A stretch of DNA of 64,000 bases from Phoronis australis (Eukaryota > Animalia > Phoronida), in NCBI GenBank assembly GCA_002633005.1, contig NMRA01000005.1, positions 287,678 through 351,677 on the forward strand. The letters run 5' to 3'. Under the pieces are notes generated by a model. It did no database searches, had not been told where the DNA came from, and saw only the letters and a list, made by a program, of their open reading frames with translations. A program made the translations under genes and the position numbers. This document shows positions 1 to 64,000 of the stretch, piece by piece. Positions within the stretch are counted from its first letter, which is position 1. Each line of letters opens with the position of its first letter.

Positions 1-1603
1 GCATTTCCAAAATCCAGCTCGCATTCATAAATGCCAGGTCGCAAAATTTTCCCGCCATTTTTACGCGCCAAAATTGATTTTAGATCATCGAGAAAATGTT
101 TAGATTATGCTCTTTCCTGCTGCGTTAAATACTCACAAATTTTAGATCCCAAAACTCATGACTTCGTTCATGAAGGTACGGCGTTACTGTTCTCATACAC
201 GACCGCCATTAAAAGTCTCTAGAGCGCAAGTCAAGTTCCCGACGTGAAAGTTGAATTAGTGCTCTCTAACTGACACGTGCATTGGAGTAGCTAAGTTTGC
301 GATTTGAAAAGGGAGAAAATGCCCGTTGAAAAAGTATCCGGGATTTTACTAGGTCTGACCTACTACTGGCTGGCATCAAAGTCGTTAAAGATTCGAACTA
401 ACTCCGAGAGCAAATTCCCTCCGCTTTTTGTTCGCAGCCCACATTTTGCAACTTAATTCATGTTTGAAAAACGTCTGTCGAAAAAAATCCGTGAAACGAT
501 GCTTTAACCAAATAAATAGTTCAGTGCAAATTTCACGACAAAAATGTGGTACTTATGCTGTTTACGTACTCAACAATTAGTTTTCCATGAAGTGAATAGC
601 CTCCAAATAATTTCCGACTCTCCGTGCGAGTTCCCATCTGGTAATGGCAAGTTTGCTCAATACCTTCCAGGTACGGGGAAAATAGGTCAGTCACAAAACG
701 GCACGCATGTCACTAGTGTTAACTTTCGGAGGTATAAAACAAAGCCGGGATTTGGTTTTTACTTATTGAGAAAAGACGTTTTTTGAAAACGGAATTTGTT
801 GTGTGAAATGAGAGTGACACACCATATAGGCTGCGCGAGTCAATTTTAAACCACGCGCGGTCGTTTGTAGTGCGATATGATGGGCGCTAGCCTAAACTGT
901 GGGCGCTTAATTGGAAATTCTCAAAAGTTGAGGGGGGGGGGTGATTTTACCCTCACCCAAAGGAAGTTGCCCTCTCGCAATGTACAAGCGCCTTTCCTCT
1001 CAGTGACAGAGTGCCTGGAGGCATCTTTTGCCAAAGTTCGATATGAAATGCAGATACAGTAAAACCTGGACCAATAGGGTGGAATCCAACTTGTCTGAAG
1101 AACCAAGTACTCTAAGTAGAACAATCATAGGCCTACTACGGAAATTAGTCTACATCTGACCTGTACATGTGCACCTTTTGCGAATTATACTGTATCTAAC
1201 GTATTTTGCCCTCTGGATTTTTGTCTTTGTTCCAATGAAATCCTCAGACTTTGTTTGTGCAATGCTGTTATACCACTGTTGTATTGCAAGCACATTTGTT
1301 TAATCATGATGTGGTGCAGATTTCATCTTAAAAACAGCATGCTCAGACCTACTCTTGCCCTTCAATGTAGTTTTGATACATGGACCGTGCCTGTGCTTGA
1401 CTTGTTCTTCTTATTAGCAAATTGGTTGAGGCACTGCATGGGAGAAAAGAAAGGTGCTTGTAAAAAGCTTGGAATTTGCAAGAAACTAATTGCTTACATA
1501 GTGATAATTATGATAAAGGCCGACTTGCAAGAGAAGAGTAATGAGTCTGTTTGATTGACAGTGGTTCACTTTTCGACTACATTTTACTTGGTCTTTCACA
1601 CAG

Positions 1604-1847
1604 GGTCACCAGATAGGCCAGATGTTCCATCTGAATACCGGTGGGTTCTTTGTACCAACAATGCCCCAGAACCAGCGAGGGTTCTGCCCAAGTCAGATTC
1701 CCCAGCCCGCTGGCATGCGACCCCAGAACAGCTTTCAGGTGGTGCAGGGTGGCGCCCAGGAGCGGCAAACCCGCCCCGCTGGCCAGGTGCGCAGCATTTC
1801 CAATGCCCGACCCATCACGGGCCAGCAACCTACTGGCTCTGCACCAG
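1604..1847 (+). CDS. Exon A1, PABPC Pro/Gln-rich linker-like (GHQIGQMFHLNTGGFFVPTMPQNQRGFCPSQIPQ...ARPITGQQPTGSAP)
   Basis: cacacag acceptor, G|gtaaga donor, phase 0>1. GFFVPT.P.NQR and AR.ITGQQ resemble the invertebrate PABPC linker as I recall it. Confidence 0.75.
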
Positions 1848-4800
1848 GTAAGAAATTTATCTGTGCGGTGATGCCCCATTCTGTGTCTATTTCAGCTGTG
1901 CTTTCTTGTTACTGGGGTTTTCTGTAGATAAGCCCATGGGCATGTATTCGGAAAATGAAAATTACCAGGCATTTCAGTAACATCAAATAAACGCACAGAT
2001 TCGGAAAGGGGGAGGCATATAAACGAAAAGTCGTAGCCTCCGCTGATATGAAAATATCAGCGATTTTTTTTGCATAAAACGTTTTTTAATTTTAAGTTAA
2101 TAAATATGTAGTTCACCCACACTTCGTTTGTTTTTTAGGTGATGAATGCTCCACAAAACTTGAATTTTTGGCTAAAAGTTGATGCTAAGTGGGCTTTTAA
2201 GAGGTCATTTTCCAAATAAAACTTCCACTATCTATCGAAACCAGCAAAATTTTGCTAGTGAACTTATGATTCGTAAACAATGCACGTTTAGATGCCATGG
2301 TCAAAGAAATAGGACTTTGCTAATATCACATAGCCAACTTGGTTAGATCAAACTATGGCTCACAGGTCAAACTATGCTTCACATGATCTAATGTATCACA
2401 TGTGGGTCAGAATCACTGGTCATCTGTTAGTTGGCATGAGCCTACTAAAAACCTCAAAAAATTCCCTTGCTGTTTTGGGGTATTTTGTGGCAGTTTTGTT
2501 GATTGTTGTTTGGGAATCTTAATGGAGGGGTTGTGCTTGGTGCTCTGTGAAAAAATGCGGTGAAATTGGCAGCTTTCCCCGTGAGGGCTATTCCAGCAAA
2601 ATCTGTATGGGAGGGGGGGAAGGCACTTTTATTTCGTACCCACCGCCCATATTTTCATTTATTTCTCCAACCCATGACCCATAATTTTTCAATTATTTTT
2701 AAAAATTTTTAAAACTTGTGAGGATCACAAAAGTATTGTTTGCAGAATGGTTCCGTATGTTGAACGGTTCCGCAACTGTCACATTGATCAACTAATTACT
2801 GTTAGGATTGTCACATCAAAAGTTTTAAGTGGCATTGATAATGGAATGCATTTTAAGATGATTGGTGAAAACAAATACCCCATAAAACCATTTTGTTTTG
2901 GAAATCGCTCCCTATGCAGAACGGTTCCGCATGCGGAACGGTTCCGCAACTGTCACTTTTATTAATTAACTATTGTTGGGGTAAAAATTCTGATACTTTT
3001 ATGTTTAATGCTTGTTCCACATTAAGATTCGAATATTTCGTGGCTTGTGTTAAGGTTCTACCAAAAGCGGTAAGATGTCATAGACAATATGTCGATTTTT
3101 CCCCGAGTCTGCTTGAGGTAGGTTTCTGCATCACAAACCATTCAGCAAGTTCCCCACTGATCAATCATTGTTCATGTTGACACATTGATATTTCCATATG
3201 CTATTGAGAATAGAGTATATTTCAACTGAAATGTGCAAGAAAATTTTTTTAAAACTTGTGAGGATCACAAAAGTATTGTTTGCGGAACGGTTCCGCAACT
3301 GTCACATTTATTAATTAATTATTGTTAGGGTAGAAATTCTGATAGTTTTATGTTTAATGCTTGTTGTACGTTAAGATTCGAATATTTCATGGCTTGTGTT
3401 AAGGTTCTACCAATAGCGGTAGACTGGATTAGACAAGATGTCATTTTTCCCGAGTCTGCTTGAGGTAGGTTTCTTCATCACAAACCATTCAGCAACTTCC
3501 CTACTGATTAATTATTGTTCATGTTGACACATTGATATTTTCATATGCTATTGAGAATAGAATATATTTCAACTGAAATGTGCAAGAAAATTTTATTAAA
3601 ATTGTGAGGATCTCAAAAGTATTGTTTGCGGAACGGTTCCGCATGCGGAACGGTTTCGCAACTGTCACATTGATCAACTAATTACTGTTAGGATTGTCAC
3701 ATCGATACTTTCAAGTGGTACTGATTATGGAATGCATTTTAACTTCATTGGTCATGAGGATTTAAAAAAATTGTGTTCTCCAAAAAACTATTCTGTTTGC
3801 GGAACCGTTCCGCATGTGGAACCATTCTGCAACCGTCACATTGATTAACATATTATTGAGAGTGTATTCCGTGCTGCCATTATGGCGTTTTTTGCATGCC
3901 CAACTTGCAGAGTCTTAGTTAGTTTTATCTATTACGTCATAATAAATGACAATATCCGCAATCCTCCTCTTGTTTTACTCTGCAACATAGCTCGTGGCGT
4001 ACCCCGGGCAAAATAGATTACAATAAATACTCTCAAGTACTATTGAGAATGGAATGTAATTCATGTTTATTGGGCCGGGAGAAAATTAAAAAGTCTTGTG
4101 CTAAACTTTTCTGTTTGTGGAACCCTTCTGGAACTTTCACTTTGATTTTTAAAAATAAATTATTAATTTGATTATTATTCCTCAAAATATACATAATATT
4201 TCTCAAGTCACAGTATTCCACAAAACTTGCGCAGTATTCTGCAAGTACGTAATGTTCCGAAAAATCTGCGTAATATTCCACAAAATCTGCGGAATATTTC
4301 GCACATTTGCGGAAAATTCCGCAAGGCAAAAATTGAACTTCTAATTAAGAAAATGCTAATTGAGGAAATAAAAATGTAACATTGTAAACATGTTTAGGGT
4401 AAGGTATAGATTTGTTACATACCATTTTTTATGGCCCTAAGTGGATATTAAAAAAGTGCAGAACCGTTCCGCACACTTTGAGACTAAATAAGATAGTCTC
4501 ATTTGAGAAAATATCGCCTTCTACGAAGCTGACGATGATTTCCTGACGACTTCTTACTGTGACGCCTCCTAGTGGCAGTTTTTTTTGCGCCCATGGCTGT
4601 ATCTCCTAAACCGTTTGCAAGATCTTTGCTAAATTTAGCAAGTAGAGTGTATTTATATTATATTCGAAATGGATGACAACAACTTTCAGACGGATCTGAC
4701 TACCACTGTGCCCCATAGTGGTAATTTTAGTTTTTTAGGTTTACCTCTGTATGTTCAAAGGTCTTCAACAGGTTTTCAGAAAATTTCGAATATAGGCATC

Positions 4801-7800
4801 TATTGGTGAGATGATGCTATCCTCTTGTTTTCGGTTGGAATTGAGGTACTTTGCGCCACCTAGTGGCCATTTTTCCTGTTTTCAAGTCTGTTTTTGGCAT
4901 CCACCCCTCGATCAATCAAACCATTCTAAGGATGATTTTTAAAATTGGCATGTATGTTGTCAGTGTGAAGAGGGTGGTTGACTATAACGAATTCGACTAC
5001 TGTGGCACCTCCTAGTGGTAGTTTTGTTTTGTTTTGTGCCCATAGCTGCATCTCCGTAACACACTACATGATCTTTATCATTTTTTTTTAAATTAATAAT
5101 TGTATTTTTATCAAGCTAACAACAGATGACTTCTTTCAGGCCGATCCAATGAAGGCTGTGCCCCATAGTGGCAATTTATATTTTCCGTTTTCCTTCATTT
5201 CTCTGAAGTTCCTTGAGAGATTTTTATGAAATTTAGTAAATATGTTTCTATTAAAGAAGCGATGGCATATTCCCGTTCTCAGATGGATTGGATTTTTTGC
5301 GCCATCTAGTGGCTATTTTTATGAAACAAATAAACAACCCCAGAAGTACACCGTTTGCGGTGCATTCGTGGTGCATTCAACACTCTGCGTTGTTCTTGTT
5401 ATAAATGATAAATGTGCCACAAAACTTGGAATTTTTGGCTAAAAGTTCGCTCTAAGTGGGCTTTTTAAGAGGACATTTCTCGAATAACCTCTCCACTATC
5501 TGGACACTGACACCAGAAGTTGTAACACCAGGGGCATTTCTTCTGCATAATTTTCCGAATGAACGTCCATATGTGTTTCATTGGAGGGGCTTATCTAGTA
5601 CGGAAAAACCTGGTACTAGGAAATAGCTTTCTAGTGTGCATTAGTAATATTATTCGTTTTCAAGTTGTACCTTTTTATTTACTTCAATAAAGTAACTGAA
5701 TTTTGTAAACCTACCTTGCAATTTTATTTTTATGTGACCTTTTGACTTAGTGTATTGCACTTAAAGATTATCAATGATTTCAATCTATTCATTTGTTGCA
5801 TATTCAATATTTTCTCCTTAATTTTACTTGTCACTTAACAACTCCATATCGAAACTAGCAGAATTTTGCTAGTGAACTTATGATTTGTAAACAATTCACG
5901 TTTCGATGCCATAATCAAAGAAATAGGGCCTTGCTAGTATCACATAGCCAACTGGGTTAGGTCAAACTATGAGCAACTCACAGGTCAAACTATGCTTCAC
6001 ATGATCTAATGTATCACATGTGGGTCAGAATCACTGGCCATCTGATAGCTGGCACGAGCCTAGTAAAAACCTCAAACATTCCCTTGCTGTTTTGGAGTAT
6101 CTTGTGACAGTTTTTTAGATTGTTGTTTGGGAATCGGGGGTTTGTGCTTGGCACTTTGTGAAAAAATGCGGTGAAATTGACAGCTTTCCTGTGAGATATT
6201 CATGATATGAAATGAAAGTCATGATGATCTGATATAATAGAACATTCAGAATGTAATTTCCAACATGCTATAAACAGTCCCACAAAATAAGATTGGTCCT
6301 AACCCCGCTTGTCAAGGTAAACGGTGGGGTTTGGAAAATTGAACTAGACCGTATTTATCCACCTTGGCTGAGTCGCGCTCAGCTCACGATCAAAGGGATG
6401 CCACCAAGCTGCTCTATTAACTAAAAGATTTTGACTGTGAAATTATATTGCTGATTTTGATGATGCTATTTATTTGTTACAGTAAGGTATCGCATAATAT
6501 TCACTTGCAGTTCATGGTATACCAGCCAACCAGCCGGGTTGTCCAGTTGCCGCCATGCCAGGGGCACCGGGACCTCGTCCCTCGTATAGATATGTACCCA
6601 GTGTACGCAACCAGCCCCAACCACCGATGCAGGGAGTACCAGCTGGTCAGCAAGTAAGTCTCTTTTCTCAGGGGCCACTGTAATTCCTGTACACGGCAAA
6701 AAAGCTGTCAAAATGACTTGAAATTCCCTTTCTTGATGACTGAATGGAACCCAAATTTGTCGGAGTAGTTTTTCCCTCATGACCGAAAATGAAAAGTAAT
6801 TACAGAATCTGCCGTCATGACATGCATAAGTGGTATTTTGGGTGATTATTTTCGGTCTTGTACTCAAGGTGATGATTAGAATTATAGAGTTAGCAATGCT
6901 TTAACTGTGGAATAGAGAGGAGGCTGTGTAGCCTGGTGTGACAGGTGGAGGCTCCTTTCACTTTAAGTCGTGGGTTTGAGTCCCATTGCAGGGACATACC
7001 CAGGTTTCAAAACCCTAGTCACCAGCTGGGCGAGTGAGCCAGAAAATCTACTCGCCCAGCCCGAAGTTCAGTCGCCTGGCCGTTTGCGTCTGTCTCCACA
7101 AACTTGCTGCCAGTATCAATAAAAATCATCGTTTCTTGTGCTGATGTCACCATCTATTAGGGCTACCGTCGGTATTCACCCTTATAAGCGCCCAGGGTGC
7201 TTAGAAAAATTCGTTTCGGAAAGGGGGCGCTTTGTTGTAGCCTAAGGCGGTTGAAATCCGGTCTCTGAAACGGGTGAAATCGGAAGCTAGGATTCATCAA
7301 ATTTACGTGCTGTGACGTATCTATAACCTATAACAGACTTTTTACAAAACTGTGGTGCATTGCTATCAAACTTTGTTGTTAAATTACGATTTTTTTAAAA
7401 AAAAAAGTGTGCTCAAATCCCCACTTGCCGACTGATGCGTCGCTGCCTCGCGATCGTCGATAGAGCAACTTGAATTCTTGAGTAAAAATACAGTTTCGAC
7501 CCAACAAATTTCTTGAAATCCTCCTCAAGTTTTCCAAATGGTGTCCCTAAAATTTTTAATTTCCTGTGGAGTCGGGGAAACTGCAGATTAAGTCCAAATC
7601 TGTGCTAGCTCGCATCCCGCAACACGAGAAAAATCTGGACAAACACACATGTTGTTGTCACATGACGTTCGTTTTGAAGTTAGTCTGCAAGTGTGCGGCG
7701 AGTGAGTGAGTGTGTGCGTGTCATTAGAGTTCATTTGCCAGAATAGCAGTCCCATATATGTATAGGCCCTAGCGTGCGCTTCTTGGCCATGTGCTCATTA

Positions 7801-10800
7801 ACACTGGTCAAGTTTTGATTTGCAGTTTTTACGTGTACAAAGTAATCTGGATTCCTGTTGAGGGAAAAGATCTGTACGGGAAAGATACAATACTATACAA
7901 TCCCGTTGACAAGTACGCTGCGTCTGGTCTGAAAGGCCTGATCATAGTGGGACACGTTACTCGCAAGATCAGTAAAACTTTTGCGTTATTTTGGAAGCAC
8001 TGCGGAAGTTTGAACAAGTCCCCGTTGTGGAAAAAAGACCACGTGGCAAAGGATTGTCGTTTTAAGGAGACTGAATGCTGTTTCTGTCACAAGAAAGGTC
8101 ATATAGAGGCTGTATGTCTAAGCAAAAGAAAGGCTAGGGATAAAGTAAGCAGTACTTTTAGCAAGGCCAGAACAGAAAGTTAATCACATTTCGAATAGAG
8201 ACCCAATTCACATTGTTGTTCATATATGCAGCAAAAAACAGACAGTTGACGTAGATACTGGATCACTGGACAATTTCATTTTGGAGAAGGTTTGGTTTAA
8301 GGTAAAACGGCTACTACAGATATCGGTAATTACAAACTTAGGTTATATAATATGTTGAACTGTATACATAAGTGGTGAATAGAAAGTTAAGTAATATATT
8401 ACACCATAATATTCAGCCTCGAAGGGCAGATACAACCATGTAATAACCCATAAAGTTATCTCACTACTGAGATAACATTTTGGCGGGAAAGCGAGGCCGG
8501 ATTCGAACCCGGGCCTCAACAGTTGCGAGTCGCCGACTTTACCACTACACCACTCAGCGGCTGACGTCATCGAACGTGAAAATAGAATGCTTAAATGAGC
8601 ACGCGCAACAATCGCATGTTCAGCAAAGGGCATTGCACCGACATTTATACACTATGAAAAATAAGACGCATAATATCCATAAAAACGATATTTTAATTCA
8701 GTGAAATTTTTCTCTCGTGTTCTCTCACTTGTAAATCACCGATCTCCAATTTGAATGCAGGTGTCGTGTGGTCGGGATCCTTTGACTTGAGCATTATAGT
8801 CAGTTACTAGTGGTAACCTACTTTAGCAGACGATATATTCTCGGTCGAAGCTTACCGTGATAAAATGGGCAGTAAGCTATAACAGTTGCTAAACCTTAAT
8901 TTATAGATTCACTTTATTTCTATTTTGTTTTATTTTGCAATTGGTTTTGAGTAAAAGCATTATTTTACAAAAATATCTTGGCTTTTCTTAAAAGGTCACG
9001 ACCTCTGACCCCGGTCCTCTGACATAGAAAGTAGTTACAAAGCTGAGGGGAGTCGAGAAAGGTAGATCAATTCATTGCAATGTTTCTCGTTCAGTATGTG
9101 GTATAAATAGAATTCATTACATGTTCTCAGTCGTTATCCCCCTTATATAGAGCCCTCGTGAATTTTGTAGAATTATCACCCTCGGGCTAAAGCCCCTCGG
9201 GCAATAATTCTCCAAAATCCTCTCGGGCTCTAGATAACGGGGGATAACGACTTCGCCATGTAATAATCTATGGAAGCATAACAGCAACACCGGGACAGCG
9301 ACATGGGAAATATAAGCATAAACACGGAAGTAAGGAAAACTGGTTTGAGTGAGGGAGGGATCAAAGAGAATTTGAGTGAAAACTGACATTTGGAGAGAAT
9401 TTTGGACCATGGCCCAGTGTTGCAACGAGATCACGCGGTACAATTAAACCAATAATCGTAGAACAAAGAGGGTCACTGACCCGAGAATCCAAACAATATG
9501 ATAATGAGGACGAAGCTGTATAGCTTACATAAAATAATTTAATACTTAAATAATTTTTATATGCGCTTACTGCGAAGCGATACCGAAGCTAGTTTACAGT
9601 GAAACAACACGTGTAGATGATATAAAAGGTCATGTATATTACGATAAACTAAACTACTACAGATATCGGTAATTACAAAAGTTATATAATATGTTGAACT
9701 GTAAAGGTGTGTGACAGTCTGCCACAGATGCAGTAGAAAGATGCATCCGCCCACCCAAGGGAGAGTGAGCGAGGCTGACAAAAGGAACATAAGAAAAAGG
9801 GGCAAAAGTAAGCACCTAAATAGGAAAATACGAAAATACGAACAGGGAGTGGTACAGCTAGGCAGCATGACAAAACAAAAACAAAATTATAGAGCGACAC
9901 AAACAAGGTGTCGAAATCATAGTAACTGAAACCCAGAGGAATATAAGGCTAACATAGATAAAAACTAAGGATTATACATAAGGAACATATCAACCAACAA
10001 AAAACATGCTGTCTATATAGGCATAAGTAAACAGAAATGGTTAAGATACATACAGATAAGTAACAGCAAACGGAGGCACCGTCAAAAGTAAACCTATAAA
10101 AAGTATTGAAAAGTGCTAAGTGGAGAATAACCCATTATAGAGCATGGGGTAACCCAACAAGTAAAAGGGGGCAGGAAAGACTGCCCAGGAGGGAGAACCC
10201 CGAAAAGGTGAGTGGAAAGGGCATGGCAATGAAAATGGAGAATGAGTGAATTAGGACACTGGCAATACAGGCGCCCTAGGGTGTTAAATGGGGTGAGTGA
10301 AGTAGACGCTGGAAATACAGGTGCCCCGTGATGAAAAGGGGGTGGTGAGTGGGGGGGAGGCACTGGCAATACAGTCGCCCCCAGGATGAAGAGGCGGTGC
10401 AAGGAGGGGAAGCACTGACTGTAGAGCCGCCCCTGGGTGGTGGATGATCATGTCAATGAAGGAGTGGGAATGTTAGCAGCAGGCAAGTTTAATGAGGAGA
10501 GTTGAATGTAGTTCTTGAGCGCGTCAGACTTCCAGCGACCCATACGCTGAATGGAGTCTGGAATTTGGAGGGTAGCAGCGGAGGTGGCTGCACCGATACG
10601 AAAACTATGAGATTTATAGCGTTGAGGATCGAGACCGACGCACCCGAGTACCAAGTTAAGGTGGCGAGTGAAGTAAGAGCGAGTTATGGGGGAACCATTA
10701 GGTAACTGGAAGAGAGGGCTGGAAGAGTGGTTGGAGAGAGTGAGGTAAGTGTTGAAAGATTGCAACAGGGCAATGGGGACCAGTAGAAGGGGGGATAACG

Positions 10801-13800
10801 AGAGTGGTAGGGGTGTGATCGTGGTGTTTGAAGTGGGAGCTAGTGAGAGACATGGACATAGAGGTGACTGAGACGTCAGACACCTGGAAGACAGAAATTG
10901 GGGGTGAGGCAGAGGTGGTGACAGTAAATTCGCTAACACGAAGGAAGGCGTGAAAGGCGATAGAAAACATAACAGCACAGAGAGATGTGTGGGAGTGAGA
11001 GTTGAGAGCAGAGGGTAAGGCGTTGAGGTGAAGAATAGGTGTAGTTATGGGGAGCCGGGTGTCCACGGATGGCCGCGAATTGGACACCCCCTTCAGAATT
11101 TTCTTGACTAGAAAGGAGGAGGTAGGGTCAGGCAAGGAGTCCAGTTTATGAATGAAACCTATGGCGGAGACATAGGTAGAGATGGTGGATGCAGTTAAGC
11201 CAGACGAGAAGAGATGTGCTAGAGACATGGGAAATATAAGCATAAACAGGGAAGTAATGAAAATTGGTTTGAGGGAGGGAGGGAAAGAGAATTTGAGTGG
11301 AAACTGAAATTTGGAGAGAATTGTGGACGATGGCCCAGTGTTGTGACCAGACAAAGAGATCACGTGGTACAATTAAACCAATAATCGTAGAACAAAGAGG
11401 GTCACTGACCCGAGACTCCAAACAATATGATAGTGTGAATGAAGCAGTATAGCTTACATAAAATAATTTACCGTAATACTTAAATAATTTTTATCTCCAT
11501 CACACAGTCAGTATTTCACGGCAAATGAAAAACCATTACCAGTTTTGGGAATTTTCAGTAGAAACGCAACATTACAGTCCGACTCGCAACATACAACAAA
11601 CATTGAATTAGTAATAAGCAAACACGATTTGAATATTGTTGGCTGAACGGCAGTTCGACAGTTAAAGATTGATGTCACTGCACTTTGTAGGAATTCCATT
11701 TTGCGTGATGACAACCAAAATGACAAAGTTGGTTTTTGTCAGAATATAGTTTGACAGTATTATTAGTTGTATTGTTTTGTTTTGTTATTCAGTTTGATTG
11801 GCATGACCCCTGAATTAAGTACAATGATGATGTAATTTGTTTTCTACAGAATGGTATGGAACTTTCTAGTAGACTGAGTTCAGTAGTGATGATGTAATTT
11901 GTTTACTGCAGTATTGTGTGGAACTTTCTAGAAGACTTCGGCATGTCAGTGATTAATGCAGTCTGGAATATTCTAGATACTAGTATATGTTTGTAGAATG
12001 ATTGGGTAGATTCAGGAAAGTTCTAGAATGAATGTGCTTGAATTGATGTACAGTTCCAGAACAATGCATTAGGCTATAAATACACAAGCACGGGTTTGTG
12101 TTAGAGAGATCAAGTCAGTCGAGTCCAAGAAGATATAGTCAGTTCATCAGAAGTTCAAGAAAGTTAATCAGGAGAATTACGGTTAAGTTGCAGTGAAAGG
12201 AATCAGCAGTTACAGCGATAGTCAATAGAGAGCCAGCTATAGAGACAGCAGGTTATTGAATTGGCGAGTGTAACATTTGCTGAACGTGTCTCAGAAGTTC
12301 ATCACAAGTCAAGGCTTCGCAGCACTGGCTGGAGCATAAACAGACATTACGTCGGACGTTTTGTTTGAGTAAGGCTTGTGAACATACAGTCGGGATTAAT
12401 AAAGGATTAACTCGAACCAGTCTTCAGTCTATCGTCGCACCGAAAGCTATTAGCACCAGTTTGTAACAACCTGCGCCCACCCACACACGGGGAAAAACGT
12501 GACAGTGTTGTTTTTCATGAGGACAAGAAAAGTGATTTAGAGTTTCAGCACATGTGCAAAAATCATCTGCGATGAATTTCCAGACCTATTCAAACCTGGG
12601 ATGTTTAAAAGGTTTCGAATTAAATATAAAATTCAAGCCTGATATGTCCAACCAATATTTTGCAAACCTCGCACTGTTTGCATTACTGGATGACTTGAAT
12701 CAGGCATAAGATGCTGATATTAAACGAGGAATTTGGGAAACTACACAATTCAGTGAGTATGGAATACCAGTTGTCCCGATAAGAAAAGCCCTGCAGCTTC
12801 CTGACTAAAGTAAATGGAGATTAAGAGCATGCGGAGATTATTCAATAACGATAAATCCTCAGCTTGAAACTCATCGACATCCGCTACCCCTGCCTGAAGA
12901 TCTTATGTGAAAATTAATTACTCAGTGGCCGCTTGTATTTCACAAAAATTGATTTGGCGGATGCGTATAATCAGATTAAATTAACTTTGGAAAGTCAGAG
13001 ACGTCTGGCACTATCCACACATCGTGGAGTTCTTCTACAAAAGAGATTGCCATTTTGGGATTAGTTCAGCCCCTGGTTATTTCTAGGATATCCGTCAGTC
13101 TATTCTTGATCAAGACTTTTTGGAATGCATGCTATCCACATTATACATCAATACCCAATAGAAAATGTGATGTAGATGCCATGCAAATAAATTGAGGTCA
13201 CGACCACAGCTGACACAGAGGCTGTAGTCGGACACTGAACCAAAATAATCGACGAATCACAACAGTACAAAGATTCATGATTTTGGAATGGACAAGACAG
13301 AAACAAGTTTTATTTGCCAGAAATAATATCCAGCTATCATCACTACAATTAGATGTGATCGTTACTGCCAAACGTACATTTGAAGCATTGAAATCAGTGT
13401 CCGCTATTCGCAACTGGGCTTCGACCGTCAAGGTACATACTTCGGTTAGAATTACATGTATTACTCAACGCTGAAGTGGTTAAAAATTAAATCGTGATTC
13501 CGTAAAAGGACTGTCCGTAGACTCCGACTCGGCTTCACTCGCCAAAGCCGCTGGTGCCAGAGCATATAGTTCGTATGGCCTCAAATACGCAGTCTGCTGA
13601 TATGGCAGCAATTAAGGTCTAACTCATTACCTATTTCACCTATGGTATGGCCTGAGTGTCATCTTCATCCCCATCTCCATACCTGCAACGTACTATTCAA
13701 TGTTTTCTACTGATGACATCATATGGCGGGAAACCAAATTATCATTAACTTTTCTTTAAAATTCCTTAATTCTTTCCCAAAATAAGCGCTTGTTTGGTTT

Positions 13801-16800
13801 ATTTTTGTGTTATAAACTTAATGTAGGCAGTCTAAAACCTCAAAAAGTGCAAAAATCCATTGTAGGAACGTTTCAAAATTTTCCCCATTTGCATGACATG
13901 TTGTCACTTTTATGATTTATATGGAAAAAGACAAAGGTTGCATAAAACAATAACAAAATGACATTCTGGAAAACTAAGAGTGTTTTTGAAACCTCAATCA
14001 TCTTGAGCATTTGTACCAAGTTAAATCATTACGTACCATTCTCCTGGAGTGTAAAAATCAAGAAAGTTCCACTGTCATGACCTAATCCAGAATCACGCAT
14101 GATTAAACTTTTCCAGCAGGCGCCTTTTGTGTTGGTACACAATACTGTGGTTAAGCTGGTCAGAGCTTACAGTCACATAAAGGAATCAAGAAGTGAAAGT
14201 TAAGAGTAATTGCTCTGAAAGTCAACCGTTTTTCTCCACACATCTGCTTCACGACATTTGTTGAAAGTCGTTTGCAAATAATATTTTTAATATGCGCCCA
14301 CATATTTATATGTGGACGCATTATGCCGTCATCTCCGTCCGTCCGGGCGGCGTCCGTCCGGCATCCGGCGTCCGCTGCTCTATCTCCAAAACCCTTTGAC
14401 ATACGTTCATGAAATTTGACACATATGTTCTGTTCATAAATGGGACGGCATATGCAAAATTTCGGACGGATTCTACTACCGGTGTGCCCCCTAGTGGCAA
14501 TTTTAGTTTTTTTACGCTTACCTTTGTATCTTCAAAAGTTCTGAACGGATTTTCATGAAATTTGGTATGTAGGCACCTATTAGTGAGGTGACGCTATCCT
14601 CCCATTTTCAGATGGATTCGACATAGTTTGTGCCACCTAGTGGCCATTTTTAGTGTTTTCGAGTCTGTTTTTGTACGTCCACCCCTCTTTCAACCAAACC
14701 GCTCAAAGGATGATTGTGAAAATTAGCATGTATATGCTTACTATGTAGAGGACGGTGGACGGTGATTTTCCGACGATTTCGACTACTGTGGCGCCTCCTA
14801 GTGGCAGTTTTGTTTTTATGCGCCTATGGCTGTATCTCCTAAACCGTTTGCAGGATCTTTACGAAATTGTGTAAGTATATTTATATGATGTTAACAACAG
14901 ACGATGACGACTTTTGGACGGATCCACTTACCACTGTGCCCCCTAGTGGCAATTTTATTTTTTTACGTTTACCGCTGTATCTTCACAAGTCCTTAACGGA
15001 TTTTCATGAAATATGGTAAGTAAGCANGAAATTTGGTATGTAGGCACCTATTAGTGCGATGACGGTATTCTCCCGTTTTCGGATGGATTCGACCTAGTTT
15101 GCGACACCCAGTGGCCATTTTTACTGTTTTTGAGTCTGTTTTTTGGCGTCCACCCCTCTGTCAACCAAACAGCTCTAAGTATGATTGTGAAAATTGGCAT
15201 GTATATGCTTACTATGTAGAGGACGGTTGACGCTGAATTTCCCATTTGATTACTGTGGTGCCTCCTAGTGGCAGGTTTTTTTTGCGCCCATGGCTGTATC
15301 TCCCAAACCGTTTGCAGGATCTTTACTAAATTTAGCAAGTGTATTTATGTGGTGTTGACAACGGACGATGACGACTTTAGGATGATTCTGACTACCGGTA
15401 TGCCTCTAGTGGCAATTTTAGTATTTTACATTGACCTCCGTATTTTCATAGGTTTTCGGGTGTATACTTTGTGTTACTTCGTGACTATGAAGGAAAAGTT
15501 CCAAGTAGAAATTTGTTTCTGGCATTCTAATGCTGTGCTAATCTCGCATGTTGGTAAATTTGTTTTTAATTCTATGTTTCTGTGGTGCTTTAAGCAAGTG
15601 ATGTATAGGGTGTGCTTGTATTATGAAGATACTCACATTTTGCCCCTAGCCTATTGAGGAGACAATGACCATGCCTTTCCATTTTGCAAAGTACAACATA
15701 CTACATATATGCCCTCTACTGGCCACTTTATGGTACCAATAAACAACCCTAGAAGGATACCGTATACGGTGCAATTGTGCTATTTTTTGTGAAAAGCTAT
15801 TGAGAAGCTTGTTTAGCTTATGTTTGAATGGCAATTATTTAGGGCATGCATGACTTTTTTTAATAACAGAGAGCACTGGACACAATCGCCCATTGGAAAA
15901 TGGATGTCGACAGGTGCGATGTCTCAAAAAATGCTGATCGTCGGCTCTGTGCCCATTTGGATAATATGAGAGGTCGATTTCGTATTTTACTTCTACTTGT
16001 GTTTTGAGTGTGTACTTGCTTAAGTCGAGCCCTGATGTAACCCCTATGACAGATTGGTTAAAAGTTAAACATCAAAATTTGCATACTTTCTACTGAAAAT
16101 ATGCACACTTACTGAGTTAAAACTATAGTTTTTTACATATTTGGCCGAATATGTAGGCTTATCATTAAGGTACTACATAATTCTAAGTATTGACTTCTAG
16201 AATTTGTTGAAACATCAGTTTGCTTGCTTCTGGTCTCATTAAATGAATGTTAACATTGGTAATTAAGAATCCTTACATGCCAGAAAATGTACGATGACAC
16301 ATGGCTTACCTTGAAATCCAACTGGTTCCTGGTGGTTTGGTAATTGTCCCAATTATGGTGCACACCCTCCAGAATTAATGAGGAGCATGATATGGCAACA
16401 TCATGCAAATGTTCTTATCCGATTTCCAAAATTTCGAAAACTTAATCATGTTTACTTTTCAACTGTTCAAATACTCTATTTAAAGGCGAATGCCACCCGA
16501 TTTAATTAGTGTATTTTGCCATCTTAATCGGTCTATTTCCACATCGCCTCGCATGCGGTCGACCTTACCTTGCCAAGAGGTGTCGCGTTAACCTGTGAGG
16601 AAGGTGAGAAACGACGCTAGCGACGTCAGTGGTTCATATGCAGAGTGAATGCCGCTATGTTGTGGTGTATCGTTCCCGCTTGTCCGAACTAAGCAGCCGC
16701 GAGGAAAGCGAGTATATCGGGTTTTTTTACTTCCTCGAGAGTCCGAAATGCTTAGGAAGTGGCTCATGGTAGTGAAGAATGAAATGTATGCTGTAAATAG

Positions 16801-19800
16801 CAAGTATGAGGCCGTGAAACATCTCCGTGTCTGTGGCCTGTAGACGACGTCGACAGTGCCTCACGAATGCCGGGTTACCAAATAACTCCATACGTTCTGT
16901 TGTCTGAGCTTGTTCACGGCGCCTCTCTAGTATTTTTTCATCACTGTATTCCTGTTCAAATTGATAGCCTGTAAAACTTGACGATCCACCTGCGAAGTCG
17001 GGATTGATCCGCTGTAGCTCGTCTCGTGCTAAGTCGGGATTGTGAGTTGCCATGTTGGCGTTCATTACTAAGCGTCCTGTTTCAAAATGAATTATTCTCA
17101 CCCTAACCAATACTTATATAAAACTGAATCAAAGTCTGTCTCATTAGATGCAATTTGTAATGCCTTTGGTGTGTTCGTGAGTGCACGAAATGATTTGAGA
17201 AGCCAGCAATGAATAAATCACTGCGTTACCGGCTTTAGGTGCAATAAAACTAATTGACGGATCACCGCGAGGCCGTGTGAGCTCATGCAAATTTAGTGTT
17301 TGCTGGCAGAAACTGTTGTGAAACAACTCGATTTCCACCCCTCGACCAGGTGTTAGGGGAATCTTTATTTACATTTACATTACTCAAATAATGATTGTCA
17401 ATGTACAACTTCTGCCCTGACGGTGCTGTGGCCAAAGCGGAACAGAATTCGTGGCCCCCGACGAGTAAGTAGATTTGCAGTTTCGTGGCAAATTCACCAA
17501 CATAATCACGTGCACATTGCTTTGGCTCACTCGTATAGTATTTTCTTGACTGGAAGTTTAGTTTCCACTGAACTTTGGCTGGTTTGTTCGTGATGTCTGA
17601 TCAGTTTCTGAGCCACTGGCCGGGATAACGAGTCAATCCAGCCGGCCGCGACGGGCCTGATCGGCCGGCTCCGAGCCACTGGCCAGGATAACCAGCGTTT
17701 TGTGTTTAGAACTCAGAAAATCACAAGTCTAAACAACACAGATCTAGGTTCTCCTGTCTGTATCTCACGGAATATATACACCGGTGACCTAAAGTCGTGA
17801 ATATAAGCATAATAAGTGCCGATTGTCATACTACCCAATGTCCGTTAGCAACTGCTCATGTGGTGTCATGGACATATGTCAGCCTTCGCAAATATACGTG
17901 TTTTGACAATCTTAATCCTTGTTTGTCTCCGTAAGCAGAGTTTTGAAACGGTCGCTGATATCGGCGGCCATTTTGAATGAGGCCCTAAAGTCGTGACCGT
18001 TTCGGTTAGACGGAAATACACGAAGTAAGACCTCACAAGTCCACTACAGTGCGTACAGTAACTCTAGATGACATAAAAATGCATTGCATTGTTTATTAAT
18101 TCAGTTTCAATTGAAATAAATTGTTATAAGTTTTGCACCCAACTTTGATGTGCACAGACGTTTTCAATGAGGTTGTTCACGTAAAACGCTAAGAACCCAG
18201 CATCAATTATCGCTCTGTATTTTATTGTTTTGGCCTTGCAAAACTTGATCAACCCTGGGACATTTTGATACATTGTTCAAGCTACCCCTGGAGCGCGTGT
18301 TTGAGTAAATCTGAACGATAAATATTTTCGAAAATATATCCCAAAAATGCCCAAAAAAGTGAATTAGTGAAATATGCTGTTTTTAAGATACATTTGAAAA
18401 AAGAAGCCACTCACTCACTGTTTGTTATCATGTTGTGAATACGAACACGTCCGGGTATTCGTTTGACGTTCGTAAGCAGACGAACGCTGGAAACTTCAAC
18501 GCCAGATGTCGCAGGACCGCGCAGAAGAGGAAATAAGATCGTTCACGACTTTAGGGCACTCACGACTTTAGGGCCTCTGACGGTACTTCGAAATTATCTC
18601 CGAACACACCCCAAACTCCTGCTACGGACCTTATTTGCCTGCCGAACTTTGTAGGCTACGGTGTGTCCAAATACCAAAAAATCCGTAAGAGCTAAATAAA
18701 ACAACACGTTTTTGTAAGACCTCGGTGTATTTTTAAGGGTTTTACATCGAAGTTTGATGATTTATTGGTGCTAAACGATGATTCCAAGCTATAAGCTGAC
18801 ACCAGTAACCCGTGTTGTGAACTGCTGAACAGAATGCGTGTGAAACCGATGACGTAATTGGATAATTTCAACACCTCCGTCTGCCGTCAGGTGTCAGGTA
18901 ACGCAACCGCACGTGTCGTTATGGAGTAGAACTACTCGATCTAAATTGATACAAATTAGGTTGTTTTTTGGGTGACATGCTCCTTTAAGAACTTTCAAAA
19001 TGAAAATTTGAAAATTAGCATTGTTGTCCCAGTGTGTTTATGATAGGTTTAATTATCTAGAGAACGATACATCAGCAGCCTGAGGCAATGTAATTGCACT
19101 GCATATTGTCTTTGATCTTTGTGACAGATTCTGCTCTATGTAAACCAGTCGAGATTGGGCAACTCGACCTTTCTGAGGTAATTCCACACAAGGGCACTTG
19201 TTTCCTCATGATGGTCAGATTTTATCTTATAAAAACGACATTCTCAGATCTACAATGCAGTTTTGATACACTGCTCCGAACTTGTTCTTACTGACTTTCT
19301 TCTTATCAGCCAATTGTTTGAGGCATTGCGTGGGAGAAAAGAAAGCTGGTTGTAGAAAGAAGTTGTGAGAACTTAAATGCTGTTATAGTAATAATTATGA
19401 GAAAGATCATTTTGTAAGAGAAGAGTAATGTGTTTGTTCATGGAAAGGAATCATTATTGCGAGAATGCACATTTTGTTTTATGGTTGAGATAGAGAGGCT
19501 GCCATAGACTGGAATCATGCAGTCAGTATGGACTGCAAAAATCTGCATGGCTGAAGATTTTATCTGTTTGTTTGGCAGTGGTTTAGTTTTCGACTACATG
19601 TTTTGTCGTCTCTCACACAGGGTCACCAGGTTGGCCACCAGCAAGGGTTTCACCCAAGTCAGATTCCCCAGCAAGTGCAGCCATGTCCCCGCTTGCAGAA
19701 CAGCTTTCAGGGGGTGCAGTGTGGGGCCCAGGTGCAGCAAACCCGCCCTTCTGGCCAGGTGCGCAGCGTTTCCAATGCCCAACTCATCACAGGTCAGCAA

Positions 19801-22800
19801 CCTGCTGGCTCTGCATCAGGTAAGAAAATTATCTGTGCGGTGATGCCAGATTCTGTTTATTTTGGCATTACCAGGCATTTCAGTAGCATCATATAAACGC
19901 TCGTGTGTTTATTCGGAAAGGGGGAGGCGTATAAACGAAAAGTCTTAGCCTCGGCTGATATGAAACTATGAAAATATCAGCTATTTTTTGCAGAAATTTT
20001 TTTTTTATTTTAGGTTAATACATTGGTTCGCCCACACTTCATTCGTTTTTATGTGCCCACATATTTATATGTGGACGCATTATGCCGTCATCTCCATATG
20101 TCCGTCCATCGAGTGTCTGTCCGGCGTCCGTCCATCCGGCGTCCATTGCTCTATCTTCAAAACCCTTTGACATACGTTCATGAAATTTGGCACGTATGTT
20201 CTTTTCATAGATGGGACGGCATGAGCGAACATAGGGAGGGATATGACTACCGGTGTGCCCCCTAATGACAATTATAGTTTTTTAAATTTATCTCTATATC
20301 TTCAAAGGTCCTCAACATATTTTCATAAAATTTGGCATATAGGCAGCTATTAGTTAGATGACGCTATCGTTTCGTTTTCGGATGGATGTTTTCGAGTCTG
20401 TTTTTTGGCGTCCACCCCTCTATCAGCCAAACTGAATGATTGTGAAAATTTGCATTTATGTTCTTACTACGAAGGTGACGATGATTTTCTGACGACTTCT
20501 ACTACTGTGGCGCCTCCTAGTGGCAGTTTTTTTTGCGCCCATGGCTGTATCTCCTAAACTGTTTGCAGGATCTTTGCTAAATTTAGCAAGTAAAGTGTAT
20601 TTATATTATGTTCGCAATGGATGACACCAACTTTCAGACGGATCTGACTACCACTATGCCCCGTAGTGGCAATTTTAGTTTTTTAGGTTTACCTCTGTAT
20701 CTTCAAAGGTCCTCAACAGATTTTCAGAAAATTTGGAATATAGGCATCTATTGGTGAGATGATGCTATCCTCTTGTTTTCGGATGGAATTGAGGTACTTT
20801 GCGCCACCTAGTGGCCATTTTTCCTGTTTTCAAGTCTGTTTTTTTGGCATCCACCCCTCGATCAATCAAACCATTCTAAGGATGATTTTTAAAATTGGCA
20901 TGTATGTTGTCAGTGTGAACAGGGTGGTTGACTATAACGAATTCGATTACTTTGGCACCTCCTAGTGGGAGTTTTGTTTTGTTTTGGGCCCATAGCTACA
21001 TCTCCTTAACACACTACATGATCTTTATCAATTTTTTTAAATTAATAATTGTATTTTTATCAAGCTAACAACAGATGACTTCTTTCAGGCCGATCCAATG
21101 AAGGCTGTGCCCCATAGTGGCAATTTTATTTTTTCCGTTTTCCTTCATTTCTCTGAAGTTCCTTGAGAGATTTTTATGAAATTTAGTAAATATGTTTCTA
21201 TTAAAGAAGCGATGGCATATTCCCGTTCTCAGATGGATTGGATTTTTTGCGCCATCTAGTGGCTATTTTTATGAAATAAATAAACAACCCCAGAAGCACA
21301 CCATTTGCGGTGCATTCGTGGGTGCATTTCAACACTCTGCGTTGTTCTTGTTATAAATGATAAATGTGCCACAAAACTTGGAATTTTTCGCTAAAAGTTC
21401 GCTCTAAGTGGGCTTTTCAAGAGGACATTTCTCGAATAACGTCTCCACTATCTGGACATAGACACCAGAAGTTGTAACACCAGGGGCATTTCTTCGACAT
21501 AATTTTCCGAATGAACGTCATGGGTGTTTCATTGGAGGGGCTTATTTAGTACGGAAAATCCTGGTACCGGGAAATAGCTTTCTAGTGTGCATTAGTTATA
21601 TTATTTGTTTTCAAGTTGTACCTTTTTATTTACTTCAACAAAGTAACTGAATTTTGTAAACCTACCTTGCAATTTTATTTTTATGTGACCTTTTGACTTC
21701 GTGTATTACACTTAAAGATTATCAATGATTTCAATCTATTCATTTGTTGCATATTCAATATTTTCTCCTTAATTTTACTTGTCACTTAACAACTTCATAT
21801 CGAAACTAGCAGAATTTTGTTAGTGAACTTATGATTCGTAAACAATTCACGTTTCGATGCCATAATCAAAGAAATAGGGCCTTGCTAATATCACATAGCC
21901 AACTGGGTTAGGTCCAACTATGAGCAACTCACAGGTCAAACTATGTTCTAATGTATCATATGTGGGTCAGAATCACTGGTCATCTGATCGCTGGCACGAG
22001 CCTAGTAAAAACCTCAAACATTCTCTTGCTGTTTTGGAGTATTTTGTGACAGTTTTTTAGATTGTTGTTTGGGAATCGGGGGTTTGTGCTTGGCACTTTG
22101 TGAAAAAATGCGGTGAAATTGACAGCTTTCCTGTGAGATATTCATGATATGAAATGAAAGTCATGATGATCTGAAATAATAGAACATTCAGAATGTATTT
22201 TCCAACATGCTATAAACAGTCCCACAAAATAAGATTGGTCCTAACCCCGCTTGTCAAGGTAAACGGTGGGGTTTGGAAAATTGAACTAGACCGTATTTAT
22301 CCACCTTGGCTGAGTCGCGCTCGGCTCACGATCAAAGGGATGCCGCCAAGCTGCTCTATTAACTAAAAGATTTTGACTGTGAAATTATATTGCTGATTTT
22401 GATGATGCTATTTATTTGTTACAGTAAGGTATCGCATAATATTCACTTGCAGTTCATGGTATACCAGCCAACCAGCCGGGTTGTCCAGTTGCCGCCATGC
22501 CAGGGGCACCGGGACCTCGTCCCTCGTATAGATATGTACCCAGTGTACGCAACCAGCCCCAACCACCGATGCAGGGAGTACCAGCTGGTCAGCAAGTAAG
22601 TCTCTTTTCTCAGGGGCCACTGTAATTCCTGTACACGGCAAAAAAGCTGTCAAAATGACTTGAAATTCCCTTTCTTGATGACTGAATGGAACCCAAATTT
22701 GTCGGAGTAGTTTTTCCCTCATGACCGAAAATGAAAAGTAATTACAGAATCTGCCGTCATGACATGCATAAGTGGTATTTTGGGTGATTATTTTCGGTCT

Positions 22801-25800
22801 TGTACTCAAGGTGATGATTAGAATTATAGAGTTAGCAATGCTTTAACTGTGGAATAGAGAGGAGGCTGTGTAGCCTGGTGTGACAGGTGGAGGCTCCTTT
22901 CACTTTAAGTCGTGGGTTTGAGTCCCATTGCAGGGACATACCCAGGTTTCAAAACCCTAGTCACCAGCTGGGCGAGTGAGCCAGAAAATCTACTCGCCCA
23001 GCCCGAAGTTCAGTCGCCTGGCCGTTTGCGTCTGTCTCCACAAACTTGCTGCCAGTATCAATAAAAATCATCGTTTCTTGTGCTGATGTCACCATCTATT
23101 AGGGCTACCGTCGGTATTCACCCTTATAAGCGCCCAGGGTGCTTAGAAAAATTCGTTTCGGAAAGGAGGCGCTTTGTTGTAGCCTAAGGCGGTTGAAATC
23201 CGGTCTCTGAAACGGGTGAAATCGGAAGCTAGGATTCATCAAATTTACGTGCTGTGACGTATCTATAACCTATAACAGACTTTTTACAAAACTGTGGTGC
23301 ATTGCTATCAAACTTTGTTGTTAAATTACGTTTTTTTTTTAAAAAAAGTGTGCTCAAATCCCCACTTGCCGACTGATGCGTCGCTGCCTCGCGATCGTCG
23401 ATAGAGCAACTTGAATTCTTGAGTAAAAATACAGTTTCGACTCAACAAATTTCCTGAAATCCTCCTTAAGTTTTCCAAATGGCGTCCCTAAAATTTTTAG
23501 GTTCCTGTGGAGTCGGGAATAACTGCAGATTAAGTCCAAATCTGTGCTAGCTCGCACCCCGCAACACAAGAAAAATCTGGACGAACACACATGTTGTCAC
23601 ATGACGTTTGTTTTGAAGTTAGTCTACAAGTGTGTGCCGAGTGAGGGAGCGCGTGCGTGTCATCAGAGTTCATTTGCCAGAGTAGCAGTCCCATATATAT
23701 GTAGGCCCTAGCGCGCGCTTCTTGGCCACGTGCTCATTAACACTGGTCAAGTTTTGATTCGCGGTTTTTACGTGTACAAAGTAATCTGGATTCCTGTTGA
23801 GGGAGAAGATCTGTACAGGAAAGATACAATACAATAGAATCCCGTTGACAAGTACGCTGTGTCTGTTCTGAAAGGCCTGACCATAGCGGGACACGTTACT
23901 CGCAAGATCAGTAAAACTTTTGCGTTCTTTTTGAAGCACTGCGGAAGTTTGAAGTGTACAGCCACGGCTAAATACGCATGCCCTGAATAACACGCTTACA
24001 CGAAAGTCACGCATTTCTAAAGATATGCGTGGATTTTCACCGCTCGTCCTTCTGAGCGGCTTTTACCAGGATCCAAAAGAGCGCGGTACCAGAGTCTGAC
24101 TCAGTTGGGTTGATCGCATTGTGTGGTGCAAGCAAGACCCAATTAAGTGTAACTACCCGACCTTAAACTATAGTTAACATTTCTACCTGTACAATACTGG
24201 CGAATTTTCAAAATGCATTAACCAACAGTTTTCGTTATAAACAAATACAGCGGTATTCAGGTGGAAAAACAACCAAGTTTGGTTTTCAATTTTTAAAAAT
24301 CGATGATGTATTAAACTAAAAACTACAAACATTGGGTACGATTGAAGATAAACGACTGTGGGTATTGATATACTCGGTGGATTTACAAATGCTGATCAGA
24401 GTTAACAATATTACGTGGATTATTCTTTTAATATACAACTAAGCTACATTGAAACATCTATAAACAACACACAGTGACTAAATTAGATGTCAATAACTTT
24501 TAAAACATCGCTTATGGCCCAGTGCATGCCGAACTACTTTACTCAAGGAGTAAGTACACTAACCGGAAAACTGATGCGCCAACTTCGATAGCTAGCTTGT
24601 AGTTGTAATGGAACACGTGTAAAGACAAGAAGACGGCTAGCTTTGTTGTCAACAAGAGAGTGCAAGCAGTGGATGAAGTTGTTTAGTGGGCAAGAACTGT
24701 GATTTCATTTCTATGCGCCCACATATTTATATGTGGACGCATTATGCCGTCATCTGCTTCCGTCCGTCCGTCCGGGCAGCATCCGTCTGGCGTCTGCTGC
24801 TCTATCTCCAAAACCGATTGACGTATGTTCTTGAAATTTTGCACATGTGTTCTTTTCATGGATGGGACGGCATGAGCGAACTTCCAGACGGATCCGAACT
24901 GGTGTGTCCCCTAGTGGCAATTTCAGTTTTTTACGTTTAACCTCTGTTTCTTCAAAGGTCCTCAACATATTTTCATAAGATTTGGTAAAAGAAAAGGAGG
25001 GAAGAAAACAGGCAAGGCAAAGTACAGAAGGATAGGGATTTTCCAAAGGGAACAAGTCCCCGTTGTGGAAAAAAGACCACGCGGCAAAGGATTGTCGTTT
25101 TAAAGAGACTGAATGTCGTTTCTGTCACAGGAAGGGTCATACAGAGGCTGTATGTCTAAGCAAAAGAAAGACTAGGGATAAAGTAAGCAGTACTTTAAGC
25201 AAGGCCAGAATAGAAAGTTAGTCACATTTCGGATTGAGATTCAATTCAGATTGTTGTTCACATATGCGGCAAAAAACAGACATTTGACGTAGATACTGGA
25301 TCACCGGCCAATTTCATTTCTGAGAAGGTTTGGTTTAAACATGGGAAACCTGTTTTATTTCCATCACACAGTCAGTATTTCGCGGCAAATGAAAAATCAT
25401 TACCAGTTTTGGGAAAATGCAACATTACAGTCCGATTCGCAACATACAGCAAACATTGAATTAGTTGTAAGCAAACACGATTTGAATATTTTTGGCTGAA
25501 CGGCAGTTCGACAGTTAAAGATTGATGTCACTGCACTCTGTAGGAATTCCATTTTGCGTGATGACAACCAAAATGACAAAGTTGGTGTTGTTTGTCATGA
25601 GGACAAGAAAAGTGATGTAGAGTTTCAGCACGCGTGCAAAATCATCTGCGATGAATTTCCAGACCTATTCAAGCCTGGGATGTTTAAAAGGTTTCGAATT
25701 AGATATAAAATTCAAGCCTGATATGTCCAACCAATACTTTGCAAACCTCGCACAGTACTTTTTGCATCACTGGATGACTTGAATCAGGCATAAGATGCTG

Positions 25801-28800
25801 GTATTAAGCGTGGAATTTGGGAACCTACACAATTCAACGAGTATGGAACACCAGTTGTCCCGATAAGAAAACCACAGCTTCCTGGCCAAAGTAAATGGAG
25901 ATTAAGAGTATGCGGAGATTATTCAGTAACGATAAATCCTCAGCTTGAAACTCATCGACATCCGCTATACCCCTGCCTGAAGATCTTATGTGAAAATTAA
26001 CTCGCTGGCAGATTTTATTTCACAAAAATTGATTTGGGGGATGCGTATAATCGGATTAAATTAACTTCGGAAATTCAGAGACGTCTGGCACTATCCACAC
26101 ATCGTGGAGTTCTTCTACAAAAGAGATTGCCATTTGGGATTAGTTCAGCCCCTGGTTATTTCCAGGATATCATGGACAAATTAACTAGCGATTTAAATGG
26201 CGTGGTTGTAATACTTAATTGGATGATATTTTAGCAAGCGGTCGCAACGTAAACATCTTCAAAATCTACGAAACGTACTCCAGCGTTTGCAAGACAGTGG
26301 AATGAGATGTCGCTTGGAAAAATGCTCATTTGGTCAGCAAACTGTAGAATATACTTAGGTCACATGCATTCACGTGATGGTATTAAGAAAGGTAACAAAG
26401 TGGACGCTATTTTGAAAATGCCAGCCCCATCAGATGTTTCTCATCTACGTTTGTTCCTTGGATCTGTTCAATTTTACGGAAAGTTTATTCCGAACTTATT
26501 TACCTTGATTGCTCCTCTGAGTCATTTGACGCGCAAAGATGTGCCATGGAAATGAGGAGCTGAGGAGAATGCAGTTTTTCAGCGTTTAAAAGAAATAATG
26601 TGTACAGATGCAGTTGTGGCTCATTTCGATCCTAAACAACAGTTGGGAATTTCATGTGATATGTACTTCTAATGTTGGAATTGGAGCCATTCTATTTCAT
26701 CGCTATCCTGATGGTAGCGAACATCCGATTGCCAACGTTTCAAAGACTCTCACGGACACTCAAAGGAGGTACAGTCAAATTCAACGTGAGGCTCTGGCAG
26801 TTGTTTTCGCACTAAAGAAATTTCACCAATTTCTTTTCGGAAGATGTTTCATTTTATAACTGTTCACTAACCTTTAGTTTCTATTTTCGAATCAACTAAA
26901 GGAGTTCCAGCTATGGCTGCTAATCGACTAGCAAGATGGGCGTTACATCTTGGCCATTATGAATACACAATAGAGTATCGGAAAACATCTGATCATTCTA
27001 ATGGAGATGCACTGAGTCGCGTACCCTGCGGTAAGGATCTAAAATTCGACAGGGAGGAAGAACAAGCAGACGTGAATGTGGTCTGTTCTGTTAAGCAAAA
27101 AGTAAGTCTACAATTGAACCTTGTTAACTGTAAATTGCTTAATAAAGAACCTAGAAAGGATTCTGACATTTCTAAAGCAATGAGATATGCCATATAGAAG
27201 GTTGGCCAGTTTCTATGGATTCCGAAGAATTGAAAGATACCTTGACCACGTACAGAAGATGGATGTCGGATAGTTATTCCAAAGAGATTACGAAAACAGG
27301 TGTTGGATCTGCTTCATATTGGCCATTGCCGAATGCAGAGAATGAAGCAACTAGCACGGACAGTGGTTTATTGGCCACATATTAATGAAGATATTGAAGA
27401 AGTGGTACGTCATTGCACTGCTTGTACTGAACATGAACACAGATCACCGAAAGCAGCTACCGTATTCGCCGTAATAACCACCCAGGGCGATTAGAAAAGT
27501 TCGGTTCAGGGGGGCGCTTATTAGAACCCAAGGCGGTTGAAACCCGGTATCCGAAACGGGTGAAATCGGAAGCTAAGATTCATCAAATTTACGCTCTGTG
27601 ACGTATCTGTAATCTATGAACTTTGAAAGACTTTCAACAAAACTGTGATGCATTGTTATCAAACTTTGCTGCTAAATTACGATCATTTTACAGAAAATTG
27701 TGCTGAAATCCCAGGGCGAAATTTCGCTGACTGACTACCTCGAAATCGCCATCTTCGATATGGCAACTTCAATGCTTGAATAAAAATAGTTTCGACTCAA
27801 GCAAATTACCTGAAATCCTCATTAAGTTTTATAAGTAGCGTCCCTAAGATTTTTTTTAAGTTCCTGTGGAGTCTGGATTAACAGCAGGTTTAAGTACAAA
27901 TCTGGGCAACATTGTGCCATCTACATGTATGATCAGCAACACGGCGAGAAAAATGTCTGGGTGAACACACATGTTGTTGTCGCGTGGCGTTTGTTTTGAA
28001 GTTCGTCTGCAAGTAAGCGAGCGCGTGCGTGTCACCAGAGCTCATTTGCCAAAGCAGAGACCGTCTTTTGGCCAGAGCCACGGAATCTAACGAGCTAGAT
28101 GTGCATTGTGTCTAAAGAAATTTGCACAAGCAGTAGGCCTAAACCAGAGCTTGTTTCATTCAGCACTTGCCGGTCTCGTGCTAAAAACGTTCGACATTTG
28201 TCTCGGTAAGGCCCATATTAGTCGCCGTGTAGCTGGATGCGTACGTAACTATCTGACAGTTATTTTTCGGTGTAAGGGTGTGTAAGCATTCACTGTCAGT
28301 TGTCATTTTATCAGATATTCGCCTTAAAAACACCAATTATTGTTAATCAACAATCCATCTCAAAAATAATGCAAACATGTTTTATAGTATTAGAAATTGT
28401 CGGAAGTTAGTGCCAATATTTATTTCTTACCGATGCTATGCTACCCGTTTCAGTAAATGGATAGTTCCCGACTAATGTCTTTGATGACGGGTTCACATTC
28501 ATATGTAGCGCGCGCTTCCTGGCCACGTGCGTTTAACACCGAGTTATTTTTATTCATGCGACAGTCGATGTGACTACTGAAAGGTCAGACCATACACGGT
28601 CGTGGCGAGAGTAGCAACGCTGTTGCGTTCTTTTTGAAGCGTTGCATTACTTTGAAGTGTATAGCCACAGCTTAATACAAACGTAGCTGCTATGTGCCGC
28701 TGGTGGTCTAGAAGAGCCGTGCAAAATTTTTTTGATAAATTGAAAACGTTACTGTAGCCGAGTTTTAGGACTGTATAGGTACGTCATTGTTCGCATGTAC

Positions 28801-31800
28801 AAGGCGTTCACGGATGGGCGCTTATTTCAGGAAAGTCTGAAAACACGTGGGGGGGGCGCTTATAGGGGCATGGGCGGTTATTACGGCGAATACGGTACTC
28901 ATCCATGGATGCTACCCAAAAAGCCATGTTGATGATGCCATAAACTTTCTTGGAACAAACTGGTTGCTCATGGTCGATATGTATTCTAAATGCCCATGTA
29001 TACAGCCAACATGTTCACTGTCAACAAAAACAACAACGGAATTGCTTGAAAGAGAGTTTGCGCATTTTGGTTATCCTCACACGTTAGTAACTGATAATGC
29101 GGCAGCATTTCACTCTGAAGAATACCAGGTGCCGAGAACGTGGTATTGTACACTTTACAGGTGCCCCCTAACCACCCAGCTATACAAATAGAGCTGCAGA
29201 GCGTTTGGCACGGACTTTCAATCAATCTCTGCAGAAATCTTCTTTGTCGCCAAAAGCAGCGTTACAAGGGTTTTTATTGAATATCGTCGTACACCTCTAG
29301 ATTCTGGTTATTCTCCAAGTGAACTCTAAATGGAAGACAAATTCGTTGTAAGCTAGTCAGCTTACGTCCTTCACCTGCTTATGTAACGCAAGGGAAGCAA
29401 TCAAGAAATGCTGCGAAACCACAAATTGCTGAGTCCGATCAAACAGGTATGTGTCAAAAATTCATATATATACCATTGGAATGCCATGTAATGCCTTGTG
29501 CATTAGGCCTTGTCAAAGTGGGGACCCTCGCTGGGTACCTGCTGTTGTGACCCGAGTTATGGGTCCACGTTCTGTCAAAGTGAAAGTCATGCCAAGTGGT
29601 CCAATCTGGCATCGTCATATCGATCAGTTGAGATCAAGGTATTGTTCTGAAGAAGATACAGATCCTGGAGATACCACATTTTTGTCAATTGGAGAATGCG
29701 ATACAGATATTGACAGACTAGCAAGGAAAACAGAAGAGGATTCAACTACAGCAACAGAGATGCATACAAGAAAATTGGAAAAGCAGAAGCGCCCATGACC
29801 CACAACTTCCAACGGGAAATGAACATGGGCCACACAACTTGAGAAGGTCTGAGAGACTTAAAAAAAGAATTAGCTTTCGCTTGTTTTAATATCGGTGTGC
29901 CGGTGTATCTTTGGCAATTGTCACACAGAGTAGATTTTGACAAAAAGCATATCGTTGTGGTCAACTTAAGGTAATTTATAATTAATGTTCAAGATTAATG
30001 ACAAAAATGCAAAAGTTAAAACTCAAGTAATCATTGTTTAGTCTGTCTGAGGTTGAAGTAACCGTGCAAATGCTCTGGAGCATTCCACTCACCCACGGCA
30101 GATGGCTTTTCAGGCTTGAAATCAAACATGAAGCTGAAACCTAAACCCCAATGAGCTATATGTGTGTGTGTGTGTGTGTGTGTGCGCGTGCGTGCGTGCG
30201 TGTGTGTCATTGGTAAACACATTAGACACTACGGGGCCTTCGATAGTAAACTACCCCAACTAATGTGTATGCTGGAGTTCAGACCCTGAGCGGAATGGTC
30301 TTTAGTGTAACCAGTTTCAAACATTAGCCTTGGTTGATCACCATTTACTGACAGTACGTGTAATCCTACGTACCTTAATTGTAATCACTGTAGATAAGAA
30401 AAGTGCTAATTAAATATGAAGTTGTTGCAAGTGTTTGTACGGTAAGACCCGCCCAACAATTTTGGACAAAAATAATTACCCACGATTTTACATTTTGCAA
30501 AAACTCTCATGCTGCGTGACCACAATTTCTCAAAACAGATGGCAGATGCTTGTAGTACTTTTAGCTTATACTTGGTGTAACTTGAGCTTTGAAGGAGAAT
30601 TAGGGAAACCAATCCACTTGTCCACCATGCTGCTTCCTAAATTTGTGAGATTTTGCCAAGGTGTACCTCATGCTTGTAGTATGAGATGCGGTCACTTACT
30701 TAGAGACATGGTAGGTTGTTTCGGCAGACGTTTCAACCTGTCCGCCAGGTCTTTGTCGATGAATGAGGGATTTACCGCCTTTCGCTGGTTACATCATTAC
30801 ATCACGGACTACCGAGAATATGTCGAAGAGGTTGAATAAGTTGAAGAAGATTTGCGAGCCAATGTATACCAGGAATGGATGTTCACAGACCCCCCTAGTC
30901 GTAAATCCACTGACTAACTCAATGGTCCCTCCGTTGCCATCTCGATACATAAGAGGAGTGTCTGAACCCCTACAACACACTTACAGAACGCTGCATGGAA
31001 TTTCTTCTTACATGAAACTTATTAACACCCTCCGTTTTCTACTAGTCAGACCCAAAAATCCAACCCCGATGGCTAAACAATTTGGGGTCATATGCCAGCT
31101 GAAGTGTGACCAGGATCCCAACCACACCTACATTGGAGAAACCAAGAAACCGTTCCTTACCAGATTCAAAGAACCTCAGAATTAAACTAGACAGACCAAC
31201 AGCAGTACGGGGGAACACATATTGGCGACTGGGCATTCTCTCTCTTGAGTCATCCAGGATCCTAGCCAAAGAACAAAATTGGTATACTCGCAAGCTCAAA
31301 GAGTCAATAAACATCAGCAGTCAGCGCGCCCTCCCTTGAACCGGAACTGTGGACTCCAGTAACCCCGTGTGTATTCCAGCATTCTTAACCAGCGAAAGGC
31401 GGGAAATCCCTCATTCATTGACAAAGACCTGGTGGACCAGGTCGAAACATCTGCAAACAACCTACCACGTCTCTTAAGTAAGTGACCAATTGCATCTCAT
31501 ATTACAATGCCTCTAGAGACGAACCTATTCTCCAGTACCTTGTCGTAATTTTTTTCTGAGTTTTCATTTTCTGTTTTCAGGTGGAAGAGATGGCTGTTCG
31601 ACGTGGTCACCACTCTAAGGAGCAGACCAAGTAAGAATGTCACAATGAAACTTTATTGAAAAGGTGCATGGCTTGTATCGCTGATTAAGTATTATGTGAG
31701 AATGATTGTGTGTAACAGACAGACTGAGTCATGTAACAATTGATCAGGAGCTGTCAAAATGTGCTATGTTTAAGCTGCTATACATCTGCCTTCCGTTAAA

Positions 31801-34094
31801 GAAACCAAACTTTTAACTTGTTAAACCCGCGCCCCGCCATTGTAAAATCGATGAGAAGGTTGGTTTGAGCTTAGAAAGAACTTAACAGTTTGTTGTCAAT
31901 GTTGAAAACCATTCCTAGCCCGCATAAAATTACCTGCCATATGAAAGCTACCTTGTTGAGTGTGCATGTCTTGAAAAAGCTCAGAAATCACCTCTAATGT
32001 GGGTGAGGAGCATTTCGATTCCTTGATGCAGTAACATCAAAGTATGTTTTTTTTGACAACAGATGTGGTTATAGCCGGCAGTCTTAAGAGTGTCATCTGT
32101 TTTAACACATTGTAGTTTTTGTCCTGCAAATTGTTTTTAATGAAGTTACTTGTTCAACTTAGGATAATGCTAACTAGCCAAGAAACATGGTTGTTAGTCT
32201 TCCTCCAGTGGAAGCCACACGCGTGCATGCAATCTCACTATGAGTTTAGGTATTCTCATGAACACAAGTATTCCCTCATAAGGTATATTTTTGCATGCAC
32301 CAGGATTATTAGACATGTTTATTTTCCAGTGACCTTAATTCCTCTATGTCCAGGTTGTTTGTGAGGGACCAGGTCCGTAGGAAGATTATCTAATAATTAA
32401 TGCATGGAGGGGAAACGAACCAGTTTGACTTGCCAAACTTATGCCTAATTCCTGTCGCCACCACCTCTTCCTCTCCCCAGTCTCCGACTGTTGCCACATT
32501 ACAGCATTTTCCCGTTGCTCTCAACTTGTTCGATTCTATAGCCCAACAACAAGTTGACAAGTTCACCTCTGTAGCCAATATCTTAACGACTGATTAACTC
32601 CATTCTGGCATTTATGTTTGGAGGGCCGGCTCTCTTTTGTTCGATAATTGCTCTTATCTCCGATCAGATCCTATCAGCCTGACTGGGCAGTGCTGCCAAA
32701 ATGAAAGTTAAGTTATAACATATGTGAACATAAACCTATAGATAATAGCAATTCTGAATTCCTTGTTAAATGCTGATCATGTTTAGTTTTTGAATCACCA
32801 AAATTGCCAAACTACAACAGAAATTAAGACAATCTGTTCTTCCAGGTTAAAGTAACCCAGTGAGGCCTGGTAGATAATTGGCCCGCTTGTTGTCATACGG
32901 GACACGACTGTCCTGGGCAGTTAACAAAGGAGCCAGATGTTATCGCACGTTCAGAACCCCTCGCGTCTGGAAAAATTGCTGAACGATAGAATGCTGTGAT
33001 GAATTTTGTACTGACCCCCTCGCTTGCCAGACGGGGGCAAACCCCTAGAAGGCAGCCATCACAACTTGAGTAACCATTTTTCAATAAAATTTCACTGAGA
33101 ATGAGACCTAGGAGCCGGCACAGATGGTTGTGTGCCTCAAATGAACTGTCAGCTGTTAGCTGACACCTCGTGCCAAAATTAAGTTAGTTGACAAATGTTC
33201 TCTTGAATTTTCTCTTACTGTCTTCCTTTTCTTGACTGCCCCCGGCCATACGCCGGTGTCAGTTGCTTCAGTTTAACCCTCGGAGGCATGAAAAGTATTG
33301 GAGGCACATAACCTCTTTGGCTCCACACTTCCTTAGGCTCTGGAGAGAACTATACAGTGGCCATTTTCTGTCCTTCAGTCACTTGTCCATTTCAGTAGGG
33401 AAAAGTTGCACACAATACGCACATGTTCTTGACCCATAGGTGTGTCCTTGGGGTTACTGGCTTTCAACTTGTGTGTTAAATTTGTAATCTTTATTGTTTT
33501 GTTGCAGTTCAGAGTCATTGGAGAGGTGTGGAATCATCCATATTAGTGATGATGATGGTGATTCGTATAGTGCAGATGATGCCAGCTCTGATGATGTCGC
33601 CAGCACTGATGACGACGATGACAATTACCGTGGTGCACGGGCAGGAAGCCACAAAATGATGTATGGTAACTTCAGGGCTGCTCAGAAAAAGAGTCTCACG
33701 AACAGAAATGATAACCAAGTTGCAGGTGCTTCATCAGTGAACACTTCCAGAAATGCTACCAGTGATGTGGCAGCACATGTTGGCCGAAACTTAAGAAGTG
33801 CTGATGAATCGATGAAGAGCAGTAGAGCTGTGTGCGATGAGTTTCCTTGTCGTATGTTGCCGTTTGCACTGAACAGCCAGGGTGTACCAACTAACTGGTT
33901 ACACAGTTCGCCTGAAGATGCTGGTCTTTATAAAATATTTGAGCTCAAGGAGGCTGATTTTGAATACCAGGTGATAAGAAGTGAGCTGGATCTTGCACAG
34001 CTTAAAGTAACTCGAATCGAGCGAGTGCAAAATCACGTGCTTCTGGACACATATAAACACCAGATGACACACCTGAGTAATCATAGACCTCCTG
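1604..34094 (+). CDS. Partial spliced gene: duplicated PABPC-linker-like exons joined to a PARP-family catalytic-domain start (both ends not found in window)
   Basis: Exons 1604-1847, 6511-6653, 19621-19819, 22453-22595, 31581-31630 and 33508-34094 all have AG/GT boundaries. Phases chain 0>1>0>1>0>2>1 with no stop codon (1366 nt). Joining them into one mRNA is inferred. Confidence 0.6.
2695..3850. repeat. Tandem array of 350-550 bp composite units marked by palindromic GCGGAACGGTTCCGC motifs
   Basis: AAAACTTGTGAGGATCACAAAAGTATTGTTTGC recurs near 2711, 3251 and 3598. Confidence 0.8.
4525..5400 (+). mobile_element. HINE-like copy, 5'-truncated
   Basis: Aligns with 20470-21352. Confidence 0.72.
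6511..6653 (+). CDS. Exon B1, PABPC linker-like (VHGIPANQPGCPVAAMPGAPGPRPSYRYVPSVRNQPQPPMQGVPAGQQ)
   Basis: cttgcag acceptor, CAA|gtaagt donor, phase 1>0. YRY...VRN resembles the YKY...VRN/MRN motif preceding MLLE in PABPC. The ORF-track frame here is not the coding frame. Confidence 0.72.
6920..6996 (+). repeat. tRNA-derived SINE-like head (copy at 22861-22938)
   Basis: A-box-like TGTAGCCTGGTG and B-box-like GGTTTGAGTCC; no full cloverleaf. Confidence 0.45.
8370..9268. mobile_element. Non-autonomous element with a long terminal hairpin (possibly Crypton-like) containing a tRNA-like segment
   Basis: Foldback 9116-9266 centred on CCCTCGGGctaaagcCCCTCGGG; CCATGTAATAA motif near both ends; A/B boxes at 8491-8558 on the minus strand. 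Confidence 0.5.
10448..11372 (-). pseudogene. Frameshifted DIRS/Ngaro-type tyrosine recombinase
   Basis: TISTYVSAIGFIHK and DTRLPIT in the N-terminal part, FHAFLRVSE (catalytic R), then YKSHSFRIGAAT and MGRWKSDALKNYI in a second frame. Confidence 0.88.
11737..12504 (+). mobile_element. Solo LTR, 768 bp
   Basis: TGTCA...TGACA ends, 5-bp TSD GTTTT/GTGTT (empty site GTGTT near 25586), TATAAATA near 12075, AATAAA near 12398. Confidence 0.85.
14284..15450 (+). mobile_element. HINE-like copy, 3'-truncated, with a single-n join at 15027
   Basis: Same head and repeat units as 20046-21352. Confidence 0.72.
16484..18984 (+). mobile_element. Internally deleted Kolobok-like DNA transposon
   Basis: TTAA at 16480-16483 and 18985-18988; imperfect TIRs AGGCGAATGCCACCC / AGGAGCATGTCACCC; THAP fragment (+) and convergent KolX-like fragment (-). 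Confidence 0.75.
16649..16843 (+). pseudogene. Truncated THAP zinc-finger N-terminus
   Basis: MPLCC...FLLP...RKW...LRVC; stops before the final His. Confidence 0.7.
19621..19819 (+). CDS. Exon A2, diverged duplicate of A1
   Basis: cacacag acceptor, G|gtaaga donor, 199 nt, phase 0>1; differs from A1 by in-frame indels and substitutions. Confidence 0.72.
20046..21352 (+). mobile_element. Helentron-associated (HINE/DINE-like) element with internal tandem repeats
   Basis: T-rich site, subterminal IR (ATGTGCCCAC / GTGGGTGCAT), GTCC microsatellite, repeated units with CCYAGTGG cores, 3' palindrome then TTCTTGTT; an empty-site version lies near 2130. Confidence 0.75.
22453..22595 (+). CDS. Exon B2, duplicate of B1
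   Basis: Sequence and splice sites appear identical to 6511-6653. Confidence 0.72.
24706..24987 (+). mobile_element. HINE-like 5' fragment
   Basis: ATGCGCCCACATATTTATATGTGGACGCATTATGCCGTC head and GTCC repeats. Confidence 0.7.
25056..29850 (+). mobile_element. Degenerate Ty3/Gypsy (Mag/K02A2.6-like) retrotransposon internal region, 5'-truncated, no LTRs seen
   Basis: Two CCHC knuckles, protease DTGS, RT (CGDYSVTIN, KIDLGDAY, RLPFGISSAPG), RNase H (YSQIQREALAVVFALKKFHQFLFGR), integrase HHCC and core (VDMYSK, VTDNA), in Gypsy order; many stops and frameshifts. Confidence 0.92.
27460..28895. mobile_element. Non-autonomous Tc1/mariner-pogo-type element inserted in the Gypsy integrase
   Basis: Perfect 20-bp TIR CCGTATTCGCCGTAATAACC and TA duplication at 27458-59 and 28896-97. 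Related partial copies at ~7165-8010, ~23106-24000 and ~34985-35720 (reverse). Confidence 0.88.
30161..30207. repeat. (TG)n/(CGTG)n microsatellite; similar (CA)n tract at 57300-57349
   Basis: Direct reading. Confidence 0.95.
30675..31535 (+). mobile_element. 5'-truncated Penelope-like retroelement (GIY-YIG) with inverted pLTR copy
   Basis: YIRGVSE, RPK, GVIC.LKC, YIGETKKPFLTRFKE and RKLKESINI motifs; 30675-30791 is an inverted copy of 31386-31506. Confidence 0.88.
31581..31630 (+). CDS. Exon C, 50 nt (VEEMAVRRGHHSKEQT)
   Basis: Long pyrimidine tract plus ttttcag acceptor, AA|gtaaga donor; phase 0>2 bridges exon B2 to exon D exactly. Confidence 0.6.
33508..34094 (+). CDS. Exon D: Asp-rich segment followed by the N-terminal part of a PARP/ART catalytic domain
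   Basis: ttgcag acceptor (phase 2), G|gtgagt donor. VPTNW...YKIFELKEADFEYQVIRSEL...KVTRIERVQNHVLLDTY fits the P..W...L....EY..V...I.RIERVQN..L...Y pattern that opens PARP7/11/12/14-type domains. Confidence 0.75.
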
Positions 34095-34583
34095 GTGAGT
34101 GGAATTGTTAAATTTTTGGCAAAACAGTTGGAGTTTCTTTGAATACAGCTTTTCGAATAAGTTTCAGGTCATGGGAAATGAGCAGCAATTATAAATTTTT
34201 AAAAGTATCGGAAACCCTGTATTAGCATGCTATGAACATTCCCACTAAATAAAATTGGTTCTAACCCCGGTGTTTAAGGTAGACGGCGGGGTATGGAAAA
34301 TTGAACTAGACCGTATTTATCCACCTTGGCTGAGACGCGCTCGGCTCATGCTCAAAGGGATGCCGCCAAGCTGCTCTATTCATCGAGTCACGAGCGAGGA
34401 TAATTGACTTCGCTCATGCGGTTATGATCAGCTGATTACAGTCTAGCCTAACAACTGTACTTTTTATGGAGAGAATTTTACGTAGTTTTTACTGTAATAT
34501 TTGAAAAGAGGAGCGAAAACAAATACGAATACAACTTTGAATTTTTCAAATCGGCCCAGGATTAGAGATTTTGCAACACAGAA

Positions 34584-34826
34584 ACACTCACGATTACTTT
34601 CATTCGGCGCACACGAATACAAAAATACAGGACCCAAGTTAGGATTGTATAAATGTAGAACTACTCCGTGTGTTATTTAGGTTTTGGAAAAAATGCATTT
34701 TAATTACACTCACGATTACTTTCATTCGGCGCGCACGAATACAAAAATATAGGACCCAAGTTAGGATTGTATAAATGTAGAGCTACTCCGTGTGTTATTT
34801 AGGTTTTGGAAAAAATGCATTTTAAT
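34584..34826. repeat. Two-copy tandem repeat of ~122 bp
   Basis: ACACTCACGATTACTTTCATTCGGCGC starts near 34584 and 34706. Confidence 0.85.
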
Positions 34827-35910
34827 ACTCAAAATACGTTTTGTATAGCTAGTACAAGCTCTAAAACGACTTTGTGTAATTTCATTGAGATTGTTCTTTG
34901 TCATCCGTCAAACCGGAAACTTCCGAGATGTGACTCTGCGAGCGCACTCACCTTGCACGTTACAGCCGTTTAAGGAAAAACAATCTAGTAAACGCCATTT
35001 TCTTGCATAATCCTCCGCCTTTTGTAACAAAAAAGTCTATCGTCGATGACCCGCACACGCACGCTCACTCACTCTCATACGCAGACGACCTTCAAAACAA
35101 ACGTCACGTGACAACAACATGTGCGTTCATCCTGAGATTTTTCTCGTGTTGTGGAGTACGATGTAGCGCAGATTTGGACTTAATCGCAATTAATCTGGAC
35201 TCCACAGGAACTTTAAAAATTGTAAAACATCAGGAAGATTTCAGGTTCGTCACGTTACAACAACGTGTGTTCATCCAGAGATTTTTCTCGTGTTGTGGGG
35301 TACGATGTAGCGCAGATTTGGACCTAATCGCAATTAATCTGGACTCCACATGAACTTTAAAAATTGTAAAACATAAGGAGGATTTCAGGTAATTTGTTGA
35401 GTCGAAACTATATTTTTATTCAAGAATTCAAGTTTTTCTATTGACGATCGCGATTCAGCGACCTATCAGTCGGCAAGTTTTCGCCCTAGGATTTCAGAGG
35501 AATTTTTTGAAAAATGATCGTAATTTAACAACGGAGTTTGATAGCAATGCACCACAGTTTTGTAGAAAGGCTGTCATAGGCTACAAATACGTCACAGAGC
35601 ATAAATTTGATGAATCCTAGCTTCCAATTTTACCCGGCGTTTCGGAAACCGGGTTTCAACTGCCTTAGGCTACAAAAAGCGTCCCCTCCCCGTGAAATTA
35701 TTTTTTCTAAGCGTTTATTAGAGCCAATACATCTTTCCACCAAGGCTAAGTGATGCAACGACATTATTCTTTGTTGTATTAGTTAACTGGTCTTGGCTAA
35801 TTATCGTTTTATGGCCTGGTCATCCATTCAGCCAAAAGTAGTTCCATAGGTGGCTTATCAGCCAATTATTCACGCATGCTGACTCACAATAGAAGCCTGA
35901 TAAGAGTGAA

Positions 35911-36625
35911 GGTGGATAAACGCGGTGTTCCTACAGTTTCTTGCGGTAGTGGATGTGTTCACGACATGTGTGTTTGAATCCGTGCTGCTAGGCGACTATC
36001 AACTAATGCCTAAATTGCATTGATCGAAGTGCCCTGTCACATAGGTCGAGAGCCCATTGCACGGGGCTTAGAACTCATGAACCCTCTTGGTCACCAGGTT
36101 CTTCGTTACAGAGTTGCAGAATCTGTAACCACATTAATCTGCTATCGATGCTTGGCGTTAACGCAAACTTCGCCACCAGTTTACAGGAGGCAGACAGCGC
36201 CCCTTTCAGCTTGTCTGGACTTAGGATACAACAGATTTTGAATCCTTAGGTCTGGAGACATGGCTTATGTAACTCTCTGATCCTCAGTTGCAAACAAGTC
36301 TGGTCGATTTACTCAATTCCCTTGAACTCCCCAAAGCAAGAGTCCGATGGGGACCCTCCGGGACAGGATCCACAGGTGGGTGTTTCGAGCGAAAGCAGCG
36401 ATTCCTGAACAAAAGCTTGGTTCGAATAGCAAGACCAACAACTGGCCATTATCGTCTCAAACATTCCTCCGTAGTCTAAATCCTTGAGAGGATTGTTTGA
36501 GCCATAAAGGCACGCCTAGTCACATTTGGCATTTGAACCAATGCTTTCGCTTGTCTGGTCCTCTCATAGCGCGGTCGCCGGGATCGCCATGATAAACCCG
36601 CGTTCCGTCCACGAAGCGAATTTTT
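35911..36625 (+). ncRNA. Candidate ~700-nt structured non-coding RNA, family unknown
   Basis: Terminal stem 35912-35925/36598-36612, many internal helices whose G-U pairs favour the plus strand, A/B-box-like motifs near the 5' end and TTTTT at 36621-36625. Confidence 0.5.
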
Positions 36626-39284
36626 AATTCATACACTGGTTTCGACTGGTTCCTTATTGGTATAAAAAGTGAAATCTGGGCGGGCAACGAACTGGCTGTC
36701 CCCTATTTGTAGAAAATAAGACGCCATGATGGCAAGCCAACTTGAAGAGCCACGTTTTCACTGACGATCTGTCAGTCCATCGTAGGTGACCTACTAGACG
36801 GGCTAGTTGAAACACGGTTACATAAAGTTAAGTAATCTAAATCAGAAATTAAAGTCCCGTGATTCGCCTACGTTCAAGTTTATGTAATTTGTCTACCAAA
36901 TAAATCTTTTACTGAAGTCATCGATATAGTCATAGTAAAATGGCTTAAAAATAAATTACATGCGCGCAACCAGCCTAAAAATGGGGGGGGGGGTCGAATT
37001 TTTGAGAATGTGGACTTTTTACTTAGATTCACGGAGATGTTTAAAAATATGAATTGTGTATTCGCCCATTTTTGTAGTTCTTGCCTTTTTAGTGGTCTTT
37101 TTTCTCATTTTCTACTTTTTTTCGGAGTTTTTGTTTATCTGAGACAGACCTTTTTGCCCACTGGAGGCTCGTTCTAGTCTGGGTGCGCGCAAAAAGTAAG
37201 GCTAAAACTCTGTTTTTAGTTAACAATTTCTAAGAAATTGAGACAAGAAACTTAATTTAGACAGGTAAAAGTTCCGTACTTGAGAGGAATTAACTTCATG
37301 ACAATTTGATTGGTAGCTTTGGGATTTACTACATGTATGTCCGTTCTGACGGTGAGACTGAACGCCGGTTTTCAACAATAGATGGTTTTAGTTTTAGATA
37401 TTGAACATGCATTTCAATCCCATGCATTTATCACCTAAAATGTAAATAAATAAAAATCAAATTTTTAACCGATCGACGGCTTTCTTTTACTAGCTGTAGT
37501 CCACGATGACATGCGTGAGGATGGAACTCATTTCTGTAATGGCGTGTGAATATCTGGGTTCGAGACTTCGTTTGTGTCCTAGTAACCTGCTTCACTTTCG
37601 GATAGTGAGAAAAATAGACTTGCCACAGGGTACGATGATTTAAGACCACTTCCAGGTCATCACACATGCGCAGAGACTTTCCAAGCGTTTCAGGCTCACT
37701 GCTCAATAAATCCTCATTACCCTGACGGCAATTGTTCACATAGGTAGCGCACAATATGGCTGACAAGTGAAGATTAAGAAAAACTTAGTCCATTAGTTGC
37801 ATGGCCTTTGTATTGTGTAAACATAAAACATTTGGCAGTTTCCATTATTTGTAGCGAAGTAACCCCTTTGCAAAAAAGGAAAATGACATTTTGGCAGTTA
37901 ATAGTGTGCGAGATAAGTGAATAATTACCGGCTTACCGTAGGCAGCACTGAAAGGAGCCCCAGAATGTCTTCTTTACCTTTTAAAGTTAAGTCACGTTTC
38001 TAAAAATGTAAACCTCTGCTCACGTCACCTCAGTTTTGAAGGCGTTCTTGATCATTCACCAAGAACACTTTACTTGAAAGTTATTTTAAACCTTTTAGCT
38101 GATGACATTCCTCAAACCGGAAGCAACGGTCCCGAATAGGGACTAAATTAAATTCTCTGAATCTACTGCGTATTTGTGAACTTGTGAAAACAATGATTGT
38201 CCTTTCTTATGCTATCTGAGTCTCATTTTTATAAGTCAGTTTTTGGCTTTGATACAAATCGTGAGTGAACTCTATGTTGAATTCTCAATAGTATTGAAAG
38301 TAAGTAGGAATCTTTTCAAGCAACGCCCCTAATTTAATGTACTTAGTAAGTTCCTAATTATTTTGACTGAATTATGTTAGAAAATGTAATTACTCAAAGA
38401 GAAACTCATAATACATATACAATGAAAGAAAAAATAATACATCTGTGAGTAAAGAACGAAAAAAAAACACCCAAAAGATTTAAGAAACTTATAGTTTGAG
38501 TCCCTATTTGAGACAAGTTAGTCATGGAATCCCGCAGTGGAATCACTATTCATTCAAACAACTCAGGCTTGTACAACACCAATGAATTCGGAAGCGTTTT
38601 TTAAGTCGCTTAATGGTTTGAACATAGGCGGATCCAGGGAGGGTCAAGGGGGTCCGGATCCCACCTTCTTCCCTTGATTTTAGAAATATGAAATCCAGCA
38701 TCGTTGACTTGGATCCCCCGTTTAACAAAATTCTTGATCCGACCCCCCTTTTAAAAAATGTGGATCCTCCACAACTAGTTGGATGTTTTTTTTTTGTTAA
38801 TGGAACTTCGTTGAAAACATGACTAAACTTTTTGTTTGAAAGCTTGATACAGAGTCGCTCGTAGTGTCGAAACAATCTCCTTTCTTCAAGTGTGCAGCTT
38901 CATGTACTAGCAAAACACCGAGACTGGGACATCAAAAACAATTAAATAAAAACACAAGCTACATTTCGAGACATTGTGTCTCATTATCAGGCAATAAGTG
39001 GAATGAACATATACGTAGCGAAATAAACAAGTGAAATACACGTGACAGTGGGAAGAGGGGCATACAAACAGAGAGTGTGATTGCAACACACGGTGGGAAG
39101 CCCGCAACCCTATCGAACAGCGTGCGGTACACACGTGTGAGCCGCTCATTCATCACAGGTTTTTCGTGACTTATCAACAGCGATTCCTAAATCTTTAAAC
39201 GAAATGTGTCATTTTCAAAACGGAGAATGATGGTATTTTCTACTATGCCTAGTTAACTTTCGGCCACATTGGTTTACAAAATGC

Positions 39285-39421
39285 AGGGGCGGATCCAGGA
39301 TTTTGAGTTGGGGGGTGGGGGCAGGGCAGACATTCGCATCCCCGAGCTACCAAATGGAATCTGGGAGAATTTTAGGGAGGGGCATGGCCCCCTTGTCCCC
39401 TCCCCCCTAAATCCGTCCCTG
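39285..39421. mobile_element. Short MITE with CAGGGGCGGAT-type ends; related copies at 41369-41727, 38626-38770 and 63565-63730
   Basis: CAGGGGCGGATCCAGG ... TAAATCCGTCCCTG inverted ends. Confidence 0.7.
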
Positions 39422-41481
39422 CTTTCGTAAAATTTATGAAACTGGACCAATTAATGGGCTTTTTTGCACACTTGTCGGAGTGAGAGAAATGAGTTGTTGT
39501 GTCACGTGACCATCACGAGAAGGTGCTTATAAAATTAGGTAGCCTCGCGTAGCAATGAGTGATTGAAACGTAGCATTATCGCGGAGGAAAAAGCCTGCGT
39601 AAAAGACAAGACGACATTTAGAACTGGCTCGGAGAGACTAAGCGATAAAATCTCTGTACTCGGATAAGATGTGTGTTCAAATTTCAAAGTAGCTGCCGGG
39701 TAACTTTTTTAGAGTTTCCTAAGCTGCGCTACATCCGAAAACCGGCGGGACAGCTAACAAGCGTTCTCGCAAGCAATGGCATTTCTAAAAATAACTTACG
39801 ACCTTACTTTAATGTTTGAGTATCTCCTACAATCCTTTGTGATTCCTACGGATAACGAAGGGCAATATTTTATCGCACACAAATCGTCTCCCCAGTTCAA
39901 AATAACGCCACTGTCAGAACTGAATAAGTCAGTGTAGGCTTATCACTCCAGTAACCTTCAGGATTTATGCCGGGGTTACGTGCTGAAGTTTATTAGGATT
40001 GTTTCTCGATCACTTTCTGCTATTAACTGTACGGTCGAAGCACACATAACTAGTAGAATCAAAAACATACAGTTAGTACTATATACTTGAGATTCATGAC
40101 AATAGGGCCGTCCCGGATTACACAATAACACTCGAATCTCGCTGTATTTGCCATAAACATTCGTCAGGCACATTTGCTGCCTCGTTTTCGAGCCACTGGA
40201 GTTTCACATATTATTTGTTGTTGTCTGATTCTTAACAAGTTTTTCTCGGTTGCATTACTCTATTCGTTCTTCCTAACAAAGTATTAAATGTTGTGTTGTG
40301 GGCTGCAACACCGGCGTGAAAACGTTTTATAAACTGGACAAATACCCGTCGATGCGTGATCTAAAATTCTTTTGCCTTCCCGACATTAATTAATGAGAGA
40401 CACGAAAATCTGATGTGCCTGATTTCAAAAACTAGATCACGTACCTACTTATTTCCATAATAATGGCGAATAAAAGTTCTTTCCAAGGATAGTCCTGAAA
40501 AAAGCTTGAAATGCTATTCCCAGAAATTGTTGTTCACATTGCTGGGTAAAGAATTGTTATCAGTTTTCTGTGTTTATGCTTTTTTGACCCCGTTAATTAT
40601 CGTCAGAAATTTCAGGCAATATTTCCAATTTCTATTTATTATTATTACTGAGACCATGGATGAGTTAATCTATAACACCAAACTATTTCACTGTCCAGCA
40701 GTTTCTATAATTTTTCAATTCCAAAAATGAGATTTCATGTTAAAATTTGACACTGATTTTGAGCGAAAACTGATGTGCCCGACTTTTAAACTATTTATCA
40801 GAGTAGGAATTGTATTAAACTACATTTTAGTAATATAACATAAGCAAGTAAACTGCAACGCATAGTACGATCCAAATCCGTGACATAGGGTATATCACCC
40901 ACATAAGGCTTTTTGTCTGGTCTGAAGCGCACTGCACTCTTAAGGTAGGAAACTGGTTGGTTTTCTCATCGGAATGTGTGAATGAATGAGCTTATGAAAA
41001 ACTTATACGTTCATGGCACTGTAGTCATGATATGAATAAAAGAATGAAAAGAGAAAACAAGATATTGCGGTTTTAATATGGGTGTGCCTTCTATATTCGT
41101 CTTTTATCTATTTTATTCATAAAACGTACTTAGTCGGCACGCATCTGTTTGCAAATTTTATAATGAACACGCGGTTTACTCCGTGGATGGGCGGACACAG
41201 GTTATCGCTGACCGGTGTTTAATTAGTAGCTTTCGGTGCGACGATAGACTGAAAACTGCTTCGAGTTAATCACTTTATTAACTTCGGCCCCACGTACCAA
41301 GTCTACTCAAGCAATACGTACTACGTAATGTCTGTTCTATGCTCCAGGTAGTGCTGCAAAACCTTGACCAGGGGCAGATCCAGGATTTTGAGTTGGGGGG
41401 CGGAGCAGAGTATTAGCCAGGAATTTGCCCGTCAGACACTTACACCCCGAATTACCAAATTTAATCTGGGAGAATTTTAGG

Positions 41482-41706
41482 NNNNNNNNNNNNNNNNNNN
41501 NNNNNNNNNNNNNNNNNNNNNNNNNNNNNNNNNNNNNNNNNNNNNNNNNNNNNNNNNNNNNNNNNNNNNNNNNNNNNNNNNNNNNNNNNNNNNNNNNNNN
41601 NNNNNNNNNNNNNNNNNNNNNNNNNNNNNNNNNNNNNNNNNNNNNNNNNNNNNNNNNNNNNNNNNNNNNNNNNNNNNNNNNNNNNNNNNNNNNNNNNNNN
41701 NNNNNN
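41482..41706. other. Assembly gap (225 N)
   Basis: Run of n inside a GC-rich MITE. Confidence 0.99.
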
Positions 41707-42558
41707 CCCCCCTCTAAATCCGCCACTGAAATGATCTTGAATGGACACCCCCTGCAAGTGCATAGATAACCGTCGCGAGAGAGAAACACCGTGTGTCCAA
41801 TGCCAACGCTGTTCACGAGAATGAACTAAGACATTCGCCCTCATGACATGTGAATTGGTGAATAACATTTTATTTGGCCATTGGTGGTAGTCTTTCACGA
41901 CTGGGGTTGTTTTTCATGACGTGACTTTATATTCTGATAATAAATAACTAAATTCAATCTATCACCAGATTTGACCACCTTAACATTATCCTTGCAATTT
42001 TTCGTCACTCAGATAATTATTAGTCAAGACACAGTTCTCATAATACACGTTCTTAGTGGTACTATTACTGGGTTCAGTCAACATGAGAGTCAATCCCAGA
42101 TATGAAGAATCTAACGTGGGTTATCAACAAAAGAATTAGTACAACCATTGTTGACAAGAACTTGTTTTATGAGTTGGGGACTCGCGTTGAATGCTTGCCA
42201 ATGATATCTGATGCGCTCTCTTGAGGTAACTAGTCAAAACCGCTAGGTTGTAGGGCTGAGGGCTTTCAAACAAAAAAGTTTAGTCGTTTTTCAGCGAAGC
42301 CTGTGTCAACGAAGGGCTGCTACCGAACTATACTAGTTTGTAAATGGAAATAGAATATTATTTCAGTAGCTAATATTAGAGACCGATTTCACGAGGGTAA
42401 AAGGTATAACTCAGGGCAAAATCCAGCAAAGGAACTTGAGACTTTGTCCACTTGAATATGCTGCTAGGCACAATAGTAAATGCGGGCGTGAACAAATCAT
42501 TCATAAAGAGAGAATAAACATTACTATAATTTAATTGACAATTTACATTTAATTATTA

Positions 42559-44317
42559 CAAAGTTAACATACAAAATTGTAAATATCATATCAAAACTAC
42601 CCAAGTGTAATATATCCATAATTAACTGACCTTACAAAAACTTATGGGAGAAGAGTGCTTCCAACAAGCCATATATAGCCATAATTAAGTCAAGTTAAAA
42701 CATATAGCAATAACTAGGTCAAGTTAAAACCTATAGCGATAATTAAGTCAAGTTAAAACATATAGCGATAATTAGGTCAAGTTAATACATTTGCAGACTG
42801 GGAGATATAGAAACAGTGACCTCCCATGCAATATTGTATCACTACTCTTAACTCATTGTTTCAAAATGCACTTCTCATAACAGACAATTTTTAAAGATTT
42901 TGAAACTATTCGGCTTTCAACCTACGATAACCACTCCCACTTTCCACATAACATGTGACGTCTGGACCCCAGGGGACATTTGACAACCACTATCCACTCA
43001 TGTGACAATAGAAGCATAATCACACAATGGCTGTGTATAACTAGACATTCTCAAAGTTGCAGTAAAATCTCATTTGTAAATACCTCTTTGGTTTGACTGC
43101 ATAAAATTTGCAGAGGCAAGATTATAAAGCTATGGCCATCACGTGACTATCACATGACTTTAAAACCATGCGTTAACCTACTCTGTCCAACAGATTAAAT
43201 CATACCTGCTACTAATGAATACGTAAGCTGGAAAAAACAATAAAAATCATGAAAATGCAGACAGATAGCCAGGAATTTTTCAGTGTGAAATCCATAAAAT
43301 TGAAATGTTAATAATAGGCACTGGAGGATGCACTCCAATGGCAAGTTGAGTACATACACAAAAATAGTGTTCCTCTCAACCAAGGAAGATATTGTTGAAT
43401 GCTAAATATGGATAAAAGGAGACAAGACAGACNCAAAGTTAACATACAAAATTGTAAATATCATATCAAAACTACCCAAGTGTAATATATCCATAATTAA
43501 CTGACCTTACAAAAACTTATGGGAGAAGAGTGCTTCCAACAAGCCATATATAGCCATAATTAAGTCAAGTTAAAACATATAGCAATAACTAGGTCAAGTT
43601 AAAACCTATAGCGATAATTAAGTCAAGTTAAAACATATAGCGATAATTAGGTCAAGTTAATAGATGTGCAGACTGGGAGATGTAGAAACAGTGACTGCGG
43701 TAGACCTCCCATGCAATATTGTATCACTACTCTTAACTCATTGTTTCAAAATGCACTTCTCATCACAGACAATTTTTAAAGATTTTGAAACTATTCGGCT
43801 TTCAACCTACGATAACCACTCCCACTTTCCACATAACACGTGACGTCTCGACCCCAGGGGACATTTGACAACCACGATCCACTCATGTGACAATAGAAGC
43901 ATACTCACACAATGGCTGTGTATAACTAGACATTCTCAAAGTTGCAGTAAAATCTCATTTGTAAATACCTCTTTGGTTTGACTGCATAAAATTTGCAGAG
44001 GCAAGATTATAATGCTATGGCCATCACGTGACTATCACATGACTTTAAAACCATGCGTTAACCTACTCTGTCCAACAGATTAAATCATACCTGCTACTAA
44101 TGAACACGTAAGCAGGAAAAAAACAATAAAAATCATGAAAATGCATCAGATAGCCAGGGATTTTTCAGTGTGAAATCCATAAAATTGAAATGTTAATAAT
44201 AGGCACTGGAGGATGCACTCCAATGGCAAGTTGAGTACATACACAAAAATAGTGTTCCTCTCAACCAAGGAAGATATTGTTTAACGCTAAATATGGATAA
44301 AAGGAGACAAGACAGAC
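42559..44317. other. Probable assembly artefact: ~0.9 kb overlap duplicated across single n at 43433
   Basis: 42559-43432 nearly equals 43434-44317. Confidence 0.85.
42681..42786. repeat. 29-bp tandem repeat, about 3.6 copies (again at 43555-43660)
   Basis: ATAATTAAGTCAAGTTAAAACATATAGC unit. Confidence 0.85.
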
Positions 44318-44974
44318 GCTTTCTACTCATCTCCAGTTGCAAGAACGTGCTAAATACAAAATACAATTTCCGAAGACAAAAATAATCATAGAAGATCAAA
44401 CCGGGATGTACATAAATTATCTGAACACACAGATTTCCTCTATACTAAAATACTTCACAAAAGATCAGAAATGCTTCACCAAGCATAAAAACTGAAATGG
44501 CAAGTAAGAAACATCCAGGAATATTGCACTACAATAAACAATAGACAACATCCAATAACCGCCACAGAGAGCTGGTATTTACAGCAATAGTGGACATTCA
44601 AATGAAGTTTGCGCTTTGAATACACAGGCAGTCTCAAGTTACAAAAATCTCACAAATACAATAAATACGTTGTAATTAAATGATTGAAAATCATTAGGCA
44701 TAAGACAACTCCGAAGTTATAATGCATGGGACCATTACTTCATAAATACAAAACAAATACATATTTCATGAAATATTTCTGGTATGTATGCTAATAGTGA
44801 GTTCCCCGATAAAAATTCCAAATCAGTTGTGTATAAAATTCTGTAGGAAATTAAGTCTCTTCACAACATATCATAACCAAGGCACTAGGCACGAGCACGT
44901 CTTTGTAGGTAAAATACATCTGTAACAAGTATCTGTATAAAGTTGTAAATTAGTTATTAAAGGTTGAATTATTT

Positions 44975-45946
44975 TCAAGAAACAGAGCAATGTTTGCTTT
45001 TATTTTTCTTTTTTTTGGCAGGTTCAAGTGGTCCAGTGGTCACCCTAGAGGGTGACGGTGTCAAGTCAAAGTCATCACTCACGTAAGATATCTTCAAACC
45101 ATTTGGCCTTTGATAGTAACTGTCTTCATCGGAGTCCGAGTCACTGGAGCAAGTATCACACTGGTCGTGATATAAGTCCGGACTCTTAGTGGCCGTCACA
45201 CTGCCAACAACTGTCTTTGACGGAGACGGCCGTGATATTGGATTCATCTTTTCATCTTCTGAGCCGAGATCTTGATTCAATCGTTCCACAATGACTTGTC
45301 GTCTTGTTTTTAAATGTGGGGATGCACCATAATCTAGAAGAGACGAAACTGCAGTGCCTGTTGGATTATTAGGGTCAAATCTGTTGGCAAATGGATCCTG
45401 TGAGGGATCAAAGCGAACAGTTAAATTCTTGTCTGCACCAGCACGACTCATGTCTCCACGGAGATTACTCTTGAGGGAAGACTGGGGGGATTCCTGCCCG
45501 GTCAGTTTATCCTGCATGAAGTGTTCCAGGTTAATATCGTAGGCACTGATAGGCTGACGTCCGCGACTGTTCATAGAGATATCTTTGGCACCAGGTGGCA
45601 CCTGCATCTGCCTGCTGCACTCTACAGAACAGAAGATCACACCGTGCTTAGGCAAGAACGGCTGACCCAACAGAGACTTGTTACATGTTTGGCAGGAGAA
45701 GCACTGGTCAGTGGCATGCCAGTGTTGACTGTCATGTGTCATCTGACCTTCGTCCACAGCTATGTGTTCACCGCACGTGTCACAGTACTCAGAGAACAGT
45801 CTCTCAAAACAGTCGCAACAATATGGCCGCCCCTCGCGCATGATATATCGTTGACCGCCTAATTGCCGATCACACTCAAAACAACAGAAGTGTTTCATAT
45901 GCCAACTCCTCGTCTCAGCCTCTGTGCACTCGTCGGCAAATATGAT
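44975..45946 (-). CDS. prickle: Prickle coding exon 5 (LIM2-LIM3, C-terminal CSVS)
   Basis: tttcag acceptor, [22 protein letters not shown], stop TGA at 44977-44975. Confidence 0.95.
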
Positions 45947-48900
45947 CTGAAATTATAATAACAAGGATTGAACTTGGAATATAGGTTACAGTGTACCTCT
46001 GTGTAACTAAACAATTACAGTCATTACATGAAGATACAATTCAAACAAGATATGTCACAGTCTTCCTAATGTGTAAAGTCTGCTGCCTTACTCAGAGATC
46101 GCTCAAACTGTCTTATTTGAAGACATTTCAAGCACTTTTGTAAAAAACAACTTTGCACAACTGATCAACATACAACCACATGCGCCTTATTTTTGCAGCA
46201 GTAAAAGTTGCGGTAATTCAGACAACTTAATGTCGTGTAAACTCTGTAAACCTTACCTCATCACACGCACTACAGCGAGGCTTCAACAGCTCGGCATGGT
46301 GCCGACCACAGTAAAGCTTGCAGTCTTTACAGAAGTAGATCAAATCGACCAGAAGTTCCTGACATGTTGCGCAGACGAAGCAGGACGGGTGCCAACAGGT
46401 GTCATGACCAGCACGGGATGCAAACACAGCCAGGTCTCCACTGGTAACTGTTTCACCACACTACAGGAGGTAAAAATGTTAATTACTTCAAACTTAGTTG
46501 AGAACAGTAAGGACTGTTATACAAGGAGAGAAGAACACTGTTGACTTTTTACTTAAAGTTTCTTTTTCGTTCCAGTGACCACTTAGAACATAAAATTATG
46601 AAATGAGACAAATAAACCTACCAGATGTCATTTCTTGCCATCATAGATTAATTAGTTTGAACATTCCCTAAGAAAGAAACTGAGATCGAATAGCAGAGGT
46701 TAAATTTCAAAATGGCTGGCCAGCCCCATGAGCTTTTAAAATGTTTTTTTTTTCAGTCATAAATGCTGAGGTTATTCTTCATAGCAAGAGTTCTTTTGAA
46801 GTTTTGCAAGTTCCAAATCATCCTTTTTTAGTCTGCGAGTGAGGCGGCTACTCCAGATGCCGACTTCTGATGATGCAATGAATTGAAGATGAATCAGATT
46901 GGGGTTTAAAGAGAAAAGTGAAAATAAATGCGATAATAAGCAGACGACAATCATTTTTTGATGATTTTAATGACAATGTTCAGGAATATGACAAGAAAGC
47001 ATGACATTGTGCAGCTATGTTACAAGGGTTTAAAGGAAAATGATTCATTTTCAACATTTCGTGACATTAACCAGGACATTCTACTCGGTGGTGACATTAA
47101 GTAACCTCCATTGTAATATGTGGGAAGGAACTGAGACTTTAAGACAGCGATGAAAGCTAAAAACACAAGCACAGTGAAATCAGCCACAGTTCTGTCCTCA
47201 GGCATATTATCAACCAGTCCCTCAATACTGACACAGTGAAATAAACATGTACAGGGAAGTCTACTTTCACAATTTCCCAGAAGCCCCTCGACTTCCTCTA
47301 AACACTGAACATACAGTGCATTGCTAACCTGCTCACACACTGCACTCTGCAACTGTAGTGACCTCACTGTTCCACGACCCAGTGCCTCCCTCTTGCGTTG
47401 TACGCTGAACATTCGCAGTTCCTTTTTCTCCTCCTCGCTCAGACCGTTACAGTAGCGCACCTCGTTGTCGTGCGGAGGAAGCTGCTGCAGCAACTGCCTG
47501 ATGCGGTACTTCTCTCCTGCGCTTCCCACATACGGCACTTTGTCTTCAGGGAGGACACTAAAGTACTGGTGCACCTAGATGATCAGCCAGTATTGCGATT
47601 ATCCTCATTATCATTACATGTCTCCTAGGCACAACGGCGTTTACTATTAATGAAATCGGAGAGATTTGCCCTAGCATACATGATAGAAAATTTTTATAGT
47701 AAATTCTGTTTTACTATTTCTTAAAGTGATCGAAAACAAAACAATGGTGTAAGAGTTGCCTTATGATTTAAACAGTTAAAACTGTTTTGCTGTATAGAAA
47801 ATATGAGGCAATTTCGATATCCTGCGTCATCAGAGTTCCTGAGATTCATTACTGTCAACATCCCATCACAGGAGACAAGAGGTCTTCGAGGATCTCGGAA
47901 ATCAAAAAGGTAATAAAGAAGACCAGTTTTAACTGTTCCTAGATGACTCAAGGTCTAAGTTTTATTAAGAGCTGCCTTAGTTTTTCTATTGCAGTTAGGC
48001 CACAGCTGTTTTTCCAAGAATTTGATGCATGCCATGACAATTGTTTCTCAAAAACTGAAAAAAACAGCACCACCTACAGAAAGAATGCACAATTACTTGA
48101 ACGTGTTTGCCCCGAAATCATTGTCGATTGACGTGTGGCCAGAATCAGTCTCCGCATAATGAAATTCATGGATTATTATAATTTGTGAAAATTAAAAACC
48201 AAAACATTTTAGAATTACAGTACCTACTACTGAAATATGTGAATTTCGTTCGAAACCTCTAATTCTGTGAATAAAAAAGATTCCCCGAATAATATCCATT
48301 TCTTATTGTCACAGAATCTTTATGATAATCAATGAATGGGCCTTAACCTAAAAATCATGTAGGTCACATGAATGACTGTACAGTATCTGAAATGCCCANC
48401 CCTCTTGCGTTGTACGCTGAACATTCGCAGTTCCTTTTTCTCCTCCTCGCTCAGACCGTTACAGTAGCGCACCTCGTTGTCGTGCGGAGGAAGCTGCTGC
48501 AGCAACTGCCTGATGCGGTACTTCTCTCCTGCGCTTCCCACATACGGCACTTTGTCTTCAGGGAGGACACTAAAGTACTGGTGCACCTAGATGATCAGCC
48601 AGTATTGCGATTATCCTCATTATCATTACATGTCTCCTAGGCACAACGGCGTTTACTATTAATGAAATCGGAGAGATTTGCCCTAGCATACATGATAGAA
48701 AATTTTTATAGTAAATTCTGTTTTACTATTTCTTAAAGTGATCAAAAACAAAACAATGGTGTAAGAGCTGCCTTATGATTTAAACAGTTAAAACTGTTTT
48801 GCTGTATAGAAAATATGAGGCAATTTCGATATCCCGCGTCATCAGAGTTCCTGAGATTCATTACTGTCAACATCCCATCACAAGAGACAAGAGGTCTTCG

Positions 48901-50552
48901 AGGATCTAGGAAATCAAAAAGGTAATAAAGAAGACCAGTTTTAACTGTTCCTAGATGACTCAAGGTCTAAGTTTTATTAAGAGCTGCCTTAGTTTTTCTA
49001 TTGCAGTTAGGCCACAGCTGCTTTTCCAAGAATTTGATGCATGCCATGACGATTGTTTCTCAAAAACTGAAAAAAAAAACAGCACCACCTACAGAAAGAA
49101 TGCACAAATACTTGAACGTGTTTGCCCCAAAATCATTGTCGATTGATGTGTGGCCAGAATCAGTCTACGCGTAATGAAATTCATGGATTATTATAATTTG
49201 TGAAAATTAAAAACCAAAACATTTTAGAATTACAGTATCTACTACTGAAATATGTGAATTTCGTTCGAAACCTCTAATTCTGTGAATAAAAAAGATTCCT
49301 CGAATTATATCCATTTCTTATTGTCACAGAATCTTTACGATAATCAGTGAATGGGCCTTAACCTAAAAATCATGTAGGTCACATGAATGACTGTCCAGTA
49401 TCTGAAATGCCCATGATTCTTTAACAGGGGGAATTGTTAAGAGAAATAATACATTTGGCGCACTTAATAAACTTGTGTGGATCATGAAAATGTCTTAATA
49501 GTACTATCTTACTTTCAATGTGACAATGTGTGGCATTGTGCGGTATTGTGTGACAATGTGTGACATTGTGTGACAATGTGTGACAATGTGTGGCATTGTG
49601 GACAATGTGTGACATTGTGTGACAATGTGTGACATTGTGTGACAATGTGTGGCATTGTGTGACAATGAGTGGCATTGTGCGGTATTGTGTGACATAGTGT
49701 GACATTGTGCGTCATTGGGTGGTATTGTGTGACATTTTGCAGTATCAAATAGCAATACCTTTTACTGAACAAACACTGCCAAATGAAATCAAGACCTAGA
49801 TGGAGATTACAACAAAATTAGCCCACCTGCTGAGGTGTGAGTCCCGGTGGTACCCACGTGTAGTCTTCTAGTGCGCAGCCACTGTCATCATCAGAAGCAG
49901 AGTTCCTGTTCTGGTCGTGAATGAGCTGGTGAACAGTTCTCTCTTGGTCAGACCCCCCGATGTCATGTGCCTCTTGGGGGCACTTACAGTGACGACAAAT
50001 TTTTCTGTCAAGAACGCACACAATCTTGAGACAACTCAATGATATAATTCCGTTTTTACCACAGTATCAAGAAAAACAAACAACACATAACTGTATGGCA
50101 TTAAGTGCTCTCAGTAGGCATTCACCAAATGTTGAAAAATCAAACGTTTCATTTTAACATATAGCATCATCAGAGGAAAATACGACTTCGTGAATTTCAC
50201 AAATGTTACAGCAAATACGAATTCACAAAATCCAAATATCTCTTGCCCACATCTTAGTAGAGTTCAGTAGTTGTCTCGTGGCTAGAAAAATCTTGCCAAA
50301 ATGATGTGCTCTCATTCAAAATACATGACAACATCTCGCGTAATCTCGAGAAGTCCGTACCCTTGTGACCCCCACGAATCTGCCTATGCGTTAGATAAAG
50401 TGAAAGTAACAGCTACGGTGACACGTGCCAACACCCCTCAGTAAGTAAGTGCTGCCCTCTTACCTCCAGTAGTGAGGTACAAATCCTGGACAGTCCTCGC
50501 CACACTTGAGACATGGCATCCCACGACTGGCAGTTCCAACTTTCTCCATCAT
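44975..50552 (-). CDS. prickle: Prickle planar cell polarity protein (Prickle3-like N-terminus, PET, 3 LIM, CaaX), 5 coding exons, ~562 aa
   Basis: Exons 50552-50464, 50004-49827, 47574-47329, 46460-46257 and 45946-44975 splice in frame (1689 nt). Motifs: [60 protein letters not shown], three LIM domains, [13 protein letters not shown]. Confidence 0.95.
46257..46460 (-). CDS. prickle: Prickle coding exon 4 (LIM1 and start of LIM2)
   Basis: [30 protein letters not shown]...[19 protein letters not shown]; 204 nt, phase 0>0. Confidence 0.93.
47329..47574 (-). CDS. prickle: Prickle coding exon 3 (PET domain)
   Basis: [42 protein letters not shown]...REALGRG; 246 nt, phase 0>0. Confidence 0.93.
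47388..49413. other. Probable assembly artefact: ~1 kb overlap duplicated across single n at 48399
   Basis: 47388-48398 nearly equals 48400-49413; the second copy of Prickle exon 3 is cut exactly at the n. Confidence 0.85.
49517..49738. repeat. 11-bp minisatellite TGTG(A/G)CA(A/T)TG
   Basis: About 20 visible copies in a Prickle intron. Confidence 0.92.
49827..50004 (-). CDS. prickle: Prickle coding exon 2 (KICRHCKCP...[22 protein letters not shown])
   Basis: AG/GT bounded, phase 2>0, start of PET domain. Confidence 0.92.
50464..50552 (-). CDS. prickle: Prickle coding exon 1 ([29 protein letters not shown])
   Basis: Acceptor ttacag gives exon start 50564; ATG at 50552; donor AG|gtaaga, phase 2. 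Confidence 0.85.
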
Positions 50553-51224
50553 TCATCCCCCAAACTGTAACAATACAGTAGTAGATGTAATAAACAACAT
50601 GCAGAAAAACATAAACAACCAAGTAATGCATGAAATGTAAATGGTTTCTGTTACACACTCAAGCATGCAGCCCCCCCACACACGAATGTGTGTAACATAT
50701 ATATACGCCGACTTTTCCTACTTCAGGTTCCACTTTCAGTTCATTTTGGCCTTACCCCATCTCTAGACAACCTGAATTGCAATCCAAACCACCTACTGAT
50801 GTTAATTCAAGGCTTTGGAGAAAATATGCACTTATCACATCAACAATACTATGTTCATCAACTGAGACTTTATTCTTCACACGAATACAAGGGGGGAAAT
50901 TGGAGAACTTTAAATACAACTTCACTTGGTCAGGTTTTTAAGAACTTCACTGCAAAGCCATATATTTCTATAGCTTTGCACCAAGGCTAGAATGGCAGGA
51001 GTCAACTGAATATCAGAAGAGTCAAAAAAGTTAAATATGGTTGGACGTCCTCGAAGACGATGTTGATGTAAATTTCGTTGAGAGAACTGAACATACAGTA
51101 GAGGCAAATTAAATTAAATTAACAAATGTTCACCCAAACGATTCAGTAACTGTGTATTGACATTCAGATATACACACAGCTTGAGTTAGCAGGTAAGCTT
51201 GTTGGCAATTGGCTACGTAGTCTT

Positions 51225-53400
51225 GTTGCAAAGCTGTATACTAAATATACAGCTTTGCACTAATGTGGGTAAAAAATGGACAATAAATTTCTCTCAAAAT
51301 TAGTGTCATGAAAAACTACACTTCACCTTGAGTAATTATTTACTGGTGTTAGAAAAGTTGGCTTGCTGCTAAAGTGGTGGAGTGATCCTGTGTGTAGGCT
51401 TTTGGTGCCATGAAATATAGCGTAACCCATTGGCCAGTTTCTTTTTTCGTCGATTCTTCTATCAACTGTTCTTCTTCCACAAAATTGTGTACATATCACA
51501 AATTATTGGAACTGGTTTTGACACTTATTCATGAAGTTTTACTATTTCTAAACCAGTAAACTGAATTGCAAAAAAATAGATAATACCACCTGCGTGTGTC
51601 ATGCACGTACTGATTTCAAAACAACACTAAACTTTTGTTATAGAAGGCAGAAAAGTATGTTTTTCATTTAAGCGGCTGCAATGCCAATGGCCAAGGTGAG
51701 TGTCGGCTGACTCCCAGATTTTGTATGATCCCTGCCGATCGTTTGCTCATAGGCACCTTTAAGTAGCCCTCTACAATATAATATAATAAAGAGAAAGGTA
51801 CACGTTACTCTATGAGCACGCTGATTGGGTACAGCAAAAATACGTCAAACTTTCAAGGGGCCTTCCAAAGGTCATAAAGGTTGTATCAAAAAGAGTCGAC
51901 TTACAGGGCCACAGACAACCCTGCTTTTTGACATGCTCATGCGAGGTAGGACGACATATTAGTAAATTACTGTCAAGAGCCTCTTCGCTTATTATAAATA
52001 ATGTTGCTGTTTTTAGTTGATGTAAGCGCTCTGAAGATGTCGCGAGGGGCCTTATGAGCACGCGCATTAGACGAAACTGATACGAAGCCTTCGTGCTTTC
52101 CACTTTGTCGTGAATGTTGATGATTGAACTAGGAAGATCTGGAGGTATTTATGATATTTATTGGTTTCGATGTCAACAAATGGAAGCAATGAACGTGTTG
52201 CTGTCGCAGATAAAATGTTTGAGTTAAATTACTCTCACATTTGACGTGCGTGGGGTTATTCCGGAAGTGCCTGGCAGACGGCCATATTGAATATCAGTTG
52301 TGTACCTTTCTCTTTATTATATTATATTATATTGTAGAGGGCTACTTAAAGGTGCCTGTGGTTTGCTTTACATGTTGCAATTTCACAAGGTGACAAGCAG
52401 GACTACCCGGGCGGTTTGAAATTTCAAGGCCTACTGGAGCTTGAAATACATTCAATTTGGTTCCTAGTTGTATTTTTACTTTAGTCTGTATGCGGGTAGC
52501 TAGCTGGCAATTTAGCGACGTACTACGTAGCCGTAACCTCGTAGTCGTAGACGTAGGTTTACTGTGTAACAACTAACATTACTACCACTCCAAAAGGTAG
52601 CCTTGGTACAAAGCTGTATATAAATATACAGTTTTGCACCGATGTGGGTAAAAAAGTGGTAAGATAAAATCTGACACAAAATTAGTGTCATTAAAAACTA
52701 CAGTCTTCCTTGAGTAAACAAAATTATTTAACAGTGTTGGAAAAAATGGCGTTCTACCGTTATTCTGCTACTAAAGTTGTGGAGCGATCTTTAGCGACGG
52801 CTTTCGGCGCCATGAAATATTGCGTCACCTATTGGCCAGTTTCTTTTTTCGCCGATTCTTCAATCAACTGCTGTTCTTTCACGAGCTTCCGTACACGTCA
52901 CAACAAATTATTGGAATTGGTTTCATTTCATTATAATTTTTTAGAATTCCGATACCGAAAAACCGAATTTCAGAACAAATTTAGGTTTTCCAAAGTTGTC
53001 GCGAAAATTTAGGCGTGCGCGTGACACGAGCGTATTGTTTTCGAAATGACGACATACTTTTCATTGTCAGAAAAGGCGGTGAGTTACGCAAGAAAATGAC
53101 GTTTATTGCATTGTTTTTCACTTAAACGGCTGTAACGGGCAAGGTGAGTATCGGTTGATTCCCAGATTTTGCATGCACCCCGTCCGGTCTTTAGCTTTAC
53201 ATTTCGATACAAGTTTCACGGCGCGGTGACGAGCTGAACTACCCTGGCTGCGAGCAATTTCGGGGTCTACAGAAGAAATACACACAGTGGTACCTAGCTG
53301 TATTTTGACGACAGTCTTCATACAGCTAGCTGGCTGGCTATCCCAGAAGGCTACTCTAGATTGCCTACTTCCTGACAACCGCACCACCCAAAGTTACAGA
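51225..53400. repeat. Two tandem diverged copies of a repeat starting with hairpin CAAAGCTGTATA-n-TATACAG(C/T)TTTG (HINE-like); third partial copy at 54911-55150
   Basis: Heads at 51229 and 52608; shared internal blocks such as GGCAAGGTGAGT...TCCCAGATTTT. Confidence 0.65.
51748..52360. mobile_element. MITE with ~55-bp TIRs and 7-bp TSD, P-element-like
   Basis: Ends CA(T/C)AGGCACCTTTAAGTAGCCC...; GTTTGCT duplicated at 51741-51747 and 52361-52367. Confidence 0.85.
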
Positions 53401-53457
53401 CATCAGTTACAGTGATCATTCACAACAACACGGGATAATACAACAGTGTATACTTAC

Positions 53458-53520
53458 GAGAAAGAGAAACACGATCGCAAAATTAAGAAATCTTTTGTCT
53501 GTCATTTGTGGAGTGTCATA
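53458..53520 (-). other. prickle: Probable 5' untranslated first exon of Prickle
   Basis: Strong donor CTC|gtaagta at 53457, facing the HAUS7 start; transcription start not determinable. Confidence 0.55.
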
Positions 53521-53740
53521 AATTGTAACCGGAAGTCATATACGAAAGGCGTCATCTGTTGTCGATTAATTTTCATTTTATACATAAACTAGATTATACA
53601 ACATAATTTAGTGCTTGATCATTACAAAAGCTGAAAATTTTCCGTTTAAAAGTTTCTTTTCCACAATAAAATTAAAAAACTTTTCAAATGTTGTACAAAA
53701 ATAATAACAGATGGCGCTGTTGAAAAGACAAATGGCGGCT
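53520..53740. promoter_or_regulatory. Candidate bidirectional promoter for Prickle and HAUS7
   Basis: Divergent first exons ~250 bp apart; ETS/GABP-type CCGGAAGT at 53529-53536; YY1-type AGATGGCG (53709) and AAATGGCGGC (53730). Confidence 0.55.
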
Positions 53741-53800
53741 AGTCCAAAATCGAAGTTTATTGACAAGAGAATAGCCAAGTCTTTAATTACTAGACTGCAG
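53711..53800 (+). CDS. HAUS7: HAUS7 exon 1
   Basis: ATG at 53711 or 53732; CAG|gtagtt donor, phase 0. Confidence 0.75.
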
Positions 53801-56800
53801 GTAGTTTCAAAGCAATGTAGTGTTGAATTGGTTAGGTACATTAATTACACTATCCTCGGTCATCCTACTACTACTTCTTCTCAAAGCACCAAGTTCAGTC
53901 GGAGGCTGTAGCCTCGAGGCTTTTCTAGTTTTCTACAAGAATCTACATTGTCTGGGACAGTCTGGGTTAGGTTAGCCTTGTTGGTGCCACAGGCGCTTGG
54001 GGTTATCGCAAATGACGTCACAATATATATATAAGAAAACATAAAGGTTGGACACTTAAACTTTGCAAAGCCGAGGCTCCCAACTTCAAGCGTCCAAAAT
54101 CCAAATAAAATCTGCGTGCACCTCCCTCAGTCTGGTGTTGCATAAACCTTCGAAGCCTTATCTTTCCTAGATCCCATTAACTGTCTTCGTGAGTGGTGAA
54201 TTGGCGATGGAATTTCCAAAACATCTCAAAACTCTGAACTCAAGGACCTGAAATAGTAAACATTGCGGATTTCTGTTGTGCTTCAACTTGTACGCCTGAC
54301 GTACACTGTAGGTGAAACTTCAAGTTTGAGCAAGCAACCTATATTTCAAATTCAATAACTCTAATCCAAAACTCAACTAATTGAGAATTTTAAAGTTAGT
54401 GTTTTAATGATTATTTGTAACTTTATTCCACTGACGGCTCATTTTAGCCCTTAACTTAGAATTTTATTGCATAAACTGGCGTATCTTGTTTCTCATCTTG
54501 ACATCACGCACTTTTTTGATTGAAGCACAACACACACTCGGCCAGAAAACGCNTCGGCGAATCCGTGAATTTACAAAAGTGGCCGAAAGTGTTAGCCAAT
54601 GAAACGCGTCAAAGATCGATTCTGCATATCCCATGTTCACGCGACTTGCTTACAAGTCATCGGGATCGAGGCATGTTCTCGGTTAGGGTTCTTTTGAACT
54701 TGTATTTGGCAACAACCAAATAACGGTCGGATTAACAAGAGCTGCTGTGTATTTGCCAGGTATCTGTTTAGAAGTGTAAAAACTCAGCTCGCATTCGTTG
54801 GAAATTCCAGGTCGCATTTTGCGACTTTATACGAGCTGACAAAAATCTCAGCTCGCATTTCCAAATTTCAGGTCGCAAATGCGACCTGCAGCTCGTTATG
54901 TCGAGCCCTGGGCAAGGTGAGTGTCAATTGACTCCCAGATTTTCCATGCCCCCTGCTGGTCTTTAGCTCTACATGTTGATAGAGCCTACAAGTTTCACAG
55001 CTTGGTGAAGAGCAGAACTACCTGAGATACATGCAGTTTCGAGGTTTGTTGGCGCTGAACACACAGTGTTACGTTCTAGTAGCTGTATTTTGACAATACT
55101 CTTCATACAGCTGGCTGGCTACCATGGTTGGGCTTGGACTTGTATCGACAGCGACAGTGAACGTCTTTAGTTGAACTACAGACGGTAAAGCTCCTATAAG
55201 TGCTTCATACACTGGAAGTTTTTGGGTGAACTACATGTATGCCTGACACTGATTAAACCTTCAAAGTCACGTTGCTTTTGTGCATGGAGTGACACTTTAG
55301 TAGGTTATGGTATACCCTGCTCACTAGTTTGTGAGATCACCACGAGAAGTCTCTGGTAGCGGAGCTTCCGAGGGGATCACGTGTTTTTAGTTAAGTAGAA
55401 ATATACTCTTTTCTTAGTTATTATTAGTAATACACTACAGAGGTGGCCGATGTCTTTAATTCCTTCCAACTCGAACAAATACTCCTGCAATCAAATTTGA
55501 TTTGAGCAGCCCTTCATTCAGTTGCCCAAATCAACATCTGGCCATTTTTACATTGCTCGTGCCAGGCGATATGACAACACTGAATCTTGAACCGGGGTTA
55601 CCCGTATAATTGCCATGAGAGCCAAGCGTACAAACTGTTCAGCCAAGAGGCAATTGCCACTTGGCAAGCGATTTAGAGATGCTTCATATGGCTGTACATC
55701 ACACCCAGAAATCACCTGTCAACAGGTACAAGTATGTATTCATTTTAACATAACATGGACACAGTATTGTAAAGCTGACATTGTACATCTGTTTTTTAAA
55801 AGACATGGTTTGCCTATTTCCTAATTTGTAGCACCTTGCTTGCCCTTACACAGAAGGTGTGGATGAGTCATGGATTACAGAGCTTGTCTACAAGCCAGGT
55901 GAACAGCGTATACGTCTGCTACAGTGGCTCTTCTGCAAGTAAGATAGACATTTATTTAGTAACCGTTGGTCGACACGTACAGTAGTTTAGAAAAGTGATA
56001 AGAATCTTTTCGTCAAAAAGTCAAAAAAATTTATGTCTGCTCCAATCATTATCTGATACTTTTCTTTTTATTTCCTAGACAGAATAGATAGTTGTAAGTT
56101 CTGAGGAAGACAAGTTTAGTATTATAATTCGAACTGTTTTGCATTAAAATGAGGTTTTATTTTGTGTTCATGACTACTTTAAAACATTCTCAAAAACTTT
56201 TGCCTGTGTAGACAAAACTGACACTTACATTTTTGGACAGAATTGACTCCCAGCTACAAGATGTGATTGAACCTTACCATTCAGCTGCGAGCCTGCATAT
56301 CGACTCCAGGATACAAAGTAAGTATGTCTAATCAGACTGGATGTTATTTCTTTAACAATTCCTAGTGTTTGCATGCTCTCTGTAAGTTCTTACCTTCGAG
56401 TGGATCATACTATCACAAACTGTTTTTGGTAGCAGCGAATGAGAAATGTCCATAGTCATCAATGGAGGGAAATCGAGGAATGTTTGTGCCTCTAGATTGC
56501 AGCTACATATATGGTGAGCCCCAGTCCTTTACCAGCAGACACTAAACATGTGGTACAAGTCCCTAGAGTGGCACTTGTAAATGCCGCACGCACCATGCTC
56601 GATGACCCAGCTCCAAATGTAGGGATTTGTGTTGTCTGTTTAATGGGTGGTTGTTCCACTTGTTGATTTGTGCTTTAATCTTGTGTGCTGATAGTCTTTT
56701 CACAATTAAATCTGAAGATTGTATTGCATTTATTATTAAAATTTATGCTTTTTCTTACATTTTTCTTATTTTCAGAACTTTTGTTCGTGGCATCAAGCTT

Positions 56801-59800
56801 GGGTCTATGTCGCTATGATGACGTTGACTTGATAAAGGTAATTGAGTGCACTGAAACGTTTGTAAAAGAAGTCTCAAGGAATTGTATTGTAATGTGAGAC
56901 TGACCAGATTGGTCAGGCTCTGAAGTTAATGCACTTGTAACATCAAACCCTTGTTCAGTGAGTATCTTGAAAAACCACAAAGTGGCACTAGCTTAAAAAG
57001 GGTCCTACTCAAGAATCACTCCAAATGGTCACGTGACTATTGTGTCGGAAACATATTTACCATGCTTTAGTGAATACGTCGCATTGAATGAGTCACTTAA
57101 TAATTGAGACTGTATCATGGTACTTTAGGACTCGCATCACGTGGTAGTCATGTGATCACTGTAGTCTTGTGATCAGTGTAGTCACTCGTACACTAATATT
57201 AATTCTACTTCATTGTGTCTACATTGACATAGTCAGAGATATTAACAGTTACATCATTTTGTTTTCACTTAGATGGCAGGTTGTTGCTCCCTGCACTCTG
57301 CACGCACACACACACACGCACGCACGCACACACACACACACACACACACAACGATACTGTGTTTGTACAGAGGTCAATTACATCAGCTGTGGGCCAGTTT
57401 CCACAGTATATTCATTCTTTTGGCTCACTACTGCTTGTTCATTGTTCATGTGGTGTTCATTGTTGCCCTAATTATTGCCAGGGTGTGGTGTCCACCAGCC
57501 GCCAGACTGCGTTCATGGACCACCTGTTGGAGATGGCTTGTATCATAGACGAGGCTGAAGACTCTCAAAGTAGAGCCATGTCTAGCCCTGGTGTCATCAA
57601 GTATGCTAATTAAAACCTATTTACTTTCCACTAACTGCTCAAATGTGACACCAAGAAATGTTGTCCTTGATGGGATAGTCCCAGTTTCCATTCATTTGGA
57701 ATTGAAAGATTACCTGTGATTGAATTAAAGCTGTCAAATGTGGAAGAATTGGCTGAATCTATGATTTTCTGAAGTGTTTTTTACTTATAAACTTCACTAT
57801 GGGTTGCCTAGAGCTATTTCAACATTCTATCTACAGTGTCCTCATAGCCTAACTTAATTACACGGGCAACATTAACACATTCACATTTTTGATGGGTTCA
57901 GTCTCCTAGGATTGTCTGCATTCCATTTCACAAAGCAAACTCAAGGGCTGGCTGCTTCGCTACTATGGGCTAAGATTAAAAAACAATAAAATTTCACCAT
58001 TGTCGGACAGAAGAAATTTCCAGATTCTCTTTAATCTTCATTTTTCAAATGCTTCTAATATTGTTGCGTATGTCCACAATTGCTCCAAAAAACATTGTTT
58101 AATAGTTGCTGTGGAATGTAATAGAAATAAATTAAAAGTATTATTATTCGATGCCATTTATTTTTCATGAAAATGGAGAAATAAATTTTCCCTTCCAGTT
58201 CTGTACCGTGTTGGAGAGATTGTATTTCATTGAGCAAACTCTAGTAGTGTGCCAGCTACGTTACCATCGACACATAAGTTTGTACAGTTACTGCTGGCAG
58301 GATTCACTAAGGCCTCTAGAACAGCAATTGAAATTAAAATGTCTTTCTTTTTGACGCAGTAATGTCTGGCACTTTGTTTCTCCCATTCACACACAGGGTC
58401 ACCATTTGTTCCAACCTCTGATCTAGTTTATATGACATACTTCATTCTTTGACAACAGTGTGCACCCACATCAGAAGTGTCTCAGTTAGCTATTCATGTA
58501 TTAACCAAATCTCACCTCCTTTTTGATAATAAATGTTATCTGTTTCCAGTAAGAACACACAACTGACTGAACAGTTTGAACGCGACTGTTACTTGACAGA
58601 CAGCCTGGCTGCCAGTGAGCGGATAGACTTCAGCTGCAGGCTTAGTTTACTGCCTGCTGATGTTAAGAAGACAGTTGAAAGGGCGTGGCTGGACAAGGGA
58701 TACTCACCTTCTGATTGGTAGGTTGTCCGTTTTTGATTTGACGTGGTAGAAATAACGACGTAAGAATGATATTTTGAAGCGCCTGTCAGTCCAACAATGA
58801 GGTTGTGTGTTCTCTGTGTTATATACTGTAGAGCTAACTGTGTAGCGTTTCTCCCACAGGCCCCCTGTTCCAGACTTGAACCAAGTGATTCTTGTTGCCG
58901 AAGACTTGGCCAAGAACTTAACACAGCAAAAAGACATACTTCAAGATCTTCATGAGAAGGTAACTGGTTATTCTGCTACAAACTGTTGACTGGGATTCTG
59001 ATTACAGTGTGAACTGTGGTGTAAAATTGGGAGAAGTGTAAATTGATGGTTGACCAAGACAATTGTTCAACTGTCCTGTAATCATACGATGTCACTGTAT
59101 AGAACGCAGGTAGTCTAGGCTTATGTTTTAAGAATGTTTTGCCCAGATCACATACAGTTTATCTAGTTTATTCCAAGTTAATGCAAAATTGTCAACACAA
59201 TACTTTAGACGTATAAATGACTATTAACGTGGCCTGTAGACTTGAATGTCTCCTTTGACTCCTCACGAATGATTGTTTCAGTTCACTTTCCCAGACGAGG
59301 ACCCCCAGCTGAGGGTGAACATCAACAAAACTACGCGATTGGTTCTCTCCGAGCTTTCCCAGATCGTGACAGGATTCTCCTACTGCTTTGAGAACCACAT
59401 GAGGCAGTGGTGCAACAAGTCTGCGCCACGATTGACGGAGATGGGACCCACATTTAAACGTGTCCACATATTGCTCGATCAATTTTCCAAGGTTGGTAAG
59501 CGCTGGCTAATGACGCTTTTAATTCAATGGGTTTAAACCTGTGTTTCACCCATGAAGCACACTTTATGTAAGCTGCTTACCGTTGTAAAATGACTATGAA
59601 CCTGCGCTCCATTAAAGAAGCAATTATTTGTTGTAAATTACTTACTGGTATAAAATTGGTTTTACCAGATGAGAAGTGATTTCTGGTTGGTTATTCCTGG
59701 CGACTTGATGCAGTAATAAACTGGTAGTTATTTTAAAGCCCTCCAATTTGAAAGAAACAATTTCAAACCAAATTTTGTAAAGTAAGAGGTCTCATTTTTT

Positions 59801-62392
59801 GTGATGGAAGACAGGTTTATATCTGGTTTAAAAAAACTTTGTTCAATTGACTACAATCCTACGTACCTAGAGGGTTCATTGCAATGCTTTTGACTGTACT
59901 GACTGTACATGTTTGTTTAAAATTACACATTATATTTAATAGCAAGTGCCTGTAGGAGGGTAGTGTTAACGTGTTTTTACATTAAACTGTCGTCATCTTA
60001 AGATACCTTTCCACAATTCGTTCCTTACAGCTGCTCTCAGGGTTACACACAATACATACTTCAGTCACAAAACTGGACAGCAAGGTGCCAGCCTCATCAC
60101 AAGCGAAAACGAGAAGGGACACAAACGACTTAGGTATGATTATACAACTGTGTGCATTTCAGCATCTGCTTTCCCCATTTTAGATTGTAAACTGTTTTGT
60201 AATAGCTTGACATCCACAAGCTTTTAAGAAACTTAGAAATTACCGTCGATCTTTCTGTTAATTTGAGTTGTACAATTATTTTTAAATTTCGATTTGCTAA
60301 AAATGAAACCGAATCCTTGCAAAATTTAGCCAATAATAAAGAACCATAGTTTTCTAGAATAAACAAAAAATTAATATTGAAAGCTAATATTTTGCTCGGG
60401 TGTTTATTTCTGTAGCATGAATTTATTACCAAAAATACAAGCAATTCCATCGCTTGCATGGTTTTCTCAATTACTCAAAGACTTAAGCTTTTACTTGATG
60501 CTTGGACTGGACTTTCAGGCCACCGTCTACTGCTGTTTGAATATACAACAAAGTGGCAATGTAATTAAAATGGTTGACAGCAAATATGCAGATATTGAGA
60601 GTAGAATGATGTGCCATTTTAGGTATTTTATTGACATTTTGTGAGAGGCAGCTACATTGTGAAACATTGGAATTTTGTGAATTTGCATATATATGTGTGC
60701 TTTTAAACTAAATTTGCTAGCCTGACAACTCTGGACTTGTGGAAAAACGAAGCAATCTAGGAAGTGTAGCTAGACAGTAATTGTCAATAAAACAGCTCAG
60801 CATTTAAGCTTTGGTCTAACTATAGTCTTCACATTTTTAAAACACACCAAGATGCAACAATTATCTAGTTTATTGCTGCTGGTCTCAGTACTTCATTTCA
60901 ATAAACTAATGTCTTTATTGACGATTTCTTGTTAAGTTCAAATGACTGATATTGTCTTATAGTTTGGTATTACTTTGGAACACAGCTCAGACACTATGAC
61001 CACGTACGATTCAGTGTGTGCTATTGAACGTGCTTTGAAAGTGCAAAAATATAACCCATCTTTTAATTACCATTGTCAGTTTATTACTTTTAAGTTATTA
61101 GTGATGCTGCAAACATGTCTTAAGAGCCACATCTGGATGTTACTGTTCAAGGAAAGCTTTCAAGTAAAACGGAAAATAGTGGCACTGTCTTAGGTCAACA
61201 GATTGTACTTCAGGCCCAGGTGCACTTTTCGACAATTTTTGGCAATGCATCAGTTTATAGATAAAATTTTTGCACCACTGGAGCTAAACAATTGTAATTA
61301 CAAAAATGGCATTTTGAGCAGACTAACTTTTCTTTAAAAATTTGTTTCCAGTTTTTATAGGCATCTTGAAATGAAAAATAAGGTGCCTCACCAGTGGCGA
61401 AAATATTTCATGGACAAGTGTTTAGCACCACCGAACGTTCACTTAATGAGGCACATGTAGGATTTCATGGCGTGGTGTATTAAATTCTTTGTAATGACCA
61501 CATCATCAAAATGTTATTGTGCAGTGGATTAAACCAATTCATGCAAATAAGCTCCTTAGCCATGAATGAAAAGCATTTATCAGTAGATTCAGATATCAAA
61601 TTCAAGATTTATGAAATGGGAAAAGTGCAGTTCTAAACTGAAAGCCTCTGTGCCTAGATCAGTAATAATAAGATTTACTGAAAAGTTGAAAATGATTTTA
61701 ATTTAAAATTTGTTGTTTTGGGGTGTATCATATTGGTATTTAATTGAAACCTGAATTTTACAAAAACATTGCAAATCATATGCGTTTTCATTTGCAAAAT
61801 GCTGCTTTTCATTGTTAAGGTTACCGATTAAGCCCAAAGGAGTTGGAACTGAGTAAAAGGAAAATAGATTTATATTGAACTCCAGAGTTAAGGTGCGAGT
61901 TGCATTTTATATTTTGCATGGTTAGAGCCCACAACTTTCAGGCAAACTACAACAAAGTATGCCACAGGGAAATAATTTTTTTCCAGCCAAAAATTCTTTA
62001 TAATAAATACTGTCAGAAATTTTCGACATCTGCACTTCCTGATGTCTTCCTCGGTGCATACTAGGTGGTGCTGAGTTTATATCCAGATATAGAGTTACTG
62101 CAGCATAAAATATCCTGTGTACAGCGCCACCTAGTATGCACTGAGGAAGACATCAGGAAGGGCTGATGTCAAAAATTTCTCCAGGCATTTACCACCTTTT
62201 TGCATGGGAAAATGAATTTTCCCGTGTCAGTTGTTATTCTGATTCACCATGTTGATGAAACTGTTTGAAAACAACAAAGTGTCTTTTTTAGCCATGGTTG
62301 GAGAAGAAACTCTCAAGAGACTTCAGGAATGCACTGCCATCTTGGAAGAATCATTCCAACGGAATGAGACGGGCTCCAGTGGACGGCGATAA
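53711..62392 (+). CDS. HAUS7: HAUS augmin-like complex subunit 7, 10 coding exons, 378 aa (371 aa if ATG 53732 is used)
   Basis: Exons 53711-53800, 55832-55938, 56241-56317, 56776-56837, 57482-57600, 58550-58717, 58860-58959, 59282-59491, 60031-60133 and 62292-62392 are phase-compatible (1137 nt). LACPYTEG, RIRLLQWLF, LGLCRYDDVDLIKG and QTAFMDHLLE parallel human HAUS7 LNCPFLEG, RLEILEWMC, LMLCAPDDQELLKG and QLHFMDQLLD (recalled). Confidence 0.9.
54770..54910. mobile_element. Right end of a hAT-like non-autonomous element; same subterminal repeats at window positions 1-60
   Basis: Repeated CAG(C/G)TCGCA units and terminus GTCGAGCCCTG. Confidence 0.5.
55832..55938 (+). CDS. HAUS7: HAUS7 exon 2 (HLACPYTEGVDESWITELVYKPGEQRIRLLQWLFC)
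   Basis: ttgtag / AA|gtaaga, phase 0>2. Confidence 0.9.
56241..56317 (+). CDS. HAUS7: HAUS7 exon 3
   Basis: ggacag / A|gtaagt, phase 2>1. Confidence 0.85.
56776..56837 (+). CDS. HAUS7: HAUS7 exon 4 (LLFVASSLGLCRYDDVDLIK)
   Basis: tttcag / AAG|gtaatt, phase 1>0. Confidence 0.88.
57482..57600 (+). CDS. HAUS7: HAUS7 exon 5
   Basis: tgccag / AA|gtatgc, phase 0>2; QTAFMDHLLE. Confidence 0.88.
58550..58717 (+). CDS. HAUS7: HAUS7 exon 6
   Basis: ttccag / TG|gtaggt, phase 2>2. Confidence 0.85.
58860..58959 (+). CDS. HAUS7: HAUS7 exon 7
   Basis: ccacag / AAG|gtaact, phase 2>0. Confidence 0.85.
59282..59491 (+). CDS. HAUS7: HAUS7 exon 8 (GFSYCFENHMRQWCNK...MGPTFKRVH)
   Basis: tttcag / AAG|gttggt, phase 0>0. 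Confidence 0.88.
60031..60133 (+). CDS. HAUS7: HAUS7 exon 9
   Basis: ttacag / G|gtatga, phase 0>1. Confidence 0.82.
61968..62223. repeat. Foldback (MITE-like) inverted repeat in HAUS7 intron 9
   Basis: 62015-62074 pairs with 62122-62180; weaker outer arms. Confidence 0.75.
62292..62392 (+). CDS. HAUS7: HAUS7 terminal coding exon (AMVGEETLKRLQECTAILEESFQRNETGSSGRR*)
   Basis: tttttag acceptor; phase 1 matches exon 9; TAA at 62390-62392. Confidence 0.75.
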
Positions 62393-62398
62393 CGGATG

Positions 62399-62510
62399 AG
62401 ATGTTCATACCCACCAACGTCTTTACTAGACCGACGTGGAATTGATTCCTGGATGGGATATTCATACCCACCAACATGTGCACTAGACGGACGTGGAAGT
62501 GATTCCTAAA
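62399..62510 (+). repeat. Two-copy ~57-bp tandem repeat just after the HAUS7 stop codon
   Basis: TTCATACCCACCAAC...ACTAGAC.GACGTGGAA.TGATTCCT twice. Confidence 0.8.
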
Positions 62511-64000
62511 CATGTGTCACAAACGAGTGCACTAAACTGGCATGGAAATTCAGCATGGGTGTACACAGCACTGTCACTAGAGATGGATACTGTATTGACA
62601 CAAATAACTAGTGTATCCAGACAGTGTATTGGCACATAATAACTGTTAACTTCAGAGACAATACTTTATTGAGCCAAAACAAGTGCTATTTTTTGACATG
62701 GACACTGTATTGATACATAACAAGTGGGAATGAACACAGTATTGTTACTGACAAGTCTAGTTAGCCACAGGCTTGCCGTCTTCCAACTGGCTATCACGTA
62801 ACCCTTCTTTGGTGCTCTATGCCATGGTAGACTCTTGTTATTCCAGCAGATGACATCATAATCCATCTGCCTTGGTAACAGTTTGCAATGAAGTCTTTAA
62901 AACAGGTGTGCACCCTGCTCTGTAAATAACGTATAATGTACAGTGCCTTTGTATAAAAATAAGTGTTTTATTAATATATAAAAATCTTTTCTTTAAATAT
63001 TATGCTCAAAGTCGTTAGAATCAAGTTCCTTGAGACCAAACTGTTTCAAGTGCATAACAACCACGATGACAAAATACTCTGGTTACGTGCTTCGCATTTC
63101 AAACACTAAGGATTTACAGTTTGTCACCATATAGCTAGGGACTGTTTACACACAATCTTCAACTGGCATTATATTTCTCCTGTTCTCAGAGCCAGACATT
63201 TTGTCCAGTTTATTATGAATACATTACTATGTTGACAAATAGCAAACCAACTTTGAATTTTCGTGACTGATAAAATACATCTTTAAAATGTAAAACTTTT
63301 ACTTGAAGTCTGGCAACACAGACCATTTTGCACTTCAAAAAACATCAATGCCCTATATTCATTCTAGTAAAACACCTTTTTAACGCATTTCGTTCAATTC
63401 ACACACAGGGAGTTGGCGATGCTTGGTTCTCAGTTAATTTCGCACACCCGTCAACTACAAAGTCTGTATATTCAGTTTATTTGGCACAAGCTGGTGATCA
63501 GGAAAATACCTCTAATTTATTTTGTGCGAAATAAGAGAAAAATAACCGTAGACGTACAGGATATATAGGCGGATCCTGGCGTGGTCAAAGGGATCCCGAT
63601 TGCTTCTTTTTCGCTTGATTATAGTGAAGATGTAAAATCGTAGAATTTTAAAATTGTTGACTTAGACACCCCTTTTAAAAAAATCCTTGCTCCGATCCCT
63701 CCTTTTAAAAAATCCTGGATCCGCCGCTGGGATAGTGAAACTGGAGGTTTGGTGTGAAAGCAAGCAACACAATGTTGGCATGTTTTGACATGATGAAAAA
63801 TCTTTCAGTTGCATTGCAACAACGCATGTTCTTCACGGATGTTACCGAGTGTATGAAATAGCAACGTAAATACCCTCCCTGTAAAACCTAAGTAACCAAA
63901 CGCACTGCACGACATCCATTATCAAATCTGAGGGTACTATATCACTGTGTTGGTTGTCAGTGACGGGTTAGGCTGCGATGGGGATACTGCTGCTTGAATC

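What the first reader, a model, noticed from the sequence alone, without database searches (positions are those of the whole stretch)
1604..34094. Apparent chimeric gene: poly(A)-binding-protein linker exons spliced in frame to a PARP domain
Seen: six exons with canonical splice sites chain in phase 0>1>0>1>0>2>1 without a stop. Recalled knowledge: exons A and B carry GFFVPTMPQNQR, SQIPQ, ARPITGQQ and YRYVPSVRN, which parallel the PABPC linker between RRM4 and MLLE (Drosophila-type GFFVPTLPSNQR, ARAITGQQ, YKYTSNMRN). In PABPC the next exon would encode MLLE (QKQ.LGE.L). I see no MLLE exon; instead a 50-nt exon supplies exactly the phase shift needed to enter an exon ending in a PARP catalytic-domain start. 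Inference: exon shuffling built a PABPC-derived, possibly poly(A)-binding or stress-granule-targeted ADP-ribosyltransferase, functionally reminiscent of RNA-binding antiviral PARP12/13. I know of no described PABPC-PARP fusion.
Basis: partly seen in the sequence, partly recalled or inferred. Interest (0 to 1): 0.78.

Follow-up and report, generated by a model that had tools for sequence, protein, structure and literature searches.

The report
PABP and PARP gene fragments juxtaposed
In this animal (likely a mollusc), copied exons of the poly(A)-binding protein gene sit in frame just upstream of the first exons of a PARP enzyme gene, but no RNA-binding or catalytic exon lies in the window and no read joining the two parts was listed, so this is likely a transposon-rich pile of gene fragments rather than a working RNA-binding PARP.

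Summary
The six exons, their splice sites and the stop-free 455-codon chain are real. A/B/A'/B' are PABPC linker copies. D belongs to an uncharacterised molluscan PARP-UBA family and ends before the catalytic HGT motif.

The window has no RRM, MLLE, PARP-catalytic or UBA exon. Only one junction, B'>C, is a new phase match, and C carries its own in-frame ATG. RNA shows C>D (3 reads). B'>C was not among the listed joints, but 267 joints were hidden. Most reads come from other copies: the canonical PABPC and a D that is at least 3% different.

In favour of a real chimera: three in-frame deletions and no stop in the PABPC copies (chance about 0.003-0.008). A minor A'/B-like transcript also has a depth and sample pattern like D.

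Verdict: likely a young fragment pile or proto-gene without PARP or poly(A)-binding function (0.45). A full linker-PARP-UBA fusion, with its catalytic exons outside this window, stays open (0.25).

The parts
1604..1847 (+). Exon A: copy of the first PABPC linker exon, with a 10-codon in-frame deletion that removes the PRW segment present in relatives
   Evidence: E 1.3e-13 to P0037 (RRM+MLLE protein), 62% identity; alignment
6511..6653 (+). Exon B: copy of the second PABPC linker exon; identical to B'
   Evidence: 66% identity to P0037 499-545; 0 differences from B'
8012..13092 (+). Truncated copy of the LTR-retrotransposon remnant that also follows B', interrupted by other insertions
   Evidence: 91-92% matches to 25050-26171
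15027..15027 (.). Single-N contig join inside a multi-copy repeat, between the two A-B modules
19621..19819 (+). Exon A': more diverged copy of A with two in-frame deletions (17 and 8 codons); reads PRL where relatives have PRW
   Evidence: 54% identity to P0037; 14 nonsynonymous and 6 synonymous codon differences from A
22453..22595 (+). Exon B': differs from the main RNA (canonical PABPC) at 9 listed sites; the main RNA continues into a pre-MLLE exon that is not in the window
   Evidence: tables 3 and 7
25050..29800 (+). Decayed LTR-retrotransposon (RT, RNase H, integrase) in the B'-C interval
   Evidence: Pfam RVT_1, RT_RNaseH, Integrase_H2C2, rve
31581..31630 (+). Exon C: 50 nt, in-frame ATG at 31590 after three sense codons; likely the start-codon exon of the PARP-UBA gene
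   Evidence: C>D joint in 3 reads of X1, and 5 of 5 reads differ from the window at 31609
33508..34094 (+). Exon D: acidic low-complexity N-terminal region plus the pre-catalytic block of a molluscan PARP-UBA protein; ends at the intron position shared with relatives
   Evidence: family profile E 1e-22

Best explanation
Two PABPC linker exons (present twice) and two exons from the 5' end of a PARP-UBA gene lie in frame among transposon remnants, and they are likely dispersed partial duplicates forming a young, weakly transcribed fragment pile that would encode at most a disordered Gln/Pro-rich plus acidic polypeptide with neither RRM nor PARP active site.

Steps. (1) Shown: the pieces are intron-containing copies with the parents' splice sites. 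(2) Shown: the main RNA for both parts comes from copies that differ from the window. (3) Inferred: ectopic recombination at repeats brought the segments here, the A-B module was then duplicated in tandem, and the B region was homogenised recently. (4) Inferred: the PABPC module has been translated in some young ORF, because its frame survived three deletions. B'>C splicing may occur, at roughly even odds. (5) Inferred: after D there is no catalytic exon to reach, and read-through stops five codons into the intron, so this locus would give no ADP-ribosyltransferase.
For: No catalytic or UBA exon: a family profile finds only D among 3465 six-frame ORFs of the window (E 1e-22; next best E 17). 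No RRM or MLLE. Only retroelement domains among 135 plus-strand ORFs of 52 aa or more in 1-44900.

Canonical PABPC RNA continues past B into an exon absent from the window (594/589/201 reads; no match within 11 mismatches). D reads mostly differ from the window at 19 or more of 587 sites, while 0-4 (X1) and 0-2 (X2) reads per site lack the main variant. This fits a second, weakly expressed copy. No read carries the window base at three B sites (0 of 595, 626 and 740 in X1).

A vs A' evolves near neutrally (pN/pS 0.87-1.02). Both copies have lost the PRW motif. The ATG in C gives an ordinary N-terminus (conserved block at residue 139; family range 78-420 in 37 proteins). 0 of 40 family members carry RRM or MLLE, and 0 of 77 fetched proteins resemble PABPC.
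Against: All three exon deletions are in frame and no stop arose (joint chance 0.003-0.008 under neutrality, before allowing for the window having been picked for its open chain); all 12 splice sites are intact.

D vs the main RNA shows 11 synonymous and 8 nonsynonymous differences (pN/pS about 0.25). A 'window copy dead since duplication' model is not favoured, though not rejected at omega up to 0.2 (P 0.04-0.12 across omega 0-0.3).

Minor A'-like reads (4-9 at most sites in X1, 0-5 in X2, 0 in X3) and B-like reads (9-12, 2-3, 0) track D (9-26, 3-12, about 0). The assembly has N joins, so missing exons may be misplaced rather than lost. No baseline for allelic divergence in exons was measured.
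Confidence: 0.45

Rival explanations
1. A real functional fusion. The expressed gene splices PABPC-linker exons onto C-D and continues into PARP catalytic and UBA exons that lie beyond the window, across the 41482-41706 gap or on a mis-joined scaffold. The window is then a divergent or damaged allele or copy. The linker would act as a disordered N-terminal extension (condensate targeting or protease bait), not as a poly(A) binder.
For: Frame retention through three deletions. B'>C is in frame with no stop before the ATG. Expressed B-like, C and D sequences all differ from the window by about 2-5%, with similar depth and the same X1>X2>X3=0 pattern. D reads stop before 34130, as expected if spliced onward. 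D shows purifying selection. Unchecked notes report TRIM/RING-eIF4G captures in this genome.
Against: No B'>C joint among the 15 listed (267 hidden). The pattern rests on three runs of one study. A few window-like D reads beside the main type suggest two loci. The prickle gene occupies the opposite strand from 44978. No relative with such a fusion.
Confidence: 0.25
2. No chimera. C-D is the ordinary start of the species' own PARP-UBA gene (a divergent allele, with later exons outside the window). The A-B modules belong to a separate upstream unit, either a PABPC paralogue or a capture by a gene upstream of the window, which ends before C.
For: ATG in good context and ordinary N-terminal length. 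C>D reads. Purifying signal in D. Each named species appears once among the 40 hits. 9 kb with a retroelement separates B' from C.
Against: No catalytic exon in 30 kb downstream. About 90% of D reads differ from the window while a few do not. The matching depth of A'/B-like reads is left to coincidence.
Confidence: 0.22
3. The order A-B-A'-B'-C-D is partly an assembly product: contigs joined at the single N at 15027, and/or a collapsed repeat around B.
For: Two other single-N sites flank 97-98% tandem duplicates. The 822-bp identical tract around B. The N lies in a repeat.
Against: A and A' are only about 84% alike with different deletions, too far apart for haplotypes. A'-B'-C-D lies in one N-free stretch (15028-41481).
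Confidence: 0.08

Closest known systems
Drosophila 'tinkering loci' and composite proto-genes (bioRxiv 10.64898/2026.08.09.743762; abstract, outline and passages seen)
   Same: Intron-flanked fragments of unrelated genes gathered in a transposon-dense region, locally duplicated and weakly re-transcribed.
   Different: Here there are only two parent genes, there is no genome-wide enrichment test, and the composite transcript is not shown. The organism is likely a mollusc. PABP and PARP have 0 occurrences in that paper's main text.
Uncharacterised molluscan PARP (PF00644) + UBA_4 (PF14555) family, e.g. KAK3591964.1, XP_041366699.1, XP_025093467.1
   Same: D matches the pre-catalytic block (best 44% identity, E 9.7e-09) and ends at the same intron position.
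   Different: The window lacks the catalytic and UBA exons; no member seen carries PABPC sequence.
Cytoplasmic poly(A)-binding protein PABPC1 (four RRMs, linker, MLLE; PMC5780489, passages seen)
   Same: A/B match the linker from just after RRM4 to just before MLLE, with the same splice junction as the canonical RNA.
   Different: No RRM or MLLE in the window; linker duplicated, deleted in three places and evolving near neutrally.
Human PARP12/PARP15/PARP14, and RRM-bearing PARP10/PARP14 (PDB 2pqf, 6ek3; PMC10450202, passages seen)
   Same: Closest solved catalytic domains to the family (E about 5e-12); RRM-plus-PARP architectures already exist in PARP10 and PARP14.
   Different: The molluscan family has Glu where PARP12 has Ile in the last catalytic strand (triad role recalled) and a C-terminal UBA; the window has no CCCH, WWE, macro or RRM domain.

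Membership tests
PABPC | Four N-terminal RRMs | tested here: not met
   tblastn best E 1.6 in the window; only 1.6 kb upstream of A is visible and no genome is held
PABPC | Pro/Gln-rich linker homologous to PABPC | tested here: met
PABPC | C-terminal MLLE domain | tested here: not met
   best E 5.5; the canonical next exon is absent
PARP catalytic domain (PF00644) | Pre-catalytic helical block ending in the ER.QN motif | tested here: met
PARP catalytic domain (PF00644) | NAD-binding HGT and Tyr motifs and third triad residue | tested here: not met
   no exon in the 64 kb; sequence beyond the window or in the N gap is not testable
Molluscan PARP-UBA family | G.P..W block and intron before the catalytic exon | tested here: met
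   invariant G, P, W, L, E, I, R; genome-derived relatives break off at the same place
Molluscan PARP-UBA family | C-terminal UBA_4 domain | tested here: not met
PARP12/PARP13 (CCCH zinc-finger PARPs) | CCCH zinc fingers and WWE (recalled definition) | tested here: not met
   none among 135 plus-strand ORFs; none in 40 family members
Spliced chimeric gene | RNA joining exons of both parents (B'>C) | tested here: inconclusive
   not among the 15 listed joints, 267 hidden; loose ends before C not among the 12 listed, 66 hidden
Tinkering locus | Intron-containing fragments of unrelated genes amid transposons | tested here: met
Tinkering locus | Fragment density above the genome background; flanks shared with parental loci | not testable with these tools
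   no genome held

The most novel reading that the evidence does not exclude
This lineage has grafted the PABPC linker onto the N-terminus of a Glu-bearing PARP-UBA enzyme. That linker is the region that viral proteases cut; here it is duplicated, diversified, and twice stripped of its PRW motif. Together with TRIM/RING-eIF4G captures noted elsewhere in the genome, this would be an invertebrate set of translation-factor baits that turn viral shut-off proteases into triggers for ADP-ribosylation or ubiquitination.
Probability: 0.08. Interest if true: 0.82.

Novelty: new member of a known kind. Interest (0 to 1): 0.38.

Why it matters
On the best reading it is a non-Drosophila example of gene fragments piling up in frame: a snapshot of chimeric gene birth or decay, of modest interest. 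If the full fusion is real (0.25), it would be an undescribed PABPC-PARP protein in my searches, built on a PARP family that is itself uncharacterised. If it also works as protease bait, it would extend the NLRP1/CARD8 tripwire idea to invertebrate PARPs. One targeted read-mapping settles the main question.

Tried and rejected
- No whole genome is held, so the parent loci, the sequence upstream of A and synteny with prickle could not be examined.
- D against longer proteins in the word-indexed search: 0 hits among 1066 candidates. D alone against Pfam and PDB: 0.
- No run was listed as an RNA holder of 31400-34300; the four runs came by species label.
- A motif hit for HGT at 57110 sits in a short stop-bounded frame with no family similarity: rejected.
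- A RING/TRIM exon between or before the modules: none found.
- Metagenome scans: D found nothing; the family alignment gave 10 distant loci of 27-42% identity, not examined further.
- Earlier notes near this place or by sequence: none.
- B=B' identity as a sign of selection on the exon: rejected, because the identical tract runs about 570 bp into the intron.
- Positive selection on the linker: not shown (pN/pS 0.5-1.0, not significant).
- Paper searches for a PABP-PARP fusion: 0, 0 and 1 irrelevant listing. For the molluscan family: 1 unrelated listing and 0. Subscription papers are not covered, and no supplements were read.
Full report
Observation. All have AG/GT ends, and the chain gives 455 codons without a stop. 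The window is animal DNA with a prickle gene (PET and LIM domains) on the minus strand from 44978. All named relatives of D are molluscan, so a mollusc is likely. No whole genome is held.

PABPC part. Exon A finds 2 proteins among 31 candidates, both with RRM and MLLE domains (E 1.3e-13 and 5.1e-9). The C-terminal part of the best one matches human PABPC1 MLLE (E 1.2e-39). B and A' match the same linker (66% and 54% identity). No RRM or MLLE is in the window (best E 1.6 and 5.5). Against these relatives A lacks 10 codons and A' lacks 17 and 8 codons, all in frame; A has lost the PRW segment and A' reads PRL. In human PABPC1, linker residues 428-442, which include R436 and W437, mediate multimer formation, and viral proteases cut the linker (PMC5780489 and PMC5701138, passages seen). 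Equating the molluscan PRW with that site rests on recall. The modules A-B and A'-B' are a local duplication: about 84% alike in A, 96.5% over 3.5 kb around B, with an 822-bp identical tract, and each is followed by the same retroelement remnant. A single-N join lies between them at 15027.

PARP part. D alone has no Pfam or PDB hit. A search of 1.84 billion representatives with its last 88 residues gave 20 hits (best 44%, E 9.7e-09). Seven of the 20 carry PF00644, six of those with UBA_4, and two are unrelated. The family is molluscan, named only 'uncharacterized', 'hypothetical' or by an automatic PARP label, and 0 of 40 members of 406-1294 aa carry RRM or MLLE. Its nearest solved domains are PARP12, PARP15 and PARP14. 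35 of 37 full-length proteins that passed my motif filter (of 77 examined) have Glu where PARP12 has Ile (triad role recalled). D ends where genome-derived relatives also break off, just before the HGT motif. A profile of eight full-length members finds only D among 3465 ORFs of the window, so the catalytic and UBA exons are not in the 30 kb after D, unless hidden in the 225-N gap. Read-through past D's donor stops after five codons. C has an in-frame ATG at 31590; starting there puts the conserved block at residue 139, inside the family range of 78-420.

RNA. About a fifth of each of three stranded RNA runs from one study, plus one small contig set, was laid. Hundreds of sense reads cover A' and B', but nearly all differ from the window. 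They splice A>B at the same junction (211/210/70 reads) and continue past B into a pre-MLLE-like exon that is absent from the window (594/589/201 reads). These are the canonical PABPC. A minor class lacks the main variant at most A' sites (4-9 reads in X1, 0-5 in X2, 0 in X3) and at four of nine listed B sites (9-12, 2-3, 0). At three other B sites no read has the window base. So an A'/B-like paralogue or allele is transcribed, but not exactly the window's B. D is covered in sense at depth 9-26 in X1, 3-12 in X2 and about 0 in X3. Most reads differ at 19 listed sites (23 more rows hidden, part of them in a repeat), while 0-4 reads per site do not. C>D is joined in 3 reads of X1, from a copy that differs at 31609 and at D's first base. 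There is no depth at 34130-34210. B'>C is not among the 15 listed joints (267 hidden), and what precedes C was among the hidden loose ends or below threshold. The decisive junction is therefore undetermined.

Selection. A vs A' gives 14 nonsynonymous to 6 synonymous codon changes (pN/pS 0.87-1.02). A' and B against the main RNA give 0.75-0.88 and about 0.5, neither distinguishable from neutral. Yet three of three deletions keep the frame, where 8 of 34 indels in local non-coding duplicates are multiples of three, and about 32 substitutions made no stop (the 8 counted for A are my estimate). The joint chance is 0.003-0.008, before discounting for the window having been chosen for its open chain. 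D against the main RNA gives 11 synonymous to 8 nonsynonymous changes (P 0.002-0.006 against neutrality). A model with the window copy dead since duplication gives P 0.04-0.12. The six-exon phase chain adds only one independent junction, B'>C.

Mechanism. Most likely (0.45): intron-containing segments of PABPC and of the PARP-UBA gene's 5' end were copied into a transposon-dense region next to prickle's 3' end, probably by ectopic recombination (inferred). The PABPC module was then duplicated and kept in frame for a time, and the locus is weakly transcribed. Whatever is spliced from these exons would be disordered, without RRM or active site. This resembles the 'tinkering loci' described in Drosophila (10.64898/2026.08.09.743762; abstract, outline and passages seen), though enrichment could not be tested. 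Rival one (0.25): a complete linker-PARP-UBA fusion whose later exons are outside this window, favoured by frame retention and by the matching depth of A'/B-like and D reads. Rival two (0.22): C-D is the ordinary gene's own start and the PABPC module is a separate unit. Rival three (0.08): the order is partly an assembly product.

Comparison and novelty. It is not a PABPC (no RRM, no MLLE in the window), not a complete PARP, and not PARP12/13-like in architecture. RRM-plus-PARP proteins are already known as PARP10 and PARP14 (PMC10450202, passages seen). No PABP-PARP fusion was found in three paper searches; subscription papers and supplements were not seen. The boldest open reading is protease bait. 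PABP and eIF4G are cut by picornaviral proteases, and NLRP1/CARD8 use tripwire sequences (PMC8591160, passages seen). Two unchecked notes describe TRIM/RING-eIF4G captures in this genome. Nothing here tests that idea (probability 0.08). Verdict: observation confirmed, interpretation partly supported, interest 0.38.

Noticed in passing
window 44978-49900, minus strand: prickle gene: PET domain (E 6e-30) and LIM domains; its 5' end was not mapped.
   Followed up: partly
window 42559-44317 and 47388-49413: Two 97-98% tandem duplicates of about 0.9-1 kb, each split by a single N (43433, 48399); likely haplotype overlaps from assembly. The second overlaps the prickle PET exon and could be mistaken for an alternative exon.
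   Followed up: no
P0003, P0009, P0011, P0020 and relatives: A molluscan PARP + UBA_4 family, uncharacterised in its database names, with a PARP12/15-like domain but Glu at the last catalytic strand (35 of 37), so possibly chain-forming (triad role recalled); no paper found in two searches.
   Followed up: partly
window 6403-7225 vs the copy around B': 822 bp without a difference inside a 96.5% duplicate: recent gene conversion or a collapsed consensus.
   Followed up: partly
window 25113-27083 and 29055-29711: The LTR-retroelement family is transcribed in sense in X1 and X2 (depth up to 181) and almost absent in X3, the same sample pattern as exon D.
   Followed up: no
window 10451-11372, minus strand: Broken ORFs with a tyrosine-recombinase-like motif (label recalled), inserted in the first retroelement remnant.
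   Followed up: no
window 6264-6418, 22206-22360, 34226-34380: The same 155-bp repeat (89-90% alike) lies just before B and B' and 130 bp after D; a possible recombination substrate.
   Followed up: no
window 16480-18990: A segment bounded by TTAA with similar ends, resembling a Kolobok-type DNA transposon (label recalled), just upstream of the A' homology boundary at 19189.
   Followed up: no
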